The notes under the pieces: generated by a model
Database searches by the model: none
Seen by the model: only the letters and a program-made list of their open reading frames with translations
What the model was told of the DNA's origin: nothing
Made by a program: the position numbers and the translations under genes
Assembly: GCA_963754985.1 (NCBI GenBank)
Contig: CAVWIJ010000012.1
Span: 514,249-578,248, forward strand
DNA from: an uncultured Holophagae bacterium
GTDB taxonomy: Bacteria > Acidobacteriota > Thermoanaerobaculia > Thermoanaerobaculales > Sulfomarinibacteraceae
Length of the DNA stretch: 64,000 bases
Direction of reading: 5' to 3'
Shown: piece by piece, positions 1-64,000 of the stretch
How the letters are laid out: the number at the start of each line of letters is the position of its first letter
Numbering within the stretch: the stretch's first letter is position 1

Positions 1-3000
1 TGCGACGACTGCCGGTATGGGGTCGCGACCTACAAGCTCGGCACGGTGCTCTTCGACCTCGGGACCGGGGCGCTGCCCAACTTCGGCACGAAGCAGTTCT
101 ACGGCACGAGCCTCGACCCGCGCGGCGCCTTCACCTTCAAGTTCGACAGCCAGCAGTACCTGATCGCCAACTACCTGCCAAACGACTGCGGCAGCGGCTA
201 CGACGCCACCCTGTACAGCTACGACGGGGTCACCAGCATCGATCCTCTCGCGTGCATCGACGTGCCCGGGTTTTCCGGCAAGTTCATCAACGGCGTCGTG
301 GTGCAGGGAGACGCCGCCACCTACCTCTACCTCGGCTTCTACGACAACTGGATCTACATCTACGAGGTGCAGGACTTCGGCAGCGCCATCAATCTCGAAT
401 TCATCGTCAAGAGCCCGATCCGCGCCTCCATGGCTCGGGGAAAGGGCCTGGCGATCGATGAGACCGCCGACCTGGCCGTGAGCTCGTTCGTCAACGACGG
501 CATGCACGTCTGGGACATCTCGAACCCGGCGAGCCCGGTCCAGAGGTCGTTCCGGGCCGGCAACCTCGGCCTGGCCGCGATGCGCTACCCCTTCGCGTGG
601 GTGGCGCAGCCCAACAACCCCAACTCGTCGATCACCTACAACATCGAGGACCCGGCGAACCCGGTCGTGCTCGACCCGAACTTCTGGGACCCGGAGCACC
701 CGTGGAACAGCCACTCCTCTGATCCCGACAACCCGTGCGAGTGGCCGACCGGCGCGGTCTTCTCGGACGACGCCACGACAATGTACCTGGCGCGCTACAA
801 CGTGACTCAGATGATCGACTTCACGGCCTGCACCGGGCCGATCCAGCCGGTCGCGGACATGAGCATCACGCCGACCCCGGCGTTCCCCGGTGACTCGGTG
901 ACGGTGACCGACACCTCGATCGGCTCGGTCGAAACCAAGACGATCTGGGTCACCAGGACTTCGGACCCGCTGGGGGGCCTGAACTGCGGCGACCTCACGC
1001 TGACGGCAGGTGATCCGAGCACTCTGATCTGTCCGATCCAGGTGGACATCCAGGCGGCCGAGGTGCGCTGGGCGCACGTGGCGGTGGCGAACGCCGACTT
1101 CCCGTGCAATCCGGCGCCGGGCGGGCTGTGCCCTGCGCAGCAGCTCGCGAGCGTAGCAAATCGTGATCGACCGCACACCTGAGGCCGTCATCACGATCGA
1201 GCCGCCCAACCCGATCACCGGCGACACCATCGACCTGCAGGGGACGGCCGAGGGGTCGCCGGGAGGGGGCACGACCGACCCTTTTGAGTGGCGGGTCTTC
1301 GACCCCGTCGGAGGCACGACCGACCTCACCGGGGCGTTCGTCAACAATTTCCCGCTCGACCAGAGCGGCGAGTGGCAGATCCGGCTGACGGTCGAACTAC
1401 GGGCACCAGGTGGAGCCTGGAGGCTCGGACCCGGATCAGGACGGGCTGTACGAGGCACGGACGTGGCAGATCCTCGACATCAGCTCGGTGGCGGCGGACT
1501 TCACGATCTTACCGGCAAGCCCGCTCAATACCCAGGCGATGACGCTCGACGGCAGCATCTCCAACTTTACGCCGGGCGCCAGCCTGTCGTGGGACTGGTC
1601 CGTGACCGGGGCGACGACCTACAACGGCTGCCCGAACAACGTCGTCTGCACGATCCCAGCCGAGACCTTGAACCCGGGCCAGCACACGATCACGCTGACC
1701 CTGACCAACACCGGCAATGGTGACGTCTCGACCAAGACGAGAGACGGTCAACGTCGGCGACGGCACGATTCAGCTCGAGTTCACGATCTCGGACAGCACG
1801 CCGGACAAGGGCCAGACCGTGTTCTTCGACATCGAGGGCGTGGCCGGCGACATCGACAGCGCGACCTGGAACTTCGGCGGGCCGGGGTGCTCGCCGTACA
1901 CCCAGAGCTACACCTGCACGCCCGATCAGCTACACCGACTGCTGTCCGCCTCCTTCCAGTACTCGACCTCCGGTACCAAGACGGTAACGCTGACCATCGT
2001 CTTCCAGGGCACCAACTTCGGCCCGGTCACCCACCAGCTCACCGTGTCGACCGCCGGCTCGTGCGACGGCGGCGGTGGCGGTGGTGGCGGCGGTGGTGGT
2101 GGCGGCGGTGGCGGCAGCTGCACCTACACCCTCAACCCGACCTCGGCCCAGGTGCCCGCGGCGGCCGGCTCGGGTCAGTTCAGCGTGCTGACGTCGCCCG
2201 GCTGCCCGTGGACGGCGCAGTCGCTCGAGGGCTGGATCACCATCACCTCGGGGGCGAGCGGGAGCGGGCCAGGGACGGTGCGCTACAGCTACACCGTGAA
2301 CGCGACCCCGGACCCGAGGGTCGGCGAGATCCAGATCGGCCGGCCGCATCTTCACCCTCACCCAGCTCGCTCTCGTGCCAACCGACTTCGCGGTCTCGGA
2401 CAGCGACGCCGGAGATCGGGGAGGAGGTGGTGTTCACGGTCGATGCGGCCTTGGTGCCGGTGAGCTGGGACTTCGGCAGTCCGGACTGCGGCTGGAACGG
2501 GCCGACCATCAGCTGCACCTCGAACCCTGCGGCGTGCCGCAACATCTCGTGGTACTTCCCGCAGTCCGGACTGTTCGACGTGACGCTCACGACAACGACT
2601 GGAACGCGCACTCGCGAGCTGTGGGTGCGCAATGTCGGGGTGTGCGACACCTGCTACGCGACGGGCGCGCCGGACCCGGCGTTCACGATGACGCCGAACC
2701 CGGTCCAGGCCGGGACCGAGGTCGAGCTTCTTCCACAGCGAGGAGCCGGTCGTCGAGGTCTGCGAGTTCGTGATCGACCCGGAAACCGCGTCGTACCCGG
2801 CCACGGGCGGCGCGGGCACGGTGCTGGTCACGACCGCCGACGAGTGTCAGTGGCTCGCGAGCACCGACCGTGACTGGATCGACATCACCTCCGACTTGCT
2901 CGGCAGCGGCTCGACCATCGTCAGCTACGCGTTGGCTGTGAACACCACTGCGGAGCCCAGGGTCGGCCACCTCTACATCGGCGGCCGCATGGTGACGATC

Positions 3001-5278
3001 AACCAGGAGGCCGGCGGCGGCATGGCAGGCGGCGGCGGAGGGGACCCGAAGATCCTGCTGCCGATCGGCCTCACCGTGAGCAACCCGAACCCCCAGATCG
3101 GCGAGGCTCGTGACCTTCGAGATCACGGGCTACGGCGGCGACGTCGAGGCCCACTGGGACTTCGGCGGCGCGGGCTGCGCCCCGTACGTCCAGACCGAGA
3201 TCTGCGAGCCGATCTACACCAGCTGCCTGGACAGCACCTACAAGTACGCCTCGGCCGGCGCCAAGACGGTGACGGTCACGGCCTACCAGCCCGGCACCAC
3301 GACCGTGATCGGTACGGCGCTCGTCAACCTGACGGTGCAGACGAGCGGCACCTGCGGCGGCTGCACCTACACGCTGTCGCCGACCTCGCGCGACTTCCCG
3401 GCGGCCGGCGGCACCGGCACCGTCAACGTGGCCACCAACGCCGGGTGCGGCTGGACGGCCGATCCCTCGCACAGCTGGATCACGATCAGCTCCGGCGGCA
3501 GCGGCACCGGCAACGGGACCGTCAACTACAGCGTCGACCGCCAACTCGGGCGTGGCGCGTCAGGGCAACATCGACGTCGAGAACCGGCTCCACACCGTCA
3601 CCCAAGCCGCGGCCGGCGGCGGTGGCGGCGGCGGTGGCGGCGGCGGCACCAACACCGAGGCGACCGAGTGGTCGTGGACGGTGACGGCTCGACGGGCAAC
3701 CGGTGCTGACCAGCAGCGAGCCCAACTTCACCCATCGCTTCACCACGGCCGGCCTCTACACCGTGGAGCTCGAGGCCGGCAACTGCTTCGACTCGGCCAC
3801 CTCGACGCAGATGCTCGAGGTGCTGCCTCCACCGCCACCGGAGGACTTCCTGGTGCCGGCGGCGGCGCACGCGCCGGGTCTCAACGAGACGGTGTGGCGG
3901 ACCGACCTCCGGATCTTCAACCCCTGCCTCGACACGGTGGACGTCACGATCGAGTACCTGCCGGAGGCGACCAACAACTCGAACACGGTCATCCACGGCC
4001 TCGAGTTCCTGCTCGAGCCCGACTCGACCCAGATCTTCGACGACATCGTCCAGCAGATCCCTGGGATCCAGGGCGACGACAACAAGGGCTCCCTGCGCTT
4101 CACCTTCGACGGCGGCAACGGCTGCACGCCGCTGATCGTGTCGCGCACCTACAACGACACGCCGGAAGGCACCTTCGGGCAGTATGTGCCGGCGGTGCCG
4201 GTGGTGCCGCTCGACCAGGGACGGGTGTTCCTGACCGGGATGGTCGACAACTTCTACTACCGCACCAATGTCGGCCTGGCCAACTTCGGCCCCGACAACG
4301 TCGGCAACATCGGGGTCACCGTCTACGACGAGTTCGGCAGCTCAGCTCGGCGACACCATCACGACCTGGGTGCCGGGCTACTCGACCCGGCAGATCGTGG
4401 AGGTCATCGAGGCGGCGGGCATCCTGACCGACGTCAACATCTTCTCGATCGCGATCGACACCAACGGCGCCGACCTGACGATGTATGCGTCGGTGGTCGA
4501 CAACCTCACCGGCGACCCGGTCTACGTCGCCCCAGCGGGAACCGAGGAGGTGACGGTCTGGATTCCGGGCATCGCCCACCTGCCGGGCGCCAACGAGTCG
4601 CTGTGGCGGTCCGACATCACCTTCCTCAACGACACCGACGGCGCCATCTCGGCCAGGGTCGACTACGTGCCCGAGGTCAGCCTCGGTTACTCGCCGTTCA
4701 TGATCATGAACATCGAGCCGGGCAACGCGCTCTACTACGTGGACATCCTCGGCGTCTCGATGCTGCCGCCGGACACCGACTCCAAGGGCTACTTCGTGGT
4801 GACCAGCCGGGGCGACTACGGGGTGCCGCACATGGTGGCGCGCACCTACAACCTGGCGCCGGACGGCGGCACCTTCGGCCAGAACCTCAAGGTCTTCGGT
4901 GAGACCGACCTGATCCACGAGGGCGAGTCCGGGTACATTCCCGGCGTCGGCAACTCGCCGTCGGATGATGCGGGCTTCCGGACCAACGTCGGCGTCCTCA
5001 ACACCGACGCCGCCGGCGGAGCGACGATCGCGTTGACGCTTTACGACCCCGCGGGAGAGGTCATCGCCTTCCTGCCCGAGTACTGGATTCCGCCCTCGAA
5101 GTTCGTGCAGTACAACATCTTCGAGGCTCTCGGAATCGGCGACATGGAGGTCCACGCGTCGATCGAGCTGCACGTCGTGTCGGGCGGGCCCGTGGCCGTC
5201 TACGCGTCGGAGATCGACAACCGGACGCAGGACCCGATCCTGGTGCCGGCGGTGGTGGCGGCGTCCCCGGGCCAGTAG
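1..5278 (+). pseudogene. Giant secreted or cell-surface repeat protein, 5'-partial, with the reading frame broken at least 10 times as assembled. It has an LVIVD-like propeller N-terminus, PKD-like and BACON-like Ig modules joined by poly-Gly linkers, and two C-terminal repeats of about 230 aa.
   Basis: The frame is open from nt 1. Protein-like signal hops between track ORFs 46..1182 (f1), 1163.. (f2), 1410.. (f3), 1717..2463 (f1), the tail of 1410..2873 (f3), 2770.. (f1), 3110.. (f2), 3552.. (f3), 3703.. (f1) and 4268..5278 (f2). Motifs: GMHVWDISNPASP (LVIVD-like); WNFGGPGCSPY, WDFGSPDCGW and WDFGGAGCAPY (PKD-like); three CTYTL(N/S)PTS...GC.WTA...WITI.SG.SG.G.GTV.Y modules (BACON-like); Gly16 and Gly11 linkers. 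Confidence 0.6.
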
Positions 5279-5301
5279 CGACTCCTCCGTTGCGAATACG
5301 A

Positions 5302-5329
5302 GGGGCGGTTTCGGCCGCCCCTTTTCTTT
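5302..5329 (+). terminator. Rho-independent terminator after the surface-protein gene
   Basis: GGGGCGG (5302-5308) pairs with CCGCCCC (5315-5321) around a 6-nt loop, followed by TTTTCTTT (5322-5329). It lies 24 nt after the stop at 5278. Confidence 0.55.
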
Positions 5330-5387
5330 CAGCGCTGCTGATCATCGGAGGGATGCGGGAAGCCCGCCTGTGGCCGTTCCCCGTTGA

Positions 5388-6888
5388 TTGGTTCACAATT
5401 CAAGCAGGATGGCCCGCGCAGCCTTCGTACCTCGTGTCCTCCCTCCGATGCTCGTTCTCATCCTGATCGGCGGCGCGGCGCTTCGCCTGTACGGGCTCAA
5501 CTTCCAGAGTCTCTGGCTGGATGAGCTCTTCTCGATGGTCCACAGTGGGTCTGATGTCTCCCTGAAGGACATGTATCGAGTCTGATGTGAGCGACGTCCA
5601 TCCCCTCGGATACCCGCTGCTGCTTCACTACTGGCTTGTACTGTTTGGCGACACGGATGTCGCAGGGCGGTCGCTCTCGGCCGTGCTCGGCATAGCCGGC
5701 ATCGCCGCAATGTACCTGGCGGGGCGCCGAGTGGGCGGTCGCGACGTTGGCCTCTGCGCGGCGTTGCTCACGGCCCTCAATGCGTATCACATCGCCTATT
5801 CGCAGGAGACGAGATCATACGCCCTGATCTTCATGATTGCCGCGCTTTCGTACAGCGCGTTGGTTGTGATGCTGCAACGTCCAGGTTGGGGCACGGCGCT
5901 GTCCTACGGCCTGACAACGTCCCTCGCGGCCCACGTTCACTACTACGCGCTCGTCATGTTCGTTGGTCAGGCGTTCGCTGCCGCGGCCGCCCTCGCGCTA
6001 CGCCGCGATCGCTGGCGCGACTGGCGGTGGAGCCTGCTCGGTACTGCAATCGTCGCCCTGTCCGTTTTGCCCTGGATAGGTCCTCTCCGGCGAGTCGCAG
6101 CGATGGACGAATACTGGCCGGAGCCGCCCGATGCGTTGTTCCTCATCGACTACTTCCAGGCATACTTCGGCGGCGACCCGATCCTCAGCATCGTCTGCGG
6201 AGCCCTGCTTGCGGCCCTTCCCTTCATCGTGCTGCGACGACCGGGAAAGGACGAAGAACGGGGCCGGCTGACGATGGTCATGGTGACATCGGTGCTCGGG
6301 GCCTCGGCCTGCGTTTCCCTCGCCTTGGCCTACGCGCGATCGGTGCTGGTCGTGCCGATGCTGATCCCGAGGTTCACGATCGTTTTCCTGCCGGCGATTC
6401 TCATCCTGATTGCCATCGCCATCGTTCACCTGCGCCCTCGGGCTCTTCGCGCGCTCGTCCTGGCAACGGTGGCCGTCCTGTCGATCGCTCACCTGGTTCG
6501 CAGCGGGTATTACACGGTGCCCCGCAAGGAGCAGTGGCGCGAGGCCACTGACTGCTTGCTGTCGGATCCGCGCTTCAACAGCCGAGCGGACGCCTGCATG
6601 TCGGTCGCAGCAGCGGGCTTTCAGCACTACGTCGACCAGCGTCTGCCGGAGTTCCGGATCGCACAGGCGTCCGTGGCGGCGCTCCGCGATGTGGTCGATG
6701 ACGACCCGGCGCCACCGGCGATTTGGCTTCTCAACGCCAGGAACCTCGATCCCGGCGAGGAGTTCAGGCGCCTGCTGCACGATCACTACGCGTGTACGGA
6801 CCAGATCAAGTTCCTCAAGACGTCGGTCGAGCGGTGGGAGCGTCGCGCGCACGCAGAGTCCGCGCCGCGTCACGAGGGGACGGATTGA
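5388..6888 (+). CDS. ArnT/PMT-like (GT39/GT83-type) membrane glycosyltransferase with one frame break
   Basis: Track ORFs 5388..5585 (f3) and 5587..6888 (f1) join into one multi-pass membrane protein. LYGLNFQSLWLDELFS, HPLGYPLLLHYWLVLFG and AYHIAYSQETRSYAL resemble this family. The frame change lies between 5566 and 5585. Confidence 0.6.
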
Positions 6889-7020
6889 GTCGTGGCCGTA
6901 CCTGGTGCGGCGTCAGCCCGGGAGTGATGGCCCGCCAGCCGACCCTGCAGCGTCTAACGCACGCTCACGTGATCACCGGCAGCGGGCCGCAGCCGTTGAA
7001 CGCCGGGGCGGCGGGGCCCC

Positions 7021-8922
7021 TCACTCGATGTAGCCGAGGGCGCGGAGCCGCTCCAGAGTCTGTCGCTGGCCGCCGACGACCAGGGAGCGCTCCGGGTTCC
7101 ACCACACGTGGACTCCCCCTGCCGGCTCGGACGCCGGCGGCTCGAACATCTCAGGGGACCGGCGCTCCGTGAGCGCTTCGATCCACTCCGGCTTCGGCGT
7201 CACACGCAGTGCTGCGGCGCAGACCGGGTAGCCCTCGGAGCAGCTGACCCGGACGGATTCGTTTGAACGTTCGATGACCATTGGGCCGACACCCCACGCC
7301 TGGACGACATCGAGCGATCCACGCACTTGCAGCACCGCGTCCACCGGCCCCCGCTGCCCCCATGCCATGACCTGTATTCCCGGCACGAAGCTCCCGGCAG
7401 TCTCGACAAATCCGCGCCCAACCGCCGGCAGCAGCTCCGCTGGGACCATGCCTGGTTCGTTCTCTCCGGGATCATCGGCCAGGTCGAAATGGAATCCACC
7501 GGAGGGCAGTGGTTGACCCTCCAGTAGTGCCGAGCCGGCTCTCGCACCGAGGTTCGGCTGGGCCGCCATTCGGAGTACAACCTTGTGGCGCCCCTCCCGC
7601 CAGGCCCAACGCAGCGGGCCCCCGCCGAAGGTCGTGCTGATCACGGGCGCCACCGACGCGCCGGCGCGCAGCGGGCGCCCGACCATCTCCGCCAGCGGGG
7701 CAACGCCGACAAGCTCGAGCAGCGTCGGTGCAAGGTCCAAGAGCTGAGTCGGGTCGCGCACCTCACCGGTGGGCACGCCGGGGCCGCGGATCAGGAGCGG
7801 CACCCGCAGGGCCTCCTGGTAGAGGTTCAAACCGTGTCCCCACGCTCCGTGCTCGCCCAACGCCTCTCCGTGGTCCGAGGTGAAGGCGACAACCGCTCGC
7901 GCGGGCAACTCTGCGAGGAAAGGAGCGAGCGCTTGGTCGACGTGCTCCACCTCGCCGGCGTACAGCCGCTGGAGCAGCGCTCGCTCCTCTGCCGTCGCCT
8001 CGCGCTGTCGCATGGCCAGCGGTGCGAGGCCGGGCGAGACGATGGTCGGGTCATCGTGGCTCCGGTAGGGATGGTGGGGGTCCATCACGTGGAGGTAGAG
8101 GAATGCATCCTCGCCGCGGTGCGCCGCGAGCCAGCTCCGAGCATGTCCCACCACCCAGCTCGCGTCGGGAGCCTCCTGATTTCCGTGGCCGTCCGGTACA
8201 AGGTAGGTCGAGAAGCCGCCCGCGAAGCCATTGAGAACATGAACCGTGTAGTTCGCCACGACCCCGGCTCCGATGAACCCGGCGTCGTCAAGCGCGCTCG
8301 CCCAGCTCCCAACGCCCTCAGGAATGGCGATCAGGTCTCCCTCGGGCAGGGTGAGGTCGAGAACCTGGCGTGACGTGAACAGCGAGGCCACCGACGGCAA
8401 CGTCCACGAGCAGTTGGCCATCGTCTCCCGCCACCTGCGGCCCGCAGCGAACGCCGACACGACTCCAGGCATCCTCTGCGGATCGACGTGATCGTCGCGG
8501 AGGGTGTCGACCACGACGAGCACCAACAGACGCGGAGCGTCGAGGGGCACGCCGATGCGAGGCGAGCCCATGACCGCGGACCGGGGAATCGAAACGGAGT
8601 ACTGCCCCTCGTCGATCGGAGCATCGATGAACCGCCGCTCGCCCGGGGCCACACTGAACGTCATCGTCGTTCGACCGGCGATCTGAACGTCAGCCGGGTC
8701 AGGCCCGAGGCCGAGGAGCTCGGATCGGAGCCGCCCGCCACGCGCCGCCACGTCCAGCCGGAGGTCAGCTCCCGACACTCCGCGCACCCACTCGGTGCCG
8801 TGGCCGTGCCATGTCCAACGGTCGGTCCAGAGCCGCTGCCAACCGCCTTTCGCACCGCCGCATGCGAGCGTCGACGCCAGGACCAGGCCGAGGAGAACTG
8901 GACTCGTCGAAGGTCGTCTCAC
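7021..8922 (-). CDS. Sulfatase-like hydrolase/transferase of the alkaline-phosphatase superfamily, exported and possibly a lipoprotein
   Basis: Intact 633-aa ORF. The N-terminal signal ends in LASTLAC. VVVDTLRDDH and NCSWTLPSVASLFTSR are typical of the family. There is no C-x-P-x-R formylglycine motif, so it is not a classical Cys-sulfatase. Confidence 0.8.
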   Translation of the reverse strand: MRRPSTSPVLLGLVLASTLACGGAKGGWQRLWTDRWTWHGHGTEWVRGVSGADLRLDVAARGGRLRSELLGLGPDPADVQIAGRTTMTFSVAPGERRFIDAPIDEGQYSVSIPRSAVMGSPRIGVPLDAPRLLVLVVVDTLRDDHVDPQRMPGVVSAFAAGRRWRETMANCSWTLPSVASLFTSRQVLDLTLPEGDLIAIPEGVGSWASALDDAGFIGAGVVANYTVHVLNGFAGGFSTYLVPDGHGNQEAPDASWVVGHARSWLAAHRGEDAFLYLHVMDPHHPYRSHDDPTIVSPGLAPLAMRQREATAEERALLQRLYAGEVEHVDQALAPFLAELPARAVVAFTSDHGEALGEHGAWGHGLNLYQEALRVPLLIRGPGVPTGEVRDPTQLLDLAPTLLELVGVAPLAEMVGRPLRAGASVAPVISTTFGGGPLRWAWREGRHKVVLRMAAQPNLGARAGSALLEGQPLPSGGFHFDLADDPGENEPGMVPAELLPAVGRGFVETAGSFVPGIQVMAWGQRGPVDAVLQVRGSLDVVQAWGVGPMVIERSNESVRVSCSEGYPVCAAALRVTPKPEWIEALTERRSPEMFEPPASEPAGGVHVWWNPERSLVVGGQRQTLERLRALGYIE

Positions 8923-9130
8923 GGTGACCGCATGATACCAGCGGCCACTGATTGGTCATCTCCCGGCGACGGACCGGGGAGTCGTCGAGCACTGCGTGCA
9001 GCAGCTGGGCCTGTGGAACCGCAGCCCACAAGATCCGTTCAGCTGCGTCGCAGTCCGGCGGGGCCCGACGAGCGACCCCCGACAGGAGGGCCCGCAGGTT
9101 GCCAAGAGGAAACCGTGTCAGATCAGTCGA

Positions 9131-9946
9131 TCAGTCCTTGCGGTCCTCGAGGGCCTGGAGCTCCACCGGGTGGAGGAAGAGCTTCGGGTCGAAGGGCCCG
9201 CGTACCGTGGCCTGCATCTTGGTGACCCGGACGTGGCCGGTGGGCGAGCCGTTGGGGTCGATGCCGTCGAGCAGCACCTGGACCGGCAGCTGCGCGCCGG
9301 ACCCGATGGGGGCCTGCTTGAGAACCCGGTAGCGAATCCCCTCGCTGCGGACGTCGCGGACCCCCGGCGGCGGCAGGAACTCGGCCGCCAGCAGCGCGCC
9401 GGTGTCCTTGTGAAGGTGGAGGTACCAGGTGGTGGCCATGCTCGGAGCGATGAAGAAGCCCTCCGGGAAGGTGACCGCCACCCGCCATGCCGGCTGACCT
9501 TCGAAGCTGGTCTCGTTGACGGCGCCGAGCCGGACGCCGTCCATGGTCGCGGTGAAGGGCAGCAGCAGCGGGAACAGGCGCTGATTGAGGGTCCCCGTGG
9601 CCATCCGCGAGCCCTGCGGCCGATCGTCCGGCACGCCGGCGCGAGTCGACCACCCGTCAGTGCCGTGGCGCGCGACCACGACCTCGCCGGGCAGCTCGAG
9701 CCGCAGATTGGTGAGCGTGCTGGCATCCACGTAGGCGGTGGCCCGCCGGTTGCGCTGGGTGCCGTCGGCGGCGGTCTCCTCCTCGGTGAGGACGATCTCG
9801 ATCACGCCGAGGTCACGAAAGGACTGCAGCCCTCCGGCGGCCTTCAGCATGCCGTCGAGAAGCGCCGCGGCCTCCGGCGGTGCGGCCGGCGAGGCTGTGG
9901 GCACCAGCAGTGCGGCGAGGACGATCAGAACAGCGCGAGCACTCAT
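9131..9946 (-). CDS. Exported hypothetical protein
   Basis: Intact 271-aa ORF with a signal peptide (MSARAVLIVLAALLVPTASPAAP) and non-repetitive protein-like composition. It lies upstream of, and on the same strand as, the sulfatase-like gene. I recognise no family. Confidence 0.55.
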   Translation of the reverse strand: MSARAVLIVLAALLVPTASPAAPPEAAALLDGMLKAAGGLQSFRDLGVIEIVLTEEETAADGTQRNRRATAYVDASTLTNLRLELPGEVVVARHGTDGWSTRAGVPDDRPQGSRMATGTLNQRLFPLLLPFTATMDGVRLGAVNETSFEGQPAWRVAVTFPEGFFIAPSMATTWYLHLHKDTGALLAAEFLPPPGVRDVRSEGIRYRVLKQAPIGSGAQLPVQVLLDGIDPNGSPTGHVRVTKMQATVRGPFDPKLFLHPVELQALEDRKD

Positions 9947-10079
9947 GTGGAAACTCCAAGACCAGCGCCAGAATGGCGCCGATAGGCGGTCGACGCGGAT
10001 TATAAAGCAACCGTCGTGCCAGCAGCGATCGAGGAGATGGACCTGCTCCGGTTGGAGGATGGCGTCACGAGCGCGCAGC

Positions 10080-10235
10080 CGGGCGCGGATCCGGCTTCGC
10101 CGGTGGCACGCCGTGACGAGAGCGGAAGCGGAGACGGCGGCGCGACGCCAGGTCCCTGGAATCCGTAGTCAACAGGGGCGCGGTGTGATTTCCGCCGGGA
10201 TTCCGGACGCGGAAGCGGGCGCGGAAGCGGAAGTG
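10080..10235. repeat. Intergenic hexamer-arm repeat element (locus R1)
   Basis: AGCGGAAGCGGAGACGG at 10121-10137 and GACGCGGAAGCGGGCGCGGAAGCGGAAGTGGG at 10206-10237. It contains the family core CGGGCGCGGAAGCGGAAG at 10216-10233. Confidence 0.6.
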
Positions 10236-10287
10236 GGCCGGGCACCCTGGCCCCTGGGCGAGAGGGGGTGGTACCGTACTGATCGCA

Positions 10288-11496
10288 ATGACTTCGGAAC
10301 TCCGCCGGGGCGCCGTGACCGCGGCCGACGTCCACAAGTGGTACCGCGTGTACGCGTCGCCCACCGAGCGCGTCAAACGGGTGCTCGGGAGGCCGAGCCG
10401 GCATCTCGAGTTCCAGGCGCTCGACGGCGTCTCCTTCGCGGTGGAGCCGGGGACCGCGCTGGGCATCGTCGGCGAGAACGGCGCCGGCAAGAGCACGCTG
10501 CTCAAGCTGATCGCCGGCACCACGCTGCCGACCGCCGGCCGCGTCGAGGTGGGAGGGGTGGTGGCGGCGATCCTCGAGCTCGGCGCCGCCTTCCACTCGG
10601 AGTTCTCGGGGCGCGACAACGCGATCCTCTACGGCGCGCTGCTCGGCCTCGACCGCCAGGAAATGGAGCGACGGCTGCCGTCGATCTTCGACTTCGCGGA
10701 GCTCGGCGAGTTCATCAACCACCCGATCCGGAGCTACTCCACCGGCATGGTGATGCGGCTGGCCTTCGCCGTCGCGACCGGGGTCGACGCCGACGTGCTG
10801 GTGGTGGACGAGGCGCTCGCCGTCGGCGACGGCTACTTCCAGAAGAAGTGCGTCGACCGCATTCGCGAGATCCACGGCCGGGGCACCACCATCCTGTTCT
10901 GCTCGCACTCGATGTACTACGTGACGATGTTCTGCGAGCGCGCGCTGTGGTTGGCGGGCGGCCGACTGCAGCGGATCGGTCCGGCCAAGGAGGTGGTCGA
11001 GGCCTACGAAGAGCACCTGCTTCTTCGCGACAAGCGGAGGCTGGACCGCGGCGCTGCCGCGCCCGCGCAGGCCGCACCGGTCGCCAAGGTCGGTCGGGTG
11101 GCCGCGGTCCGGCTCGCCGGCCGCGACGGCGAGACCCCGCTCGAGCTCGCGCCGGGCGGGATGCTCGATCTCGAGATCGAGGTCGAAAGCTCGCGGCGCG
11201 AGGAGCGCTTCCATGTCGCCGCGGCGCTCGACACCCTGGACGGCCGCTGCGTGCTCGGGGTGTCGACGGCGTGGGACGGCCAGCCGCCGCTCGAAGGGCG
11301 GGATCGCTACCGGATCGCGCTGACCGTCCCCGCGCTGCCGGTGGCCTCCGGCACCTTCCACCTCTCGGTCTTTCTGCTCGACGAGAGCGGCCTGGCCGTG
11401 CACGACCAGATGGTCGCTACCAACGCGGTGCGGGTGACGGCGCCGTCGTGGACGCCGTCGCTGATCGAGGTGGCGCATCACTGGGAGCGGCGGTGA
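10288..11496 (+). CDS. wzt: Polysaccharide/O-antigen ABC exporter ATP-binding protein (Wzt/TagH type) with a C-terminal glycan-binding-like domain
   Basis: Intact 402-aa ORF. Walker A is GENGAGKSTLLK, the signature is YSTGMVMRLAF and Walker B is VLVVDEALAVGD. The family motif AILELGAAFHSEFSGRDN is present, and a roughly 150-aa C-terminal extension resembles Wzt_C. Confidence 0.85.
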   Translation: MTSELRRGAVTAADVHKWYRVYASPTERVKRVLGRPSRHLEFQALDGVSFAVEPGTALGIVGENGAGKSTLLKLIAGTTLPTAGRVEVGGVVAAILELGAAFHSEFSGRDNAILYGALLGLDRQEMERRLPSIFDFAELGEFINHPIRSYSTGMVMRLAFAVATGVDADVLVVDEALAVGDGYFQKKCVDRIREIHGRGTTILFCSHSMYYVTMFCERALWLAGGRLQRIGPAKEVVEAYEEHLLLRDKRRLDRGAAAPAQAAPVAKVGRVAAVRLAGRDGETPLELAPGGMLDLEIEVESSRREERFHVAAALDTLDGRCVLGVSTAWDGQPPLEGRDRYRIALTVPALPVASGTFHLSVFLLDESGLAVHDQMVATNAVRVTAPSWTPSLIEVAHHWERR

Positions 11497-12538
11497 GCAC
11501 GCCGCGGCGGCTCACGGTCAACTACCTCCTCGAGGACACGGCGCTGTTCGGAGGGGTCAAGATCCCGCTCCACCACGCCAACCTGCTGCACCGGCGCGGC
11601 CACCGGGTGCGGGTGCTCAGCCGGGGATGCCGGCCCGACTGGTACCCCCTCGTGGCGCCGTTCGCGACGGTGCCGGACTTCGGCGCCGACTCGGTCGCGA
11701 GAGGCCGACGTCCACGTCGCCACCTTCTGGACCACCATCGCGCCGGCGGCGGCGCTGCCGCATGGCCGGGCCGTGCACTACTGCCAGGGCTTCGAGGCCT
11801 CGTACACGCACAACCTCGATGAGCACCCAGCGATCCTCGAGGCGCTACGCGCGGCCGCTGCCGGCCTTCGCCCTGGCGCCCCACCTTGCCGAGCTCGTGC
11901 GGAGCCGCTTCGGCCGGCCGGCACGGGTGGTGCCGCCGGCCCTCGAGCGGATGTGGCGGCCGCGCTGGCGCTGGCGGCCGGCGAGGCGGCCGCGCGTGGT
12001 CGTGGTCGCACCCCTTCGAGGTCGACTGGAAAGGGGTGCGCGACCGCCCTCGAGGCGGTGCGCCGGCTGCGCGCCGGCGGGGCCACGCTCACGCCTGGTG
12101 CGGGTGTCGCAGTGGCCGCTGTCAGCGACGCCGAGCGCGCGCTCGTCGAGCCGGACGAGTTCCACTGCCGGACCTCGACCCGCCGGCGGTGGCGCGGCTG
12201 ATCGCAGGCTGCGACCTGCTGCTCGCTCCGTCGTGGGAGCAGGAGGGCTTCGGCCTGCCGGTGCTCGAGGCAATGGCCTGCGGGGTGCCGGTGGTGGCGT
12301 CGAGCATCCAGGCTTTCGCGGGCTTCGCCACCGGGGCCGCCGAGCTGGTGCCGGCCGGCGACCCGGACGCCTTCGCAGACGCGGCCGCGAGCGATCCTCG
12401 GCGAGCCGTCGCGGTGGCGGCGAGATGCGGCGCGCCGGGCTCGCAGCTGCGGCGGCCTTCAGCGAGCGCCGGGTCGCGGACACGGTCGAGGAGGCGCTGC
12501 GCTGGGTGGCAAGCGACGCTTGGAGGACCGGCCGATGA
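11493..12538 (+). pseudogene. GT1/GT4-family glycosyltransferase with about 9 frame changes as assembled
   Basis: The GTG at 11493 overlaps the wzt stop (GTGA). Fragments in three frames are LTVNYLLEDTALFGGVKIPLHHANLL, VHYCQGFEASYTHNL, LAPHLAELVRSRFGRPARVVPPA and LLLAPSWEQEGFGLPVLEAMACGVPVVAS (the E-x7-E region of GT4). Confidence 0.6.
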
Positions 12539-13596
12539 CGGTGTCGCTGGTGGTGGTCTGCCACCGCTCCTCCAGCGTGCTGGCCGACTGCATCTCGAGC
12601 TTCCGTCGCGAGGCGCAGGCCGCCTCGGTGGCGGGCGAGGTCGTGGTGGTCGAGCAGTCCGAGGATCCGGCCGAGGTGGAGCGGGTCGCCGGCCTCGGGG
12701 CCGACTCGGCTGGAGCCGCGGCCCAACCGAGGGTACGCGGCCGGGCTCAACGCCGGGATCGCTGCCGCCGGCGGCGAGATCCTGCTGCTGGCCAACCCGG
12801 ACATCGTGCTCCAGGAGGGAAGCCTGCGCCGGCTGCTCGCGGCGATCGCCGAGGGCTACGACGTCGTCGGGCCCCAGCTGGTCTGGGACGACGGAGGCGA
12901 AATCCTGTCTGCCCCCGGCCGAGGACCCGCGATCGGACCGCAGAGCTGTGGCGAACCGTGCGGTCGCGACGCCAGTGGGCCTGGGACGCCGGGCTTCGAC
13001 CGTGTGCTCGAGAGCTGGTGGCGGGTGTGGACCGCGACGCGGCCGGTCGAGGTCGCGTGCGCTGCGCGGTCCGCTGCTCGCGGCGAGCCGGTCGGCGGTG
13101 GAGCGGCTCGGGCCGCTCGACGAGGGCTACTTCCTGTACTACGAGGAGACCGAGTGGCTGCTGCGGGCGCGCCGTCGCGGCGCCCACTTCGCCGTGGCGG
13201 CGGGCGCACGGGTCGTGCACCGGTGCGGGACATCGACCACGGCTCACACCGAAGGCCGGGAGGCGCATCGAGGCGGCGTCGCGGCAGCGCTTCTTCGACC
13301 GCAACTACGGCGCGGCGTCGCGCTGGCTGCTGCGGCGCTGCGCGGCCGGCGAGGCGAGCACCGGGATCGTGGCCGAGCCGGTGGCGGGCCCGCGGGCGGT
13401 CCCCGAGCGCCGTGCGGAGCTGTGGTTGATCTCCACCTTCCGGCACCTGATGCCGGCGGTCGGGGTGGTCGGCCGGCCGACCCTGCCAGGGTCGCTCGAG
13501 CGAGTCATCAGCGGGGGGCCATGGTACGCGGCCGCCGCCGCCAGGGACGGCGGCCGCTGGCGCCTGACCGGGTGCTGGAGCTGGGGGAGGCCGTGA
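12535..13596 (+). pseudogene. GT2-family glycosyltransferase with at least 4 frame changes as assembled
   Basis: The ATG at 12535 overlaps the previous stop (ATGA). Fragments are MTVSLVVVCHRSSSVLADCI, NRGYAAGLNAGIAAAGGEILLLANPDIVL, YDVVGPQLVWDDGGEI and LDEGYFLYYEETEWLLRARRRGAHFAVAAGARVVHR. Confidence 0.6.
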
Positions 13597-14585
13597 GCGC
13601 GCCCGAGTACTCGATCCGCGTCTTCTCGCCCGGTGACGAGGAGGCCGTCAACCGGGGCTTCAACGAGGTCTTCCATCTCGACCGCCCGCTCGACGAGTGG
13701 GCCTGGAAGTTCCCAGCCGATCCCGACGGCCGGCTGATCATGATCGCCGAGCACGGGGGCGAGGTGCTCGCCCACTACGCCGGCCTGCCGGTGCGCTTCC
13801 AGATCGAGGGCCGGATGTGGAATGCCGCCCAGATCGTCGATGTGTACTCGGCACGCACGGCGCGCGCCAGCTTTACCCGGCGGGGGGTGTGGGTGCAGAC
13901 GGTCGAGAGCTTCTTCGACGTCTTCGGCGCGCTCAGGACGCTCGCCGCTGCTGTTCGGCTTCCCGAGCCCGCGGCCGCTGCGGCTCGGCGTGCTGCAGCT
14001 CGGTTACGACGCGATGGAGCCGCAGCCGATCCGCTACCTGCGTGCGGCGCTCCGCCGGCGCCGTCCGCGGGGCTGCACCGCCGCCTCTACCGGGCCGAGC
14101 TGGCCCGCGACTGGGAGCCCCGGCTCGACGAGCTCTGGCAGTGTGTGAGCGACCAGTACCCGGTGGCGGTGGTGCGGGACGCCCGCCATGCGCTGCGCCG
14201 CCTCGCGGGCCGGCCCGGCGTGCGCTACCACCGCTTCCTCCTGTTCCCCCGCTTCTCGTTCCACCCGGTGGGCTTCGTGGCGTTCCGCACCGACGGCGGC
14301 CGGGTGCGCTGGGTGGACCTGGTGTGGAACCACCGGCACCCGGGCGCCCTCGACCTGGCCGGCCACCTGTCGGCCGGCCTCGCGGCCCAGACCGGCGCCG
14401 AGCTCGAGGAGCTGTGGCTCAACGGCGACGCCGGAGGGCCGGGCCCGGCTCGAGCGCCGAGGCTTTGCGGAGACGCCCGAGCCCGGCAACTGGTGATGGT
14501 GGCGCGCGCCTTCGACCCGGAGGTCGATCTGAAGGCGATGGCGGCGCGCGTCTACGTCACGATGGGCGACGCGGATCTGGTGTGA
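13593..14585 (+). pseudogene. GNAT-fold acetyltransferase-like protein with about 4 frame changes as assembled
   Basis: The GTG at 13593 overlaps the previous stop (GTGA). IRVFSPGDEEAVNRGFNEVFHLDRPLDEWAWKF and IAEHGGEVLAHYAGLPVRF are GNAT-like. Middle segments read in f1 (13925-14045 and 14425-14493). Confidence 0.5.
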
Positions 14586-14598
14586 CGAGGGGGATAGC

Positions 14599-16813
14599 GT
14601 GATCGCGGTCTGGCTGTGGACGGTGGCGCCGCTCGCCGCACTCCACCTCTGGATGCTGCGGCGGTCGCGGGCGCTGCTGCGGCTGCAGCTGGTCCTCGAT
14701 CTGCTCCTCGCCGCGGCCGTCGGCCCGGCGATCGTCACCGGGGCCGACCTGGCCCCGATCCGCTGTCTCGGCGGGACACCACCGTTCACCGAGTGGCAGT
14801 GGAACGACGCCACCGCGGACCAGCCGACCCAGTCGGACCTCGTGCGGCAGATCCATCCCTGGATGGAGGAGACGCGCCGGGCTCTGCTGGACGCCCGCCT
14901 GCCGCTGGTCAGCGAGCGGATCGGCGGCGGCCTGCCGCTGCTCGCGAACGGCCAGACCGGGGCGTGGGCGCCGCTCAACCTGCCGGTGTGGGCGCTGGGC
15001 GTCGAGCGCGGCACCACGGTGATGGCGCTCTGGAAGCTCGAGCTCGCGGGCCTCGGCGCGTTTCTCTTTCTGCGCCGGCGCTGGCGCCTGCGCTGGCCGT
15101 CCGCCGCAGCAGGCGCGACGGCCTTCGCCGGCTCCGCCTACCTGATGGCGTGGCTGCTGGTGCCGATGGGCTGGGTGATCGCCCTGTCGCCGTGGGCGTG
15201 GTGGGCCGCCGGCTGGCTGCTCGGCGGGAGGGTGCGTGCGACACGGGTCGCCGGCGTGGGCGTGCTCGCCGGCTGGCTCCTCGGCAGCGGCCTCAACCCG
15301 GAGACCGCGGCGATCGTGGTCGGGTCCGCCGGCCTCGCTGGCCTCATTCTCCACCCCAGCCGGTGGCGGCGGCTGCTCGCCGCCGTGGCGATTGCCACCG
15401 TCGTGGCCGCGGTCCTGGCGTGGCCGACCCTCGGCCTCGCGGCGTCGTCGTCGCGCGCGGCCGTGGTGCGATCCGAGCGTCCCAACCTCGCCCGGCCGGC
15501 ACCGTCGATCCGGCTCCAGGCGGCGCAGCAGCTCCTGGCGCCGCTGGCCCTCGGCCACCCCGGGCGCGGCGACTGGCGGGGGGCCTACCCCTACGCCGTC
15601 GCTGCGGTTGGCGTCGGTGGGCTGGCGCTTGGCGTTGTGGCGGCCGGACGCGTCCGGCGGCGCCACCGGCGCCTGCTCTGGGCCGCGCTGGCGTCGCTCG
15701 CGGTGGCGGCGGTGCTCGGCTACCGGCTGCCACCTCTCGACGTGCTGCTGGTGGGGGTGCCGCCGCTCGACCACATGACCCTGCCGCGCTTCGTGGTGCT
15801 GGTGCCGTGGGCGCTCGCCGTGTGGACGGGGCTGGCGGCCGATGGAGCCCTGCACGGGCGGCGGCGGATCGGGTGGCGCGTGGCTCTCGTGACCGCGCTG
15901 CTGGTGGTGGCGGGCGCGGCTGCGTCCCGCGGGCTGGCCGCGGTCGATCTCGTGCTGGTAGGCCTGACCGTCGCTGCTGCGCTGCTGGCGACGCCGCTGC
16001 TGCTGCGGCCGCGCCTCCTGGCGCCGGCGCTGGCGGTCGAGCTCGGACTGTATGCCCTCGGCATCAACCCGACCGCTGCGGTCGAGGACCGGCTGCCGGC
16101 GCCGCCGCTCGTCGAGCGGCTGCGCGAGCTCCAGGCCGAGCACGGCGGCCGGGTGATCGGCCTCGATGGCGCGCTGCCGCCGAACCTCGCCGGCCCGCTA
16201 CGGCATCCCCGACCTGCGCGCCTACGACCCGCTGCGGCCACGGCCCTTCGTCGATCTGATGGCCGCACTCGGCGACCGCAACCCGATGCTCGGAGGCCCG
16301 CTGCGAGTGGCGCCGCCGCGGCTGTGCGGGGCCTGGTCGGTGCGCTTCCTGATCAGCCCACCCGGCGCCAGGCCGGCGGGCTGGGAGCCGGTCTGGTCGG
16401 ACGGCAGCGGCTCGATCTGGTCGAACCCGCACTGGCTGCCCGAGCTCCGGGTCGTGGGCCGCGCGCACCCCCTGGGAGAGGCGGACGGCTGGCGGCTGCT
16501 CGCCCGCGAGCAGCTCGATCTCGCGCGGGAGGCCGTGGTCCCGGAAGGCACGGCGGCGGTGGCTGCGACGCAGGCCGAGCTCGTCGAGTCCACCTCGAGT
16601 GGCACGCGGCTGCTCGCGACGGTGCGCTGCGACGGACCCTGCCTGGTGGTGGCGGCGAGGCCGTGGGCGCCGGGGTGGCGGGCTGTGGTCGACGGGAAGC
16701 GGGCGCCGCTCGTGCGCGCCAACCTCGCCGGCCTCGGCGCCGTGTCGCCGCCCGGCGAGCACACCGTCGAGCTGCGCTACAACCCGTGGCGCTGGTGGCC
16801 GGGTGGAGGTTGA
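14599..16813 (+). CDS. YfhO-like large polytopic membrane protein (putative glycan transferase) with one frame break
   Basis: Track ORF 14599.. (f1) is joined to 16166..16813 (f2) at about 16190. It has many TM helices, LPLLANGQTGAWAPLNLP near the N-terminus, and a C-terminal soluble part ending HTVELRYNPWRW as in YfhO proteins. Confidence 0.6.
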
Positions 16814-16847
16814 GCTTCGGGGTCCTTCGGTCGCGCCGTTGAACCCC

Positions 16848-17136
16848 TGCCCGTCTCCGTATCCGTGCCCGCATCCGCGCCGGGGAGCCTGCCCTGAGCG
16901 AGCGGCGCCCATTCGACTCGGAGCTGGCGGGCTCCTCTCAGGGCAGGCTCGAGCGCCGGAAGTCGAAGGGTCCCCATGGTCGCACGTGGGACTTACCGAT
17001 CGCGAAATGGCTGTTGCTTGACGAGACCCTTCGACTCGCCGCCCTCGCGTGCGGCTCGCTCAGGGTGACAAACGAGGACGGCTCGGAAGCGGGCGCGGAA
17101 GCGGAAGAGGAAGCGGGCGGGAGGGGCCTATGCCCC
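16848..17136. repeat. Composite intergenic repeat (locus R2): minus-type hexamer arm, 14-bp hairpin, 115-bp conserved module, plus-type hexamer arm
   Basis: A perfect 14-bp inverted repeat joins 16885-16898 and 16937-16950. The 115-bp module at 16954-17068 is about 92% identical to 22000-22114. The core CGGGCGCGGAAGCGGAAG sits at 17090-17107, and GGGGCCTATGCCCC at 17123-17136. Confidence 0.7.
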
Positions 17137-18770
17137 CCCCGCTCCTGCGGACCCCGGCCATCGTCCACCCCTCGAGGGAGCCGAGGAAGCGCTCCTCCTC
17201 TTCCTTCCAGCGCCGCCACTCCCAGCCCATCTCCGAGCGCAGGATCGGCCGCAGGGGCCGCAGCAGCGCGACCGCCTGCTCGGGATCCCACATCCCCACC
17301 CGCACCCGGCGCAGCAGCAGGTCCTCGAGGTGGAGGACGGCGCCCCAGCGCAGGTGGGCCCGCACCTCGGCCGGGCAGAGGTCGCTGTCCGGCGCGACCG
17401 GCCGCAGCTCGGCGTGCCGGCGGGCGGCGGCTGCTGCGGTCCAGGCCAGGGCGCCGAGCCGCCGGGCCATGCCACGAGCCACGGTCGTGTCGATCTCGAA
17501 GACTCGCGCCAGCCGCTCGGCGAGGTCGGCCGGCGCGAGGCCTGCGAGCGGCGTGCCCTTGGTGGCGCAGGGAGCGGCGTGGAGGGCCCGCTCCTCGGGC
17601 AGCAGCCGGAGGACGGCGTCCACCGCCTCCTCGGCCGTGCTGCGCCAGGTGGTGAGCTTGCCGCCGGCCACCGAGAGCGCGCCGTCCTCGTCCCAGATGG
17701 CCTCCTCGCGGGTCGCCTCCGAGGGATCGTCGGCGTGGGTGTCGAGGATCGGTCGCAGGCCGGCGAAGGTGCCGCGCACGTCAGCCAGGGTCAGGTGCCG
17801 GTCCGGAAACGCGGCGGCCGCGGCGCGCAGCAGGTAGTCAACCTCGGCCGCCGTTGGTCGCGGGTCGTCCAGCGCGCCGTCGTGGTAGTGGTCGGTGGTG
17901 CCGACGAGCACGCCCTCGGGGTGGGGGATCAGGAACACCGGCCGGCCATCGTCGGGCGCGAGCAGGGTCACGGCGACCTCGATCGGGAGCCGCGAGCGGG
18001 CGATGATGAGGTGGATGCCGCGCGATGGCCGGACCCGGCTGCCGGCGAGGCCGAGCCGGCTGCGGAGGACGTCGGTCCAGGCGCCGGTCGCGTTGACCAC
18101 CACCTTCGCCCGGACCCGGTGGGTGCGGCCGTCGGCGAGGTCGTGCAGCAGCACCCCGGCGATCGGCGCCGGCGGGCGCCCGCTGGGCGGCGGTGACCTC
18201 GCAGCGTGTCAGCAGGTGGGCGCCGTAGTGGTGGGCGGTCGCGGCCACCGCCAGGGTGAGCCGCGCGTCGTCGGCCATCGCGTCACTGTAGGCCAGGCCG
18301 CGGTCGAGCTCGCTGACGTCGAGCCCGGGCGCGAGGGCGGCGAGCTCGTCGGCCTCGAGCTGGGCGTGGCGCTCGGGGCGGCCGGTGAGGCGGTCGTACA
18401 TCCAGAGCCCGAAGTCGATCTGCCAACCGGGCGTGCGGTCCCCGCGGTAGGCCGGGTAGAGGAAGCGGATGGGGTACACCAGATGGGGGCTGAGGCTGAG
18501 CATCCGGTCGCGCTCGCGGCACGCGAGGCGAGTGATCCGGAACTGCATCTGCTTGAGGTAGCGCAGCCCGCCGTGGATCAGCTTGGACGAGCGCGAGGAG
18601 GTGCCGGCCCCGACGTCGTCGCGCTCGACGAGCAGCGTCGACAGGCCGCGCTGCGCAGCGTCGAGGGCGATGCCGCTGCCGGTGATGCCGGCGCCGACTA
18701 CCACCAGGTCGAAGGTGTCGTCGAGGGAGGCGAGCGCCATCTGGCGCCACTGCGGGTGGAACACCGTCAC
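17060..18770 (-). CDS. glpD: FAD-dependent glycerol-3-phosphate dehydrogenase with one frame break and a 3' end running into repeat R2
   Basis: N-terminus DLVVVGAGITGSGIALDAAQRGLSTLLVERDD.GAGTSSRSSKLIHGGLRYL (tail of track ORF 17838..19829) is joined to 17060..18154 at about 18170. The candidate GTG start at 18770 overlaps the upstream stop, and an in-frame ATG lies at 18740. Confidence 0.8.
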
Positions 18771-20396
18771 ACCTCCAGCCGGTCCTCCGGGTCCAAGAGC
18801 ACGTGCGGGTTGAGGGTGCCGTCGGGATCCACCTCGGCGGCAACGCGGGCGAGCATCCGCCGGCCGAGCTCTCCCACCTCGCGCTCGAACCACGGCGCGT
18901 GCCACTGGCCGACGCCGTGGTGGTGGCTGAGCGTGACACCGGCGTCGACCAGGGCCTGGCTCGCGGCCCGCTTGACGGTCGCCCAGCGGGCGATGCTCGC
19001 CTCCGGGTCGCCGGCGCAGCGGAAGAAGAAGGTGAAGTACAGTGAGGCGCCGTCGCGGTAGGGGTGCGAGACGTGGCAGAGCACCGCCACCCGCTCGCCG
19101 TCGCCGGCCAGCGCCCCGCCGATGGCGGCTCCCACCTGCTCCCGCACGGCCGGGACCGCGGACCAGACCGCGGCGGTCTCCAGCGTGTCGGTTGCCCAGC
19201 CGAGGTCGAGCAGGGACTCGCGGAGGTAGGGGTGGCGGTAGCGGTCGCGCAGCCAGTGCCGGCCGGGCCTTGAACCGAGCACGACGCCGCGGTGGGCGCG
19301 GACGGTGGCCCGCCCGCAGAGCACGACATCGCGCACGCAGCCGCGCTCGCCGGAGCTGCCGTAGAGCAGGAGGCAGGCGTCCTCGCCCAGGCCGCGCAGA
19401 GCCAGGTAGCGCCGCACCAGGCCGGCGCCGGCCGACGCGGCGAGCCCGATCGCCATCGCCATCTGGGTCTCGCTGGCGTCGGACAGCCGGAGCAGCGTCA
19501 GCGGCACCCCGCTGACCACCAGCTCGCGCACCACATCGAGCCCCGGCTGGAGGCCGGGCAGCAAGGCGCCCTCGACGATCGTCATCGCGGGCCGGGCGCG
19601 GACCCGCAACGTCGCTTCGGTGATGACGCCGAGCCGGCCCTCGCTGCCGAGCACGAGCTGGCGCAGGTCGGGGCCGGCCGCCGAGGCGGGGCGCTCCGGC
19701 AGCCGCAGCCGCCCGGCCGGGGCGATCAGCTCGAGCCCGGCCACCATGTCCTCGATGCGGCCGTAGCCCAGCGACTCTTGCCCGGCTGAGCGGGTGGCGA
19801 CCCAGCCGCCGACGGTCGAGAGCTCCCACGACTGGGGGAAGTGGCCGAGCGTCAGCCGGTGCTCAGCAAGGGCGGACTCCACGGCAGGTCCGGTCGTGCC
19901 CGGGCCGAAGGTGGCGAGGCCCGAGACCGGGTCGAGCCGCGTCAGACCGGCCATCCGTTCGAGCTCGAGGATGAGCGTCGGCGACGAGTCGGCGACCACG
20001 TTGACGCCGCCGGTGACCGAGGTCCCGCCGCCCCAGGGGATCACTCGCACCCCGGCCCGCCGGCACTCGTCGAGGACGGCGGCGACTTCGCCGGCGTTCG
20101 CCGGGCGGCAGACGCCGTCCGGAAGGGCCGGGATGAGGCCGGTGCGCAGGCGGATGACGTCGACCAGGCCCTGGCCGCGGCAGTGGGCGAGCCGGTCGCG
20201 GGGATCGACGCTGAGCTCGCAGGGCAGCTGCGGCAGTGGGCGGGCCGGCAGAGACGGCGGCTGACCCGGGCCCACGGCGAGCGGCGGTCCAGGCGGCCCG
20301 ACCCGCCGCTCGAGCCACGCGAGGAGCTGCGGCGACGGCGGGTAGACCTCACCCTCGAACCCCCACCCGCCGAGGCGTCGCGTTCGTTGTCTGCAT
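18767..20396 (-). CDS. FAD-linked oxidase of the alkyl-DHAP synthase (AGPS)-like family with one N-terminal frame break
   Basis: Track ORF 18767..20275 shows VIPWGGGTSVTGG, GHFPQSWELSTVGGWVATRSAGQ and GVTLSHHHGVGQ. Upstream in the same frame, RRLGGWGFEGEVYPPSP lacks any start codon. The ATG at 20396 (MQTTNATPRR) is one frame off, implying an indel in the G-run near 20365. Confidence 0.75.
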
Positions 20397-20398
20397 CA

Positions 20399-20688
20399 GA
20401 GGCGAGAGTATATCTCCGCTTCCCCTTCCGCTTCCGCGCCCGCATCCGCTTCCGAGTCCGCTTCCGGATTGGGGGCAGGGGGGGAGTCCCTCGCGGGGTG
20501 CCGCCGCAGCACCGCCCGCGGGGTGGAGTCTGAACCGCCACCGAGCCTTTCCCGATCGATCGCGACGCAGTGGTGAAGGTCAAATCGGGCGCGGAAGCGG
20601 GCGCGGAAGCGGAAGGGGGCACGGGCACGGAGACGGGCACGGGCACTGAAGCGGAAGCGGAAGCGGATCAGGCCGAGCGGTCTGACGA
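20399..20688. repeat. Composite intergenic repeat (locus R3) with a perfect 22-bp inverted hexamer-arm pair
   Basis: CCCCTTCCGCTTCCGCGCCCGC (20422-20443) is the exact reverse complement of 20597-20618, with a 153-nt spacer. Further GGCACG/GCGGAA hexamers run to about 20665. Confidence 0.75.
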
Positions 20689-21874
<1,186 letters not shown>

Positions 21875-21943
21875 TGTTTCCTAGCGCTGCCCGGACTGCA
21901 AGCAGACTCGACCGACGTGACCGACGACGTTCGATGGACCTTT

Positions 21944-22210
21944 CTCCCGTGCCCGATTCCGCGCCCGGGGAGCCTGCCCTGAGCGAGCGGCGCGATCAGC
22001 GCCGGGAGTCGAAGGGTCCCCATGGTCGCACGTGGGACTTACCGATCGCGAAATGGCTGTTGCTTGAGGAGATCCTTCGACTCGCTGTCCTCGCGGACAG
22101 CTCGCTCAGGATGACTCGTGGGGGGAGCGGGGAAGGAAGGTGGACTCGGGCCCGGAAGCGGAAGCGGAAGCGGGAGGGGGCCTTATCACCTCTCACCTAT
22201 CGCCTATCAC
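21944..22210. repeat. Composite intergenic repeat (locus R4), the second copy of the 115-bp module, plus a heptamer tract
   Basis: The module lies at 22000-22114. Hexamers CCCGGAAGCGGAAGCGGAAGCGGG lie at 22150-22173. Four 7-nt units CCTTATC/ACCTCTC/ACCTATC/GCCTATC lie at 22181-22208. Confidence 0.7.
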
Positions 22211-22222
22211 TACAATGTCTCC

Positions 22223-25054
22223 GTGAGCGCTCTCACCGACCACCAGCGCCGGACCCTGGCCGACAGCGGCTGCGAGGTGCGCAGCGACGCCCTGACCCGG
22301 ACGCTCTACGCGACCGACGCCTCGATCTACCGGATCGAGCCGCGCGCGGTCGCCTTCCCGCGCTCGGCGGCCGAGACCGCGGCGCTCCTGCGCGCGGCGG
22401 CCGGCGCCGGGCTGTCCGTCATCCCCCGCGGCGCCGGCACCGGGCTGGCCGGCGGCGCGCTCGGCGACGGCGTGGTCGTCGACCTCGCCCGCCACAGCCG
22501 GTGGATCGACGGCCTCGACCTCGAGCGGCGGACCGTCCGCGTCGGCGCCGGGGTCGTGCTCGACCAGCTCAACGCCTTCCTCCGTCCCCACGGGCTGTGG
22601 TTCGGGCCGGACGTCGCCACCTCCTCCCGGGCCACCCTGGGCGGGATGATCGCCAGCAACTCCTCCGGCGCCCACGCGCCGGTCTACGGCACCACCGCCG
22701 ACCACGTCGAGGCCCTGGAGGTGGTGCTGGCGGACGGCACCGTGGCCCTCGTCGGGCGGGACGGCGCCGGGCTCGAGACGCTGCGCGACGAGGTCGACCG
22801 GGTCGTGGCGCGAGCATGCGGCCGCGATCGCCGACCGACTGCCGGACCTGCTCGTCAAGCACTGGCCGGGCTACGGTCTCGACGAGGTCCTGCGCCACCC
22901 GGGCGATCTCACGCGCCTGCTGTGCGGCAGCGAGGGCACGCTCGCGGCCGTGAGCTCGGCCGTGCTCCGGGTCGTGCCGTTGCCCACGCGCCGCAGCCTC
23001 GGGGTCGTCTTCTTCGCCTCGATGGCCGAGGCCATGGCGGCGGCGGTCGAGCTGCTCGAGCTCGAGCCGGCGGCGATCGAGCACATCGACCGACCCGCTC
23101 GTCGACCAGACCCGCGGCCAGCGCGAGTTCGCAGGCGGCGCGGGCCCTGCTCGGACTCGACGATGAGCCCTGCGAGTCGATCCTGATCGTCGAGCTCTTC
23201 GGCGAGGCGGAGGACCGCCTCGAATCGCTCGTCCGCTCCCGGCTCGGGTCGCGGCGGATGGCGCTGCGCGACCCGGCCGAGCAAGAGTTGGTGTGGGGTG
23301 TGCGGCGTGCCGGCCTGTCGCTGCTGAGCTCGATGCCAGGGTCGGCCAAGCCGGCCACCGGCATCGAGGACGTCTGCGTGCGGCCGCGCGACCTGCCGGC
23401 GTACGTGGCGGGGCTCCAGGAGATCCTGGCCCGGCTCGGCCTGAGCGCCTCGTTCTACGGCCACGTCGCGTCGGGCGAGCTCCACGTGCGGCCGGTCCTC
23501 GACCTGCACCGCGCCGAGGACGTCGCGAGGCTGCGCCGGGTCGCCGACGAGGTCGCGGACCTGTGCCGGCGCTTCGGCGGGTCGTTGGCCGCCGAGCACG
23601 GCCTCGGCATCGCACGCACCGAGTACCTCGAGGGCCAGGTCGGACCGGAGCTCGTCGCGGCCACGGCCGCGATCAAGCGGCTGTTCGATCCCGCCGGCGT
23701 GCTGAACCCGGGAAAGGTGGTCGACGACGGCCGCTATCGCATCGACCGCGACCTCCGGCTCGGCCCCGGCTCCGAGCTGGTGCTGACCTTCGCCGAGACC
23801 CTCGGCTTCGTCGACCGCGACCGCTCCTTCGCCGGCAACCTCGAGCAGTGCAACGGCTGCGGCGGCTGCCGCAAGGACGCGCCCACCATGTGCCCGACCT
23901 TCGTCGCCACCGGCGAGGAGATCCAGTCGACGCGCGGCCGGGCCAACACCATCCGGGCGGTGCTCGAGGGGCGGCTGGCCGCCGGCAGGCTGGACTCCGA
24001 GGAGCTCAGCGAGGCCCTCGAGAACTGCCTGTCGTGCAAGGCCTGTCGCCGCGAGTGTCCGTCCAACGTCGACCTCGCGCTGCTCAAGGCCGAGCTGCTG
24101 CACGCCCGCCACCGGCTTGCCGGCGTGCCCCTGCGCGACCGAGTCATTGCCGCGGCCGACGTCCTCGGCCGCCTCGGCTCGAGCGTGCCGTGGCTCGCCA
24201 ACGCGGTCGCCGGCTCGGCGCCGGGCCGCCGCCTCATCGCAGCCGCGCTCGGCTTCGACCCCTCCCGCCCGCTGCCCGCCTTCGCCGGGCAGCGCTTCGA
24301 CCGCTGGTTCGCCGCCCGGCCGCGGCCTTCGCCCGGCAGGAGGGGCCGAGTCGTGCTCTGGGACGACACCTGGGTCCGCTACCACGAGCCCGGGATCGGT
24401 CGCGCTGCGGTGGCGGTGCTCGACGCCGCGGGCTACGAGGTGGTGCTGGCGGAGGGCCGCCGCTGCTGCGGCCGGCCGGCGGCCAGCCGCGGGTTGCTCG
24501 ACGACGTGCGGCGCCTCGGCGAGCACAACGTTGCCCTCCTCCGTGATTTCGCCGAGGGCGCGTCGATCGTCTTCCTCGAGCCTTCCTGTTACTCGATGTT
24601 CATCGACGAGTACCGGCAGCTCCGGATCCCCGGCGCGGCCGAGGTCGCGGCGCGCTGCGTGCTCTTCGAGGAGCTACTGGCCGGCCTGCTGGGCTCGCAG
24701 CCCGACGCGCTGGCATTCCGCGGCGACGGCCTGCGGGTGGCGATCCACGGTCACTGCCACACCAAGGCCCTCGGCGACGCCCGCCTGCTGCCCCGGCTCG
24801 CGCAGCGGATCCCCGGGGCGCGCGCCGAGCTCCTCGCCACCGGCTGCTGCGGGATGGCCGGGGCCTTCGGCATGATGGCGTCGAAGGCGGCCTTGTCGCG
24901 CGCGGTGGCGACGCCCCTGGTGGAGGCGATCGAGTCCCAGCCGGAAGGCACGCTGGTCGTCGCCTGCGGCACGAGCTGCCGGGCGCAGATCCGCCACCTG
25001 AGCGACGCGAAACCTCTGCACATGGCCGAGCTGCTCGCCGCCTCGCTCGCTTGA
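22223..25054 (+). CDS. Fused FAD-binding (GlcD-like) and Fe-S/CCG-domain (GlpC/GlcF-like) oxidoreductase with three +1 shifts that restore the frame
   Basis: The GTG at 22223 is in frame with track ORF 22118..25054. Motifs are PRGAGTGLAGGA, AAEHGLGI, CNGCGGCRK...CP and CLSCKACRRECP (two 4Fe-4S motifs), plus C-terminal CCG-type cysteines (ATGCCGMAG). Residues encoded at about 22808-23131 read in f3/f1 (track ORF 22950..23186). Confidence 0.8.
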   Translation: MSALTDHQRRTLADSGCEVRSDALTRTLYATDASIYRIEPRAVAFPRSAAETAALLRAAAGAGLSVIPRGAGTGLAGGALGDGVVVDLARHSRWIDGLDLERRTVRVGAGVVLDQLNAFLRPHGLWFGPDVATSSRATLGGMIASNSSGAHAPVYGTTADHVEALEVVLADGTVALVGRDGAGLETLRDEVDRVVARACGRDRRPTAGPARQALAGLRSRRGPAPPGRSHAPAVRQRGHARGRELGRAPGRAVAHAPQPRGRLLRLDGRGHGGGGRAARARAGGDRAHRPTRSSTRPAASASSQAARALLGLDDEPCESILIVELFGEAEDRLESLVRSRLGSRRMALRDPAEQELVWGVRRAGLSLLSSMPGSAKPATGIEDVCVRPRDLPAYVAGLQEILARLGLSASFYGHVASGELHVRPVLDLHRAEDVARLRRVADEVADLCRRFGGSLAAEHGLGIARTEYLEGQVGPELVAATAAIKRLFDPAGVLNPGKVVDDGRYRIDRDLRLGPGSELVLTFAETLGFVDRDRSFAGNLEQCNGCGGCRKDAPTMCPTFVATGEEIQSTRGRANTIRAVLEGRLAAGRLDSEELSEALENCLSCKACRRECPSNVDLALLKAELLHARHRLAGVPLRDRVIAAADVLGRLGSSVPWLANAVAGSAPGRRLIAAALGFDPSRPLPAFAGQRFDRWFAARPRPSPGRRGRVVLWDDTWVRYHEPGIGRAAVAVLDAAGYEVVLAEGRRCCGRPAASRGLLDDVRRLGEHNVALLRDFAEGASIVFLEPSCYSMFIDEYRQLRIPGAAEVAARCVLFEELLAGLLGSQPDALAFRGDGLRVAIHGHCHTKALGDARLLPRLAQRIPGARAELLATGCCGMAGAFGMMASKAALSRAVATPLVEAIESQPEGTLVVACGTSCRAQIRHLSDAKPLHMAELLAASLA

Positions 25055-25086
25055 CCACGAAGAGAGTCTGGTGTCCGTGGGCGAGG

Positions 25087-25207
25087 ACCCCCGCCCGCTT
25101 CCGCGCCCCCTTCCGCATCCGGATGACTATTGACGGTCGGGACACGACCGCCCGGATTCGGGCTCGGGCGCGGACTCGGGCGCGGAAGGGGAAGCGGAAG
25201 CGGGTGA
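25087..25207. repeat. Hexamer-arm repeat (locus R5), an imperfect long hairpin
   Basis: CCGCCCGCTTCCGCGCCCCCTTCCGCATCCGG faces CCGGATTCGGGCTCGGGCGCGGACTCGGGCGCGGAAGGGGAAGCGGAAGCGGG across a spacer of about 30 nt. Confidence 0.6.
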
Positions 25208-25302
25208 AGGCACTGAGCCCCCGTCCTGCCAACTGAGCGAACCCGAAACGGCGGACTCTCGTTACTCCACGTGGAAGGATCGATTCCCGGTCCCCGAAAG
25301 GG

Positions 25303-25486
25303 CTAGCCCGGGAATCTCACCGGGTTTCGTCGCGAGGGTGGCGAGGTGCCGTGCGCAGTGGGGATTTCGTCCCGAGGGGCGCGGAGGCGTACTTGACAGT
25401 ACGTCGAGCACCGCGAGGCGAGAAAGCACCGCTGAGCGCGGTACATCGTCGGCCGCAGTAGAAAGTTGGTGAGATATCCGGGCTAG
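25303..25486. mobile_element. MITE-like 180-bp element, copy 1, with 19-bp terminal inverted repeats (17/19 match)
   Basis: CTAGCCCGGGAATCTCACC at 25303-25321 faces GGTGAGATATCCGGGCTAG at 25468-25486. The interior is about 92% identical to 32944-33123. There is no ORF of its own. Confidence 0.6.
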
Positions 25487-25510
25487 AATCGGTCCAGTCC
25501 GGGAGGCTAG

Positions 25511-26479
25511 ATGCAGATCTCGTTCGTGGAACCCCTGTCGCGCGCCTGGGAGCGGATGCGGCGGATGCTGTTCGCGCCCTTCGAGCTCGCACGTTGGCTG
25601 GTGCTCGGCTTCTCGGCGTGGCTCGCCGGGCTGGCGAGCAGCGACTGGGGCACGAAGCTGGCGGGGAACGCGCCGGACTCGATCGACGAGCACGCGCTCG
25701 TGCCGTTCGAGTTCGGGGAGCTGGCGGACGCGATCGCCGACCACCTCGTGTGGCTGCCGCTCATCCTGCTCGCCGTGCTCGTCGTCGCCGCCATCCTGAT
25801 CGCGCTGCTGTGGGTGAGCTCTCGCGGCAAGCTCGTCTTTCTCGACAACGTGGTCCACGAGCGGGCGGCGATCGTCGAGCCGTGGAAGCGCCTCGGAAAG
25901 CTCGGCGACTCCCTGTTCTGGTGGCGGCTCGGCTTCGCGGCGATCGTGCTCGCGATGGTGCTGGCGGTTCTGGCCGCGGTCGTCCTGCCGGCGGCCGCGG
26001 CATCGCTTGGCGAGACCCTGCGCGGCCTGTCGATCGCCGCCATCCTGCTCGGAGCGTTGGCACTCGCGACGATCGCCGTGGCGGCGTTGCTCGTGCTGCT
26101 GCTCCTCGAGAGCTTCGTGATCCCGATCATGTACCGCTTCGACCAGTCGGCCACGGCGGCGTGGCGGACGCTGCTGCCCTGGATCAAGCGCTTCCCCGGC
26201 TGGTTCCTCGCCTATGCCGCCGTGATCTTCCTCGCGGCGATCGCCTTCCAGATGATGGTGCTGGTCCTCTGCCTGTTCACCTGCTGCATCATCCTGATCC
26301 CCTACGTGGGCACGGTGATCCTGCTGCCGGTGTGGGTCCTGTACCGGTCCTATAGCGTCGAGTTCCTGGCCCAGCTCCACCCGGACTTCGACCTCTTCGA
26401 GGCGGCGGCCGTCACGCCGGCGCCGATCGAGACGGGCGAGGCGTCGCGCGAGCCCGAGTCCGGGGGTGACGTGGGCTGA
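25511..26479 (+). CDS. Hypothetical multi-pass membrane protein
   Basis: Intact 322-aa ORF with 6-7 hydrophobic helices (for example LPLILLAVLVVAAILIALLWV and MMVLVLCLFTCCIILIPYVGTVILLPVWVLY). I recognise no catalytic motif. Confidence 0.65.
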   Translation: MQISFVEPLSRAWERMRRMLFAPFELARWLVLGFSAWLAGLASSDWGTKLAGNAPDSIDEHALVPFEFGELADAIADHLVWLPLILLAVLVVAAILIALLWVSSRGKLVFLDNVVHERAAIVEPWKRLGKLGDSLFWWRLGFAAIVLAMVLAVLAAVVLPAAAASLGETLRGLSIAAILLGALALATIAVAALLVLLLLESFVIPIMYRFDQSATAAWRTLLPWIKRFPGWFLAYAAVIFLAAIAFQMMVLVLCLFTCCIILIPYVGTVILLPVWVLYRSYSVEFLAQLHPDFDLFEAAAVTPAPIETGEASREPESGGDVG

Positions 26480-26489
26480 GGACGTGCCG

Positions 26490-26905
26490 GAAGGGCAGTC
26501 GGGAACGGGAACGGAAACCCCTCGACTCGCGACGCCCTTACGCCGCTCGCTCGGGGAAGACTCCTCGGGCGCGGATCCGGCTCCGTCCTGCGGAGTACGC
26601 CGTGACACGAGCGGGCGGGCGGGTGGTTCACCGCCTCACTGCCTCACTGCTTCGGGATCGGGGACGGCAGCCCGTCCTCATCGTCGTCTTCGCAATCTTT
26701 GCGCCTTCGCGGTTCAAGTGCCCGATGGCGGGCGCGGAGACCCTTAGACTTGCGGCGCCGTGGCGCCGCTGCGCTCAGGGCAGGCTCCACGGGCACGGGC
26801 GCGGAAGCCTTCGACTCGCGGCATCGCTTCGCCGCTCGCGCAGGGCAGGCTCGCGTCGGGCGCGGGCGGGGGATCTAACCCCTAACCCCTGTCACCTAAC
26901 TCGCT
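26490..26905. repeat. Composite intergenic repeat region (locus R6)
   Basis: GGGAACGGGAACGGAAAC lies near 26500. The unit CTTCGACTCGC...GCTCGC.CAGGGCAGGCTC occurs twice (26520-26560 and 26806-26852). Heptamers CTAACCC/CTAACCC/CTGTCAC/CTAACTC lie at 26875-26902. Confidence 0.55.
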
Positions 26906-26909
26906 TCGC

Positions 26910-27842
26910 TCACGGCCTCGCAGCTTTCCACCCGTAGCCGTGATACTCCCAGTCGACGCGGTCGGGACGCAGGGTGAGCACGCCGAATCCTTCGCCGGTG
27001 CCGTGCCAGGCGCCGCGCCACCACTTGCCGCACAGGGCGCCGCCGGTGATGAAGGTGGTTTCTCGCCAGCGCAGCATCTCGGCGACGTGGAGGTGGCCCT
27101 GGAGCACGAGCAGCAGGTTGTGTCCCTCGAAGAGCTCCAGGACCTCCCGATTGTTGACCACCACCCGGTTGGCAGGCGCGACCGCGGTCGCCCCCTCGGT
27201 GGCCTGGTAGAAGCCGGTGAGCAGCGGCAGGTGGCTCGCGAGGACGATCGGCGTCGAGCGGTCGATCGACTCGAGCTCGGTCGCCAGCCAACGCAGCTGG
27301 TCCGGCTCGATCCGGCCGTGGTACTGGTCGTCGCCGCCGACCACCGACACCGCGTCGAGAATCAGGAGCCGGTAGCCGCCAACCCCGACCGACCGGTAGG
27401 TGCGCTCGAGAGAGAAGGCGCGGCGGAACTCGCCGCGCGGGTCGGCGCTCGGCGGGCTGCCGTCCTCCGGAATTGCCGCCACGAGGTCGTGGTTGCCGAG
27501 CGCCGGCTCGACCCTGGCCCGCAGCGCGCGGTGCATTTCGAGGTAGGCCTGCCAGCGCGGCGCCACCGTCGCGGACGAGGACTGGAAGCCGTCGGTGATG
27601 AGGTCGCCGCCGGCCACGATGAGCTCGGGCCGCTGTGCGTTGATCGCGGCCGCCGCCATCGCGAGCGCGCGCGGGGTCTCCCACTCGACCCTGGCGTGCA
27701 CGTCGGTGAAGAAGACGATCCGGAAGGCCTCGCCGGCGGCGCCGGGTGCGGCCCAGCTCGCGCGCAGCGGCAGGCCGGCCAGCGCGGCGCCGGAGAGGGC
27801 CAACAGCTCTCTCCTCGACAGGTGCTGGTTGGAACGGCTCAT
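26910..27842 (-). CDS. Tat-exported metallophosphoesterase
   Basis: The ATG at 27842 is in frame within track ORF 26910..29108. The twin-arginine signal is SRRELLALSGAALAG. Calcineurin-like motifs are FFTDVHA, GGDLITDG, GNHD and LQGHLH. Confidence 0.8.
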   Translation of the reverse strand: MSRSNQHLSRRELLALSGAALAGLPLRASWAAPGAAGEAFRIVFFTDVHARVEWETPRALAMAAAAINAQRPELIVAGGDLITDGFQSSSATVAPRWQAYLEMHRALRARVEPALGNHDLVAAIPEDGSPPSADPRGEFRRAFSLERTYRSVGVGGYRLLILDAVSVVGGDDQYHGRIEPDQLRWLATELESIDRSTPIVLASHLPLLTGFYQATEGATAVAPANRVVVNNREVLELFEGHNLLLVLQGHLHVAEMLRWRETTFITGGALCGKWWRGAWHGTGEGFGVLTLRPDRVDWEYHGYGWKAARP

Positions 27843-29100
27843 GAGGTGGCCTCCAGTCGGAGTGGGCGACGACGGACCAGGGCGTCGAGCGCCAGCAGGA
27901 TGGCCGCCGCCGCGAGCAGCCCGAAGCGCAGGCCGCGCTCCGAGACGGCCGTGATGAGGTGGGCGGCCGAGGAGCTGACGAACGGCCTCTCGGGGTCGTA
28001 CTGCTGCTCGAGAAGCTGCCGCAGGCGGGGCTTCAGCGTGAAGCTGGACTGCGCCAGGGTGCGGCCGAAGAGCCGCTCGAGCAGCTGCTGCTCCCGCAGC
28101 GCGATGGTCGCGTGCTCGCGAGCCGCCGCGGAGCCAGGTGGAGCCGAGCCGAGGCGACGAAGGTGGACATCCCGGCTGAAGAGGTGGACTCGCGCCTCGT
28201 ACAGGAAGGGGTCGTCGACCTCCGAGTGCTCCTGCTGGAAGCGCCGGTACCGCCCTTCCGGATAGCGGTCGAGCAGCGCCGCAACCTCGGCGGAACGGTG
28301 GCGGTCCTGCTGCGCGAGCTCGGCAAGGGTCAACCTGGATTTGAGCTCGCCGATGCCCGGCAGCCGGTGGCGGAAGCCGTACTCGGCCATGGCGTTGTCG
28401 GCGAGGGCGAGCAGCGCCAGGCCCGGGACGCGCTCCGCGTACCATGCGACGCGCTCGGGCGTGTTGGCCAGGCACAGCGCGAGCAGCAGGAGGAGGGCCG
28501 ACGCGAGGCGCAACGCCAGCGAGACCGACCAGGCCCGCGGCCGCCGCCACGGCCCGGGGTCCAGGCGCCACAGGGCTGCCGCCGCGAGCACGCAGGCGCC
28601 GGCGTTGACGGCCAGGTCCCGGAGGTCCCAGAATCCTGCCTGGGACGATCCACTGGATGATCTCGTCGACGGTTCCGACCAGGGCGCCCAGCAGCGCGGC
28701 GGTCGACCAGGATTGCCACGTCGGGCTCGGCCGGGCGCATCGCCCGGTAGAGCAGCACCGCGAGGATGCCGAACTGAATGAGGTGGACCGCCTCCTCGGG
28801 TCGCCTCCGCAGAATGCCAGGCGGATGCCCCGAAGGCGGCCGCGATCGCGACCAGCCAGGCGAGGTCGAGCAGGGTGGTCGACCGCGGCGACCGGCGCAG
28901 GAGGATGAACGCGGTCCCGAGTGCCGCCGCGACTGCAACGAGAACCGCCCCGAGGATCCACTCGGACCCGGGCGAGCCGAACACGTTCTCCTGGAGCGGG
29001 CGTACCAGAGGGATGCCCGCGAACAGGAGCGCGGTCCACGCCGCGGCCGCGATCGCGGCCGGCTCGGTGCCGCGTCGGCTCGCGCGAGAGCCGGTCAGGA
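27839..29100 (-). CDS. VanZ-like membrane protein with a long C-terminal extension, at least 2 frame breaks and an unresolved start
   Basis: The C-terminal two-thirds lies in track ORF 27839..30043. The core is split over 28330..28938 (EEAVHLIQFGILAVLLYRA) and 26910..29108 (LLGALVGTVDEIIQWIVPGR), then continues as WDLRDLAVNAGA. The stop overlaps the next start (ATGA at 27839-27842). Confidence 0.45.
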
Positions 29101-29212
29101 TCAGCCACTCGCTACGATCGTACCCGACGCCGGCGCCGCCTGGGACGGCTGGTGCGGCGTCGTCGGCTGCGGTACAACTGGTGGCCGCATACCGGCGACA
29201 GCGGAGGCGGCC

Positions 29213-30799
29213 ATGGCGCGCGGCGACCACATCCTGGCCATCGACCACGGCACCCAGAGCGTGCGCGCACTGCTCTTCGACCCGAGGGGCACCCTCGTCC
29301 ACAAGGCGCGGGTCGAGGTCGAGCCCTACACCTCGCCGCGGCCGGGCTGGGCGGAGCAGGACCCGGAGCTCTACTGGCGCTCGCTCGGCGAGGCGTGCCG
29401 GCTGCTGTGGGCCGCATCGTCGGTGCCGCGGGAGGCGGTCGCGGGGGTCGCCCTGACCACCCAGCGGGCGACCATGATCAACGTCGACCGCGCACGGCAA
29501 GCCGCTGCGGCCGGCCATCGTCTGGCTCGACCAGCGCCGCACCGAGGGCCTGGCGCCGGTCGGCGGCGCGTGGGGCGTCGCCTTCCGCGCTCGCGCGGAT
29601 GGCGGAGACGGTGGCCTATTTCCAGGCCGAGGCCGAGGCCAACTGGATCCATGCCAACCAGCCGCGAGGTCTGGGAGCAGACCCACAAGTACCTGTTCCT
29701 GTCCGGCTTCCTGACCCACCGCCTGGTCGGCCGCTTCGTCGACTCGGTCGGCTGCCAGGTCGGCTACGTGCCCTTCGACTACACGCGGCCTGCGCTGGGC
29801 GGGTCCACGGCGACTGGAAGTGGCGGCGCCCTGGCGATCGAGCGCGAGATGCTGCCCGAGCTCGTGCCGCCCGGCGAGGTGCTGGGCGAGATCACGGCGG
29901 CGGCCTCGGCGGCCACCGGCATCCCCGCGGGCCTGCCGCTGATCGCGGCGGCCGCCGACAAGGCCTGCGAGGTCATCGGGGCCGGCTGCCTCGAGCCCCA
30001 CGTCGCCTGCCTGTCCTACGGCACCGACGGCCACCATCAACACGACGCACCGGCGCTACGTCGAGGCGATCCCGATGATCCCGCCCTACCCGGCGGCGGT
30101 GCCCGGCGCCTACACGCTCGAGGTGCAGATCAACCGCGGCTACTGGATGGTCGTCGTGGTTCAAGCGGGAGTTCGGGCTCCGCGAGCAGCGGATCGCGGA
30201 CGAGCGCGGCATCGCGCCGGAGGAGCTCTTCGACGAGCTGGTGGCCGCCGTCCCGCCGGGCTCGATGGGGCTGGTGCTGCAGCCCTACTGGTCGCCCGGC
30301 GTCAAGGTGCCCGGGCCCGAGGCCAAGGGTGCGGTGATCGGCTTCGGCGACGTCCACACCCGGGCCCATCTCTACCGGGCGATCCTCGAGGGTCTGGCCT
30401 ACGCGCCTCCGGGAGGGGGGCGAGCGCTGCCAGCGGCGCAGCGGCGTGCCGCTGACCGAGATCCGGGTTGCCGGCGGCGGGTCGCAGAGCGACGCCGCGA
30501 TGCAGATCACGGCCGACGTCTTCGGCCTGCCCGCGGCACGGCCCCACGTCTACGAGGCCTCCGGCCTGGGAGCGGCGATCGACGCGGCCGTCGGCCTCGG
30601 GCTGCACCCCGACTTCGAAACCGCGGTCGCGGAGATGACCCGGCGCGGCCGCCAGTTCGAGCCCGACCCGGCAAGCCACGAGGTCTACGAGGGGCTCTAC
30701 CGCGAGGTCTACCTCAAGATGTACGCGCGGCTGCGGCCGCTCTACGAGGAGATCCGCAGGATCACCGGGTATCCGAAGGGGTTGGGGGAGAGGGGATAG
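29213..30799 (+). pseudogene. FGGY-family carbohydrate kinase (xylulokinase/glycerol-kinase-like) with at least 6 frame changes as assembled
   Basis: The ATG at 29213 gives MARGDHILAIDHGTQSVRALLFD. Further fragments are [70 protein letters not shown] and IRVAGGGSQSDAAMQITADVFG, spread over f2, f1, f2, f3, f1 and f2. Confidence 0.65.
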
Positions 30800-31060
30800 G
30801 GAGTAGGGCCCCCGCTTCCGCTTCCGCGCCCGCTTCCGATACCGGTTCCGCGCCCGACCTGATTCCGCTCCCGTCCCCGTTCCCGACCCGGCCGGCCCTG
30901 ATCGGGCCGCACGTCCGTGTCCGATCTTCAAGGCATCATCCGAGCTCGCGTTGCGCGCGGTTTGCGCGGCGGTGGTCGTCCCCGCCGCCAAGGTCGAGTC
31001 GTCGCGTCGGAAGCGGACTCGGGCGCGGAAGCGGAAGCGGGCGCGGGAATCAGCCACGCG
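30781..31060. repeat. Composite intergenic repeat (locus R7): heptamer/G4 tract plus a perfect 22-bp inverted hexamer-arm pair
   Basis: GGGGGAGAGGGGATAGGGAGTAGGG lies at 30784-30808 and covers the kinase stop codon. CCCGCTTCCGCTTCCGCGCCCG (30811-30832) is the exact reverse complement of 31019-31040, with a 186-nt spacer. Confidence 0.75.
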
Positions 31061-31077
31061 TCTTCTGGCCGCGTGAG

Positions 31078-31857
31078 CTACCAGCTCCGGGCAAGCAGCG
31101 TCACACCGATGACGAGCAGGGCGGCGCTCACCAGACGCCGGAAGGTCGCTTCGTCGATCCGCAGGTGGATGCGGTCACCGACGAGTGCGCCGAGCATCGC
31201 CGCCGGCACCAGGGCGAGCGAGGACCAGACCCTGGGCTCGGTGATGAGCCCGAAGGCGGCGTACGAGGGGAGCCGGAACGCGGTCATCAGCAGGAAGATC
31301 GCCATCAGGTTGCCGCGGAAGGCAGCCTTGTCGCTGCCCCGGAGCTGGTAGTAGAAGATCAGGGGCGGTCCCCCGGTGCCGAACAGGCCGGTCAGCACGC
31401 CCGAGACCAGGCCGACCGGCGGCGCGGTCCAGGCAGGGACTGCCCGCGGGGGATGGTCAGGGGTGAGCAGGAACAACCCGCCGGCGATCGCCATCACCAC
31501 CCCGAGCAGAGGCAGCAGCAGGCCGAGGTCGCCCGCCGACAGCAGCCAGGTGCCGATGGGGATGCCGGTCGCGACACCGAACATGACCAGCAGCACGCCG
31601 CGCCACGAGATGTGGCGCCAGGAGGCGGCGACGACGTAGATCTCGGCGGGCAGGTTGACCAGCAGCAAGAGGACGACCACGTCGCGGAGCTCGGGCATGA
31701 TCATGGCCATCAAGCCGACCGCGACCAGGCCGGCGCCGAAGCCGAGCGCCACGTAAATGGCCTCGGCGCACGCCAGGATCAGGCCGGCAACGAGGAACTG
31801 GCCTGGCGACGCGAACACGGTCTCCACCGTCTCTCCGCGTAACAGTCTATCCGGCAC
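31078..31857 (-). CDS. TauE/SafE (TSUP) family anion permease
   Basis: Intact 259-aa ORF with 7-8 TM helices and the two family repeats GFGAGLVAV and GLFGTGGPPLIFY. Confidence 0.8.
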   Translation of the reverse strand: MPDRLLRGETVETVFASPGQFLVAGLILACAEAIYVALGFGAGLVAVGLMAMIMPELRDVVVLLLLVNLPAEIYVVAASWRHISWRGVLLVMFGVATGIPIGTWLLSAGDLGLLLPLLGVVMAIAGGLFLLTPDHPPRAVPAWTAPPVGLVSGVLTGLFGTGGPPLIFYYQLRGSDKAAFRGNLMAIFLLMTAFRLPSYAAFGLITEPRVWSSLALVPAAMLGALVGDRIHLRIDEATFRRLVSAALLVIGVTLLARSW

Positions 31858-31973
31858 GGCCGTGCCCGCGGAATGCGGCCGGCCTCCGACGGGTTGGCAA
31901 GGCCGATGCGAGAGCTGCGCCTTGCCGCCGCCGTTGCAACGACAGAGCTCGCTGCGGTCGGTACACTGTCCCC

Positions 31974-32795
31974 GTGACCGAGCGAGGGCATCCGCTGAAC
32001 GCCGTTGTGGTCAATAAGGTCGAGGTCTCTCCCGGCCTCATGGTGCTGCGCGTCGCCGCCGACGGCTGGGAGCTTCCCGAGTTCACGCCGGGCCAGTTCG
32101 CGGTGCTCGGGCTGCCGCCCGAAGCGCCCCGCTGGGCGACCGCCGACCCCGAGGAGAAGCGGCCGAAGTCCGACCGGATGATCCGCCGCGCCTACTCGAT
32201 CGCGTCCTCGTCGGTTTCGCGGGAGTACTTCGAGTTCTTCATCAACATGGTCCAGTCGGGGGAGCTGACGCCCAGGCTGTTCGCCCTCGCCACGGGGGAC
32301 CGGATCTGGCTCGGCCCCAAGGTCACGGGGGCCTTCACGCTCAACGAGGCGCGCCCGAACAGCCACCTCGTGCTGGTCGCCACCGGCACCGGCCTCGCGC
32401 CGTACATGAGCATGCTGCGCACGAAGCTGCCTGCCACGCCTGCCCGGCGGATCGCGGTGCTGCTCGGCGCGCGCCACTCGTGGGACCTCGGCTACCATTC
32501 CGAGCTGCTGGCCATGCAGCAGCAGCACGCCAACCTGAGCTATCTGCCGACGATCAGCCGGCCCGACGGCGAGGTACGGCCGTGGTCGGGCCGCGTCGGT
32601 TACGTGCTCGAGGCTTGGCGCGACGGCGCGGTCGAGCGCGCCTGGGGCTTTCCACCGACCCCGCTGACGACCAGCGTCTTCCTGTGCGGCAACCCGCGCA
32701 TGATCGATGACATGTGCGCGCTGCTGGCCAGCGACGGATACAGGGAGCACAGCCGCGGTTACCCCGGCGAGATCTTCGTCGAGCGCTACTGGTAG
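31974..32795 (+). CDS. fpr: Ferredoxin-NADP(+) reductase
   Basis: Intact 273-aa ORF with RAYSIASS (FAD binding), LVATGTGLAPYMSML (NADP binding) and a C-terminal FVERYW. Confidence 0.85.
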   Translation: MTERGHPLNAVVVNKVEVSPGLMVLRVAADGWELPEFTPGQFAVLGLPPEAPRWATADPEEKRPKSDRMIRRAYSIASSSVSREYFEFFINMVQSGELTPRLFALATGDRIWLGPKVTGAFTLNEARPNSHLVLVATGTGLAPYMSMLRTKLPATPARRIAVLLGARHSWDLGYHSELLAMQQQHANLSYLPTISRPDGEVRPWSGRVGYVLEAWRDGAVERAWGFPPTPLTTSVFLCGNPRMIDDMCALLASDGYREHSRGYPGEIFVERYW

Positions 32796-32841
32796 CGGAT
32801 TTGCCGGCGGCGGGCGGACGACCACCTCGGCATGGATTCTG

Positions 32842-32870
32842 CCTCCGGATGCGCGCAGCGCATCCGGAGG
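32842..32870 (+). terminator. Perfect 13-bp stem-loop downstream of fpr, a possible terminator with no T-tract
   Basis: CCTCCGGATGCGC (32842-32854), loop GCA, then GCGCATCCGGAGG (32858-32870). It lies 47 nt after the fpr stop. Confidence 0.4.
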
Positions 32871-32943
32871 AGCGTGTGAGGCAGAGGCCAACCACAACAA
32901 CCACATCAGAAGCGCGCTCAGGGGCCTATGCCCCACACGCTCC

Positions 32944-33123
32944 AGCCCGGATATCTCACCGGGATTCGTAGCGAGGGCGGCGAGGTGCCGTGCGCAGTGG
33001 GGATTTCGACCCGAGGGGCGCGGAGGCGTACTTTATGGTACGTCGAGCACCCCGAGGCGAGAAAGCACCGCTGAGTGCGGTACATCGCCGGCCGCAGTAG
33101 AAAGTTGGTGAGATATCCGGGCG
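32944..33123. mobile_element. MITE-like 180-bp element, copy 2, with perfect 16-bp terminal inverted repeats
   Basis: GCCCGGATATCTCACC at 32945-32960 faces GGTGAGATATCCGGGC at 33107-33122. The element abuts the elbB stop codon (33124-33126). Confidence 0.6.
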
Positions 33124-33783
33124 CTAGGCCATCTCGAGCAGCGCGTCCACTGCCTTCTCGATGCCCGCGGCGGCCTCGGAGATCCGCTCGGCGAGCATGT
33201 AGGCCGGGGTCGAGATCAGCTTGCGCTCGCGATCCACCACGAAGTCGCGGACTGGACAGGCGACGTGGCGGGCGCCCATCGTCTCGAGGGCGCTGGCGGT
33301 CGCCGGGTCGTTGCCGATGGTGAGCTGCGGGCTCTGCTCGCCGAGCAGTTTCGCGATCAGCGCCGGTGCGATGCACTCCGCGGCAATCGGCTTGCCCTGG
33401 GCGTGCACCTCCCGCACCAGCCGCGCGACCTCCGGGTGGACCGTGCAGTCCGGGCCGGCGACCGCGAAGTTGCACAGGTTCTTGGCGGCGCCGAAGCCGC
33501 CGGGAAGGATCAGCGCGTCGAGCTCGCCGGCGCTGACCAGGGCGACGTCACGGATAACGCCGCGCGCGATCCGCGCCGCCTCGACGAGCACGTTCCTGCT
33601 CGCGCCCTCCTCGACCTCGCCGGTGAGGTGGTTGACGACGTGGAGCTGGGAGGTGTCGGGTGCGCACAGGACCATCTCCGCCCCGCGCCGGTCGAGCGCG
33701 AGCATCGTGATCACCGACTCGTGGATCTCGGCGCCGTCGAAGACGCCGCAGCCGGACAGGATCACGCCGACCTTCTTTGCCAT
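33124..33783 (-). CDS. elbB: DJ-1/PfpI-family protein ElbB (isoprenoid biosynthesis glyoxalase-like)
   Basis: The ATG at 33783 is in frame in track ORF 33124..33936. MAKKVGVILSGCGVFDGAEIHESV, LILPGGFGAAKNLC and PIAAECIAP are ElbB hallmarks. Confidence 0.85.
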   Translation of the reverse strand: MAKKVGVILSGCGVFDGAEIHESVITMLALDRRGAEMVLCAPDTSQLHVVNHLTGEVEEGASRNVLVEAARIARGVIRDVALVSAGELDALILPGGFGAAKNLCNFAVAGPDCTVHPEVARLVREVHAQGKPIAAECIAPALIAKLLGEQSPQLTIGNDPATASALETMGARHVACPVRDFVVDRERKLISTPAYMLAERISEAAAGIEKAVDALLEMA

Positions 33784-33938
33784 GGCTCGCCTCCGTGGGT
33801 GACCGTCTCGAGATGGTCCACCCGTCATTCTACCGTCTCCGGCCGACGTGGCACGCGGGTCGACGGCGTCCACTTGCCCGTGGCCGAGGTGGGAGCAATA
33901 CTGATCGTGGAGACAAGGGGCAACCGAGGAGGGCAATC

Positions 33939-34691
33939 ATGGCGAGGACACCTCACGGGAGCTTGGGCAGCAGCGTGGCGGTGCGACCGGCGGAGTTCCA
34001 GATGCGCTTTCGCGAGCTTCTGGAACGGGCAGCGGCTGCGCGCAAGCCGTTGTTGGAACGACCCGCCCAGCTCGGGCCCTTCCTGACCGTTTCCCGCGAG
34101 GTCGGATCCGGCGGCGCCGAGGTGGCGCGGCTGGTCGGCCTGCGGCTCGGCTGGGCGGTATTCGACAAGGAGCTGGTCGAGGATCTCGCCCGCCGGCTCG
34201 AGCTGTCGCCCCAGATGGTCGAGCTGCTGGACGAGACTCGCTCCGACTGGTTCCACGAGACCATGCTCAGCCTCATGAACTCGAGGATCGTGCTCCAGAA
34301 CAACTACCTGTCGATGCTCGGCAAGGTCATGCACCTCGCGGCCTACGAGGGGAAGGTGATCTTCGTTGGCCGCGGCGGCCACCTGCTGCTCCCCCGTGAC
34401 GCCGGGCTGAGGGTGCGGGTGATCGCCCGGCGCGAGACCCGGCTGGAGACCTACCAGGCGCGGGAGGGGCTGAAGGCCGACGAGGCGGAGCGCGAGCTCG
34501 ACCGGCTCGAGGCTGGCCGCGCCGACTTCGTGCGCCGCCACTTCCGCCGCGAGCCGGACGACCCCTACCAGTACGACATGGTGCTCGACTCGTCGATGTT
34601 CGGGATGGAGGGCTGCGCCGAGCTGGTGTGTCGGGCGCTGGAGCTTCGCGGCTTGATTGCCAAGAAGGAGGGATTAGGGGCTCGGGACTAG
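33939..34691 (+). CDS. Cytidylate-kinase-like (AAA/P-loop kinase) family protein
   Basis: The ATG at 33939 is preceded by GAGGAGGG. FLTVSREVGSGGAEVARLVGLRLGW is the P-loop-like start of the Cytidylate_kin2 family. The last 8 codons and the stop lie inside repeat R8. Confidence 0.65.
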   Translation: MARTPHGSLGSSVAVRPAEFQMRFRELLERAAAARKPLLERPAQLGPFLTVSREVGSGGAEVARLVGLRLGWAVFDKELVEDLARRLELSPQMVELLDETRSDWFHETMLSLMNSRIVLQNNYLSMLGKVMHLAAYEGKVIFVGRGGHLLLPRDAGLRVRVIARRETRLETYQAREGLKADEAERELDRLEAGRADFVRRHFRREPDDPYQYDMVLDSSMFGMEGCAELVCRALELRGLIAKKEGLGARD

Positions 34692-34868
34692 GGGAAAGGC
34701 CGCCACCCGTCCCCGTTCTCGTCCCCGTTCCCGTTCCCGTTCCCGGGTCCGCACGCTGCTCCGCTTCTGCGCGCCGCTTCCGCGCCCGCATCGCGAGTCC
34801 GCGTCCCCCGCAGCGGCGAGCCCAACCGTCCGGGCTCGGAAGCGGACGGGGAAGCGGAAGCGGGTGGA
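34665..34868. repeat. Composite intergenic repeat (locus R8): 7-nt-phased G4 tract plus hexamer arms
   Basis: GGGATTAGGGGCTCGGGACTAGGGG lies at 34670-34694 with G-runs starting every 7 nt. (CCGTYC)n runs over 34708-34745, CGCTTCCGCGCCCGC lies near 34775, and CGGAAGCGGACGGGGAAGCGGAAGCGGG lies at 34837-34864. Confidence 0.65.
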
Positions 34869-34926
34869 TGTGCGTGACCGAGACGCAACAGGCTGTGGCT
34901 TCGGTGTCCTTCTCCGGCCTCTCCCC

Positions 34927-35316
34927 TCAGTTCACCGGCAGGGGCTGCGAAAGCTCGAAGGGCGCGATGTCGATATCGAAGGCCTCGCCGTCCCGGGTGA
35001 CCATCTGGTAGCTGCCGTGCATGGAGCCGAAGGGTGTCGGCAGCGGGCAGAACGAGGTGTACCCGAAGGACTCCCCCGGCGCCAGGACCGGCTGCTCGCC
35101 GACCACTCCCGGCCCGGACACCTCCTCGACCTCGCCGTGGGCATCGGTGATGATCCAGTGCCGGCTGACCAGCTGCACGACCTCCTCGCCCTGATTCGTG
35201 ATCCTGATCCGATAGGCGAAGAACCACATCCGGCGCAGCGGCTCCGAGCGCTCCGGCACGAAGCTCGAGTCGACCTCCACCAGGATGCCTCGGGTGCGTG
35301 CCTGAGAGCTGCCCAT
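34927..35316 (-). CDS. apaG: ApaG (DUF525) protein
   Basis: Intact 129-aa ORF. FFAYRIRITNQGEEVVQLVSRHWIITDAHGEVEEVSGPGVVGEQPVL.PGESF.Y.S closely matches the ApaG pattern. Confidence 0.85.
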   Translation of the reverse strand: MGSSQARTRGILVEVDSSFVPERSEPLRRMWFFAYRIRITNQGEEVVQLVSRHWIITDAHGEVEEVSGPGVVGEQPVLAPGESFGYTSFCPLPTPFGSMHGSYQMVTRDGEAFDIDIAPFELSQPLPVN

Positions 35317-35541
35317 CGTGGTCTCCCGTCCTGCTCACGACCCCACTGCCGCATCGGGGTCGCGGGTTGTCCAACCGCCCGTGTCGTGGCGCGGATACAC
35401 TGAGAAGCCGTGGTCGGGTCCGCAGCCCGCGGGTCGGCGGCGGAGAAAGGGTGCCATGATTTCAACCCTCGCGCCACTCCCGGCATCGTATGGGATGTGG
35501 ACGCACTGGCGAGGACTGCCGCGATACCGCACGAGGCGATC

Positions 35542-36069
35542 ATGATGGTGCCGGCCGGCTGCGGGGACGCTCTGCAGGGCGCGCGTTCGGGTGACATGGC
35601 CGCCTTCGAGGAGCTGTACCGGGCCACCGTGGGGCGCGTGCATTGCCTGTGCCTGCGGATGTGCAGGGACCCCCAGCTCGCCGAGGAGCTGACCCAGGAA
35701 AGCTACATCAGGGCATGGCAGAAGCTGGCGACCTTCCGCGGCGACAGCCTGTTCTCGACCTGGCTGCACCGGATCGCCGTCAACGTGGTCCTCGGGCACT
35801 TCCGCAGCTCGGGCCGCCGCCTCGATGCCGTTTCCGGCGACGAGGTCGAACCCGTCGAGCCGGTGGTGCCGGCGGCGCCGGGCCTGGCCCTCGACCTGGA
35901 GCGCGCGATCGCCGCCCTGCCGACCGGGGCCCGGACGGTGTTCGTGCTGCACGATGTCGAGGGTTACACACACGACGAGATCGCGCGGATGGCGGGAGTC
36001 GCGGTGGGCACCTCCAAGGCTCAGCTCAGCAGGGCCCGCGCCCTGCTGCGAAAGGCGTTGTCTCCATGA
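35542..36069 (+). CDS. ECF-type RNA polymerase sigma factor
   Basis: An internal ATG of track ORF 35410..36069. Region 2 is FEELYRATVGRVHCLCLRMCRD...AEELTQESYIRAW and FSTWLHRIAVNVV. Region 4 is VFVLHDVEGYTHDEIARMAGVAVGTSKAQLSRAR. Confidence 0.8.
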   Translation: MMVPAGCGDALQGARSGDMAAFEELYRATVGRVHCLCLRMCRDPQLAEELTQESYIRAWQKLATFRGDSLFSTWLHRIAVNVVLGHFRSSGRRLDAVSGDEVEPVEPVVPAAPGLALDLERAIAALPTGARTVFVLHDVEGYTHDEIARMAGVAVGTSKAQLSRARALLRKALSP

Positions 36070-36743
36070 GATGCGACGAGGTTGTCGGACTGCTCGACGG
36101 GTACGCTGAGGGCTCGCTCGCGGCGGACGTCGCGGCCCGGATCGACGACCACCTGGCGGGATGCCCCCGGTGTGCAAGCGAGCTCGAGGGGCAGCGGCGG
36201 CTGCTCGCTCGTGTCGCCGACCTGCCGCGCGAGATCGAGCCGTCCCGCGACCTGTGGCCGGCGCTGGCCGCCCGGCTCTCCGTCCCGCCGACGGTGGTCG
36301 AAGGCCGCTTCGGCGGCAGCCGGCGGTGGCGCCTCGCCGCAGTTGCGGCGGCGATGCTGATGGCCGCGGGATCGCTGCTGATCGCCTACTCGCTCGGACG
36401 CCAGCACGTGGGCGGCCCGACGACGGCCCGCGGGCAGCTGGAGTCGCCGGTGGCGGTGCCGGCCAGATTGGCAGGGACCGGCGTCGCCGAGGCCGAGGCC
36501 GAGTTCGTCGAGGCCCGCGACCAGCTGCTGGCGGCGCTCGCCGCCCGGCGCGGCACGATGTCGCCGGAAACGCAGCGGGTCGTCGACGACAACCTGAAGC
36601 TGATCGACGGCGCGATTGTGAGGATCACTGCCGCGCTCGCCGACGATCCGTTGAATCCGAGGCTGGCGAACCGGCTCGCCGGGGCGTACCGGACGCAGAT
36701 TGAGCTCTTGCAGCGGGCCACTGCACTGCCCGCAGAGATTTAG
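36066..36743 (+). CDS. Anti-sigma factor (zf-HC2 type, single TM helix)
   Basis: The ATG at 36066 overlaps the sigma factor stop (ATGA). The zinc motif is H-x3-C-x2-C (DDHLAGCPRC), and the TM helix is WRLAAVAAAMLMAAGSLLIAY. Confidence 0.7.
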   Translation: MRCDEVVGLLDGYAEGSLAADVAARIDDHLAGCPRCASELEGQRRLLARVADLPREIEPSRDLWPALAARLSVPPTVVEGRFGGSRRWRLAAVAAAMLMAAGSLLIAYSLGRQHVGGPTTARGQLESPVAVPARLAGTGVAEAEAEFVEARDQLLAALAARRGTMSPETQRVVDDNLKLIDGAIVRITAALADDPLNPRLANRLAGAYRTQIELLQRATALPAEI

Positions 36744-36752
36744 GAGGGTGTC

Positions 36753-37628
36753 ATGAGGAAGCTTGCAGCATGGGCAGCGGTCGTGATGTTGGCGGCGGCG
36801 CCGGCGTTGGCCCAACGCACGGTGGACGAGAGCCGGCCGCTGAGCCCGACCGGCCGGGTCGAGGTCTCCAACGTCGAGGGCTCGGTGAAGGTGATCGGCT
36901 GGGGCAACGCTGAGGTCGAGATCACGGGCACTCTCGGCCCCGATGTCGAGAAGCTCGAGATCACCGGCGATGAGAGCGTGCTCAGGATCGAGGTCAAGGC
37001 GCCCAAGCACCCGGAGCGGCTCGAGACCGACCTCGTTCTTCGGGTTCCAGTGGGAGCCGGCATCGAGGTCGAGACGGTGAGCGCGACCATCGAGGTCGAG
37101 GGCCTGACCGGATCCGTCAACCTCGAATCGGTGAGCGGATGGGTCAAGACCGCGGGCCGGCCGACCGAGCTGTCGATCGAGACGGTCAGCGGCGACCTCA
37201 CCGTCGCTGCATCGGCGCCCCGCACCGACCTCGCCTCGGTCAGCGGATCGATCACCGTGGACCTTGCCACGGGCCGCCTTGAGGCCGAGTCGGTGAGCGG
37301 CGCGATCCGGGTCGAGAACGGCTCGCTGGAGGGAGCATCCTTCGAGACGGTCTCCGGCGACATCAGCTACGCCGGCGACATCGTGGGACGGGGCAGCTAC
37401 GAGATCGAGAGCATGAGCGGCGGAGTCACCTTGCTGGTCCCGCCCAGCGTGTCGGCCGAGTTCGACATCACGACCTTCAGCGGCGACATCGACAATGACA
37501 TCGGACCCAAGGCCCGGGGCACGAGCAAGTACACGCCCGAGAAGGAGCTCAGCTTCAGCACCGGGTCCGGAGGCGCCAGGGTGTCGATCGCGTCGTTCTC
37601 CGGCTCGATCAAGATCAAGACCAAGTAA
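36753..37628 (+). CDS. DUF4097-type beta-helical exported protein (putative adhesin fold)
   Basis: Intact 291-aa ORF with a signal peptide and repeated SGSI/SGDI/SGAI beta-strand units (VSGSITVD, VSGAIRVE, VSGDISY, FSGDID, FSGSIKIK). This protein is a typical partner of ECF sigma and anti-sigma pairs. Confidence 0.75.
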   Translation: MRKLAAWAAVVMLAAAPALAQRTVDESRPLSPTGRVEVSNVEGSVKVIGWGNAEVEITGTLGPDVEKLEITGDESVLRIEVKAPKHPERLETDLVLRVPVGAGIEVETVSATIEVEGLTGSVNLESVSGWVKTAGRPTELSIETVSGDLTVAASAPRTDLASVSGSITVDLATGRLEAESVSGAIRVENGSLEGASFETVSGDISYAGDIVGRGSYEIESMSGGVTLLVPPSVSAEFDITTFSGDIDNDIGPKARGTSKYTPEKELSFSTGSGGARVSIASFSGSIKIKTK

Positions 37629-37723
37629 GGGCCACGAGCCTCATCGGACCAGGCGGCGCGGCGCTGCCGCGCCCCGGCAGCGAGCATGAGGAGCGCGCGC
37701 AGGGGCTTTCGCCCTGCGCAGGT

Positions 37724-39743
37724 TTATGCCGCCGGCTCCTCCGCTGGCGTCTTGCGGCGACGGCGGCGCCGAGACCGCCGCTTCTTGGCCGGCTCCTGCC
37801 CGTTCGTCACCTCGGCAGGAGCTGTCGGGAGGTCTTGGCCGGACGCGCCCGGCGGCTCGGCTGGCGCCTCGCCGGCGGCGGCGCCTTTCTTGTGTCGGCG
37901 GCCCCCGCGGCGGCGCCGCTTCGCCTTCTCGGGCTCGCCGGCCGGCGGCCCGCCGCCAGCCTCGGCGCCGGGCTCGTGCTCCGGTTCGCCCATTGCATCG
38001 GCCGGCGGCGCGGCCAGGTCGTTGCCGCTGGCCGGCTCGGCCGGCAGCTCGCCGGGTCCGCCGCCCTTCTTGCGGCGGCGCCCCCCACGCCGGCGTCGCT
38101 TGGCCTTCTCAGGCTCGCCGCCGCCGTGCGTGACGGCGTCGTCGGCCTCGTCGTCGTCCAACTCGGGCTCGTTCTCCCCGGGGCGCCCGTCTGCCCGCTC
38201 CTCTCCCGCCGCCAGGTCCGCGACGGTCACCGCCGGCGCCGCGGCGACCGGAGCCTCGTGCTCGCGGTCACGGTCGAACCACTCGAGCTTCTCCTGCGAT
38301 CGGTGGAGGGCGGTCGCCGCGACGACCTCGATCCGGATGTCGAACTCCCGCTCGAGCTCCGCGATCTGCTGCCGGTGGTCGTTCTGCAGCGCGTCGGCGA
38401 GCTCGGGGTGGAGCTCGACGCGGACCCGCTTGAGCCGGCCGGTCACCGCGCGGGTCTCGATTCGGCGCAGCACGCTCAGGCTGACGAGCTCGGGGCTCGC
38501 GATGCTGCCGGTGCCGGCGCAGGTCGGGCACTGGCGGTGGGTGCGCAGCTTGAGCTCCTTGGTGATGCGCTGGCGGTTGATCTCGAGCAGCCCGTTCGAC
38601 GAGATCCGGCCGACCGAGAACTTCGCCCGGTCGTCCTTCATGGCCTCGCGCAGCCCGCGCTCGACGTCCTTGCGGTGCTTCATGGAGCGCATGTCGATGA
38701 AGTCCACGACCACCAGCCCGCCGATGTCGCGAAGCCTCAGCTGCCGGGCGACCTCGGTCGCGGCCTCGAGGTTGGTCGCGACCGCGGTGTCCTCCTGGCT
38801 CGAGGCGCCCCGGGACCGCCCGGAGTTGACGTCGATCGCGGTCAGCGCCTCGGTGCCGTCGATGACGATCGAGCCGCCGGACGGAAGCTCGACCCGGCGC
38901 TGGTAGATGCGGTCGATCTGGGGCTCGAGGTCGAAGCGGCTGAACAAGGGCATCCGCTCGGAGTAGCGGGTGAGCCGGGTCTTGGCGCGCGGCATGAAGG
39001 TCTGCATGTAGGCGCCAACCTTCTCGAATGTGTCGTCGTCGTCGACCAGGACCTCGTCGATGCTCGAGTCGAGGGAGTCGCGCAGCACCTGCAGGATGAG
39101 GTCCTGGTCCGAGTAGAGCAGCCGTGTCCCCTTGCCGGTCGCGGACTGGGCGTAGCACCTTCTTCCACAGCCGGAGCAGGGCGCTGAGGTCGCGGTTCAG
39201 CGAGGCCTTGGGCTGGTCGCCGGCATTGGTGCGGGCGATCACCCCGAAGCCCTCGGGAAGGTCGAGCTGGCCGATCCGCTCGCGCAACACGCCACGAGTC
39301 TCGCCGTCCTCGAGCTTGCGTGAGACGCCGCGCGCCTCCTCGAAGGGCATCAGTACCAGGTAGCGCCCGGCAATGCTGAGGTTGGTGGTGAGCAGCGCGC
39401 CCTTGGAGCCGATGCCGTCGCGGACCACCTGGACCAGCACCGGCTTGCCCTTCTCGAGGAGCTGGTCGATGCGGTGGTGGCGGCGCTCGGAATCGAGCTT
39501 GCGGTGGGCGGCGGCCGGGACCACGTCCTCGGCGCGCAGCAGGCCGTGGCGCTCGGCGCCGAAGTCGAGGAAGGCGGCGTCGAGGCTCGGCTGCAGGCTG
39601 GCCACGACTCCGCGGTAGATGTTGCCCCTGTAGAGGCCGGTTTCCGACGTCGACACCGCATAGGCGTCGAGGACGCCGCGGTTGACGATCGCCACCCGCA
39701 CCTCTTCCGGTCGGTGGGCGTTGATCAGCAGTTTGCGTGCCAT
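37724..39743 (-). CDS. Rne/Rng-family ribonuclease with an Arg-rich C-terminal tail and one frame break
   Basis: The N-terminal S1 domain lies in 38268..39743 (NIYRGVVASLQPSLDAAFLDFG). The catalytic part lies in 37724..39088 (GGSIVIDGTEALTAIDVNSG, GGLVVVDFIDM, CPTCAGTG). They join at about 39130. Confidence 0.8.
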
Positions 39744-39753
39744 GTGCTCTCCG

Positions 39754-40816
39754 TCAGCAGCGGTACAGCACGGCGCCCCAGTTGAGCCCGCTGCCGAGAC
39801 CCACGAAGCAGACCAGGTCGCCCGCCTTGAGCCGCCCCTGCTGGCGGGCCTCGTGGAAGGCGATCGGAATCGTGGCTGCGGTGGTGTTGCCGTAGCGCTG
39901 AATGTTGTTGAAGACCTTGTCGTCGGGGAGCCCGAGCCGCTTCTGGACCCCCTCGTTGATGCGCAGATTCGCCTGGTGCATGATCAGCAGGTCGAGGTCG
40001 TCGAGGCTCAGTCCGTTGCGCTTCAGGATCTCGAGGGTCACCTCGGGCATCGCGGTGACAGCGAGCGCGTAGACCTTGCGCCCCTCGACGATCGGCGTGA
40101 TGTCGCCGCTTTCGATCATCTCCTGGCTGATGTAAGGCCGGAAGGCGCTGCCAGCCGCCTTGGTCCACAGCCGCTCGGCCTCGTTGCCGTTGCAGTGGAT
40201 GACGCAGTCGAGGACGCCGCAGTCCGTGCCCTCGACGCCCTCTACCACCACCGCGCCGGCGCCGTCGCCGAACAGCACGGTGCGGTCGCGGAACAGGGTG
40301 TTCCGGTCGTACTGCTCCTTGCTGACCGGCCCGTCGGCGTCGCCCATCGCCACGTCCCAGCTCTGGCGGTCCCACGGCTGGAGGCAGCTGTGGACCTCGG
40401 CGCCCACCACCAGCACCCGCCGGTGCTGCCCGGAGCGGATGACGGCATCGGCGAGCTGCAGGTGCGTAGAGAAAGCCAGCGCACTGCTGGCGGATGTCGA
40501 GGCAGGGAATCGTGGCGAGGCCGAGCTTTCGCTGCAGGAAGGGGGACGAGCCCGGGAAGTAATAGTCCGGGGTCATGGTGGCCAGGATCAGGTAGTCGAT
40601 GTCGTCGAGGGTGCGGCCGGCGCTTTCGACCGCCTGGCGGGCGGCGGGCACCGCGATGTCCGAGGTCGCCTCGCCGCGCGCCGCGAAGCGCCGCTCGACG
40701 ATGCCGGTCCGCACCTGGATCCACTCGTCGGTGGTGTCCATGATGCGGGACAGGTCGTTATTGTCGACGATCTTGGGGGGCACGTGCATACCGGTACCGG
40801 TGATCACTGCACGCAT
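39754..40816 (-). CDS. fabH: 3-oxoacyl-ACP synthase III with one frame break
   Basis: The ATG at 40816 is preceded by AAAGGAGGGG. The sequence MRAVITGTGMHVPPKIVDNNDL...TDEWIQVRTGI...QQCAGFLY (track ORF 39725..40837) joins 39754..40416 (HQANLRI, NIQRYGNTTAATIPIA, GLGSGLNWGA) at about 40440. Confidence 0.85.
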
Positions 40817-40889
40817 GTCCCCTCCTTTCGCACGCACTATAGCTCACGAGGATCGACGAATGGCGGCGGTTGCACACGGAATCGGCTAG

Positions 40890-41192
40890 CGGCTTCCGGC
40901 GGTGGGATGCGACCCCGACCCGCTTCCGCGCCCCCGTCCGCGCCCGATTCCGGGATTGAAGCGGAACGATGAGTGGCAACGACGCGTTCGGCCGCGGAAG
41001 CGGATCCGGCATCGCCTTCTCGCTTCGCCGTGACAACAGCGGGCTGGGGACGGATCACTCGTTCGATCGACGGAACGATCCGGTATCACCTCGTCGGAAG
41101 CGGGCGGGAGGACGGATCACCGACCACGTATCACTTCCCCCGGAAGCGGGCTCGGAAGCGGGCTCGGAAGCGGGCTCGGAAGCGGAAGGAGG
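40890..41192. repeat. Composite intergenic repeat (locus R9)
   Basis: CCCGCTTCCGCGCCCCCGTCCGCGCCCGATTCCGGG runs from about 40918 to 40953. A threefold 12-mer tandem (CGGAAGCGGGCT)x3 followed by CGGAAGCGGAAGG lies at 41141-41189. Confidence 0.65.
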
Positions 41193-41219
41193 GCGCCGAC
41201 TCCGTGATATCGTCTCGAC

Positions 41220-41852
41220 GTGGCCGACGGCATCCGGATCGTCTTCTCCGAGGTCGCGAAGCGCTTCGACGAGCGCGTGGTCTTCCGCTCGGTGGCCGGC
41301 GAGGCGGCGCCCGGCGAGGTGCTCGCGGTGACCGGGCCCAACGGCTCCGGCAAGTCGACCCTGCTCGCGATCCTCTGTGGCTTGCTGCGGCCGACCAAGG
41401 GCTCGGTCCGCTACTTGCAGGGTGATGGCAGCGAGCTCGAGCGCGCGGCGTGGCGGCAGGTGCTGGGTGCGGTGGCGCCCGCCATGTCGGTGTACGAGGA
41501 GCTCGACGCGATGGAGAACTTGCGCTTCTTCGCGCGGGTGCGCGGCCTGCGGGATGCCGACGCCCGCTGCCTCAGCTGCCTCGAGCGGGTCGGGCTCGAC
41601 CCTGGCCGGCACACCCTGGTGGCGGGATTCTCCACCGGCATGCGCCAGCGGCTGAAGATCGCCCAGGCGATGCTGCACCGGCCGGAGGTGCTCTTCCTCG
41701 ACGAGCCCGGCTCCAACCTCGACCCGGAGGGCCGCATCTGGCTCGAGGGTTGGGTGCTGGCGGAGCAGGCCGCCGGCACCACGGTCGTGCTCGCCACCAA
41801 TGACCCGCGCGAGATGGAGTGGGGGACCAGGCGTGTGGCGCTGGCTCTCTGA
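41220..41852 (+). CDS. ccmA: Heme-exporter ABC ATPase CcmA-like
   Basis: Intact 210-aa ORF with a GTG start. Walker A is GPNGSGKSTL, the signature is FSTGMRQRL and Walker B is LFLDEP. It sits directly upstream of ccmB. Confidence 0.75.
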   Translation: MADGIRIVFSEVAKRFDERVVFRSVAGEAAPGEVLAVTGPNGSGKSTLLAILCGLLRPTKGSVRYLQGDGSELERAAWRQVLGAVAPAMSVYEELDAMENLRFFARVRGLRDADARCLSCLERVGLDPGRHTLVAGFSTGMRQRLKIAQAMLHRPEVLFLDEPGSNLDPEGRIWLEGWVLAEQAAGTTVVLATNDPREMEWGTRRVALAL

Positions 41853-42513
41853 AGTGTGGGCGGTCACCGCCAAGGACCTGCGGACCGAGTTCCGGACGCG
41901 GGTCGCGCTGAGCTCGGTGGGGCTGTTCGCGCTGACGACGCTGATCGCGGTCGCCTACTCGGTGGGCCCGTTCCGGATCAGCGTCGAGGACCGCCCGTTC
42001 CTGCTCGCGGTGCTGCTGTGGATCGTGGTCTTCTTCGCGGCGCTGGCCGGCCTCGATCGCGGCTTCGTCAAGGAGGAGGAGAGCCACACCGCGCCGCTGC
42101 TCCGGCTGTCGGCGTCGCCGCACGTGGTGTGGGCGGGCAAGCTGGTCTTCAACCTCGTGCTGCTGGCGGCGCTGCTGGCCGCGCTGGTGCCGCTGTACTG
42201 CATCCTGATGGGCTATCGCATCGAGCTCGTGGGCTGGTTCGTGCTGCTGCTCGCCGCCGGCGGCTACACGCTGGCGGTGGAGGCAACGATCGTCGCCGCG
42301 ATCATCGCCCGCGCCCAGGGTCGCGGCGCACTGTTCCCGGTGCTCGCGCTCCCGCTACTGCTGGCGCTGCTGGTGTTCCTGATCGAGGGCACGACCGCCA
42401 CCGCGGAGGGCTCGCTGGAGTCCGTCCGCGCGTCGCTGCGCGCGGTCGCGTCGCTGGGAGGCGCGATGACGGTGGTGTCGGCGATGCTCTTCCCGCTGGT
42501 CTGGAATGACTAG
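41833..42513 (+). CDS. ccmB: Heme exporter membrane protein CcmB
   Basis: It lies in the frame of track ORF 41800..42513. Candidate GTG starts are at 41833 and 41854. It has six TM helices, and KDLRTEFRTR and FPVLALPLLLALLVF are CcmB-like. Confidence 0.7.
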   Translation: MWRWLSEVWAVTAKDLRTEFRTRVALSSVGLFALTTLIAVAYSVGPFRISVEDRPFLLAVLLWIVVFFAALAGLDRGFVKEEESHTAPLLRLSASPHVVWAGKLVFNLVLLAALLAALVPLYCILMGYRIELVGWFVLLLAAGGYTLAVEATIVAAIIARAQGRGALFPVLALPLLLALLVFLIEGTTATAEGSLESVRASLRAVASLGGAMTVVSAMLFPLVWND

Positions 42514-42514
42514 G

Positions 42515-42775
42515 AGCGTGTTGGGCATGGGCCCCTCGGCGTACTCGGGTCGTAGGCCTTGGGGTGTGCTTGAGGCGTCTCGGTCGCTGGCTGGCCTACG
42601 CCCCGCGCGCGCCGAGAACGATGCGCTGCGCGCATCCAGGAGGAGATGGTGCCGCAGTGGCCGTCTGACGACACTTCGGTCAACCACGCCCGCCAAGAAA
42701 GGCCGATGCGGTACGAACTCTGAGTGCGGCACATCGCCGGCCGCAGTAGAAAGTTGGTGAGGTATCCGAGATGGT
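42515..42775. repeat. Divergent relative of the 180-bp element, inserted between ccmB and ccmC
   Basis: 42719-42770 (CTGAGTGCGGCACATCGCCGGCCGCAGTAGAAAGTTGGTGAGGTATCCGAG) matches the right end of copies 1 and 2. The upstream 200 nt is only patchily similar, and no clear left terminal repeat is present. Confidence 0.45.
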
Positions 42776-42838
42776 GTGCCCGCGGGCACCGCGAACGCCG
42801 GTTGGGAGGGACGGGATTGCCGATGGGGGATGACGTGT

Positions 42839-42950
42839 TAGGGTCTAGGGGCTAGGCTTTAGAAGCCAGAACCGGGGCGGTAGCGTTTGGTGCGATTCCC
42901 GCCCCCGCTTCGTCGGAAGCGGGCGCGGAAGCGGAAGCGGGCACGGGGGT
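42839..42950. repeat. Heptamer tract plus hexamer-arm repeat (locus R10)
   Basis: TAGGGTC/TAGGGGC/TAGGCTT/TAGAAGC/CAGAACC lie at 42839-42873. The core CGGGCGCGGAAGCGGAAG lies at 42920-42937, preceded by the small hairpin CCCGCTTC-GTCG-GAAGCGGG. Confidence 0.6.
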
Positions 42951-43020
42951 GAGGACGGCGAGGCCCCGATTCGCCGTCACTGACTGCCCGGTGGAGGTTT
43001 GCCGGCAATGGAGACGCCTG

Positions 43021-43689
43021 ATGAACATCCGTGAGCTCCTGAAGTGGGTTCTCCTGCTCTGGATGGGCCTGGTGATCTGGGCGGCCTTCCTTTACGTGCC
43101 CCCCGCCGACAAGTTCATCGGTGAGTCCTCGAGGATCGTCTTTTTTCACGTGCCGACGGCATGGGTGGCGGTGCTCGCCTTCCTCATCTCGTGCGTGGCG
43201 TCGGTGGTCTATCTGCGCCGGCGCGAGCCGGGAGACGACATCCGGGCGGCGGTGGCGGCGGGTCTCGGGCTGCTGTTCGCGATCCTCGCCACGGTGACCG
43301 GCGCGGTGTTCGCTCGCATCATGTGGGGGGCGTACTGGAACTGGGATCCGCGCCAGACCTCGATCGTCATCCTGATGCTGATCTACAGCTCCTACTTCGC
43401 ACTGCGCGGAGCGGTGCCCGACCCGGAGCGGCGGGCGGCGCTGGCGGCGGTGTATGCGATTCTGGCCTTCGTCACGGTCCCTTTCCTGGTCTTCGTGGTG
43501 CCCCGGATCTACTGGTCCCTGCACCCGGACTCGATCATCAACACCAGAGGGACCAATGAGTTCGACTCGCGGCACACGCAGGTGCTGATGGCCTCGTTGG
43601 CGGGATTTACCGGCTTGTTCTTATGGTTATATACTCTGGGTTGCCGCGTCGAGGCGATCCGGCGGCGACGCCAGCAGGAGGGTCTGTGA
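43021..43689 (+). CDS. ccmC: Heme exporter / heme-handling protein CcmC
   Basis: The ATG at 43021 lies within track ORF 42949..43689. The motifs are FFHVPTAW and the WGAYWNWDPRQTS tryptophan-rich (WWD) motif. Confidence 0.85.
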   Translation: MNIRELLKWVLLLWMGLVIWAAFLYVPPADKFIGESSRIVFFHVPTAWVAVLAFLISCVASVVYLRRREPGDDIRAAVAAGLGLLFAILATVTGAVFARIMWGAYWNWDPRQTSIVILMLIYSSYFALRGAVPDPERRAALAAVYAILAFVTVPFLVFVVPRIYWSLHPDSIINTRGTNEFDSRHTQVLMASLAGFTGLFLWLYTLGCRVEAIRRRRQQEGL

Positions 43690-43790
43690 ACGATCTGCTG
43701 GGAATCATGGTGGTCACCCTGATCATCTGGGTTGGCCTTTTTGCGTATGTGTATCTGGTGGACCGAAAGGTCCGCCGTTTGGAGGACTGA
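43686..43790 (+). CDS. ccmD: CcmD-like small membrane protein (34 aa), absent from the ORF track
   Basis: The GTG at 43686 overlaps the ccmC stop (GTGA) and its stop overlaps the ccmE ATG. The product is VNDLLGIMVVTLIIWVGLFAYVYLVDRKVRRLED, one TM helix with a basic tail, in the canonical ccmD position. Confidence 0.5.
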   Translation: MNDLLGIMVVTLIIWVGLFAYVYLVDRKVRRLED

Positions 43791-44206
43791 TGACGGATCC
43801 ACGACGCCAGCGTCGAATCTGGTACGCGGTCGGCGGCGTGTTGGTTTTTGCCTTTCTCGCCTTCGGGGCGACCTCGTTCAAGAGCAACTTGACCCCGTAC
43901 GTTTCCATCGAGGAGGCGATGCGGCGACCTGCCAAGGTCCAGGTCAAGGGCAGCCTGGTGCCGGACTCCACCGAGTACGTGGAGACCTCGCAGCAGCTGC
44001 GCTTCGGGCTCTCGGACGATCGAGGCAACACCATGCCGGTGCTGTACGCGGGGACCAAGCCGGGGAACTTCGAGGAGGCCACGGAGATCGTGGCCGTCGG
44101 CAGCTATCGCGAGGGCGCCTTCCACGCCGACCAGCTGCTCGTGAAGTGCCCGTCCAAGTACCAGGGGCTCGACGAAGACCCCACCACGCGCGGCTCCGAG
44201 ACCTGA
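43790..44206 (+). CDS. ccmE: Heme chaperone CcmE, Cys-type (C-x3-Y) variant
   Basis: Intact 138-aa ORF with an N-terminal TM anchor and OB-fold region. LLVKCPSKY stands where canonical CcmE has (L/V)LAKHDENY. Confidence 0.85.
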   Translation: MTDPRRQRRIWYAVGGVLVFAFLAFGATSFKSNLTPYVSIEEAMRRPAKVQVKGSLVPDSTEYVETSQQLRFGLSDDRGNTMPVLYAGTKPGNFEEATEIVAVGSYREGAFHADQLLVKCPSKYQGLDEDPTTRGSET

Positions 44207-44278
44207 GCTCGCACCTGGCCCGGATCGGCGGGCCGCTGTAAAATGAGCCTGTGTCTCGAATTCTAGGGAGGAGCTGTC

Positions 44279-46826
44279 ATGTACATACCCGGCACTCTGT
44301 TGCTGTGGCTGGCCTTCCTGCTGGGCGTGGCCTCCACGGTCGCCTACGCCCTGGTGATCCGCGGCTCGAGCGGCGCCCGCGCCATCGCCCGCCAGGCCTA
44401 CCTGCTGATGACGGCGGCGATCGTGGTGGTGTCGGGCCTGCTGATGTACCTGCTCGTGACCCATGACTACCGCCTGCACTACGTCTGGGCCTACTCCGAC
44501 AACCTGCTCGAGCTCAAGTACCTGGTCTCCTCGTTCTGGGGTGGTCAGGAGGGGAGCTTCCTGCTCTGGATTTTCTGGGGCGTGCTGCTGGGGCTGCCGC
44601 TGATGCGCTTCGCCCGCGCTTACGAGTCGCGGGTGATGGTGTTCTACAACCTCACCCTGCTGTCGCTGATCATGCTCCTGCTCAAGCAGGACCCCTTCCG
44701 CTTTCACGAAGGTCTCGCCACGGGGATGACGCCGCTCGACGGCCAGGGGCTCAACCCGCTGCTGCAGAACCCGTGGATGGTCATCCACCCGCCGATCATG
44801 TTCATCGGCTACGCGTCGCTCGCGATTCCGTTTTCGTTCGCGCTGGCGGCGCTGTGGATGCGCCGCTACGACGAGTGGACCAAGGCCTCGATGCCGTGGG
44901 TCCTGCTCTCGCTCGGCACCCTCGGCCTCGCGATCATGCTCGGCGGCTACTGGGCGTACGAGACCCTCGGCTGGGGCGGCTACTGGGGGTGGGACCCGGT
45001 GGAGAACGCCTCCCTGGTGCCGTGGCTGGCCACCGCCGCCCTGACCCACGGCATGCTCCTGCAGCGCGGCCGCAAGCGCTTCCGCCGGATGAACCTGACC
45101 CTGGCGCTGTTCGCCTACCTGCTGGTCGTCTACGCCACCTTCCTGACCCGGTCGGGCGTGCTCGGAGACTTCTCGGTGCACTCCTTCGTCGACCTCGGCA
45201 TCACCGGCTGGCTGATCTTCAACATGGTGTTCTTCATCGCCGTGTCGGTGGTCCTGCTGGCCTTGCGCTGGCGTGACATCCCGACCGAGGTCGGCACCGA
45301 GCCCTTCCTGTCGCGGACCATCTTCTTCGTGCTCGGCATCCTGATGCTGGTCCTGACCGGGGTGATCGTGGGCGTCGGCACGTCGGCGCCGCTGATCTCC
45401 CGCCTGTGGGGCGAGCCGGCGCAGGTCGGGCCCGACTTCTACAACAACGTCGGCTACTGGCTGGCGGTGGCCTTCGCCGCCTTCCTCGGCGCGACGCCCT
45501 TCCTCGGCTGGAGCCGCACCGACGACGGCGCCGGCCGCCGCTTCGCGGTCGTGCTCGCGCTGAGCGTCGTGCTGCTGGTCGTCGGCCACTTCCTGGGCCT
45601 CACCGGCTTCAAGGCGCACCTCTACGTCGCCGCCGTGCTCTTCAACATCGTGGCCAACTCCTGGGCCTTGCTGCAGAAGGTCGCGGCACCGGCATTGGCG
45701 GGCCGCCGGCGGCGTGCTCGCCCACGTCGGGGTCGGGCTTATGATGCTCGCATTCCTGACCACCGGCTGGCTCGACCGCGAGCAGAAGGTGCGCCTGATC
45801 CAGGGCCAGGCGACCGAGGTGCTCGGCTACTCCCTGACCTTCACGGGCGTCGAGAAACCGACGCCGATGGCGCGCGACGCGATGGTCGTGGAGGTGACCG
45901 ACCCGCGGGGCCGCAACTTCGTGCTCAAGCCGCGGATGTGGGTCAACCAGAAGTCGGACCAGCTCGTCGCGAACCCGGACATCCGGTCCTTCCTGACCAC
46001 CGATCTCTACGTGGCGCCGGTCGAGTTCACCCCGGGTGAGGAGGCGCCGGCGAGCGGCCGGCTGATGCTGGCCAAGGACCAGCCGGCGGCCTTCCAGGAC
46101 TGGACGCTGCTGTTCCGCCGCTTCGACATGGCGCGCCAGAACGCGGTCCCCGGGGCCCTCACCGTCGGGATGGTGGTCGAGCTCCAGCGGCCGGGCGTCG
46201 AGCCGGTCATCCTCGAGCCCTCGCTGATCTCGATGAGCGACGGCACCGTTCAGTCCGTGCCCGTGGACATCCCGGGGGTGCCCGGCGGCAAGCTGCGGGC
46301 GACCGGAATGAGCGTCGACCAGGGGACGATCCGGGTCGAGCTGCTCGGCCTCGGCGGCGGCGTCGCCCGCACCGCGGTCCTCCACAAAGGTGAGGTCCTC
46401 ACCTACGAGGGGCTCAAGATCCGATTCGACGACTTCGACCTCTCCGACTTCGACCCCGACGCCGGGAAGATCAACTTCGGGGTCGTCTTCGAGGTCGAGC
46501 GGGACGGCCAGACCGTCGAGGTGGTGCCGCGCTTCAAGGGCGGCATGGCGGGCGGGCCCGAGCTGACGCCGGCGGTGGTGCCCGGCGCCGGCGGAGTGAC
46601 CCTCGCCATCGGCCGTGTCGACGCCGAGGGCGGCGCCGTCGAGCTGCAGGTGATCGACCCGACCCTGTCGTCGACAGGGTCCCAGCCGGCGAGCGTGGTG
46701 CTCGACATCTCGACCAAGCCGCTCATCGCACTGGTGTGGATCGGGACGCTGATGGTGATGGCGGGCATCGGCACGGCCATCGGCCTGCGGCGCAGGGACA
46801 TCGCCTCGATCCCTGTCGAGGGCTGA
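44279..46826 (+). CDS. ccmF: Cytochrome c heme lyase subunit CcmF with an extended C-terminal periplasmic domain and one frame break
   Basis: Track ORF 44279.. shows FWGGQEGSFLLW and the WGGYWGWDPVEN WWD motif. It joins 45714..46826 at about 45700. The reconstructed length is about 849 aa. Confidence 0.8.
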
Positions 46827-46837
46827 TCGGACGCAGA

Positions 46838-47080
46838 GGACGGGGGCGGGGGGAACGCTGCCCCCGCCCGCTTCCGCGCCCGCGCCCGCTTCCGGATGGG
46901 GTGGGTGGGGTTCGCCACCCTGCCGCCGCCTTCCGCGCCCGCTTCCGCATTGGGCGACTAAGGGCGCATGCCCTGAAGCCCCATCCTCGAGTTCGCATTC
47001 CAGCCACCGGAGAGCGTGCCTCCAGCCCCGCCGTCTCGGGCTCCCGGAATGCCCGGAAGCGGAAGCGGAAGGTGAAGCGA
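46838..47080. repeat. Composite intergenic repeat (locus R11)
   Basis: The GC hairpin GGGCGGGGG/CCCCCGCCC lies at about 46843-46869. CCCGCTTCCGCGCCCGCGCCCGCTTCCGG and CCTTCCGCGCCCGCTTCCGC are minus-type arms. CCCGGAAGCGGAAGCGGAAGG at about 47051-47071 is the plus-type arm. The palindrome AGGGCGCATGCCCT lies at about 46961. Confidence 0.65.
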
Positions 47081-47121
47081 GAGATGGGGTCTGTGCGCCG
47101 TGCGCTCCCGGTTGGGCTCCC

Positions 47122-48589
47122 TCACTCGTCGGGCGGCGCGTCGAGGTGCGGCAGCCACGGAATCATCGCCATGTTCGGCAGGGTGAGCAGGAAGGTCAGC
47201 GCGAAGTAGATCGGGAATCCGAGCGCCGAGGCGAGGAAGCCCGAAACGACACCGGCGAGCGTGCCGGCGATGTTCATCAGTCCGGTGCCAATCGCGAAGT
47301 GCGCCGCCTTGTAGCTCGCCTTGGTGGTCCGCATGATGAATACCGTGAAGGCGGCGTTGCCGAAGCCGGCGCCGAACGCCTCGATCGAGATCAGCAGGCA
47401 GACGAGCAGGAAGTCGGCCCGACCGGCGTCGGGGTCAGCCAGGATGTGGCGGTACTTGAGCGCCAGCAGCATGTACAGGAAGTTGAGGCTGTTGAGCGCC
47501 AGCACGAACGGCCAGATGCAGCGCCGCAGGCCATAGCGGGCGATCAGGAGGCCGCCGAGGATGCTGCCGACGATCGTCGAGATGATGCCGAAGGTGTTGT
47601 GGGCGAGGCCGTACTGCGCCAGCGTGATGCCGATGTCCTTGAGGAAGGGGTAGGCCATGTTCTGGAGCAGCGCCTCGCCGATGCGGAAGGTGGCGATGAA
47701 GGCGAGCACGAGCCCGATCCGGGGCCGGTCGAGGTAGTCGACAAAGGCGAGCGCGTAGGTCGAGTCTGAGGCGTAGAGGCGGCGCTTGAGCGCGGGCGCC
47801 CGGACCGCCACCGCCGAGAGCACCAGCAGCAGGGCGAGGACGATCCACATCGGCGCCGAGATCTTCCGTAGCGGGCCGGTGACGCCGGCCAGGGCCTCGC
47901 TCGTCAGGACGGCCCACAGGCCGACCACGGCGGCAGCCGCCGCCACGACCACCACCAGATGCCGGGGGCGGACCAGGTAGCCGACAAGCTCGCCCATGGG
48001 CCGCTTCGGCTTCTCGATCCGAGCGAGCCGCAGCGTTGTTGAGCGTCCACACGGCGAAGAAGATGGTCGCCGCGAAAAGGTAGCCGATCAGCCACGAGAA
48101 GCGGCCGCAGACCCAGGCGATGCCGCCGCCGCCGGTGATCAGCGCGACCCGGTAGGCCGCAGACTGCAGGCCGACGTAGCGCGCGCGGTCGGTCTGGCCG
48201 AGCGCCTCGAGGTAGTAACCGTCGATGGCGATGTCGTGGGTGGCCGACAGGAACGCCAGCACCATGAAGACTGCAGCGCCGGCCACCAGCGGCGCGGGCG
48301 TCTGGCTGGCGATGCCGAGCAGAACCAGCCCGCCGACGATCGCGAGCTCGAGCGTCAGCAGCCAGCGCCGCTTGGTGGCGTAGGCGTCGACGAACGGGCC
48401 CCACAGGAACTTGATCGTCCACGGGATCCCGAACAGCGAGGTCAGGCCGATCGCCTGCAGGCTGGCGCCGTGCTCCTTGAAGTAGGCGGTCGACATGAGG
48501 CGGACGAGACCGTACGGAAACCCCTCGGCGAAGTAGGCGGAGAGGATCCACCATGGGCGCTTCGAGGGCTGGGTCGTGGTCCGGGCCAT
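47122..48589 (-). CDS. ampG: AmpG-family MFS transporter with one frame break
   Basis: Track ORF 47435..48589 provides the N-terminal half (FAEGFPYGLV, GIPWTIKFLWGPFVDAYATKRRWLL). It joins 47122..47997 at about 48010. The protein has 12-14 TM helices. Confidence 0.7.
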
Positions 48590-48725
48590 CGCCGCTCATG
48601 GTAGCGCGGTCTGCCACCCGGGGCGGGTGGCTCCGGGCGGATCGAGCGTCAAAACGGGGTGCTAGACTCGCTCCGTCACGGCCGGAGCGCCACGGCGCCC
48701 GCCGCGGGAGTGAACAGCCGCCGCC

Positions 48726-51197
48726 ATGAGCATGTTGCTGCGCCGTACGCTCAATCTGTTCCGCCCCTGGCGGCGGGACGCGGCGCTCCGCTCGTCAGCG
48801 TCGTTTCGCCTGCAGTACGAGCGCTTCCGCCAGCTCCTCGCCCTCAATGACCGGATGCTGCAGCTGTTCGCCGACATCGAGGACCAGCTCTCGGCGTCGG
48901 CGCCGTTCGCGCTCGACACCACGCTGCGGCGGGTCCGCGAGGCCTCGGTCGACGTGTTCGTGATGGCGAAGAACCTGAACCAGATCACGAGCGGGCGCTT
49001 CCCGGAGCTCTACGATGCGCTCGCCGTCATCTCCGATCAGCTCGACAGCGAGCTCCAGCGCCTGCGCGGGGCCACGCCCGGGCCGCTGGTGGTCCCGGTT
49101 TCCGAGCTGCGGGCGGGCGACGCAGCGCTCGCCGGCGCCAAGATGGCGAACCTGGGGGAGGTGACCGCGGGCTGCGGCCTCGCCGTGCCGGAGGGCTTCG
49201 CCATCACCACCGCGGCCTTCGGCCGCTTCATGGAGGAGAACTGGCTGTGGGACCGCTGCGAGCGCCTGGAGGGCCTCCTCGAGGCGAACGGCCCGTCCGC
49301 CCTCAACGAGGGCTGCGCCGAGGTTCGGGCCGCCATGCTGGGTGCCGTGGTGCCGGCCGACGTGGCGGAGGCGGTGGCCGCGGCCAGCGCCGCCGCCTTC
49401 TCCGACGAGGAGGTCCTGCTGGCGGTGCGCTCGAGCGCGGTCGGCGAGGACGGCTCGGCCACCTCCCACGCCGGGATCTACCACAGCGAGCTGCACGTGC
49501 CTCGAGAGCGCCTGCTCGACAGCTACCGGGAGGTGGTCGCGAGCGCCTTCACCCCGGCGGCGGTCTCCTACCGCTACGCGCGCGGGCTGACGGCGGGCGA
49601 TTCATCAATGGCGGTCGGCTGCCTCCGGATGGTCGACGTGATGGCCAGCGGCATCATGTTCTCGCGCCCCCCCGAGTCGCCGGCCGAGGACCTGGTCGTG
49701 ATCAGCGGGTCGCGCGGCATCGCCGCAGGCATCGCCCTCGGCACCGAGGACGCCTCGATCTGGACCGGTCCCCCCGCCGGCCCCTTCGCGGGCGGTGACA
49801 CCGCGGTCGGCGAGGCCGACCTGCGGCGGCTCGCTGGCGCCGCGCGGCAGCTGGAAGAGCACTTCGGATCGGCCCAGGACGTGGAGTGGGCCATCGATAC
49901 GAGCGGACGGCTGATCGTCCTCCAGACCCGCCCGATGGTGACCATCGCGCCCGGCACGCCCCAGGAGAGCTCGCCGCTCGATGAGCTCGAGCTGCTCGTG
50001 GAAGGTGGACTGACCGCCTGCCCGGGCGTGGCTGCGGGGCCGGTCGTTCCGGTGCGGGGCGAGGCCGACCTGGCAGAGTTCCCGGACGGCGGGGTGCTGC
50101 TGGCCCACCACTCGTCCCCGGTCTTCAACCAGGTCATGACGCGCTGCGCCGCCATCGTCACCGAGGTCGGGTCGCCGACCGGGCACATGGCGATCCTGGC
50201 TCGGGAGTACGGGGTGCCCGCCATCGTCGGCATGACCGACGCGGGGCGCGCCCTCAGCCCAGGGGAGACGGTGACCGTCGACGCGCGGAACCGCCGGGTG
50301 CTGGCCGGGGCGCCCGCGCACCTGCTCGAGGGTGCGCTGCGCGAGGAGCGACCCGACTCACCGGCGATCCGCGCGCTGCGCGCGATCGCTCAGCTCGTGA
50401 CGCCCCTCCACCTCACGAACCCGGCCTCCCCGGACTTCGCGCCGCAGGCCTGCCGCACGCTGCACGACATGACCCGCTTCGTTCACGAGAAGGCCTTCGA
50501 GGGCATGTTCCACTTCGGCGACGCCGCGGCCACCGACCGCCAGAACTCCTGGCGCCTGGAGGCGCCGCTGCCGATCGACATCCGCGTCTTCGACGTCGGC
50601 GGCGGCGTCGCGGCCGACGCCCCGGCGACCGGCCGGATCTCACCGCGGACATCCTGTCGGTGCCGATGCTGGCCTTCCTCGAGGGGATGCTCGACGCGAG
50701 GATCTCGCTGGAGCGAGCCGCGGCCGGTGTCGGTGAGGGGCTTCCTGTCGGTCCTGGGCGAGAGCATGACCGGGCCGCCGCCCGACGCCCAGCAGCTCGG
50801 CCGGCTCTCCTACGCCATCGTGTCGGACCGCTACCTCAACTTCTCGACCAAGGCCGGCTACCACTTCTCGACGATCGACACCTACTGCGGGCGCAGCGCC
50901 AACAAGAACTACATCCACTTCAGGTTCTCCGGCGGGGCGGCCGACGAGCTGCGCCGGCGGCGGCGGGTCCGCTTCATCCGGCGGGTGCTCGAGGCGCTCG
51001 ACTTCCGGGTCGACGCCGGCGGCGACATCCTCCACGCGCGGCTCGACAAGTACGAGCCGGAGGTCATCCGGCAGCGCCTCGCCGACCTCGGCCGGCTGAC
51101 CCTGTGCGCCAGGCAGCTCGACATGCTGATGGGCAGCGATGAGAGCCCCGAGCGCTATGCCCAGGACTTCCTCAGCGGCCGCTTCGACCTCTTCTGA
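48726..51197 (+). CDS. PEP/pyruvate-binding and PEP-utilising (swivel His) domain protein with an uncharacterised C-terminal domain of about 270 aa
   Basis: 823-aa ORF. The ATP-grasp part shows GAKMANLGEV and VEWAIDTSGRLIVLQTRP. The swivel domain is TEVGSPTGHMAILAREYGVPAIVG. A short compensated frame excursion at about 50640-50705 reads better in track ORF 50660.. (PMLAFLEGMLDARI). Confidence 0.7.
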   Translation: MSMLLRRTLNLFRPWRRDAALRSSASFRLQYERFRQLLALNDRMLQLFADIEDQLSASAPFALDTTLRRVREASVDVFVMAKNLNQITSGRFPELYDALAVISDQLDSELQRLRGATPGPLVVPVSELRAGDAALAGAKMANLGEVTAGCGLAVPEGFAITTAAFGRFMEENWLWDRCERLEGLLEANGPSALNEGCAEVRAAMLGAVVPADVAEAVAAASAAAFSDEEVLLAVRSSAVGEDGSATSHAGIYHSELHVPRERLLDSYREVVASAFTPAAVSYRYARGLTAGDSSMAVGCLRMVDVMASGIMFSRPPESPAEDLVVISGSRGIAAGIALGTEDASIWTGPPAGPFAGGDTAVGEADLRRLAGAARQLEEHFGSAQDVEWAIDTSGRLIVLQTRPMVTIAPGTPQESSPLDELELLVEGGLTACPGVAAGPVVPVRGEADLAEFPDGGVLLAHHSSPVFNQVMTRCAAIVTEVGSPTGHMAILAREYGVPAIVGMTDAGRALSPGETVTVDARNRRVLAGAPAHLLEGALREERPDSPAIRALRAIAQLVTPLHLTNPASPDFAPQACRTLHDMTRFVHEKAFEGMFHFGDAAATDRQNSWRLEAPLPIDIRVFDVGGGVAADAPATGRISPRTSCRCRCWPSSRGCSTRGSRWSEPRPVSVRGFLSVLGESMTGPPPDAQQLGRLSYAIVSDRYLNFSTKAGYHFSTIDTYCGRSANKNYIHFRFSGGAADELRRRRRVRFIRRVLEALDFRVDAGGDILHARLDKYEPEVIRQRLADLGRLTLCARQLDMLMGSDESPERYAQDFLSGRFDLF

Positions 51198-51307
51198 GCC
51201 GCGTCGGACGGCCGCCAGGGCCTACGGCCCGCGTGCGCCGAGTGGCCTAGCCCGCACGCTCCTAGTGTGCGCTGCGGCCTGGCCCTTGTCCGCAGCCTGG
51301 CTGATGT

Positions 51308-51572
51308 TCATGACCCGCGTGGCGAGGCGCTGCCCCCCTCCTCGTAGTAGGCGATGCGAACCACGTCACCCGCCGCCGGGGTGGCGTTCACCTTGGCGTC
51401 GGCGATCGAGTACTCGAGCTCGTCATTTGGCGGCGGCCTCGTCGCGCAGGACCAACACCTGCGCGGCCTCGTCGAAGGCGACCACCGTTCCTTGAACCAC
51501 CTGGGGCGGGTTGCACCCCGCAAGGGCCAGGCTGACCGCGACCGCAGCGCAGATCAGGGCGAGCGATCTCAT
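51308..51572 (-). CDS. Small lipoprotein with 1-2 frame breaks and an uncertain 3' end
   Basis: The ATG at 51572 gives MRSLALICAAVAVSLALAGC, a classical lipobox. The sequence continues in 51308..51523 (NDELEYSIADAKVNATPAAGDVVRIAYYEEGG). Confidence 0.4.
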
Positions 51573-51573
51573 C

Positions 51574-52619
51574 TCATCCTCCCTGCCCTCGACCGCCGGT
51601 CGAGACATTTCGCGACGCGCGTTCCTCCATGACGCCCTTCACGAGGAGGGCGATGATCACCCCGCTGATGCCGATGCCGGCGGTCAGGATCATGATCGAG
51701 GAGGCGATCTGGAACTGCGAGCTGCTTGAGCAGCACCGAGGCGCAGGCGATGAAGATGGTGACCGCGAAGAGCAGGCGGATCGAGTAGCCGCGCACGTAC
51801 TTGACGGCCACCGTGCCGAGCTGCGCGCCGACCGCCGCGCCGAGCAGCATCCACATCGCCGCGATCAGGTCGACCCGGCCCTTGACGCCGTAGGTGAACG
51901 CGCCGTAGGCGCCGGTGATCATCACCTCGAACAGGTCGGTGCCCACCGCCACCAGCGGTCGGGCAGCCGACGAGGTAGATCAGCGCCGGCATGCGGATGA
52001 AGCCGCCGCCGACGCCGAGCACGCTGGCGACGACGCCGGTGATCAGGCCGACCAGGACCGGCAGCCACAGCGAGCAGGTGATGCCGGAGGCCTTGAAGTG
52101 GATCATCGGCGGGATGCGGATCCGCTGCAGCCGCTGGGCGAAGGTCTCGGCCGGTCGCCGGCGCCGTGCCCTCGATCGGCGCCTTGCGCGCTGCGGCGCG
52201 CGTGGCTGATGTAGTCGTAGAGCACGTAGCTGCCGATCAGCGCGAGGAAGACGATGTAGATCTTGCGGATGCACCGACTCGGCGAGCCCGACGCGCTCGA
52301 GGTACATGACCAGGCTCGCGCCGAGCTCCATGCCGACGGTCGTGCCGACGATCATGGAGACGCCGAGCCGGACGTCGACGTTGCCGAACTTGCCGTGGCG
52401 GATCGTCGAGACGATCGACTTGCCGCCCATGTGGGCGAGGTCGGTGCCGATGGCGTAGGGCATCGGGAAGCCGAAGATGTTGAGCGCCGGGGTGACGATC
52501 CAGGCGCCGCCGATGCCGAAGAAGCCGCCGCAGACGCCGACGGTGAAGCCGATCAGCAGCAGGAGCAGGACGTTGAAGTGGATTCCGGCGATGGGCAGGT
52601 AGATGGTGAAGAAGTCCAT
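51574..52619 (-). pseudogene. TSUP (TauE/SafE-like) permease with a long central loop and at least 4 frame changes as assembled
   Basis: The N-terminus lies in 51690..52619 (GFFGIGGAWIVTPALNIFGFPM). The second repeat is VLGVGGGFIRMPALIYLVG, followed by GTDLFEVMITGAYGAFTYGVKGRVD in 51569..51952. The last helix is QFQIASSIMILTAGIGISGVIIALL, ending at the TGA at 51574-51576. Confidence 0.6.
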
Positions 52620-52628
52620 GGGCGTCCC

Positions 52629-52970
52629 TCACTCGTGGTGGGCGGTGCGCCCGAGGTTGATGCCGAGCAAGGCCACGAGGCGGTCGGCGAGCAGCCCGAG
52701 GGTGAGGCCCATCCCGACCATGACGGCCACGACCGTCAGCCCGTACAGCCAGAAGCTCTCGTTGTAGAGGCCGGCGATCCAGTGGCCGATGCCGGGCGGC
52801 AGCTGGCGGGTGTCGGCGACGTTGACGAGCGTCGACTCCTTCTTGCCGCCGCCGGCCGCGAACGCCTGCGCGGCGCCGAGCCAGACGGTCGCGACGGCAA
52901 CCGACACGCGCCCCAGCAGATCGGGTTTCAGCGGCCGGGGTACGCACATCCATCTCCAGGAATGACTCAT
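52629..52970 (-). CDS. Small exported/membrane protein (signal peptide plus C-terminal TM helix)
   Basis: 113-aa ORF tightly spaced between the response regulator and the TSUP gene. VAVATVWLGAAQAFA is signal-like, and the C-terminal TM helix is LYGLTVVAVMVGMGLTLGLL. Confidence 0.45.
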   Translation of the reverse strand: MSHSWRWMCVPRPLKPDLLGRVSVAVATVWLGAAQAFAAGGGKKESTLVNVADTRQLPPGIGHWIAGLYNESFWLYGLTVVAVMVGMGLTLGLLADRLVALLGINLGRTAHHE

Positions 52971-52994
52971 GGAGCCCCCTCCTCGCGGCGACCG

Positions 52995-53384
52995 CTAGTC
53001 GCCGCCCTTCCTTCCGGTTTCAACGGTGGCTTCGATGGCGGTGCACAGGGTCTCGATGGCGACCGGCTTGAGCAGGTAGTCGGTGGCGCCGGCCCGCATG
53101 CCCTCGATGCCCGAGTCGACCTTGCCGTGCCCGGTGAGCACGATGACCTTGATGCTCGGGTAGCTCGCACGGATCCGGCGCAGCGCCTCGAGCCCGCCCA
53201 TGCCCGGCATCTTGAGGTCGAGAATGATGACGTCGATGGTCCGCTCGGGGAGCGCGGCCAGGGCCTCCTCCCCCGAGCTCACGAAGTGCGCGTCGAAGCC
53301 GCGGGCCGAGAGACGGGCGGTCAACGCGGACGCGAAGTCGGTCTCGTCGTCGACCACCAGCACCCGGATCGGCGAAGCTGACAC
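52995..53384 (-). CDS. Stand-alone CheY-like response regulator receiver protein
   Basis: Intact 129-aa ORF with VLVVDDE, the phospho-acceptor Asp in VIILDLKMPGMGG, VIVLTGH and YLLKP. Confidence 0.85.
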   Translation of the reverse strand: MSASPIRVLVVDDETDFASALTARLSARGFDAHFVSSGEEALAALPERTIDVIILDLKMPGMGGLEALRRIRASYPSIKVIVLTGHGKVDSGIEGMRAGATDYLLKPVAIETLCTAIEATVETGRKGGD

Positions 53385-53576
53385 CAGACGGGCACCTCTC
53401 GTCCCCCCGGCCGGCTGCGGGCGGAGGACCGACTCGTCGGACGATAACCCGGCCCCGGGGGACTGTCAACGAGGATCGCGGGTGCAGGCTCACGGTCTCG
53501 GTTAAACGCAACAAAACCTGCGAGCGGCGGCGTCCCGGGCAGCCGGTCCCGTGGACAGGATTCGCGCAACCCGGTC

Positions 53577-54360
53577 TCAATCTGCCCGGAAGCTCGTCTC
53601 GGACAGGTCCTCCTGCCGGACCTCAGGGTCGCTCAACACGCCTCCGGTAAGCGTGATGTCGAAAACCTGGCTGAAGGCCTCGAGGACGGCGTGCTCGAGC
53701 TCGGGGAGCGGGCAGGGGCGGCCGAGCTGGTCGGCCATGGTCGTCACGCTGGCGCGCAGGCTGCGGTCGTCGGACAGGCCCATCGAGCCGGCCTGGAGGC
53801 GGCCGTCCCAGTCGAGCAGGATCGCGCCGTGCTGGAGCACCGCGCCGCCGTGGGCGCGCATCGCCGAGCCGATCAGCTTGCGGCCGCCGACCACCACCTC
53901 GCCGCCGGCCGGGGCCTCGAAGCAGGGGATGGCCGAGGCCGGGCTCGGCAGCTGGAGGTTGACCTCGCCCGGGGTCAGCTCGGCCGCGATCCCGAGGCTG
54001 CGGCAGGCCGCGACCAGCGGCTCGCAGATCCGACGGTAGGCGTCCTGCAGGGCGCGCGGGAGCGGCCCCTCGCCGAGCGGCGCGACCACCGCGTAGGTCA
54101 GCTCGAGGTGGTGGAGCAGGGCGCGGCCGCCGGTCGGCCGCCGCACCACGTCGATGCCGTGGGCGCGGCAGAAGGCGAGGTCGGCCGCCTCTGGACCCTG
54201 GTGCCGGCCGAGCGACAGGCACGGCGGGTCCCAGCCGTAGAGGCGCAGGGTCGGCGGCGCGTCGCCGTGGGCGACCGCCTCGAGCATCGCCACGTCGCGC
54301 GCCATGTTGCGCGCCCCGGGGAGCTCGCCGTCGCGGATGAGCCGCCAGCGTCGCCGTCAT
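53577..54360 (-). CDS. Lipoate-protein ligase / octanoyltransferase family protein (BPL_LplA_LipB) with a probable N-terminal frame break
   Basis: Track ORF 53577..54305 shows LRLYGWDPPCLSLGRHQ, VVRRPTGGRALLHH and GRKLIGSAMR. The upstream in-frame WRLIRDGELPGARN has no start codon, and the ATG at 54360 (MTATL) is one frame off. Confidence 0.7.
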
Positions 54361-54573
54361 CCCGAGCACTCTAGCGCGTCACGGTTCCCCCGCAACCCGG
54401 CCATCTTGAGGAAAGCCTGGTGGTCCGGCAGCTCGGACACCGATTCCGCAACTTTTCCTGAACTTTTCCTCACGACTTTCAGCCCGCCGGGGCCCAGGTT
54501 ATGAGCGTCTCGAGGCGCTGCCGCGCGAGGAGCGCGGTTGAGCAGACCTCTCGGGGCTCGAAAGGGGGAGACC

Positions 54574-55625
54574 ATGAAGCGTTCGAGGCTGGCGATTGCA
54601 TCACTGTGGCCGCTCGGCCTGGCCCTCGCCGTCCTGCTGGCGGCGGGCACGGCTGAGGGCCAGACACCCTGGACCAAGGATCCGGCCAACCCGGTGCTCG
54701 AGGCGGGCGATCCTGGCGCGTGGGACCAGGGCGGTGTCGTGTCCGGCGCCGTCCTCTTCGACGGATCGACCTACCACATGTGGTACGCGGGCCTGCGCAC
54801 AATCCCTCCGGTGTGGCCTGACGCCGACATCGGCTACGCCTGGTCGCAGGATGGGGTGACCTGGAACAGGCACCCGGACCCCGTGCTCGTGCGAGATGGC
54901 ACCTGGGACTCCGCCGGGATCTGCCCGGGGGCGGTCGTGTGGGACGGCGCCCTCTATCACATGTGGTACGTCGGCGGCACGTCGTCGAGCTTCACGCAGA
55001 CCGGCTACGCCACCTCGCCGGACGGGGTGACGTGGACGCCGTACGGAGGCAACCCGGTGCTCACTGGGGATCCGGCGGCTGGGACGAGGCCAAGGCGGAC
55101 ATCCACTGCGGTGATCGCCGATGGGGGGACCTACCTCGCCTGGTACAACGGCTGTCCCGCCGCCGGATCGCCGGGATGCGCAGGGTTATGCCACCTCACC
55201 GGACGGGGTGGTCTGGGACAAACACCCGGATCCGGTCTTGTGGCCGCTCGGGTATGGATGGGACGGCGACGACGTGCAAAACGCGGCCGTAGAGTTCGAC
55301 GGCACCTACCACATGTGGTACCGCGGCTTCGGGTCCGTGGCTCCAGATCGGCCACGCGGCGTCGAGGACGGCGTCGACTGGGTCCGGCAGCCGGCGAACG
55401 CACCGGTGCTCGAACTGCGGCCAGGCTGGAGCCTGGGACCGCGGGGGAGTGGACATGCCTCAGGTGGCCCTGATTGGGGACACCGCCCACATGTGGTACA
55501 CGGGCTGGGTCGGCGGCCTGCAGTCGATCGCGATCGGCCACGCCACGGCCCCGCTCCCGTTGCCGATGTTCGTCGACGGCTTCGAGTCCGGCGACACCTC
55601 GGCCTGGTCCCTGACCGTGCCATAG
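54574..55625 (+). pseudogene. Exported five-bladed beta-propeller glycosidase-like protein (GH43/GH130/DUF377-like) with at least 4 frame changes as assembled
   Basis: The ATG at 54574 follows AAAGGGGGAG and is followed by a signal peptide. The blade unit recurs: DPANPVL..G..GAWD..GV..GAV.FDGSTYHMWY, SQDGVTWNRHPDPVL, SPDGVTWTPYGGNPVL, SPDGVVWDKHPDPVL, FDGTYHMWY and GDTAHMWY. The stop is at 55623-55625. Confidence 0.5.
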
Positions 55626-55833
55626 GTCGCGATGCAGGCGACCTCGACTCGCATCCCGGCACTCGGCCGAGTGCCGGGATGCTCGCTCGGGGTAACGGCG
55701 GACGAGGGTTGCACTCGGGGGTCAACCGCACTGCGGCCCGAGGGGTTTGCCGATGGCGGAGATCATCCGGTTCCCGCGCGTTCGTGCCGGGCGAGGCGGG
55801 CCCGTCCGCCCGGCGCGTCCCCTCGCCCCGAGA

Positions 55834-55839
55834 TATAAT
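55834..55839 (+). promoter_or_regulatory. Candidate -10 box (TATAAT) 9 nt upstream of the STAND gene ATG, suggesting a leaderless or near-leaderless transcript
   Basis: An exact TATAAT in an otherwise roughly 70% GC context. There is no Shine-Dalgarno between it and the ATG at 55849, and no convincing -35 box. Confidence 0.25.
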
Positions 55840-55848
55840 CGCGACAGA

Positions 55849-58800
55849 ATGGCCACCAGAACAGAGAGCATCACCGAGGCCGGTGCTCGGTTTTGCGTCG
55901 GCGACTGGTTCGTCGAGCCGAGCCTCAACCGGATCTCGCGCGGCAGCGTCGCGACCCAGGTCGAACGCAAGGCCATGGACGTCCTGGTCTATCTCGCCGG
56001 GCGAGCCGGGGAGGTCGTGGACCGGCGGGAGCTCCAGGACGCGATCTGGGAGACCGAGTTCGTCTCCTACAACACGGTCGCAGCGCGGATCTACGAGCTC
56101 CGCGAGGCCCTCGAGGATGACGCGAAGGCCCCCCGCTACATCGAGACCATTCCCAAGCGCGGCTACCGGCTGATCGCGACGGTCCGCTTCAGCGAAGTGC
56201 CGGAGCCTGACGCCGGCGTGCTCGCGGAGTCGCTGCGCGAGCAGCCCGACGAGCGGTCGCCGTACCCGGGGCTCGAGCCGTTCACCGACGTCGACGCCGA
56301 GGACTTCTTCGGCCGCGAGGCCGAGATCGCGGCGCTGTGGCGCAAGATCGCGAGCCGCCGGCTGCTGGCGGTGGTCGGGCCCCTCCGGCGCGGGCAAGAG
56401 CTCGCTGGTGCGGGCCGGGGTGGTCGCCAGGGCGCCGCCGGGTTGGCGGGCGGTGGTCTGCCAGCCCGGCGAGGATCCCTTCCTGGCCGTGGCGAGGGCG
56501 CTGGCGCCGGACGTGGTGGGCGACGCCGAGGAGATGCGGCGGCTGCTGGCGTTCCACGACCTCGACGTGGCGCTGGCCGTGGCGGCGCGGTGGCGGGGCC
56601 GCTGGGACGAGGCGCTGCTCGTGGTCGACCAGTTCGAGGAGCTCTTCACCCTCAACCCGGAGCCGGCGCGGGAGCGCTTCGCCGAGCTGCTGCGGCGGCT
56701 GGTGGACGCGGCCGGGATCCACGTCGTGCTGGTGCTGCGGGACGACTTCCTGCTCGACTGCCACCGCCACCGGGAGCTCGAGCCGATCTTCAGCGATCTG
56801 ACTCCGGTCGGACCGCCGGCAGGCAGGGAGCTGCGGCGGGCGCTGACCGAGCCGGCGGCGAGGCGGCTCTACGGCTTCGAGAGCGAGTCGATGGTCGACG
56901 AGATGGTGGGGGAGGTGGAGGCGGAGCGGGGGGCGCTGCCGCTGCTCGCCTTCGCGGTGTCGCGGCTGTGGGAGCTGCGGGATCGGGAGCGACGGCTGCT
57001 GACGCGGGAGGCGTACGAGCGGATCGGCGGGGTCGTCGGGGCGCTGGCGCAGCACGCGGAGGCGACGCTGGAGAGGATCGGACGCGAGCGGCTGCCGATC
57101 GTGCGCGAGCTGTTCCGCAACCTGGTGACGGCGCAGGGGACGCGGGCGGTGCGCGAGTGGGACGAGCTTCTCTCCGTGTTTGCCGATTCGCGACGCGAAT
57201 CGGCCCGCGAGGTGCTGCGGGCGCTCATCGACGCGCGGCTGCTGACCTCGTTCGAGGACGACGCGGCCGAAGGGTCTGCTGGAGGGGCAGGCCACAGAGT
57301 CGAGATCGTGCACGAGTCGCTGCTGCGGGCCTGGCCGCGGCTCGTGCGCTGGCAGACCCAGGATGCCGACGCTGTCCAGCTCCGCGACCAGCTCCGCCAG
57401 GCGGCGCGGACCTGGGACGAGCGGGGGCGGCCCGACGACCTGCTGTGGAGCGGTTCCTCGTTCCAGGAGTACGCAGCTGTGGCGCGCCCGCTACCCGGGC
57501 GGGCTCACCGAGCTCGAGGAGGCCTTCGCTGCCGCCATGACCTCGCTCGCGACTCGCCGCCGTCGCCGTCGCCGGATCGCCGCAACGATCATCGTCGTCT
57601 TCCTCGCTGCGGTAGCGATCGTGCTGTTCGCGCTCTGGCGCCGGAGCGTGCACGAGACCCGCCGAGCCGAGGCGGCAAAGCTGTTGGCCCTCGCCCAGGC
57701 GCGGCTGGTCGACGACCCGACCGAGGCGCTGGCCCTGACCACGGCGAGCCTGGAGGTCGCCGACACGCGGGAGGCGCGCGAGTTCGTGATGCGGGCCCTG
57801 TGGGCCGCGCCGCCGGCCCTCGAGCTCGAGGTGGAGACCGCGCTGGAGCGCAGGGAGGTGAGCTTCAGCCCGGACGGCCGACACGTCGCCGTGGCCGGTA
57901 CCGTGCCCGAGGTGCGGGTGTGGTCGGACGACGGACAGGGACCGATCCGGCTCGGCGGTCACTCCACCAAACCACCGAACATCGCACTCTGGGCGGCGGA
58001 TGATCTCGTCGTCACCGCGGAGGGCGGCGGCGATCAACGGCTCGCGTTCGGCGATCGAGCGAGGCTGTGGTCGATCCCTGACGGCCGGCTCCTGCGCACC
58101 ATCGAGCTCGGCACGCCGGCGCTCTGGTACGTCGGGCCCCGGCGCCTGTTCGCCCAGATCGAGCAGGGCGAGGGGGCGCAGCGCCGCATGGAGCTCAGGT
58201 CCTGGCGGCTGCCGGATGGCTCTGAGGAGCTGCTCGACAGTCTGTCCCCCGCCGCGCTCGCCGGCATTTCCGACCTCGTCGCCGCTCCGGACGGCTCGGG
58301 CTGGGTGGTGGCGAGGGACAGCGAGTTGCTCCTCCGCCCGTTCGACGGTGGCCGGCCGGAGAGGCGGCTCGAGGTGCTCGGTGCGGCGCCGTACGCGGTG
58401 CCCTACGGGGCGGAGAGCGTTCTCGTCGAGGACCAGGCCGGCGCCCTGCGGCTGTGGAATTTCGGCGGTGAGGCGCCTGGGCGATCCTGGTCGATCCAGC
58501 GTCCGGCCGCCGCCACGAAGAGCCTCCCCGACTGGCAGGGACGCCGGGTCGCGCGCCTTGGTCCGGACAAGCAGTCACTCCAGGTGTGGGAGCTTGGCGG
58601 CCTGCCCGGGTCGAGGCCCCTCGAGCTGCGGCGCAGCGGCTTCTGGTACGACCCGAACTTCGCGTTCCACCCGGGGGGCTCCTGGTGCGCCGCGACCACC
58701 CACGTCGAGAAGCGCCTCACGATGTGGCCGATCGCACGGCCATATCCCAGCGTTCTCGAGGGCTTCGAGTTCCCGCGCTACCGCAAGCCGCTCGCCTTCA

Positions 58801-59816
58801 GCCCCGACAGCCAGTGGCTCGCCGTCGGCTGGGACGGGGGCGTCCGGCTGCTGCCGGTGCGAGGCGGAGATCCCGCCGCGGTGCGAGAGCTGAGCCTGCC
58901 GATCGACGGCGCCGGCTCCGACATCCGCTTCGACCTCGAGGGTCGTTTTCTCTTCGTGGTGGCCATGGTCGACGCCTGGGTCGCGCCGCTCGACGGCGGA
59001 CCGGCCCGTCTGGTGGTTTCCGCGGTCGACGAGCGCCAGATCGAGCAGGGCGCGATCTCGCCCACCGGCAGGCGGGTCGCGAGCGGCTACTTCATGGGCC
59101 AGGGCCCGTTCGAGCTGTACGTCGTCGATGTCGCCACCGGCGCCCGCACCGCCTTCAACCTTCCTTGGATCGGAGACGTGTCCGAGCGAGAGGCCGGCAT
59201 CATCAGCCCGGAGTTTCTGGACGAGGAGACCCTCCTGACCATGGGCGGGGGCGGCCTCCGGCGCTGGGACCTCGCCACGGGCGAGCAGGAGCTCATGGTG
59301 GCGAACGACGGTCGGAGGTGGATGGACGCGAGCCCGAGCGCCGGCCTCGCAGTCGCCTGGGGTATGGGCGCGGACCTCGCTCCGCCCGTCGAGCTGATCG
59401 ACCTCGCCGCCTGGACGAGCCGGCCGCTTCCGGGCTTCGGCGGCGACGTCGAGTGGGTGGACCTCGATCCCTCGGGGACGGTCGTGGCGGCGGGCAGCAC
59501 CGACGGCACGATCCGGGTCGCCCGCCTCGACGGCGGCGAGCCGCAGCTGCTGCTCGGACACGCGGGATCCGTGACCCAGGTGGCCATCTCCCCTGACCTG
59601 CGCTGGCTGGCCTCGGCCGGCGCGGACAACACGCTCCGCCTGTGGCCGATGCCGGACCTGTCGAAACCGCCGCTGCACACCCTGCCCCACGACGAGCTGC
59701 TGGCCAAGCTCCACTCGCTGACCAACCTGCGCGCCGTGCGCGACCCCGCCTCCGACACCGGCTGGACGATCGAGCTCGGCCCCTTCCCCGGTTGGCGCGA
59801 AGTCCCCACCTGGTGA
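55849..59816 (+). CDS. wHTH (OmpR/CadC-type) - STAND P-loop NTPase - TM helix - WD40/beta-propeller protein of about 1320 aa with two frame breaks
   Basis: Track ORFs 55747.. (f1), 56408.. (f2) and 57363..59816 (f3) are joined at about 56380 and about 57475. The wHTH reads VERKAMDVLVYLAGRAGEVVDRRELQDAIW...IETIPKRGYRL. Walker A is restored as VVGPSGAGKSSLVRAG, and Walker B is LLVVDQFEELF. The TM helix is IAATIIVVFLAAVAIVLFALW. A terminal WD40 repeat reads LLGHAGSVTQVAISPDLRWLASAGADNTLRLWPM. Confidence 0.7.
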
Positions 59817-59970
59817 GCCGAAGATCACAATGAGCCCGCCTGGCGCTGCGGGATTGCTTGAGCGGTCGTCCGCTTTCGGGCGTCAGGCAGTGTCCCTCGG
59901 ATAGATTGGGACTTCGGACGGTTGCGCTCGAGGGTCCGAGCCGAGCCGCCCGAACGAGGAGCGAGAAGAG

Positions 59971-60474
59971 GTGGCTTCACTTCCTGACGTCTTTGGGGTG
60001 CTCAATGAAATGAAGGCCGAAGGCGTCGTCGAGGATTATGCCCTCGGTGGTGCGATGGCGGTTCTCTTCTACGCTGAGCCGACGCGGACCTACGACCTCG
60101 GTGTTTTTGTGATCCTGCCTCCTTCCGACCAGCCGATCGTCACCCTGACACCGGTCTACGCTTGGTTGCGCGCACGCGGCTTTGAGGCGCACGCCGAGCA
60201 CGTGCTGATCCACGGCGTACCGGTTCAGCTCATTCCGGCGTACAACGAGCTCGTGGAAGAGGCGATCACGGCAGCCCGAAATCACGACTACGACGACGTG
60301 ACGGTGCGGGTGTGCCCACCCGAGCATCTGATCGCACTCGCGCTTCAGGCCGGCGGCGGCAAGCGGCGGGAGCGGGCGCACCAGCTGCTCGAAACGGCGG
60401 ACATCGACCGTGCGCTTCTCGACGAGATCATGAGCCGCCACGGGATCCAGGGACCCTGGAGCCACGATGGGTGA
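59971..60474 (+). CDS. Nucleotidyltransferase-fold-like small protein with a degenerate catalytic motif
   Basis: Intact 167-aa ORF with a GTG start after GAGGAGCGAGAAGAG. YALGGAMAVLFYAEPTRTYDLGVFV resembles hG[GS]-x(n)-D-x-D, but the second acidic residue is Gly. Confidence 0.45.
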   Translation: MASLPDVFGVLNEMKAEGVVEDYALGGAMAVLFYAEPTRTYDLGVFVILPPSDQPIVTLTPVYAWLRARGFEAHAEHVLIHGVPVQLIPAYNELVEEAITAARNHDYDDVTVRVCPPEHLIALALQAGGGKRRERAHQLLETADIDRALLDEIMSRHGIQGPWSHDG

Positions 60475-60667
60475 CGGACCAAGCTCCCGCGGGGACCGGG
60501 TCGCGGACGTCTTCCGCGCCAAGGCGGAGTGGCACCGCCGGCAGGCGCGCCTCCCGATCAAGGAGAAGGTGCGGATCCTGCTCGAGCTGCAGCGACAGGA
60601 TCATCTCCTCCTGAAGCAGCACCGTCAGCTCGAGTGGTGGGAAGAGCCCTGGCGGATCGATCCCTGA
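60467..60667 (+). CDS. Small hypothetical protein (66 aa) overlapping the preceding gene by 8 nt
   Basis: The start overlaps the upstream stop (ATGGGTGA). The helical, charged sequence AKAEWHRRQARLPIKEKVRILLELQRQ is non-repetitive. I recognise no family. Confidence 0.4.
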   Translation: MGDGPSSRGDRVADVFRAKAEWHRRQARLPIKEKVRILLELQRQDHLLLKQHRQLEWWEEPWRIDP

Positions 60668-60707
60668 GCGACAAAGTCAATCGTCATGTCGGGGGCGAGC
60701 CGCTGCT

Positions 60708-61106
60708 CTACAAGGGGTTGAAGGTCAGGAAGGCTCTGGGAGAGATGATTGGGAGGCCCTCGAACGCCTCGAGGACGAGGAGGTCGTCGTCGCCCGTCAC
60801 CAGGCACGCAGCGCCGCATGATAAAGCGAGCGCCAGCACGGCATCGTCGTCATGGTCGCGGCACACCGGCTTTGGGAGCGGATCAGGGTTCACGATCTGA
60901 CCGACTCGACGAAGCAGGGCCACGGCCCTATCCACACGCGTTCTGTCGAATCCCAGCTTCCCGACCATCACGCCCTCGAACTCGTTGAGGATGTGAGCAC
61001 TCAGAATGAGCTCGTTGTCCCCGATGACGCGTTCGAAGACCTCCGAGCAGACACCTCGCGCGATGAAGGCGGCCACCAGCACGTTGGTGTCGAGAACGAC
61101 CCTCAT
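60708..61106 (-). CDS. vapC: PIN-domain toxin (VapC-like, PIN_3 type)
   Basis: Intact 132-aa ORF with MRVVLDTNVLVAA (first acidic residue), DHDDDAVLALAL and LVTGDDDL. It overlaps the upstream antitoxin by 4 nt. Confidence 0.8.
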   Translation of the reverse strand: MRVVLDTNVLVAAFIARGVCSEVFERVIGDNELILSAHILNEFEGVMVGKLGFDRTRVDRAVALLRRVGQIVNPDPLPKPVCRDHDDDAVLALALSCGAACLVTGDDDLLVLEAFEGLPIISPRAFLTFNPL

Positions 61107-61321
61107 GACACGCGGTCGAAGACGTCCTCGTCGGTGACGATGCCCTTTGACTCGGCCTCGATGGTCAGCTCGGCGCGCAGGGCGCGGTACTCGCGCAGCG
61201 TGAAGTACCTCTTCAGCGCATCGCGCACGACCTCGCTTCTGGTGGTCCCTTCCTCACGGCTGACCGCATCGAGTTCGTCGGTCAGCGTCTCGGGCAAGCT
61301 CACGGTGACGGCCTTTCTCAC
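61103..61321 (-). CDS. vapB: Ribbon-helix-helix (CopG-type) antitoxin
   Basis: 72-aa ORF with KAVTVSLPETLTDELDAVSREEGTTRSEVVRDALKRYF, the RHH pattern. Its stop overlaps the vapC start. Confidence 0.75.
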   Translation of the reverse strand: MRKAVTVSLPETLTDELDAVSREEGTTRSEVVRDALKRYFTLREYRALRAELTIEAESKGIVTDEDVFDRVS

Positions 61322-61451
61322 GCTGGCCTCCTGTATGAGATTCTAACACAGGGAGATGTCGCAATTTCCATTCCGTGATGTGCAGCTTCGAACCTCACCG
61401 TGCTGGTAGCTCGGCATGATCTCGAGTGGCGGTCGGGCAGCTCGTTCAGGC

Positions 61452-61476
61452 AGGGACGGGAACGGGGACGGGAACA
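61452..61476. repeat. Short hexamer tract (locus R12)
   Basis: AGGGACGGGAACGGGGACGGGAACAGG is the same GGGAAC/GGGGAC variant seen, reverse-complemented, at 34708-34745 and 30868-30885. Confidence 0.4.
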
Positions 61477-61587
61477 GGCGGTGCGGGAGATCCGATCCCG
61501 GAGCTCCGAGGCCCGAAGCCGAGGCCCGACTGACCTACACTGTGGAACGAAGCGCTCCGGGTCCGCGTTGGCCGCGTCGGAGGTCGG

Positions 61588-62260
61588 GTGAGTTCCGGAA
61601 TTGTGCTCAAGCTCGTTGATGCGTGCCGCCACTACCAGCGCGGCGAGGAGATCGTGCGCGCGCTCGACGGCGTCTCGATGGTAGGTGGCGGCGGGCGAGT
61701 CGATCGCGCTGGTCGGGGCCTCGGGCTCGGGCAAGTCGACCCTGCTCAACCTGGTGTCGGCGGTCGACCGGCCGAGCTCGGGCCGGGTCGAGGTCTGCGG
61801 GATCGAGCTGGCCACGGCCTCCGAGGACGAGCTGCTCGGGCTGCGCCGGCGCTGCATCGGGCTCGTCTTCCAGGCCTTCCACCTGGTGCCCCACCTGACG
61901 GCCGAGGAGAACGTGGCCTTGCCGCTCGCGCTGGACGGCCGCAGCGACCCCGAGCGGGTGGCGGAGCTGCTCCGGCGGGTCGGCCTCGCGCACCGGCGCA
62001 GCCACTACCCCTCGGAGCTGTCCGGCGGCGAGCAGCAGCGGACCGCGCTCGCCCGCGCCCTCGTCCACCGGCCGCGGCTGCTGGTCGCCGACGAGCCGAC
62101 CGGCAATCTCGACTCGCGCACCGGCTCGGCGGTGCTCGAGCTGCTCGCCGAGCTGCGCCGGGAGGAGGGGGCGGCGCTGCTGCTCGCGACCCACGACGAG
62201 TCCGTCGCCGCGGCTGCGGACCGGATCGTCCACCTCCACGACGGCAGGATCATTCAATGA
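61588..62260 (+). CDS. ABC transporter ATP-binding protein (LolD/MacB/FtsE-like) with one frame break
   Basis: The GTG at 61588 gives [31 protein letters not shown] (f1). This joins track ORF 61685..62260 at about 61682 ([46 protein letters not shown]). Confidence 0.8.
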
Positions 62261-62261
62261 A

Positions 62262-62375
62262 GGAAGAACGAAGAACGAAGGACGAAGAGAGCGATCCGAG
62301 CGGGGCGGTTGTCGGTGGTCACCGAGCCGCCAATCGGGTCTCCTGTTCTTCGTTCTTGGATCTTCAATCTTCGAC
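62262..62375. repeat. Purine-rich heptamer palindrome between the ABC ATPase and permease genes (locus R13)
   Basis: GAAGAAC/GAAGAAC/GAAGGAC/GAAGAGA lie at 62264-62291. AAGAACGAAGAAC (62265-62277) is the perfect complement of GTTCTTCGTTCTT (62345-62357), with a 67-nt spacer. Confidence 0.6.
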
Positions 62376-62382
62376 CGGTCGG

Positions 62383-64000
62383 GTGGGCCGGGTGGTACTG
62401 AAGGCCCTGCTGTGGCGCCCGCTGCGGCGGCGGCCGTGGCGCTTCCTGGTGACCGTCCTCGGCGTCGCCACCGGCGTCGCCGCGGTGGTGGCCACGGTCG
62501 CCTCGAGCCGGGCCGCGGTGCGCGCCTTCGCCGAGGGGGTCGAGGAGGTGGCGGGCGCGGTCCGGGTCGAGGTCACACGCCCGGGCGGTGTGCCGGCGTC
62601 GCTGCTCGGGGCGCTGCGGCCGCTTGCGGGCGACGCGGTGGTGGTGCCGGTGGTGGAGGAGGTGGCGCTGCTCGTCGAGCTCGGCGACGGCGTGCGGGTG
62701 CTCGGGGTCGACCTGCTGGTCGATGCCCAGGTCCGGCCGGTGCTCGAGGGCGAACAGGCCGCCGAGCAGATCGTCACGGCTCTCACGGGCCGTGGCGTCG
62801 TCCTGCCCGACGTGCTCGCGCGGCGGCTCGGCGTGGCAGTGGGCGACACCATCACCTTGTCGGCCCGGGCACGGGTCGAGCCGGTCGAGGTGGTGGCGCT
62901 GTTTCCGGCCGAGGGGCTGGCAGCGGCCTGGGACCGGGTGGTGGTCATGGACGTCGCGCTCGCCGCCGAGCTGTTCGGCCGTGGCGATCTCGTCGACCGC
63001 ATCGAGCTCGCCCCGCGGGCTGGAGTCGATGCGCAGGCGCTGCGGCGAGCGAGCGGCCGAGCTGTTGCCGGCGGACGTCACGGTGGCGCCGCCGTCGCGC
63101 CGCCGGGAGACCGCCGAGCAGATGGTGGCCGCGCTGCGCTTCAACCTGATCGCGCTGTCGGCGATCTCGGTGCTGGTCGGCGCGGTGCTGGTGGCGACCA
63201 CCCTCGCGACCTCGGTCGTCCAGCGCCGCTACACCATCGCGCTGCTGCGCTCGCTCGGCGCCTCGCGATCCCAGATCGCGGGGGCGGTGCTGCTCGAGGC
63301 AGCGGCGATCGGTGTGGCCGGCGGGGTGCTGGGCACGGCCGGCGGCCTGCTCGGCGCCCGGGCGGCGCTGGTCAGCGTTCGCTACTCGGTGGTGGCGCTC
63401 CTACGCTCGAGCCTTGCCACCGACATTGCCTTCGAGCCGTGGCTCGCGGCTCTCGGGCTCGGCCTCGCGCTCGCGGTGTCGCTCGCGGCGGCGGTGCTGC
63501 CCCTCGAGGAGGCGCTGCGAACGCCCCCGCTGCAGGGCCTCAGCGACGCGGCGCCGCGACGCCTCTCCCTGCGCGCGATTCTGCTCGACCTCGCCGTCCT
63601 GGCGACCCTCGCGGGCGCGGCGCTGTGGCTGGCGAGCCGGCCGGCCTGGCACGGCCTGCCGATCGGCGCCATGGTCGCCTGCCTGGCCGTGATGGCGATG
63701 CTGCTGGTCGGTTCGGCGCCGCTGCTCGACGGCCTGGCGCGCGCCGGCGCGAGCCCGCTGCGGCGGCTCGCCGGCCCGTCGCTGCGGCTTGCAGCCGCGG
63801 CGCTGGCAGCCGGCCGGCGACGGGCGGCGTGGGCGGCGGGCGCGGTGTCGGTGGCGGTCGCGCTGGCGGTCGCCATCCTGACCATGGTGGTCTCGTTCCG
63901 GGGCACCGTCGAGCGCTGGACCGAGGCCGGGATGCGCGCCGACGTCTGGGTGCGGCCGCTCGCCATGGAGCGCGGGGTGCCGACCGGCGAGCTCGACCCC
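62383..64000 (+). CDS. FtsX-family ABC permease (MacB/YbbP-like, two FtsX modules), 3'-partial, with one frame break
   Basis: This ORF is not in the track because it has a GTG start. The GTG at 62383 gives VGRVVLKALLWRPLRRRPWRFLVTVLGVATGVAAVVA. After a shift at about 63050 it continues LLPADVTVAPPSRRRETAEQMVAALRFNLIALSAISVLVGAVLVATTL...RRYTIALLRSLGASRSQI. It is open to the window end. Confidence 0.7.
   Translation, partial: MGRVVLKALLWRPLRRRPWRFLVTVLGVATGVAAVVATVASSRAAVRAFAEGVEEVAGAVRVEVTRPGGVPASLLGALRPLAGDAVVVPVVEEVALLVELGDGVRVLGVDLLVDAQVRPVLEGEQAAEQIVTALTGRGVVLPDVLARRLGVAVGDTITLSARARVEPVEVVALFPAEGLAAAWDRVVVMDVALAAELFGRGDLVDRIELAPRAGVDAQALRRASGRAVAGGRHGGAAVAPPGDRRADGGRAALQPDRAVGDLGAGRRGAGGDHPRDLGRPAPLHHRAAALARRLAIPDRGGGAARGSGDRCGRRGAGHGRRPARRPGGAGQRSLLGGGAPTLEPCHRHCLRAVARGSRARPRARGVARGGGAAPRGGAANAPAAGPQRRGAATPLPARDSARPRRPGDPRGRGAVAGEPAGLARPADRRHGRLPGRDGDAAGRFGAAARRPGARRREPAAAARRPVAAACSRGAGSRPATGGVGGGRGVGGGRAGGRHPDHGGLVPGHRRALDRGRDARRRLGAAARHGARGADRRARP

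What the first reader, a model, noticed from the sequence alone, without database searches (positions are those of the whole stretch)
10080..47080. A family of 6-nt-periodic GCGGAA/GCGGGC arms fills nearly every larger intergenic spacer
At least 12 loci carry arrays of hexamers (GCGGAA, GCGGGC, GCGGAC, with variants GGGAAC and GGCACG). The loci are approximately 10080-10235, 16848-17136, 20399-20688, 21944-22210, 25087-25207, 26490-26905, 30781-31060, 34665-34868, 40890-41192, 42839-42950, 46838-47080 and 61452-61476. The exact 18-mer CGGGCGCGGAAGCGGAAG, or its complement, recurs at 10216, 17090, 20425 (complement, inside the 20422-20443 arm), 20600 (inside the 20597-20618 arm), 30815 (complement), 31019 and 42920. 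Arms usually occur as inverted pairs, with the C-rich strand first and the G-rich strand second. They bracket 30-190 nt of sequence that differs from locus to locus. In total the elements make up roughly 3-3.5 kb, which is most of the non-coding DNA here. The window contains no transposase or recombinase. Variable inserts flanked by conserved inverted arms do not resemble a simple MITE copy set, a CRISPR array or REP/BIME as I know them.
Basis: seen in the sequence. Interest (0 to 1): 0.75.

Follow-up and report, generated by a model that had tools for sequence, protein, structure and literature searches.

The report
Inverted hexamer-repeat arms between Holophagae genes
Most larger gaps between genes in this Holophagae (Acidobacteriota) genome piece hold paired, oppositely oriented runs of 6-base CGGRNN repeats that can fold back on each other; this is a real repeat family specific to the lineage, it resembles the unexplained G-rich 7-base repeats of Xanthomonas and Nostoc, and its function is still unproven.

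Summary
CGGRNN hexamer arrays occur 37 times against 0.08 expected. All lie in intergenic spacers between 10 and 47 kb, and the 18-mer recurs 7 times against 0 expected.

The window comes from a Holophagae MAG. The same arrays occur in other Holophagae MAGs and in at least 120 metagenome contigs.

- **Layout:** paired arrays are almost always C-rich arm, then loop (13-254 nt), then G-rich arm. This holds for 19/19 clusters in the window and its relatives, and 64-66 of 67 in metagenomes.
- **Conservation:** arrays sit in the same spacers in syntenic relatives at 78-88% protein identity, but the unit type changes (GCGGAA/GCGGGC versus GGGAAC). They are nearly absent at 69-75% identity.
- **Arm matching:** arms match their partner in unit type but not in unit order.
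- **Excluded:** there is no target-site duplication and no shared interior, so this is not a MITE copy set. It is not CRISPR and not classical REP.
- **Context:** the spacers are BIME-like mosaics that also hold REP-like units and a true MITE.

The closest described analogue is the set of heterogeneous G-rich heptamer arrays of Xanthomonas and Nostoc, whose function is unknown.

The most likely role is a fold-back stem-loop at transcription-unit boundaries. That role is inferred, not shown. I rate it a new variant of a known kind, of moderate interest.

The parts
10080..10140 (+). Short G-rich arrays (CGGGCG CGGATC CGGCTT ... CGGAAG CGGAGA CGGCGG) inside a recurrent module, CGGGCGCGGATCCGGC..CGCCGTGAC..AGCGG. 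Divergent spacer 9947-10287.
   Evidence: the same module is at 26566 and 40989 and in Holophagae MAG loci
10204..10233 (+). G-rich arm of 5 units (CGGACG CGGAAG CGGGCG CGGAAG CGGAAG), 54 nt upstream of the ABC-ATPase gene start. It has no C-rich partner.
16848..16877 (-). C-rich arm of 5 units of the GGGCAC/GGAGAC type, 5 nt after the stop of the upstream + gene. Convergent spacer.
17084..17119 (+). G-rich arm of 6 units of the GCGGAA/GCGGGC type. The ORF of the DAO-family gene on the minus strand runs through it.
20413..20466 (-). C-rich arm of 9 units. It abuts a conserved TATACT box just upstream of the FAD-oxidase (-) gene start.
20586..20669 (+). G-rich arm of 14 units in three blocks: GCGGAA/GCGGGC, then GGGCAC/GGAGAC, then GCGGAA. 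It lies 19 nt from the stop of the aminotransferase (-) gene.
21944..21967 (-). C-rich arm of 4 units in the divergent spacer between aminotransferase (-) and FAD/Fe-S oxidase (+).
22147..22176 (+). G-rich arm of 5 units. TATCACC heptamers follow at 22184-22210, then a TACAAT box at 22211-22216, 6 nt before the GTG start.
25092..25121 (-). C-rich arm of 5 units, 37 nt after the FAD/Fe-S oxidase stop. It is conserved in L099/L100.
25153..25206 (+). G-rich arm of 9 units, paired with 25092-25121 across a 31-nt loop. L104 has 5 units at the same place.
26500..26868 (+). Spacer with G-rich arrays only (26500-17, 26566-83, 26653-70, 26734-45, 26790-807, 26857-68), interleaved with REP-like units. 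Convergent spacer between DUF7544 and Metallophos.
30809..30885 (-). C-rich arms: 8 units of the GCGGAA/GCGGGC type at 30809-30856 and 4 units of the GGGAAC type at 30862-30885. The first starts 9 nt after the stop of the + gene.
31008..31049 (+). G-rich arm of 7 units, 28 nt from the stop of the TauE (-) gene.
34704..34788 (-). C-rich arms: 8 GGGAAC-type units at 34704-34751 and 3 GCGGAA-type units at 34771-34788, after the cytidylate kinase stop.
34831..34866 (+). G-rich arm of 6 units in the convergent spacer with DUF525 (-).
40917..40952 (-). C-rich arm of 6 units in the divergent spacer upstream of ccmA.
41141..41188 (+). G-rich arm of 8 units: (CGGAAGCGGGCT) x3.8, then CGGAAG. It lies 31 nt upstream of the ccmA start.
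42896..42949 (.). Short C-rich arm (42896-42907) and a 6-unit G-rich arm (42914-42949), inside the 507-nt ccmB-ccmC spacer.
46865..46947 (-). C-rich arms of 5 units (46865-46894) and 3 units (46930-46947), after the ccmF-region stop.
47054..47079 (+). G-rich arm of 3-4 units, about 45 nt from the stop of the MFS (-) gene.
61453..61475 (+). Isolated GGGAAC-type array of 3-4 units.

Best explanation
**What it is (shown).** This is a non-coding repeat family specific to a Holophagae lineage. Each arm is a heterogeneous tandem array of hexamers with an invariant CGG and a purine at position 4 (CGGRNN). The main unit types are CGGAAG/CGGGCG, CGGGAA and CGGGCA/CGGAGA. A full element is a C-rich arm, a 13-254 nt loop of unconstrained sequence, and a G-rich arm of the same unit type. 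The arms sit at the outer edges of the spacer next to the flanking genes. Elements are inherited in place. They change by unit gain and loss, by a switch of unit type, and by insertion of other small repeats into the loop.

**How it most likely works (inferred).** When RNA polymerase reads out of either flanking gene, the transcript carries the C-rich arm first and the complementary G-rich arm second. The two zip into a long GC-rich stem-loop. Any C arm can pair about 18 bp with any G arm, because all arms draw on one vocabulary. This stem-loop would mark the end of a transcription unit in both directions. It could act as a terminator, pause site, insulator or 3'-end protector, in a genome region that has no canonical hairpin-plus-U terminators. 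This is the job REP/BIME elements do in enterobacteria.

**Spread and homogenisation.** These more likely come from slippage and recombination or conversion between arrays than from a cut-and-paste transposase.
For: **Reality and enrichment**
- Searches show the excess over chance. 44 of 45 strict arrays in the window, L099 and L101 are intergenic.
- The arrays occur in Holophagae MAGs and in at least 120 metagenome contigs.

**Orientation**
- 19/19 two-armed clusters run C arm then G arm.
- In 167 non-redundant metagenome clusters the counts are CG 64, CGCG 1, GCG 1 and GC 1.
- Single arms follow the same geometry. C-only arms lie nearer the left gene 23:10, and G-only arms nearer the right gene 19:4.

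**Pair-level coupling**
- Partner arms of GCGGAA/GCGGGC-type arms are 54% that type, against 30% for other arrays in the same loci (p = 2e-9).
- In orthologous spacers both arms differ in type together. The window has GCGGAA/GCGGGC arms where L100 and L101 have GGGAAC arms.

**Folding**
- The arms pair in the minimum-free-energy structure. Z-scores are -3.4, -4.5, -1.7, -4.8 and -2.3.
- An unrelated heptamer pair at 62259-62374, with the opposite purine/pyrimidine order, also folds back (z = -4.2). L103 carries a GAAGGTGA/TCACCTTC pair. Fold-back is therefore the feature the families share.

**Position**
- C arms start 5-38 nt after stop codons.
- Arrays are commoner in spacers that contain a gene 3' end: convergent 11/15 and tandem 7/9, against divergent 5/16. 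In metagenome loci the figures are 68%, 61% and 45%.
- Hairpin-plus-T terminators occur at chance level and none lies at a gene end.

**In-place inheritance**
- The same spacers carry arrays in the window, L099/L100, L101 and L104, with conserved flanks.
- Unit number varies: 9 units in the window against 5 in L104.
- Arrays are almost absent in L102 and L103.
Against: - A C arm is no more complementary to its own G arm than to G arms of other elements (17.6 against 17.0, p = 0.14; the true partner's median rank is 27 of 64). The within-genome test gives p = 0.2. There is therefore no locus-specific compensatory signal for pairing.
- Arm lengths correlate negatively (Spearman -0.33).
- A plain hairpin model does not by itself predict the strict C-then-G order.
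- Elements also occur in divergent spacers (5/16; 45% in metagenome loci) and inside the ccm operon (42514-43020), where a terminator is not expected.
- Some arms abut or overlap promoter -35 positions (20413-20466, 41141-41188).
- No U-tract follows the stems.
- Loops of up to 254 nt are long for a co-transcriptional terminator hairpin.
- There are no expression data of any kind. The function is inference only.
Confidence: 0.4

Rival explanations
1. The elements are selfish or neutral. They would be a fold-back type repeat, or self-renewing microsatellite-like arrays, that persist only where they do no harm, namely in spacers. Slippage and recombination or conversion between arrays keep them uniform. 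The C-then-G order is simply inherited from the founder, because an element with inverted ends looks the same in either insertion orientation.
For: - Loops are unconstrained and mostly unrelated.
- Unit-type usage is specific to each genome. GCGGAA/GCGGGC: GGGAAC-like: GGGCAC/GGAGAC units number 60:15:10 in the window, 9:18:6 in L099 and 4:57:2 in L101. This looks like subfamily expansion or concerted evolution.
- Whole elements are replaced or lost at orthologous sites.
- Other inverted short-repeat families with the opposite purine/pyrimidine order exist.
- Elements occur in every spacer type, with only a mild bias.
- There is no locus-specific covariation between arms.
- Higher-order patterns such as CGGGCGCGGAAGCGGAAGGGGAAGCGG recur across loci and genomes, which implies copying.
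Against: - No target-site duplication, no defined ends and no shared interior.
- No transposase domain in the window.
- Arrays are identical in two strains at 99.2% identity, so they are not hypermutable.
- The arrays keep their position at spacer edges, and the CGG period persists, across relatives whose loops have diverged beyond alignment.
Confidence: 0.27
2. Each arm works alone as a loading or boundary site on RNA. Any polymerase leaving a gene, sense at the 3' end or antisense at the 5' end, first makes a C-rich, G-poor, strictly periodic RNA that recruits Rho or another RNA-binding factor. The G-rich arm is just the same site serving the opposite direction.
For: - This is the one functional model that predicts both the strict C-then-G order and the single-arm geometry.
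- It fits arms that are independent in unit order.
- C arms begin 5-38 nt after stop codons.
- 78-nt windows over the arms have C/G ratios of 2.1-3.2.
- A 6-nt period places C residues every 12 nt. Published rut criteria are C/G above 1, C every 11-13 nt, and a downstream GC-rich hairpin as pause site (PMC6407284).
- Canonical intrinsic terminators are absent.
Against: - Arrays are 18-54 nt long, against 70-80 nt for a rut site.
- Every unit keeps a G (CCG), which a rut site would not need.
- Windows with C/G of 2 or more are common elsewhere in the window: 64 runs, many of them coding.
- The two arms match in unit type, which independent sites do not need.
- Arms sit next to 5' ends about as often as next to 3' ends (30:26).
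- Other inverted repeat families in the same lineage have the purine-rich arm first.
- Whether Rho is present was not checked.
Confidence: 0.13
3. The arrays act as non-B DNA or RNA structures. The G-rich arrays would form G-quadruplexes and the C-rich arrays i-motifs, and these would regulate transcription. This is the role proposed for the Xanthomonas and Nostoc heptamer arrays.
For: - GGGAAC and GGGCAC arrays are canonical G3N3 quadruplex motifs. 17 of 22 arrays in L099 plus L101 qualify.
- The arrays lie next to promoters and stop codons, as in PMC4692102.
Against: - Only 1 of 24 arrays in the window has four G3 runs, and the mean G4Hunter score is 0.82.
- The dominant GCGGAA/GCGGGC type allows only two-tetrad structures.
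- Orthologous sites switch between G3 and G2 unit types.
- The invariant C of CGG is not explained.
- There is no preference for four units, unlike Xanthomonas.
- The complementary arm would compete with quadruplex formation.
Confidence: 0.08
4. The arrays are tandem binding sites on double-stranded DNA for a lineage-specific protein, such as a nucleoid-associated or boundary protein, or a regulator that polymerises along hexamer arrays. The protein's specificity would co-evolve with the preferred unit type.
For: - The CGG-purine core is invariant while three positions are free.
- The unit vocabulary is specific to each genome.
- Several arms sit directly upstream of, or over, promoter -35 positions.
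Against: - No candidate protein was identified.
- Three different unit types coexist in one genome.
- A 6-bp period does not keep successive sites on one face of B-DNA.
- Half of the arms lie at gene 3' ends.
Confidence: 0.07

Closest known systems
Heterogeneous G-rich heptamer arrays of Xanthomonas (GGGAATC / GGGANTN) and Nostoc (GGGGA(C/T)T); Rehm et al. 2015, PMC4692102
   Same: Both are tandem arrays of short G-rich units with a conserved G core and variable positions. Both are dispersed genome-wide and about 90% intergenic, close to start or stop codons. Both often occur as inverted pairs that could form stem-loops. Both lie between the same genes in related species with extensive variation in length and sequence. 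Neither shows an IS or transposase association, and neither has a known function.
   Different: Here the unit is 6 nt rather than 7, with an invariant CGG+R core. There are three coexisting unit types. There is no preference for four units, and the commonest type has only GG runs. Pairs are almost always C-rich first, so the G strands point outward, whereas the Xanthomonas pairs are described as convergent. Divergent spacers are only mildly depleted. The taxon is Holophagae.
REP / BIME / REPIN elements of proteobacteria (established knowledge; named in the introduction of PMC4692102)
   Same: Both are extragenic, high in copy number and occur in inverted doublets able to form hairpins in transcripts. 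Both build mosaics with other short motifs. Here hexamer arrays interleave with REP-like 45-nt units, for example at 26729-26868. Both are candidate stabilisers or terminators of mRNA 3' ends.
   Different: The arm is a tandem hexamer array, not a 20-40 nt imperfect palindrome. Loop length and sequence are not conserved. No RAYT (REP-associated tyrosine transposase) gene was seen.
Eukaryotic fold-back (FB-type) transposons (own knowledge, not tested against a database)
   Same: Both have long inverted terminal arms that are themselves built of short tandem repeats, are variable in length, and flank a variable or unrelated central segment.
   Different: This is a bacterial family with much shorter arms (18-84 nt). 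There is no target-site duplication and no associated transposase. The elements are inherited in place at orthologous sites.
Tandemly repeated heptanucleotides of Calothrix PCC7601 and other cyanobacteria (cited in PMC4692102)
   Same: Both are short-period tandem arrays dispersed in non-coding DNA, specific to a lineage and of unknown function.
   Different: Those units are heptamers with other sequences. An inverted-pair layout is not a defining feature there.
Rho utilisation (rut) sites as defined for RhoTermPredict (PMC6407284)
   Same: The C arms are C-rich and G-poor, with C residues at a regular 12-nt spacing. They lie just after stop codons, with a GC-rich hairpin downstream.
   Different: The arms are shorter than the 70-80 nt needed. 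They retain one G per unit. They are paired with a complementary arm that would sequester them. They are equally common at gene 5' ends.

Membership tests
G-rich short-unit intergenic repeat arrays (Xanthomonas/Nostoc type, PMC4692102) | Heterogeneous tandem array of a short G-rich unit with a conserved G core | tested here: met
   CGGRNN units: positions 1-3 are CGG, position 4 is a purine and positions 5-6 are free. The unit is 6 nt rather than 7.
G-rich short-unit intergenic repeat arrays (Xanthomonas/Nostoc type, PMC4692102) | Dispersed, with a strong intergenic bias | tested here: met
   37/37 strict matches are in spacers. 44/45 arrays are intergenic in the window, L099 and L101.
G-rich short-unit intergenic repeat arrays (Xanthomonas/Nostoc type, PMC4692102) | Frequent inverted pairs | tested here: met
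   19 two-armed clusters and 64-66 of 67 two-armed clusters among 167 clusters in all. The orientation is C-rich first, apparently the opposite of the 'convergent' pairs in Xanthomonas.
G-rich short-unit intergenic repeat arrays (Xanthomonas/Nostoc type, PMC4692102) | Preference for four units and capacity to form G-quadruplexes | tested here: not met
   Array lengths in the window are 3:8, 4:4, 5:7, 6:2, 7:2, 8:1 (units: count). 1/24 window arrays is a canonical G3 quadruplex motif.
G-rich short-unit intergenic repeat arrays (Xanthomonas/Nostoc type, PMC4692102) | Same intergenic sites in related species, with variation in length and sequence | tested here: met
   Orthologous spacers were compared in the window, L099/L100, L101 and L104.
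REP/REPIN/BIME | The repeat unit is itself a 20-40 nt imperfect palindrome | tested here: not met
   The arms are direct hexamer arrays with no internal dyad.
REP/REPIN/BIME | Associated RAYT (Y1 transposase) gene in the genome | not testable with these tools
   None was found among about 40 window ORFs. The whole genome could not be scanned.
REP/REPIN/BIME | Extragenic mosaic of inverted units and accessory motifs | tested here: met
   Arrays interleave with REP-like units, with the CGGGCGCGGATCCGGC..CGCCGTGAC module and with a MITE.
MITE | Target-site duplication flanking the terminal inverted repeats | tested here: not met
   The longest direct repeat between the flanks averages 4.73, against a null of 4.72. 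Array boundaries are fuzzy, so very short duplications could be missed.
MITE | Copies share internal sequence and size | tested here: not met
   Loops span 13-254 nt. Similarity clusters among 64 loops have sizes 11, 2 and 2, and the rest are singletons.
CRISPR array | Repeats of 20-50 nt separated by unique spacers of similar length, plus a leader and cas genes | tested here: not met
   The 6-nt units are contiguous. No cas domains were found in the ORFs scanned.
Intrinsic (Rho-independent) terminator | GC-rich hairpin with a short loop, followed by a U-tract | tested here: not met
   Consensus terminator sites occur at chance level and none lies at the elements. The stems are followed by G-runs or C-rich tracts.
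Rho-dependent terminator (rut + pause) | At least 70-80 nt of C-rich, G-poor RNA with C every 11-13 nt, then a pause hairpin | tested here: inconclusive
   C/G is 2.1-3.2 in 78-nt windows over the arms, but such windows are common elsewhere. The arrays alone are 18-54 nt. The criteria come from PMC6407284.
Known RNA families (Rfam 15) | Match to a curated covariance model | tested here: not met
   Only two chance-level hits, neither at the arrays.

The most novel reading that the evidence does not exclude
The hexamer arms may not be passive microsatellites. They could be the signature of an unrecognised system specific to this lineage. One possibility is a bacterial fold-back type mobile element, or an array-'writing' or converting activity, that installs and homogenises matched inverted arrays at gene boundaries. 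Another is a dedicated trans-acting factor that reads CGG at a 6-nt period and uses the arms as bidirectional boundary marks for transcription units. Four observations are compatible with an active process and are not explained by simple slippage: the near-absolute C-then-G order; the type matching between partner arms without matching of unit order; the genome-specific unit vocabulary; and the turnover at fixed orthologous sites.
Probability: 0.15. Interest if true: 0.8.

Novelty: new variant of a known kind. Interest (0 to 1): 0.55.

Why it matters
About half of the spacer DNA in this gene-dense, 70% GC region is taken up by these elements. They sit exactly where promoters and transcript ends must be, in a class of bacteria (Holophagae) with almost no molecular genetics.

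**If they mark transcript ends.** They would show how a high-GC lineage without canonical terminators punctuates transcription. They would also give a function to a class of repeats, the Xanthomonas and Nostoc arrays, that has been unexplained since its description.

**If they are selfish.** They would be a bacterial counterpart of fold-back elements.

**Practical consequences.**
- The arrays contain no stop codon in any of the six frames, so gene callers run ORFs through them. One public call is 1030 aa where its orthologues are 942 aa.
- They can seed misassembly.
- Their genome-specific unit vocabulary could serve as a lineage marker.

Tried and rejected
**Alternative identities rejected**
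- **Assembly or sequencing artefact.** Rejected. Identical arrays appear in an independent Logan assembly, and orthologous arrays appear in JGI, ENA and NCBI assemblies.
- **Coding low-complexity repeats.** Rejected. The arrays lie outside the conserved protein ends, and orthologues without arrays have the same protein lengths.
- **CRISPR, known RNA families, tRNA.** Rejected.
- **MITE with target-site duplication.** Tested on 62 elements with no signal.
- **Polarity of array growth or a boundary motif.** There is no gradient of unit types from the inner to the outer end. The only boundary features are a weak T before the first unit and a G-run after the last.
- **Hypervariability between strains.** Two strains at 99.2% identity have identical arrays.

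**Tests that were weak or negative**
- **Locus-specific arm covariation.** A first pooled test was significant (p = 0.007). It was confounded by genome-level unit preference. The stratified test (p = 0.2) and the 64-element test (p = 0.14) are negative.
- **G-quadruplex as the unifying feature.** Rejected for the window's dominant unit type.
- **C-over-G skew after stop codons as a general signal.** It is weak in all relatives, with or without arrays.
- **Inverted cytidylate kinase gene in L103.** I looked for flanking arms that could have mediated the inversion and found none.

**Searches that gave nothing useful**
- **Phage carriage.** Only 6 isolated 18-mer hits in viral contigs, none of them an array.
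- **Recovering the window's own long contig.** Exact-protein look-up returned only a 1.3-kb contig.
- **Literature.** Searches for a described Holophagae or Acidobacteria repeat family found nothing.

Full report
**1. Observation**

The window is about 70% G+C. The 18-mer CGGGCGCGGAAGCGGAAG occurs 7 times against 0 expected. The generalised pattern (CGGRNN)x3+CGG occurs 37 times against 0.08 expected, and every match lies in a spacer between 10.2 and 46.9 kb. Tandem Repeats Finder reports periods of 6, 12 and 18 at all listed loci. I read each spacer directly.

On the G-rich strand the unit is CGG, then a purine, then two free positions. The commonest units are CGGAAG, CGGGAA, CGGGCG, CGGGCA and CGGAGA. 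They form three types, and single arms can be built of blocks of different types, as at 20586-20669. The arrays have no stop codon in any of the six frames, so ORFs run through them.

**2. Gene map and taxon**

I built the gene map from a codon model and a frame plot, Pfam and synteny with called genes in relatives.

Array-bearing spacers are of every kind:
- Convergent: 16843-17059, 26480-26909, 30800-31077, 34692-34926, 46827-47121.
- Tandem: 20396-20688, 25055-25510, 42514-43020.
- Divergent: 9947-10287, 21875-22222, 40788-41219.

Arrays proper total about 0.9 kb. Arms plus loops total about 2.7 kb of roughly 5.2 kb of spacer DNA in 9-49 kb.

A scan of species-representative genomes with the 18-mer gave single, probably coding, hits in many high-GC taxa. 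Two Holophagae MAGs gave multiple hits, and these carry all three unit types. A 90%-cluster mate of a protein 80% identical to the window's FAD/Fe-S oxidase is named 'Holophagae bacterium'. The window also shares several other non-coding modules with these MAGs.

**3. Comparative anatomy**

Homologues of the FAD/Fe-S oxidase led to syntenic contigs at several levels of protein identity:

| Locus | Identity to the window protein |
|---|---|
| L099/L100 | 88% |
| L104 | about 80% |
| L101 | 78% |
| L102 | 75% |
| L103 | 69% |

In the window, L099/L100, L101 and partly L104, the same spacers carry arrays in the same layout, but the content differs.
- **FAD-oxidase | aminotransferase spacer.** The window has GCGGAA/GCGGGC arms. 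L100 and L101 have GGGAAC arms around a homologous 45-nt loop. L104 has none.
- **Aminotransferase | FAD/Fe-S spacer.** L099 and L101 have GGGAAC arms around a roughly 45-60 nt loop. The window has different arms and a roughly 150-nt REP-like doublet inserted in the loop.
- **FAD/Fe-S | DUF7544 spacer.** The C arm is nearly identical in the window and L099. The G arm has 9 units in the window and 5 in L104.

L102 and L103 have 4.4 and 1.3 units per 10 kb, against 17-37 in the array-rich genomes. L103 instead has other 7-8-nt arrays in the same spacers, including an inverted GAAGGTGA/TCACCTTC pair. Unit-type usage is specific to each genome. Two strains at 99.2% identity have identical arrays.

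**4. Rules from a larger sample**

- **Orientation.** Among 167 non-redundant array clusters, the two-armed ones are CG 64, CGCG 1, GCG 1 and GC 1. In the window and its relatives the count is 19/19.
- **Single arms.** C-only arms lie nearer the left gene (23:10) and G-only arms nearer the right gene (19:4). They sit next to gene 3' and 5' ends about equally (30:26).
- **Loops.** They span 13-254 nt with a median of 102, and are mostly unrelated. Eleven of 64 contain one palindromic module of about 175 nt.
- **Ends.** There is no target-site duplication, and the inverted repeat does not extend beyond the arrays. There is no polarity or clear end motif.
- **Unit order.** A C arm is no more complementary to its own partner than to other G arms (p = 0.14).
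- **Unit type.** Partner arms share unit type far more than other arrays in the same loci do (54% against 30%, p = 2e-9).
- **Spacer type.** Spacers with a gene 3' end carry arrays more often than divergent ones. The counts are 18/24 against 5/16 in the window, L099 and L101, and 68% and 61% against 45% in metagenome loci.

**5. Structure and signals**

All tested elements fold with the two arms paired. Z-scores range from -1.7 to -4.8. A heptamer pair at 62259-62374 does the same, with the purine-rich arm first. Canonical hairpin-plus-T terminators occur at chance frequency, and none lies at a gene end in 9-49 kb. Only 1 of 24 window arrays is a canonical G3 quadruplex motif, against 17 of 22 in L099 plus L101. 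C arms give C/G ratios of 2.1-3.2 in 78-nt windows, but such windows are not rare. Rfam has no match.

**6. Interpretation**

Shown:
- This is a real, lineage-specific, non-coding family of inverted hexamer-array pairs with a near-absolute C-then-G order.
- The elements are inherited at fixed spacers.
- The two arms are coupled at the level of unit type.
- Content turns over quickly.
- The elements are embedded in BIME-like mosaics.

Inferred:
- Fold-back pairing is the property shared by this family and the other inverted short-repeat families in the lineage. I therefore take the stem-loop, formed in transcripts that leave either flanking gene, as the most likely functional form. Its role would be a bidirectional boundary of a transcription unit.
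- The lack of locus-specific covariation does not refute this, because the shared vocabulary makes any C arm pair with any G arm. It does remove the usual proof.
- The strict order is explained either by descent, since an element with inverted ends looks the same in both orientations, or by a requirement for the C-rich arm to come first, as in the Rho rival.
- A selfish or neutral fold-back repeat remains a serious rival.

**7. Comparison and verdict**

The closest described systems are the heterogeneous G-rich heptamer arrays of Xanthomonas and Nostoc (PMC4692102). They share dispersion, intergenic bias, inverted pairs, conservation of site with variation of content, and an unknown function. 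This family differs in six ways:
- the unit length;
- the CGG core;
- three coexisting unit types;
- no four-unit or quadruplex signature;
- the opposite pair orientation;
- the taxon.

I rate it a new variant of a known kind, of moderate interest. It would become much more interesting if an active installing or reading factor exists.

Noticed in passing
window 32945-33122; 25307-25492; partial copy about 42700-42775: A true MITE family of about 178 nt with perfect 16-nt terminal inverted repeats (GCCCGGATATCTCACC / GGTGAGATATCCGGGC); the two full copies look closely similar by eye in the three-way alignment, though no pairwise figure was computed. The copy at 25307-25492 sits inside the CTAGAAT -10-like box upstream of DUF7544 and is absent from L099, L101, L102 and L103. 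It appears to duplicate a TA.
   Followed up: partly
window 16880-17075, 21968-22115, 26729-26868; also L079 and L104 8754-8836: A REP-like unit of about 45 nt (CCTTCGACTCG - short hairpin - GCTCGCTCAGGGCAGGC). It occurs as inverted doublets inside hexamer-arm loops, apparently nested one inside another at 16880-16975, and as a 66-nt tandem interleaved with hexamer arrays at 26729-26868.
   Followed up: partly
window 10080-10125, 26566-26620, 40989-41050; L011, L038, L078, L079, L101 about 9900-9960: A recurrent module, CGGGCGCGGATCCGGC(T/A)..CGCCGTGAC(R)NGAGCGG, always next to G-rich arrays and shared with other Holophagae MAGs.
   Followed up: no
L101 13950-14100, L104 18330-18480 and 10060-10200, L058, L078; 11 of 64 metagenome loops: A palindromic module of about 175 nt (GCCACCTTTGGCGATTTCGGG ... 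CCCGAAATCGCCAAAGATGGCACGCCCGCAGGAC). It is found repeatedly, in either orientation, inside the loops between hexamer arms.
   Followed up: partly
window 22211-22216 (TACAAT, 6 nt before the GTG at 22223); 20407-20412 (TATACT on the minus strand); about 31960-31965 (TACACT); orthologous positions in L099-L104: -10-like boxes conserved across relatives lie only about 6-10 nt upstream of start codons. This suggests many leaderless or near-leaderless mRNAs. DUF7544 instead has a TAGAAT box plus a GGAGG ribosome-binding leader.
   Followed up: partly
window 17060-18720 (DAO), 22860-23070 (FAD/Fe-S oxidase), 37724-39700 (RNase G), 39754-40787 (FabH), 44279-46826 (CcmF), 47122-48589 (MFS): Many genes are split between reading frames. 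Pfam matches only partial domains, and BLAST covers only 68-69% of the query against full-length orthologues. This is probably indel error in a long-read assembly rather than real pseudogenes.
   Followed up: partly
window 62259-62290 and 62343-62374: A different inverted short-repeat pair built of GAAGAAC heptamers, with the purine-rich arm first, directly after the stop of an ABC-ATPase gene. It folds into a stem-loop (z = -4.2).
   Followed up: yes
window 22184-22210 (TATCACC), 26875-26890 (CTAACCC), 26628-26650 (TCACTGCC); L099 5836-5880; L001; L046: G-rich arms are often followed by GGGG and then a G-poor tract with a 7-8-nt period. With periods that are not multiples of 3, some of these units place stop codons in all three frames of the opposite strand.
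   Followed up: no
L103 21300-22022 versus window 33963-34691, L099 12937-13665: The cytidylate kinase gene alone is inverted in the 69%-identity relative, while its neighbours keep their order and orientation. No flanking hexamer arms were found there.
   Followed up: partly
L104 10001-13093 (public gene call of 1030 aa against 942 aa orthologues); window 17060-17119: Because the arrays lack stop codons in all six frames, gene callers extend ORFs through them. This gives over-long N- or C-termini in public annotations.
   Followed up: partly
window 42514-43020: The cytochrome c maturation genes ccmA and ccmB are separated from ccmC, ccmE and ccmF by a 507-nt spacer. The spacer holds a MITE fragment and a hexamer-arm pair, an unusual interruption of an operon that is normally compact.
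   Followed up: no
64 metagenome elements (L105-L224): The total lengths of the C arm and the G arm of one element correlate negatively (Spearman -0.33, p = 0.007). This may be a selection artefact of the 24-mer search; it is otherwise unexplained.
   Followed up: no

Follow-up and report, generated by a model that had tools for sequence, protein, structure and literature searches.

A spacer between two genes in the genome of an uncultured Holophagae bacterium carries a perfect inverted repeat of 22 nt, and the question raised by this locus is whether such a pair records something peculiar to one spacer or reflects a property of the genome at large. The locus lies in a stretch of 64,000 nt (hereafter the window), which is part of an assembly (G000) of 4.73 Mb and 70% G+C in 32 contigs, rated 72% complete. 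As a sequence-only reading of the window had reported, the 22-mer CCCCTTCCGCTTCCGCGCCCGC at 20422-20443 recurs after a gap of 153 nt as its perfect reverse complement, GCGGGCGCGGAAGCGGAAGGGG, at 20597-20618, and the pair is extended by a repeat finder to 34 nt at 91% complementarity. The same reading had taken the 22/22 match as a sign of recent origin or selection and had raised the idea of an insert with cargo.

The aminotransferase/AGPS spacer

Both arms were confirmed to lie in non-coding DNA between an aminotransferase gene and an AGPS-like gene, as had been proposed. The right flank encodes a class I/II aminotransferase (Aminotran_1_2), and the left flank encodes an FAD-linked oxidase, for which alkyldihydroxyacetonephosphate synthase is the best relative of solved structure (2uuu, E 6.8e-70); both genes are on the minus strand. 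Relative to an ortholog with 85-88% identity, the aminotransferase changes frame at approximately 21227-21258. Its N-terminal part occupies 21227..21874, as judged from the Aminotran_1_2 match and ortholog comparison, and its C-terminal part continues in a different frame at 20692..21258. The true stop codon (20689..20691), located like the C-terminal part by tblastn with the L001 ortholog, is 19 nt from the right arm. Because of this frameshift near 21230, a 492-codon open reading frame (20396..21874) crosses the arms. The read-through had been noticed before and stands; the accompanying estimate of about 100 spurious residues is too low, the number being approximately 277, of which about 97 lie over the spacer. 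These 97 residues gave no Pfam match.

The AGPS-like gene (18767..20393, minus strand) has a called GTG start at 20275 that is probably too far downstream, and a conserved N-terminus, RRLGGWGFEGEV, is encoded upstream of this GTG. Comparison with relatives places the conserved ATG at 20394..20396 on the minus strand, which in the assembly is offset by 1 nt from the frame of that N-terminus (20360-20396). The two frameshifts (at approximately 21230 and at 20360-20396), together with the 72% completeness, suggest indel errors in the assembly; the other reading of them is that they mark real pseudogenes. Gene callers will read through hexamer arrays of the kind described below, and the frameshifts at this locus lengthen or truncate both neighbouring genes.

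A -10-like TATACT (20407..20412, minus strand) is situated directly after the left arm. It is kept 8-10 nt upstream of the AGPS-like ATG in six related genomes, distant ones included, and L001 has TATAAA at this place; the conserved box suggests a putative leaderless promoter. The left arm ends 2 nt from the box, so that it covers the -35 and upstream region. The pattern TAnnnT also occurs 6-10 nt before the start codon of many other array-adjacent genes, and leaderless mRNAs seem to be common in the lineage. A consensus scan of 20200-20800 found neither a sigma-70 consensus promoter nor a hairpin followed by a T-tract terminator, and Rfam covariance models gave no match in 19500-23000 at E up to 1.

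Each arm is an array of tandem hexamers, delimited by the repeat finder at 20415-20466 and 20586-20667. The left arm (20415..20468, minus strand) contains nine in-phase hexamers with a period of 6, which are TCCGCT-type on the plus strand and CGGAAG/CGGGCG-type on the minus strand, where they point at the AGPS-like gene. The right arm (20586..20669, plus strand) contains fourteen hexamers and points toward the 3' end of the aminotransferase gene; in order, it is made up of five CGGGCG/CGGAAG units, a CGGGCA/CGGAGA block (GGGGCA, CGGGCA, CGGAGA, CGGGCA, CGGGCA), one CTGAAG, two CGGAAG, and one CGGATC. The 119-nt interior (20467..20585) includes a small internal GC-rich hairpin and is unique, its best foreign match in the genome being 28 nt. 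The absence of a second copy elsewhere in the genome leaves the suggested insert with cargo without support, and a MITE with cargo was rejected at this locus on the same ground. Only ATC recurs beside both arms, which is too short to count as a target-site duplication, and no empty version of the spacer was found among sister genomes.

Folding the spacer, a check proposed by the sequence-only reading, showed that the arms can form a long stem. The gene-sense strand is predicted to fold into a long interrupted arm-arm stem both as RNA (-145.6 kcal/mol, z -3.7) and as DNA (-79.3 kcal/mol, z -4.3). What comes next after this stem is AUAUACUCU, not a U tract.

A family of polar hexamer arrays

Against composition alone, the 22-nt match is far beyond chance: in 300 composition shuffles of the spacer, the longest inverted match had a mean of 9.5 nt and a maximum of 16 nt. 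Both arms are tandem hexamer arrays, and therefore the match is unremarkable; it arises because the two arms share the common word CGGGCG-CGGAAG-CGGAAG. When the unit order was shuffled within both arms, a match of at least 22 nt was obtained in 3.9% of trials, and the exact 22-mer has 7 occurrences in the genome. Across the 136 facing array pairs identified genome-wide, the median length of the longest perfect inverted match is 15 nt, with 14 pairs at 22 nt or more. Left arms re-paired with right arms of other loci gave a mean of 15.7 nt, compared with 15.1 nt for true partners, and matches of at least 22 nt were found in 12% of permuted pairs and 10% of true ones. The right arm of this locus matched foreign left arms over at least 22 nt in 41 of 135 comparisons, and arm lengths are uncorrelated (rho 0.03). 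True partners are no more complementary than unrelated arms, so that recent origin or selection cannot be read from the 22/22 identity as had been claimed; co-evolution of the two arms was rejected on the same results. The 22-mer is an expected by-product of two opposed hexamer arrays and carries no locus-specific signal.

The two arms are independent members of a young (CGG-RRR)n array family located at intergenic edges. Within the window, the 13-mer GCGGAAGCGGAAG, with one mismatch allowed, was found 19 times against 0.34 expected, and at least 10 spacers identified by eye consist of a CTTCCG-type array, 30-200 nt of other sequence, and a CGGAAG-type array. Periods of 6 (109 runs) and 12 (99 runs) are enriched compared with the other periods between 3 and 11 (0-18 runs), and higher-order periods of 12 and 18 nt are present in the arrays. 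Approximately 600 arrays were found in the genome when an array was defined as at least four CGGNNN hexamers containing GGAAG, with CGGAAG (1388) and CGGGCG (819) as the main units. The succession of units follows a grammar in which CGGGCG comes after itself 61 times and each other transition occurs more than 400 times. Perfect runs number 171 for four units, 98 for five, and 13 for six, which is a sharp fall past five. CGGGAA-type arrays are present on both sides of only three spacers, too few for a same-type pairing test.

The placement of the arrays was assessed with a home-made, codon-bias-based gene set covering about 70% of the genome, and distances to gene starts are approximate. Fully intergenic arrays account for 566 of the 600 (94%), at a gene coverage of 69%. 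The purine-rich strand points to the nearer gene in 436 arrays and to the farther gene in 127; gene starts and gene ends are pointed at with about equal frequency, independent of gene direction. Among neighbouring arrays no more than 600 nt apart, 136 pairs have the facing layout (CTTCCG...CGGAAG) and 6 the opposite one. When the 350 nt on either side of 595 arrays were considered, a complementary stretch was present on the inner side in 384 cases and on the outer side in 6. Single arrays obey the orientation rule too (137:54), and the canonical-unit fraction is 0.729 in both single and paired arrays (p 0.74). The array, and not the pair, is the unit of the family.

Sense-strand CTTCCG arrays after stop codons begin within 50 nt in 158 of 265 cases, mostly at 10-50 nt, and sense-strand CGGAAG arrays lie 100-300 nt past stop codons. 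Among spacers of 150-1000 nt, arrays are present in 27% of convergent, 13-18% of tandem, and 15% of divergent ones. Three near-identical tight hairpins have the opposite layout, (CGGAAG)n GCGGGGG, a 5-nt loop, and CCCGC(TTCCGC)n, and these represent three of the six '+-' pairs in G000.

Other repeats share the spacers with the hexamers. A dispersed module of approximately 156 nt lies between hexamer arms at 21960-22115 and at about 16951-17068; it has approximately 130 BLAST hits in the genome, of which a dozen or more are near full length and many are to its first 62 nt. Tracts of heptamers such as TATCACC and CTAACCC are located between hexamer arrays and genes, both genome-wide and in the window (22184-22210, 26875-26902, 30784-30811, 34670-34697, and 42839-42873). 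The spacers are mosaics of repeat modules, and the interior of the aminotransferase/AGPS spacer is private.

Turnover of arrays among related genomes

The nearest public relatives are MAGs labelled Holophagae, Thermoanaerobaculia or Sulfomarinibacteraceae (Acidobacteriota). Two of them are collinear with the window, namely G010 and G007, the genome to which L001 belongs. Their gene nucleotide identities are 79-94%, mostly 85-92%, apart from 73-78% in one or two blocks, and almost no spacer aligns with these two genomes. The sequence-only reading had allowed for relatives in which the aminotransferase/AGPS spacer carries no arms. The near relatives G007 and G010 keep clear facing arms, and those of G006 are weaker. 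In G007 and G010, the orthologous spacer consists of facing CGGGAA arrays around a conserved 46-nt interior; in G000, CGGAAG arms surround the 119-nt interior, which is unrelated to the 46 nt of the sisters; and the arms of G006 are CGGGCA-like. In folds of the orthologous spacers, a long stem is predicted for G000 (z -3.6), G007 (z -3.1), and G010 (z -1.9), and the fold of G006 is not significant (z -0.1). More distant relatives have heptamer arrays or no arrays in this spacer.

The same switch of unit, mainly CGGAAG in G000 compared with CGGGAA in G007 and/or G010 with the facing layout kept, was identified at six or seven orthologous spacers, which therefore indicates fast array turnover and genome-wide homogenisation. 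Arrays change by gain, loss, and replacement of units, and the unit is homogenised across the genome. The 18-mer CGGAAGCGGGCGCGGAAG occurs 241 times in G000, 19 times in the sister genome containing L001, and 0 times in three further genomes. Three successive GGGAAC units, with one mismatch allowed, were counted 196 times in G000, 283 times in the genome containing L001, and at most 11 times in the others. Of the eight genomes sampled from the genus, only four gave matches to the CGGAAG 15-mer (404, 89, 52, and 33 copies), and at most two copies were counted in 33 genomes of the family and order.

Several regions of the window also differ in length between these genomes. The repeat-filled spacer 26623-26908 (285 nt), which lies between CGGGCGGGCGGG-like direct repeats, has a counterpart of 23 nt in G007; in G010, the orthologous spacer contains six tandem units of approximately 120 nt made of CGGGAA and CGGAAG arrays. 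The region 48615-51617 (approximately 3 kb), with a PPDK_N / PEP-utilizers gene (48726-51197), corresponds to only 115-128 nt in G007 and G010. The stretch 11579-12350 (771 nt), located within a region that encodes a glycosyltransferase / GNAT-like protein, is unaligned to G007, where there is a 9-nt gap, and aligned to G010.

The best explanation overall, to which we assign a probability of roughly 0.6, is a polar array family with genome-wide homogenisation of its unit and a putative role at transcript boundaries.

Possible role, alternatives and comparable repeats

The boundary role itself is proposed tentatively: the arrays may be polar transcript-boundary elements that offer Rho an entry site and, where transcription covers both arms, also form a hairpin. 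A polymerase leaving a gene, in sense at its 3' end or in antisense at its 5' end, would first transcribe a C-rich, G-poor (CUUCCG/CGCCCG)n tract, and a polymerase entering the gene would transcribe the purine-rich complement. A (CUUCCG)n tract beginning 10-50 nt after the stop codon would be a plausible Rho entry site, and with continued transcription the C-rich tract could pair with the purine arm into a long hairpin. At the locus studied here, such a hairpin would close the aminotransferase transcript just before the putative leaderless -10 box of the AGPS-like gene. At the approximately half of the arrays that are upstream of gene starts, a boundary role is limited to antisense or read-in transcripts.

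Several observations agree with this proposal. Over the 80 nt that follow a stop codon, the C-minus-G excess is +0.14 at gene ends with arrays and 0.00 at those without, and this C-rich, G-poor composition would fit a Rho utilisation site. Canonical hairpin-plus-T terminators are rare, having been found at only 72 of 1996 gene ends and at two of 184 ends with arrays (p 0.059, a weak depletion), and rho is encoded in the genome. The units found at orthologous sites (CTTCCG, TTCCCG, TGCCCG, and CGCCCG) all give a pyrimidine-rich, G-poor exit strand in a 6-nt phase. The long stems predicted for the spacer in G000, G007, and G010 also agree with the proposal, and the fold of G006, which is not significant, speaks against it. 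The boundary model, like selection on composition alone, fails to explain two exact units at 600 loci or the unit switch between sisters. The dominance of two units and the switch would suggest either homogenisation between loci or a trans-acting factor with sequence specificity. Binding of CsrA to GGA motifs was also considered and is unsupported, no CsrA gene having been found in the 72%-complete genome.

The arrays could, in an unlikely alternative, be bound by a protein with DNA sequence specificity (a nucleoid-associated factor, an insulator, or a polar roadblock, for instance) that reads CGG in a 6-bp phase and whose specificity for the variable triplet differs between sister species. 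This would agree with the invariant CGG phase in which the other three bases switch (CGGAAG, CGGGAA, and CGGGCA), with the genome-wide homogeneity of unit use, with the rarity of CGGGCG after itself (61 times, compared with more than 400 for other transitions), and with the coverage of the -35 and upstream region at leaderless promoters. The drop in perfect runs past five units (98 runs of five, 13 of six) speaks for it as well, although this length cliff could reflect the instability of long perfect repeats. The location of half of the arrays at gene 3' ends speaks against it.

Just as improbable is a REPIN- or MITE-like selfish element, in which facing arrays and their interior would form a non-autonomous hairpin copied by RAYT or IS200/IS605 TnpA. 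Like the REP/BIME/REPIN families, the hexamer arrays have hundreds of intergenic copies, over-represented inverted doublets (the 136:6 orientation bias of pairs), hairpin folding, and mosaic spacers with other modules. Whole spacers are replaced between sister genomes, a filled and an empty site can be compared at 26623-26908 and its 23-nt counterpart in G007, with the flanking direct repeats noted above, and some interiors are related, with approximately 10 compact pairs sharing a core of 27-28 nt and a linked group of 19. In REPINs copied by RAYT transposases, however, doublets are better conserved than singlets (Bertels and Rainey, 2011; PMC3116915), whereas here paired arrays are no purer than single ones and true partners are matched no better than strangers. 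The interior of the locus is unique, as are 93 of 119 interiors, arm spacing is continuous from 27 to 210 nt instead of discrete, and the arms are not self-palindromic. The genome has three Y1_Tnp genes, none with arrays within 2.5 kb, and Y1_Tnp was found in all eight genomes of the genus, including four without a match to the CGGAAG 15-mer. Of four REPIN/RAYT properties tested, the over-representation of inverted doublets is present, and discrete spacing, better-conserved doublets, and a RAYT gene flanked by and tracking the repeats are absent. A RAYT link was rejected, as no Y1_Tnp gene is flanked by arrays and Y1_Tnp does not track arrays across the genus.

The compact pairs are the most REPIN-like subset of the family. 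They are located in G000 at C12:318531-318724, C12:327703-327787, C4:152435-152524, C30:1956-2042, and other sites, and their conserved 27-28-nt centre, ACGGCTCGYGRRTCGRGGG.CT.CGCAT, occurs in either orientation.

Functionless microsatellites, expanded by replication slippage and unequal recombination in unconstrained intergenic DNA, are quite unlikely. Such an origin would account for the different copy numbers and units in orthologous spacers, for the six-fold tandem of an approximately 120-nt unit at one spacer of G010, and for the higher-order periods of 12 and 18 nt, and no function has been assigned to comparable published repeats (PMC4692102). Under neutral slippage, one would expect neither strict polarity toward the nearest gene, nor the dominance of two units at 600 loci, nor a facing layout that is kept in orthologous spacers despite replacement of the sequence. 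A locus-specific recent inverted duplication, or an insertion with the 153-nt interior as cargo, is very improbable: the 22/22 identity that speaks for it exceeds composition-based chance by far, but permuted partner arms match as well, the exact 22-mer recurs in the genome, the interior has no second copy, and arms are already present at the orthologous site in sister genomes.

Among known repeats, the closest kind to this polar array family is the abundant intergenic repeats of 6-9 nt from Xanthomonas and Nostoc (Rehm et al., 2015). Their heptamers, GGGAATC and GGGGA(C/T)T, are abundant and intergenic with unknown function, are placed by the nearest ORF whatever its direction, are sometimes inverted, and vary between close relatives (Rehm et al., 2015; PMC4692102). 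The hexamers resemble them in having short tandem units at hundreds of non-coding sites (approximately 600 arrays, 566 of them intergenic), in a strand and position set by the nearest ORF irrespective of direction (436:127; singles 137:54), in inverted array pairs that can form stem-loops, and in the occupation of the same spacers in close relatives with varying length and sequence. They differ in a unit of 6 nt, in the alternation of two units with a grammar, and in the switching of the unit between sisters. It is also the C-rich strand of the hexamers, not the G-rich one, that has its 5' end beside the ORF. No run of four G3 tracts is present in CGGAAG/CGGGCG, where GG or GGG is split by C, and the hexamer arrays are predicted to be incapable of forming a canonical G-quadruplex. 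The rule published by Rehm et al. (2015) applies to the heptamer tracts of G000, in which the 5' end of the G-rich strand is nearer the ORF in 48 of 57 cases (48:9).

Beggiatoaceae, cyanobacteria, and Bacteroidetes have TAACTGA direct repeats at more than 100 intergenic sites, for which a regulatory role has been proposed (MacGregor, 2015; PMC4679880). These share with the hexamer arrays one short unit in tandem at well over a hundred intergenic sites; unlike the arrays, they are AT-rich, hardly ever inverted, and placed within a few nucleotides of the start codon, upstream of it and on a single strand with respect to the gene (PMC4679880).

Lineage-specific amplification of short tandem units at many intergenic sites is also a property shared with STRR, the short tandemly repeated repetitive sequences of heterocystous cyanobacteria. 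These are reportedly heptamers, as described by Mazel and colleagues in 1990, and differ from the present arrays in that unit length and in belonging to another phylum. We know of no polarity rule or facing-pair layout described for STRR.

The 22-mer is real but ordinary in its genome, where polar hexamer arrays enclose hundreds of spacers, including the one between the aminotransferase and AGPS-like genes. The family is unusual in three ways, namely its strict polarity to the nearest gene, the similarity of single arrays to paired ones, and the concerted unit switch in sisters, none of which is accounted for by neutral slippage or by a model based on hairpins alone. As a long shot, the arrays might be the cis half of a genome-wide boundary system, of which a trans factor, either a binding protein or a writing enzyme, would read the CGG 6-nt phase plus a triplet. 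Its specificity would have changed from CGGGAA to CGGAAG/CGGGCG between sister species, with hundreds of spacer edges rewritten in step, and every gene boundary would receive a polar signal that stops exiting polymerases. Abundant short intergenic repeats are known from Xanthomonas, cyanobacteria, and Beggiatoaceae, without known function. With an orientation rule as clean as this, few canonical terminators, and near relatives distinguished only by their unit, the lineage would be a good system for testing such repeats as transcription boundaries.

Follow-up and report, generated by a model that had tools for sequence, protein, structure and literature searches.

Heptanucleotide tandem repeats beside gene ends and hexamer-repeat arms in an uncultured Holophagae bacterium

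The five tracts and their neighbours

The window, that is the whole stretch of 64,000 nucleotides analysed here, contains five short heptamer tracts (Table 1). The sequences quoted for all five in a preliminary description are present where it had placed them, tracts 1 and 2 being members of the repeat family on the minus-strand reading only (GATAGGC..., GGGTTAG...). That description had also set every tract against a hexamer arm and next to a gene end. The first statement holds for tracts 1 to 4, which 6-periodic arms adjoin, and the second fails for tract 5, inside the ccmB-ccmC spacer.

Table 1. Repeat features in the window
Feature	Position	Strand	Units and remarks
Tract 1	22181-22210	-	GATAGGC GATAGGT GAGAGGT GATAAGG; GGTGATA-type unit
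Tract 2	26875-26902	-	GAGTTAG GTGACAG GGGTTAG GGGTTAG
Tract 3	30778-30808	+	GGGGTTG GGGGAGA GGGGATA GGGAGTA GGG; five G-runs, period 7; canonical G4 motif
C-type hexamer arm	30812-30888	+	CCGCTT/CCGCGC units; directly 3' of tract 3
Tract 4	34670-34694	+	GGGATTA GGGGCTC GGGACTA GGGG; four G-runs; canonical G4 motif
Hexamer array, 3' of tract 4	34706-34745	+	(CCCGTC/CCCGTT)n
C-type arm, 3' of tract 4	34774-34791	+	
G-type arm, 3' of tract 4	34828-34863	+	
Tract 5	42839-42862	+	TAGGGTC TAGGGGC TAGGCTT TAG; four TAGs, period 7
Complete heptamer-armed hairpin, gene-less	62258-62374	+	TRF 62259-62288 and 62347-62374, period 7

Tract 1, in which TRF finds 3.9 copies of period 7 (22184-22210), is followed on the minus strand by CCCCC and then by a hexamer arm (22144-22179). 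The tract lies 15 nt upstream of the start of a FAD-oxidase gene (GTG 22223; Pfam), and the orthologous site of the related genome G003 is without this array. Tract 2 begins 7 nt past the TGA (26910-26912) of a minus-strand metallophosphoesterase gene and is followed on that strand by CCCCCGCCCGCGCCCG; in G003 it is one GGGGTTAG unit short, which is an exact 7-nt indel.

Two canonical G-quadruplex (G4) motifs had been reported on stop codons, and both are there: at least four runs of three or more G follow one another at period 7 in tract 3 (30778-30808) and in tract 4 (34670-34693). Tract 3 contains the TAG stop (30797-30799) of an ORF with an FGGY_C domain as well as a second TAG (30804-30806), and its repeat encodes the C-terminal tail KGLGERG of that protein, the end of which in other genera is TGYP-x-TGA. 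At the site of this tract, the relatives differ by whole 7-nt units. The C-type arm next to tract 3 has a G-type partner at 31005-31046, and the two pair with each other in the predicted RNA fold. Tract 4 contains the TAG stop (34689-34691) of a cytidylate-kinase-like ORF (Cytidylate_kin2) and encodes its tail GLGARD; in the predicted fold the tract pairs with the CCCGTT array on its 3' side, no better than it does with shuffled arrays.

Tract 5 lies inside the 507-nt ccmB-ccmC spacer, 325 nt past ccmB and about 150 nt ahead of ccmC, and its TAGs (42839, 42846, 42853 and 42860) fall in all three frames, as had been described. Past it come a short hairpin (42904-42923) and a G-type arm (42911-42946), and the same spacer in G003 holds an inverted pair of (GGATCTA)n arrays instead.

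The window also has one complete hairpin with heptamer arms and no gene inside. Its first arm (TGAAGGA AGAACGA AGAACGA AGGACGA) begins on a TGA stop (62258-62260), its inverted arm reads ..TTCGTTC TTGGATC TTCAATC TTCGA, and its unit type is that of the arms framing a PF05635 gene on contig C6. PF05635, the "23S rRNA intervening-sequence protein", is a small four-helix-bundle protein related to Avd. Neither a PF05635 gene nor a clear inverted partner is found at any of the five tracts, which counts against the cassette reading proposed below.

Heptamer family, hexamer arms and gene ends

The strict heptad phasing attributed to the tracts was an overstatement, as the lag-7 identities are 16/21, 15/21, 14/21, 13/21 and 18/28 for tracts 1 to 5 respectively. 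Loci with an identity of at least 14/21 number 15 in the window versus 16.4 in an order-3 Markov simulation, and by autocorrelation no single one of the five tracts is significant. We take the family as real because of the spacings, arrays and flanks found genome-wide, in an assembly that is about 72% complete. TAGs on the same strand are spaced by 7 nt in 235 cases, versus 32-74 at the other spacings not divisible by 3; the corresponding numbers are 103 versus at most 20 for TAGG and 28 versus 0-2 for TAGGG. Counting arrays of three copies with at most one mismatch, we observed 76 at period 7 (8 simulated), 693 at period 6 (62 simulated) and 21 at period 8 (none simulated). The unit types of the family are GGGG[ACT]TA, GGATCTA, GCGGATA and GGTGATA, and therefore a TAG comes up once in every 7 nt; TAGGTGA (26), TAGCGGA (25) and TAGGATC (16), which are the most frequent units, all lack a G3 run. 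An inverted partner lies downstream of only 14 of the 160 TAG chains in the genome, the control being about 3.4, which counts against the cassette reading as well. The five tracts are short copies of this genome-wide heptanucleotide tandem-repeat family, mostly without a partner array.

The heptamers are genuinely coupled to the hexamer arms, and the coupling has a polarity. The heptamer motif is present in the 50-nt flanks 5' of 74 of the 811 C-type arms (9.1%) and, 18-fold less often, in 30 of 6000 random non-coding windows (0.5%; Fisher p = 7e-46). The comparison that the preliminary description had named as able to refute its coupling of period-7 tracts to period-6 arms and gene boundaries did not refute it, and the coupling is supported. 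When a same-strand arm follows a TAG chain within 60 nt, it is C-type in 39 cases and G-type in 3, and the order of the hexamer arms is C...G in 215 cases versus G...C in 8, the CCGCTT-type arrays having about 55% C and 20% G. The layout would be gene, heptamers (R7), C-rich hexamer arm and, after an interior, G-rich hexamer arm, with the heptamers as the outer, gene-proximal flank. A partner G-arm is found for 64% of the C-arms with an R7 flank and for 62% of those without it, which counts against the cassette reading, and the predicted pairing between R7 and the adjacent C-arm is no better than with shuffled or swapped partners.

Regarding orientation, 18 arrays next to the 3' end of a gene have all frames closed on the sense strand alone and 1 on the antisense strand alone; next to 5' ends the numbers are 1 and 5. 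In four relatives the corresponding ratios are 12:5 and 1:12. This shows that the stop-bearing strand of the arrays runs from the neighbouring gene toward the spacer. TAG is repeated every 7 nt and therefore hits all three frames, and because every frame is closed an array is able to overlap the 3'-end of a gene and supply its stop. In 31 of the 64 chains into which a gene reads, the stop is a TAG of the chain, and in 22 of these 31 it is the first one. TAG is the stop of 47% of the genes facing a C-arm versus 24% genome-wide, and 16 TAG genes end in G-tract heptamers, with tails such as GARG and GERG. The arrays can replace the natural stop codon of a gene.

Comparing this genome (G000) with G003, G006 and G002, we found exact 7-nt indels and arrays present in one genome and absent from another. 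These comparisons show that the arrays lengthen and shorten by whole 7-nt units and that arrays come and go between species about 87% identical. The same sites in relatives carry AT-rich arrays, for example TGAAAGT, AACGTTT or TGAGAAA, and the hairpin interiors are unique, without conservation even between G000 and G003. At imuA-imuB, the arms of the orthologous cassette are of CCGCTT type in G000 and of CCGTTC type in G006, a change that the two arms underwent together.

PF05635 cassettes and other explanations

There are two PF05635 genes in this genome, one framed by inverted heptamer arrays (contig C6) and the other by a C-type and a G-type hexamer arm. Of the 18 PF05635 loci read in relatives, 10 have the gene between inverted arrays of 7- or 8-mers, and at G006:C2:171724-172038 the frame, GGATCTA/GGGGATA ... 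TAGATCC/TATCCCC, has the same unit type as tracts 3 and 5. Both genes of this genome are framed by inverted arrays and a close relative uses the TAG-type unit; therefore, we read periods 7 and 6 as two types of unit within a single hairpin-cassette repeat. That heptamers frame PF05635 genes in this bacterial order hints at the origin of the repeat. Genomes G001, G004 and G012 have 37, 31 and 17 PF05635 copies and 288, 230 and 156 heptamer arrays per Mb, and G000, G003 and G034 have 2, 1 and 1 copies and 16, 25 and 15 arrays per Mb. G035, with 119 arrays per Mb and a single copy, counts against the cassette reading. Over these genomes, which are not independent, copy number and heptamer density give a Spearman rho of 0.82 (n=7).

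We consider it probable, though far from certain, that the heptamers are what survives in this genome of the heptamer unit types in the tandem-repeat arms of long intergenic hairpins, the PF05635 cassettes. Such hairpins would occur throughout this bacterial order, their complete form enclosing a PF05635 gene, and in the high-GC sublineage of this genome the arms would mostly have changed to hexamers (CCGCTT...AAGCGG), with heptamers kept at the outer flank. Our explanation of the coupling is that both periods would be arm repeats of hairpin cassettes able to enclose a PF05635 gene. The arrays would originate by slippage, and the complementarity of the two arms would be maintained either because one arm is copied onto the other or through selection.

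It is rather unlikely that the heptamers are autonomous, slippage-prone long SSRs, functionless and with no link to PF05635, whose placement reflects only where they are tolerated, stop-bearing arrays being able to touch a gene's 3' end and other arrays not. Fast turnover by whole-unit indels fits this possibility, as do the different unit sequences at the same site across lineages, the lack of a partner for most arrays and the heptamer-rich G035 with its one PF05635 gene; moreover, heptanucleotides rank first among the long SSRs of many bacteria and have been ascribed to polymerase slippage, according to Mrazek 2007 as cited in PMC4679880 and PMC4692102. However, tolerance alone does not account for why the arrays are concentrated 18-fold at the outer flank 5' of C-arms and keep a fixed inward orientation next to the 5' ends of genes, why the arm order is fixed, why both arms change in concert at orthologous loci, or why units of the same types frame PF05635 genes. 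As an explanation of the family, we find it improbable that the G-rich heptamers fold into G4 at the stop codon, as DNA or as RNA, and in this way control termination, translation or the stability of the mRNA. GGG in at least four tracts at period 7 forms 39 arrays, versus 6, 3 and 4 at periods 5, 8 and 9, and about 30 of the 39 lie directly before a C-arm, tracts 3 and 4 included. Four-tract arrays number 31 and five-tract arrays 6, which recalls the four-unit preference in Xanthomonas and Nostoc, whose heptamers form G4 in vitro and have transcript starts and ends more often than controls (PMC4692102). Sense-strand G4 motifs within 30 nt of stops are 48 versus about 22 expected, but antisense motifs are also enriched there (36), the three commonest units cannot form G4 and yet have identical placement and polarity, and the arrays of relatives at the same sites are AT-rich. 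Furthermore, the G-rich tract adjoins a C-rich arm, with a competing duplex predicted at about -26 kcal/mol. G4 is not supported as what the family has in common, as a same-strand motif overlaps only 17 of the 163 TAG-period-7 chains and none of the 32 with at least three TAGs. The potential for G4 is confined to the one G-rich subfamily of 39 arrays, in which alone G4 folding may be a side property.

Very doubtful is a module in which all-frame TAGs free the ribosome and the C-rich, G-poor arm acts as a rut-like site of Rho-dependent termination. All-frame stops do stand directly before CCGCTT-type arrays, a transcript of either strand reaches the C-rich arm first given the arm order, and the genome has a Rho gene. 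Nevertheless, the orientation is unchanged beside gene 5' ends, where no ribosome enters, tract 5 puts units inside an apparent operon, and 90% of the C-arms are without R7. Finally, we give hardly any credence to a terminal module of a transposase-moved MITE or REP element. The inverted arms, the three Y1_Tnp genes of the genome and the other dispersed repeats in the same spacers would agree with it, but a conserved copy of full length is lacking, loci match one another at only 73-87% identity over the low-complexity arms, the interiors are unique, no target-site duplications were noticed on unsystematic reading of the flanks, and the RAYT-like gene on contig C19 has REPs of its own on its flanks, which are unrelated (GTAGGCGCGCATCCCATGCGCGCC).

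Comparison with known repeats

REP/BIME elements with RAYT transposases are likewise abundant structured extragenic repeats, often just past stops and sometimes within operons. A REP, however, is a conserved imperfect palindrome some 35 nt long with GTAG at one end, and the REPs around the Y1_Tnp gene in this genome are unrelated in sequence to the heptamers and hexamers. The cyanobacterial STRR, reportedly described by Mazel et al. in 1990 as several families of tandemly repeated heptamers scattered through non-coding DNA, differ in lineage and units.

The tracts had been left without a known element class, and this has to be corrected, because heptameric repeats near stops are already known from Xanthomonas (GGGAATC) and Nostoc (GGGGA(C/T)T) (Rehm et al. 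2015, PMC4692102). These are likewise tandem 7-nt units with a G3-4 run, strongly intergenic and variable in unit number among close species; some form inverted pairs, and four units give a canonical G4 motif. Unlike them, the repeats described here belong to Acidobacteriota, have units such as GGGGCTA and GGGGATA, and coexist in the same placement with non-G4 units (GGTGATA, GCGGATA and GGATCTA). They also stand in polar association with the hexamer-repeat arm of a hairpin, an arrangement not described for Xanthomonas or Nostoc, and Rehm et al. did not link their repeats to PF05635 genes. The earlier observation is partly confirmed, and its interpretation is partly supported.

The TAACTGA direct repeats of marine Beggiatoaceae, cyanobacteria and Bacteroidetes (MacGregor 2015, PMC4679880) are heptamers too, in 2-6 copies with stops in all three frames, intergenic, scattered in phylogenetic distribution and in some cases overlapping the stop of the upstream gene. 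However, their unit sequence is different, they have no hexamer arms, and they are found, in forward orientation, mainly just a few nt ahead of start codons, whereas here the stop-bearing strand is antisense to downstream genes.

The ORF-bearing 23S rRNA IVS of Coxiella, Leptospira and others (PMC4990558) likewise has a long inverted-repeat stem around a PF05635 ORF. In Coxiella this stem contains tandem GACAGAT heptamers in strain-variable number, and RNase III cuts at the first repeat (PMC4990558). Unlike the IVS, the cassettes described here lie between protein-coding genes and not in 23S rRNA, their arms consist of long arrays repeated in tandem at period 6, 7 or 8, and the gene is missing from hundreds of copies, the five tracts being solo arrays. 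The RNA of the arms would form double-stranded stems just past the stop codon. By analogy with the ORF-bearing IVS, these stems would be targets of RNase III, the gene for which is present in this genome, or would protect the 3'-end.

The five tracts and the genome-wide heptamer family

The five tracts of the preliminary description were all found with the sequences quoted there, and they have TAG(G)-bearing 7-nt units in common, provided that the minus strand is taken for tracts 1 and 2. The heptad phasing was nevertheless overstated when it was called strict, as the lag-7 identity is 13-16 of 21. A lag-7 scan of the window gave 15 loci with at least 14/21 identities vs 16.4 in an order-3 Markov simulation, that is, no excess. 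No rRNA or other Rfam family matched within the window.

Coordinates of the tracts and of neighbouring features (window positions unless a contig of the genome under study, C1 to C19, is given)
Feature	Position	Strand	Units or arms	Neighbourhood
Tract 1	22181-22210	minus	GATAGGC GATAGGT	FAD-oxidase gene starts at 22223
Tract 2	26875-26902	minus	GGGTTAG GGGTTAG	minus-strand metallophosphoesterase gene ends at 26910
Tract 3	30778-30808	plus	GGGGATA GGGAGTA	FGGY_C stop, TAG 30797-30799
Tract 4	34670-34694	plus	GGGATTA ... GGGACTA	Cytidylate_kin2 stop, TAG 34689-34691
Tract 5	42839-42862	plus	TAGGGTC TAGGGGC TAGGCTT TAG	ccmB-ccmC spacer
TACAAT and GTG start	22205-22225			immediately after tract 1
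FGGY kinase, both ORFs	28778-30799			FGGY_N in 28778-30337, FGGY_C in 30446-30799
Gene-less hairpin	62258-62374		GAAGAAC-type	begins exactly at a TGA stop codon
PF05635 gene	C6:133286-133600		AGAAGGA AGAACGA... / ..GTTCTTC..	5' array starts directly after an upstream TGA
PF05635 gene	C18:223854-224165		CCGCTT...CGGAAG	between imuA and imuB
imuA-imuB-dnaE2 operon	C18:222354-225665			contains the C18 PF05635 gene
Genes with G-A/E-R-G tails (examples)	C12:22547-24628, C14:98268-99140
Y1_Tnp gene	C19:285236-286372 (oriented coordinates)		GTAGGCGCGCATCCCATGCGCGCC	palindromes on both sides
~190-nt repeat	~25300-25480, 32960-33110, 42560-42770		cccgggaatctcaccgggtttcgt…gccgcagTAGaaagttggtgagatatccggg	spacers with hexamer arms
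Repeat family starting aggagcgtgTAGGGCATAGgcccct	42514-42610, and 25 sites genome-wide (e.g. C1:206022, C10:115653)			often at, or 10 nt past, a TAG stop
~180-nt element	16880-17060, 21960-22118		GGAGCCTGCCCTGAGCGAGCGGCGC…GAGTCGAAGGGTC	between C-type and G-type hexamer arms

Regarding the whole genome, the assembly has 4.73 Mb with 70% GC and is about 72% complete; the window corresponds to C12:514249-578248. The gene calls were made with a home-made codon-bias caller and extend over 72% of the assembly, and therefore the flank classes rest on local coding potential and not on these calls. TAGs on the same strand are spaced by exactly 7 nt 235 times, against 32-74 times at the other spacings not divisible by 3, and for TAGGG the corresponding counts are 28 against 0-2. 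We found 188 chains of TAGs at period 7, heptamer direct repeats that supply stops in all frames; three to five TAGs are present in 32 of the chains. Three-copy near-perfect arrays exceeded the simulated numbers at period 7 (76 vs 8), at period 6 (693 vs 62) and at period 8 (21 vs 0), and 53 of the 76 strict period-7 arrays lie wholly outside called genes. The units fall into the families GGTGATA, GCGGATA, GGGG[ACT]TA/GGATCTA, GAAGAAC/TGAAGAT and the octamer GGCAGTGA. The heptamer feature is thus real, genome-wide and beyond chance. Metagenome contigs, when scanned for exact patterns, yielded no strain-level array variants.

Other repeats were seen as well. One of them, dispersed and about 190 nt long, has three copies in the window, all of them in spacers that also contain hexamer arms, and it has no Rfam family at gathering score. 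The separate family starting with aggagcgtgTAGGGCATAGgcccct provides 25 of the 188 chains, although its members are no tandem heptamer arrays. A third element, about 180 nt long and with inverted ends of about 50 nt, is nested between hexamer arms, and the GAGCCTGCCCTGAGCGAGCGG module lies 3' of many C-rich arms genome-wide.

Hexamer arms, gene ends and stop codons

The hexamer arms have a strong polarity: 215 C-rich arrays (CCGCTT/CCGCGC...) have a G-rich array at most 400 nt downstream, whereas the opposite order was seen 8 times. The heptamers are placed outside the C-rich arm, on its 5' side, and 39 chains have a same-strand C-type arm at most 60 nt downstream while 3 have a G-type arm there. 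The coupling of period 7 to period 6 that had been noticed in the window was borne out, since 74 of the 811 flanks 5' of C-rich arms contain the motif, vs 30 of 6000 random windows of non-coding DNA (Fisher p = 7e-46). Only 11 flanks had the motif on the opposite strand, and 14 on the 3' side. Heptamers are thus in excess next to the arms, contrary to what would have refuted the preliminary description, and the coupling is genuine. A heptamer flank accompanies about 9-10% of the C-rich arms.

The unpaired heptamer flank is neither a substitute for a missing G-rich arm nor a specific pairing partner of the C-rich arm. A G-rich arm is present for 64% of the C-rich arms with a heptamer flank vs 62% of those that lack one, which rejects the first role. 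As for the second, the predicted duplex of the flank with its own downstream 50 nt has -25.8 kcal/mol, vs -26.1 with swapped partners and -25.4 with shuffled arrays, so that the modelled pairing is driven by composition only. Neither do the flanks prefer gene 3' ends beyond what the hexamer arms do (19:11 vs 319:223).

Beside gene ends, the stop-bearing strand always leads away from the adjacent gene and into the spacer. At gene 3' ends, 18 arrays have stops in every frame of the sense strand alone and 1 has them on the antisense strand alone, and the same ratio at gene 5' ends was 1:5. Four relatives add 12:5 at 3' ends and 1:12 at 5' ends. A gene reads into 64 of the chains, and 31 of these provide its stop codon, in 22 cases by the first TAG of the chain, and the genes facing a C-rich arm use TAG as stop in 47% of the cases vs 24% genome-wide. 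Tracts 3 and 4 are examples of such stop capture, and the Pfam matches agree with the genes that had been named for them. The adjacency to gene ends that had been attributed to each tract does not extend to tract 5, which is distant from the ends of both ccmB and ccmC.

The captured stops leave traces in the proteins. We found 16 TAG genes ending in G-tract heptamers, with encoded tails such as GARG, GERG and GLGARD, and at least 14 unrelated genes share a tail G-A/E-R-G followed by TAG, which is read from heptamers of the (GGGGCTA)2 type. The FGGY protein of other genera ends in ...TGYP-x, followed by TGA; in the genome under study and in its relatives G003, G002 and G006 the frame continues into the repeat (KGLGERG) and stops at a repeat TAG. 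With regard to annotation, at least 14 genes take their stop codon and a short C-terminal tail encoded by the repeat (GARG, GERG) from the arrays.

Two further observations concern the genes beside the tracts. A TACAAT lies 7 nt 5' of the GTG of the FAD-oxidase gene and may be the -10 box of a leaderless transcript. The FGGY kinase frame is broken: FGGY_N matches profile positions 2-88 only, and FGGY_C is in a separate ORF in the same frame, which points to frameshifts or an in-frame stop, i.e. a putative pseudogene or assembly errors.

Turnover of the arrays and PF05635 cassettes

The relative G003 is colinear with contig C12 over 400 kb at about 87% identity. It lacks the array at the site orthologous to tract 1, is one unit shorter in tract 2 and one unit longer in tract 3, where the indel is exactly 7 nt, and at the tract 5 site it holds an inverted pair of (GGATCTA)n arrays instead. 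Whole-unit indels are therefore seen directly, with unit numbers varying between close relatives at single loci (tract 2 and the FGGY 3' end). The number of TAG units at the FGGY 3' end is 1-3 across the genome under study, G003, G006 (about 89% identical at this locus) and G002, and in more distant relatives it has the stop-bearing (TGAAAGT)3, (AACGTTN)n or (TGAGAAA)2. The hexamer arms of the FGGY 3' spacer are of CCGCTT type here and of CCCGTT type in G003, both arms being altered together.

Many of the heptamer arrays in relatives are inverted pairs that make hairpin arms. We looked for a rule of order in these pairs, either the stop-bearing arm first or the purine arm first, and there was no consistent polarity. 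Such arms can enclose a gene of the PF05635 family (23S-rRNA-IVS or S23p, a four-helix-bundle protein). The genome under study has two such genes: on C6 a heptamer array stands 5' and an inverted array 3', and on C18 the gene is enclosed by C-type and G-type hexamer arms. In relatives, inverted 7- or 8-mer arrays enclose the PF05635 gene in 10 of the 18 loci read, so that an inverted-repeat stem frames the gene at these loci as well as at our two. One copy in G006 has the arms GGATCTA/GGGGATA ... TAGATCC/TATCCCC, which are of the same unit type as tracts 3 and 5. In G006 the cassette orthologous to that on C18 has the arms CCGTTC...GGGAAC instead of the CCGCTT...CGGAAG of our genome. Thus, the link of heptamer arrays to PF05635 cassettes is confirmed locally. 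The five tracts themselves have no PF05635 gene and no clear partner array.

The strict heptamer arrays per Mb number 288 in G001, 230 in G004, 156 in G012, 119 in G035, 25 in G003, 16 in the genome under study and 15 in G034. The PF05635 copies are 37 in G001, 31 in G004, 17 in G012, 2 in our genome and 1 each in G003 and G034. Array abundance tracks copy number (rho 0.82, G035 being an exception), but this is suggestive only because n = 7 and the genomes are related. Hexamer arrays show the opposite trend, with 146 per Mb in our genome and 162 in G003 vs 25-81 in the other five. Heptamer arms were exchanged for hexamer arms in this sublineage, and the tracts are its minority heptamer component. 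Our genome and its relatives make up a natural series: within one genus, repeat-armed hairpins of the same kind vary in period (7, 6 or 8) and in unit sequence, both arms jointly.

In addition, a complete hairpin with no gene inside lies in the window; inverted heptamer arrays of the unit type of the C6 arms form its two arms. The conserved cassette of the low-copy genomes lies in the imuA-imuB-dnaE2 mutagenesis operon, in our genome and in G006 between the RecA-like ImuA and the IMS-family ImuB genes, and it is adjoined by imuB and/or dnaE2 in G011, G031, G034, G028 and G025. The cassette of G035, with arms (GGGGTCA)n..(TGACCCC)n, is within dnaE2 and a 1131-aa open frame continues into the PF05635 part.

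Known repeats, rival explanations and meaning

The preliminary description could assign the coupling of the two periods to no known element class; the heptamers, however, agree with the G-rich heptamer simple repeats near stops reported by Rehm 2015 (PMC4692102) in having 7-nt units that carry a G3-4 tract and an excess in non-coding DNA. The strand rule is that of the Xanthomonas and Nostoc heptamers, coding strand at stops and non-coding strand upstream of genes. The repeats of MacGregor 2015 (PMC4679880) are likewise heptamer direct repeats with a stop in each frame, but their unit is TAACTGA, not TAGGTGA, TAGCGGA, TAGGGGN or TAGGATC as here, and they run forward just 5' of start codons, whereas at 5' ends our stop strand is antisense to the gene. 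Heptanucleotide tandem repeats are, according to these two papers, the commonest long simple repeats in bacterial intergenic DNA (PMC4679880, PMC4692102). They cluster strand-specifically at stop codons, their function and origin being unexplained (PMC4679880, PMC4692102). What is new is the lineage and the variant, a heptamer flank plus a hexamer arm. There is a precedent in the Coxiella 23S IVS, where an S23p ORF lies within a stem whose 5' side has strain-variable tandem GACAGAT heptamers, the first of which is the RNase III cut site (PMC4990558). RNase III is also encoded in our genome. Our cassettes are between protein-coding genes, such as imuA and imuB, and not in a 23S rRNA helix. Xanthomonas campestris, a carrier of GGGAATC repeats, has an S23p homologue, Xcc0516. 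PF05635 proteins are also homologues of Avd, the DGR accessory protein. A DGR context was rejected, as RVT_1 (reverse transcriptase) had no match in the 72%-complete assembly and the C18 copy has ImuA-like and ImuB-like neighbours.

The arrays would arise by slippage, the two arms would stay complementary through copying or selection, and as RNA the arms could fold into stems past the stop codon, to be processed or to give protection. A G4 function, which we rank lower, would fit tracts 3 and 4, where the canonical motifs that had been pointed out on the stops are present, and by the same sequence check tracts 1, 2 and 5 have none. Genome-wide, canonical motifs are only modestly enriched (0.13 per kb vs 0.06 simulated), and those at most 30 nt from a stop number 48 in sense and 36 in antisense vs about 22 expected. 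GGG at period 7 with at least 4 tracts forms a G-rich subfamily of 39 arrays (vs 3-6 at periods 5, 8 and 9), mostly immediately 5' of a C-rich arm, with 4 tracts in 31, 5 in 6, 6 in 1 and 8 in 1; the 3-tract class (167) is indistinguishable from background (172 at period 5, 108 at period 8). Since only 17 of 163 chains overlap a motif, the commonest units have no G3 run and the G-rich subfamily is distinct, the predicted G4 potential is real for that subfamily, to which tracts 3 and 4 belong, and does not define the heptamer family. The repeats of Rehm 2015 have a similar potential.

Three other explanations are also ranked lower. Autonomous neutral simple repeats would share the whole-unit indels, but would not account for the fixed side of the hexamer arm and the concerted change of both arms. 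A module joining the stop to Rho loading would go with the captured stops, and Rho is encoded. Mobility as MITEs would call for conserved full-length copies and there were none, nor were target duplications noticed in a casual reading of the flanks. As to REP mobility, the REPs of this genome are the GTAGGCGCGCATCCCATGCGCGCC palindromes around the RAYT-like Y1_Tnp gene on C19, which make a classical REP/RAYT system and in sequence have no relation to the arrays of heptamers and hexamers.

Beyond slippage and complementary arms, a bolder reading, to which we give a low probability, is that the PF05635 protein creates, copies or maintains the arms, maybe with the ImuA-ImuB-DnaE2 error-prone polymerase, and that the hundreds of gene-less 6-, 7- and 8-nt arrays, including the five tracts, are its footprints. 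If true, this would provide a protein cause for the long-unexplained excess of heptanucleotides between bacterial genes. With the natural series of hairpins, an old descriptive puzzle becomes testable: does the PF05635 protein bind or propagate the arms, and are the stems RNase III sites?

Follow-up and report, generated by a model that had tools for sequence, protein, structure and literature searches.

Correia elements of Neisseria and the ERIC/IRU elements of enterobacteria are non-coding sequences of 100-190 bp with terminal inverted repeats, and in both cases the whole element can be drawn as one hairpin. They insert at TA-containing targets and are found as tens to hundreds of intergenic copies; Correia and ERIC elements duplicate the TA. 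To our knowledge, no parent insertion sequence has been identified for either of them. The piggyBac transposons use TTAA, a TA-centred palindromic target, and duplicate all 4 bp of it. In the IS1380 family, as described in ISfinder, the ends begin with CC and the direct repeat is 4-5 bp. One member of this family, IS1247, is 1672 bp long with an IR of 16/13 and a 5-bp DR (PMC3281130). IS1380-family transposases act on imperfect, IR-like ends (PMC9330008), and they have been used as the outgroup for piggyBac and treated as its relatives (PMC10813416).

The element examined here lies in a window of 64,000 nucleotides, which is the whole stretch of DNA that was analyzed. The window comes from a MAG of 4.73 Mb in 32 contigs with 70% GC and 72% completeness (G000). 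The original prediction offered two choices for this element: either it is a MITE of the non-autonomous kind, or it is a structured RNA gene present in dispersed copies. The genome census, the ends, the target duplication, the empty sites, the IS1380 termini and the covariation all favored the MITE, and the structured RNA gene received no direct support. In all likelihood, the element is a MITE that is mobilized in trans by an IS1380-family transposase and that duplicates a YTAR target.

Copies of the element in the window, the genome and related genomes

The coordinates of the element and of the features next to it are listed in Table 1. All three loci of the original prediction, two full copies and one right-end fragment, were found in the window, and most of its description of them held. 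The identity of about 92% given for copies 1 and 2 agreed with the comparison of their cores. The third locus, described as the right-hand 50 nt or so of the element between ccmB and ccmC, is a relic with CcmB- and CcmC-type neighbors; its terminus has decayed to CCGAG and it has no CTAG. The internal hairpin was said to be kept with different loop and stem sequences, and both apexes read as described, CGTACT-TGAC-AGTACG in copy 1 and CGTACT-TTAT-GGTACG in copy 2, with the change giving a U·G wobble. The element was also said to lack an ORF; the ORFs listed over it are overlapping chance frames, and no ORF is conserved in the 176-bp core. Only the definition of the ends needed to be changed. 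The outer (CTA)G...C(TAG), which had been counted as part of the element, is the target duplication and lies outside the inverted repeat.

With 24 nt in between, copy 1 precedes the ATG (25511) of a DUF7544 gene, and it lies downstream of an FAD-oxidase/CCG gene at a distance of 248 nt. Its + strand is the G-rich, better-folding strand. The left flank of copy 2 is a decayed CCAG (32942-32945), as one T is missing from the CTCC-TAG end of the neighboring repeat. At the right end of copy 2, CG separates the core from a CTAG that contains the stop codon of a DJ-1/PfpI (elbB-like) gene on the reverse strand (33124-33936), which is the stop codon near which copy 2 had been described as ending.

Table 1. 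Positions of the MITE copies, their flanking target sites and the adjoining repeats in the window.
Feature	Position	Strand	Description or evidence
Left target-site duplication of copy 1 (CTAG)	25303-25306	.	Empty-site comparison and flank statistics in relatives
MITE copy 1, 176-bp core	25307-25482	+	Termini CCCGGGAATCTCACC (25307-25321) and GGTGAGATATCCGGG (25468-25482)
Right target-site duplication of copy 1 (CTAG)	25483-25486	.	Empty-site comparison
Repeat family B copy	32847-32945	+	GGATGCGCGCAGCGCATCC hairpin ... GGAGCGTGTG..GGGGCCTATGCCCCACACGCTCC; adjoins copy 2
MITE copy 2, 176-bp core	32946-33121	+	164/176 (93%) identity to copy 1
CTAG right of copy 2	33124-33127	.	Its CTA, read as TAG on the minus strand, ends the DJ-1/PfpI (elbB-like) gene
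Repeat family C copy	42510-42719	+	End ...GGCCGATGCGGTACGAACTC; adjoins and truncates the MITE relic
MITE relic, right-hand 50 nt (consensus positions ~130-178)	42720-42769	+	Sequence match to the MITE

A BLAST search with copy 1 found 63 MITE loci on 21 contigs of G000, with conserved ends and structure; this number and the fold z-score of -11.4 (see below) put the repeat well beyond chance. These loci comprised 36 short copies (~184 bp), 17 long copies (~250 bp) and 10 partial copies, and the core of the short form measures 176 bp and that of the long form about 243 bp. The short copies had a median identity of 96.7% to their own consensus (range 87.6-99.4%). The family is an imperfect palindrome of ~176 bp with the termini CCCGCATATCTCACC or CCCGCCCTTCTCACC. 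The true 15-nt termini are CCCGG(G/A)(A/T)ATCTCACC on the left and GGTGAGATATCCGGG on the right, and the inverted termini CCCGGATATCTCACC and GGTGAGATATCCGGG are conserved across the 53 full copies. A minor subfamily, made up of e16, e22, e31 and e42, has the same interior and different termini, CCCGGA(T/C)TATTCATGG. The two termini co-vary between the subfamilies.

The long form carries 70 nt of G-rich sequence in place of three bases at the hairpin apex, and this segment was also found in other genera. The module, GGGGCGGGTGGTGGGAGTGCGGGAGGGGGCGGCGGG...GGGCGGGGGGCGG, was always on the same strand in the 17 long copies (for example, G000:C28:315446-315696, L167), and it was seen in G008, G009, G003 and G006 as well. 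With several G runs of three or longer, it is a possible G-quadruplex former.

The MITE consensus matched 22 of the 24 genomes sampled from the same family; identities were 70-99%, and almost all matches covered the full 184 bp. In the sister family, 2 of 16 genomes were matched, weakly. When public genomes were scanned with an exact 24-mer, the named hosts were uncultured Thermoanaerobaculia, Thermoanaerobaculales and Candidatus Sulfomarinibacteraceae or Ca. Sulfomarinibacter MAGs. Exact 24-nt matches to the left end were also seen in MAGs labeled Nitrospiraceae, Nitrospirales, Nanopelagicales and Deltaproteobacteria (L217, L221, L235, L243, L245, L248, L264, L269 and L276). These off-lineage matches could come from mis-binned or mislabeled contigs or from horizontal spread of the MITE.

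The insertion sites were found to be species-specific. The site of copy 1 is empty in three congeners, with the coding flanks aligned on both sides: the sequence is gggCTAGaatcgg in G002 and G006 and gggATAGaatcg in G003, where the tetranucleotide is ATAG. Clear and precise empty junctions were also obtained for e14, e23, e31, e50 and e61. Spanning matches were present for e6, e35 and e40, with poor alignments. For the copies with non-CTAG flanks, the intergenic DNA of the congeners was too diverged at the critical bases for the empty sites to give the length of the duplication.

Hairpin fold and strand asymmetry

The consensus folds as one hairpin over the whole element, with an RNA folding energy of -119.7 kcal/mol (z = -11.4) compared to -91.8 kcal/mol for the reverse strand. 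Folding with DNA parameters gave -61.8 kcal/mol for the + strand and -46.7 kcal/mol for the reverse strand. Covariation was calculated from an alignment of 44 copies from G000 and 15 relatives, in which the 47 consensus pairs were 95.4% paired. The covariation across copies was strong. Compensatory changes, with both sides of the pair altered, were found in 32 of the 47 pairs, compared to 14.3 ± 2.0 in shuffled alignments (none of 500 reached 32) and 11-19 in a control in which the partners were slid. The covariation score was 0.342, compared to at most 0.092 with slid partners. Compensatory changes were seen in the terminal helix and the internal helices alike.

The pairing differs between the two strands. 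G·T was counted in 261 cells of the alignment and A·C on the same strand in 32 (about 8 to 1), and the + strand folded better than its reverse in all 76 copies examined, by a mean of 26 kcal/mol. The same excess was seen among the recent variants within G000, which changed Watson-Crick pairs to G·T at 18 sites and to A·C at 5 sites. Because the compensation spans 176 bp across 18 genera and the G·T excess extends even to the recent variants, the alignment allows the tentative suggestion that the hairpin may be needed in single-stranded form and on one strand, as either a functional transcript or a single-stranded DNA hairpin in propagation. If this were true, the MITE family would be selected as a folded nucleic acid, beyond its two transposase-binding ends. 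The conservation of the hairpin on one strand could reveal whether elements of this kind are under selection as folded RNA or as single-stranded DNA.

Another reading is that the element is both mobile and a functional structured RNA, either a dispersed sRNA gene or a cis-acting stabilizer, terminator or RNase target, and that this function would preserve the hairpin. It would account for the fold energy, the number of compensatory pairs and the RNA-like pairing on one strand, including that of the recent variants. We nevertheless consider it improbable, given several results that stand against it. No Rfam 15 family matched the window at gathering score or the element at E <= 1, and neither a sigma-70-like promoter nor an intrinsic-terminator consensus was found in the element. 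The + strand showed no convincing bias relative to the flanking genes (co-directional in 26/49 and 17/50, the latter for the 3'-side gene and marginal) or to the local GC skew (30/53). The species-specific sites gave no sign of prolonged retention at one place. Also, the asymmetry is the same with DNA energy parameters, and thus it could be accounted for just as well by a single-stranded DNA form.

IS1380-family elements with the same termini

Intact elements with the termini of the MITE and a transposase of their own were found in related genomes, and they belong to the IS1380 family. Sixty relatives were searched with the NF033539 profile, and the matching loci were then scanned for the MITE termini. 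The element L137 (in G073), 1719 bp in length, has the sequence ttagCCCGCATATCTCACA...GGTGAGATATGCGGGctag and a gene for a 486-aa transposase, whose score was 399.5 bits with NF033539, against a cut-off of 180, and 516.8 bits with PF13701. L153 measures 1461 bp and has ctag on both flanks, and L139 is a decayed IS1380-family copy that carries MITE-type termini. The termini of these three elements, CCCGCATATCTCAC(C/A/G), agree with the major terminus of G000 in 14 of 15 positions. L138 and L159 (G016), which are 1661 and 1686 bp long, have the termini CCCGGATTATTCA, identical to those of the minor MITE subfamily.

The similarity between the MITE and these insertion sequences was confined to the terminal 15-22 nt, with no internal homology; BLAST of the MITE copies against nine IS loci aligned the terminal 18-25 nt, flank included. 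Only the ends are common to both, and descent of the MITE by internal deletion of an insertion sequence is unsupported by this comparison. The lack of internal homology weakens the case for descent by deletion, not the case for a shared transposase.

No IS1380 transposase was found in G000 with NF033539, and tblastn gave nothing better than E = 0.006; this absence is to be read against an assembly that is 72% complete and the fact that insertion sequences often fail to assemble. Outside the MITE copies, no MITE terminus was found in G000 even when as many as 4 of 19 nt were allowed to differ, and no contig end of G000 has one. The near-complete genomes of the relatives G012 and G003 are also without an IS1380 transposase by this search, yet they contain MITEs (more than 20 and about six matches, respectively). 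An IS1380 remnant in the congener G005 (L140) has no clean termini. That an IS1380-family transposase acts on the MITE is inferred, as is the origin of the enzyme that would have moved the copies in G000. Within the literature searched, there was no publication on this MITE family, on IS1380-linked MITEs or on MITEs of Thermoanaerobaculia, and the link between the MITE and the IS1380 family appears not to have been reported before.

Target sites and comparison with known systems

The flanks of the copies were compared in G000 and in the relatives. In G000, CTAG was found on both sides of 19 of 48 copies, and the same 4-mer was found on both sides of 20 of 48. The flanking 4-mers differ more often in G000 than in the relatives, mostly at the outer bases. 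By itself, this would be consistent with duplication of just the 2 bp TA as well. An IS630/Tc1-mariner-type MITE would duplicate only the TA within CTAG and would own the adjacent G and C, and it was the CTA-G...C-TAG flanks that first suggested such an element. The inner flanks in G000 are near-invariant (left G in 47/48, right C in 42/48) and the outer ones variable, as this origin would have it, and G000 contains two IS630-family (DDE_3) transposase genes.

The flanks in the relatives gave a different result. Among 59 copies, 42 of the 53 that were flanked by NTAN had the same 4-mer on both sides. There were 18 identical pairs other than CTAG, namely TTAG (10), CTAA (6), TTAA (1) and ATAG (1). 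The outer flank bases were associated from side to side at position 1 (Fisher p = 3e-9) and at position 4 (Fisher p = 7e-6). Since each outer base on one side is associated with its counterpart on the other in the relatives, these flank statistics indicate that the target duplication is 4 bp, that the target is YTAR and that the element proper is CCCG...CGGG. CTAG is the preferred target, followed by TTAG, CTAA and TTAA.

Co-varying outer flanks such as TTAG/TTAG and CTAA/CTAA are impossible under a 2-bp duplication. In addition, the MITE termini were absent from the IS630 copies of G000 and from 28 in the relatives, and were found on IS1380-family elements. The IS630-type MITE is thus disfavored by the DDE_3 ends and by the 4-bp duplication, and we regard it as very unlikely. 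The two IS630 genes of G000 are located at C11:7826-8269 (L032) and C14:131998-132438 (L031), and their ends are unrelated to any small repeat examined. One of them is apparently split over two overlapping frames and resembles frameshift-dependent IS630 members. A non-mobile REP/BIME-type palindrome, spread by a RAYT (IS200-like) enzyme or by recombination, would also be a high-copy, palindromic, intergenic repeat, but it is refuted by the 4-bp target duplications and the precise empty sites and is hardly credible for a 176-bp sequence (compared to 20-40 bp) with defined inverted termini that match DDE-type IS1380 elements and without the GTAG/CGTC tags of REPs.

CTAG is rare in G000, with 986 sites observed and 13,037 expected (8% of expectation), and all four YTAR tetranucleotides (CTAG, TTAG, CTAA and TTAA) are at 6-8% of the expectation from base composition. 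GATC and TCGA are at 3-4 times expectation in the same genome. Roughly a tenth of the CTAG sites in G000 flank MITE-family copies. By a crude GC3-based ORF call, 52 of the 53 full copies are intergenic, and by the same call a stop codon lies within the flanking CTAG at 21 element ends, in about 20 of the 53 copies.

An IS1380-type MITE with a YTAR target suggests the following mechanism. An IS1380-family transposase would bind the 15-nt termini, which start with CCCG, of the non-coding 176-bp core and would move the core in trans. Insertion would take place into a TA-centred 4-bp target (YTAR, with CTAG preferred), and the target would then be duplicated. As CTAG is near-absent from this 70%-GC genome except for intergenic DNA and TAG stops, the MITE would land there, between genes and often exactly on stop codons. 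The duplication would preserve a stop codon that is hit by an insertion, and targeting of the CTAG at stop codons would explain the position of copy 2 at the elbB-like stop. Each insertion would also recreate CTAG at both ends, so that further elements could insert adjacent to the first, small elements would become stacked, and the same CTAG could be hit independently in different species.

Shared CTAG sites were seen with other repeats. An end of repeat family B, ...CACGCTCC-TAG, adjoins 15 of the 53 full MITE copies, with the CTAG shared. This CTCC-TAG end was found 13 times at the left end of the MITE and twice at the right end. Family B consists of the GGATGCGCGCAGCGCATCC hairpin and then GGAGCGTGTGGGCAGAGGCC...GGGGCCTATGCCCACACGCTCC, ending at TA(G), and has at least two internal variants; in G000, its end has at least 56 strict matches and the hairpin motif occurs about 80 times. 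Family C, with the end ...GGCCAATGCGGCACGAACTCC, gave about 85 matches in G000 and dozens of matches in the congener G003 (query 18211-18421). In the relatives, MITE-MITE and IS-MITE junctions with one common CTAG were also seen.

The CTAG at the elbB-like stop is a hot spot. In G000 it is occupied by a family-B repeat and the MITE, in G002 and G006 by a different element of ~85 bp, and in G003 by a family-B repeat alone. The ~85-bp element (L042 in G002, L044 in G006) reads GCCCGCATT(T/C)CTCAGC...GGTGAG(A/G)(C/A)ATGCGGGC followed by TAG. Judging from its related but distinct termini, it is probably another, shorter MITE family that uses a related transposase. The same three congeners (L042, L043 and L044) have an extra gene of ~1.1 kb between the NAD-binding oxidoreductase and elbB-like genes, which looks like a putative secreted SGNH/GDSL-type hydrolase. 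G000 is without this gene and has only repeats at ~32796-33123; the gene was possibly lost from G000 through repeat-mediated deletion.

The MITE explains a large share of the odd intergenic palindromes in the genomes of Thermoanaerobaculia and Sulfomarinibacteraceae, including palindromes on stop codons and repeat families stacked end to end. Such palindromes need not be read as regulatory RNAs. With CTAG this scarce in a high-GC genome, the choice of target steers insertions off coding sequence.

Compared to the Correia and ERIC elements, the MITE is likewise a small, non-coding hairpin with inverted repeats, a TA-containing target and intergenic copies. It differs from them in its 4-bp YTAR duplication, its IS1380-type termini and its host, which belongs to the Acidobacteriota (Thermoanaerobaculia). 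With piggyBac it shares a TA-centred 4-bp target that is duplicated, but piggyBac is eukaryotic and strict for TTAA, where the MITE uses CTAG and then TTAG, CTAA and TTAA, and the precise-excision chemistry of piggyBac is not known from IS1380 elements. The MITE resembles the IS1380 family (IS1247, ISPme1, ISEcp1) in its CCCG...CGGG core and its short target duplication. Of that family, the elements in the relatives, at 1.46-1.72 kb, combine the MITE termini with an NF033539 transposase, whereas the MITE has no transposase and has only 15-22 nt in common with them.
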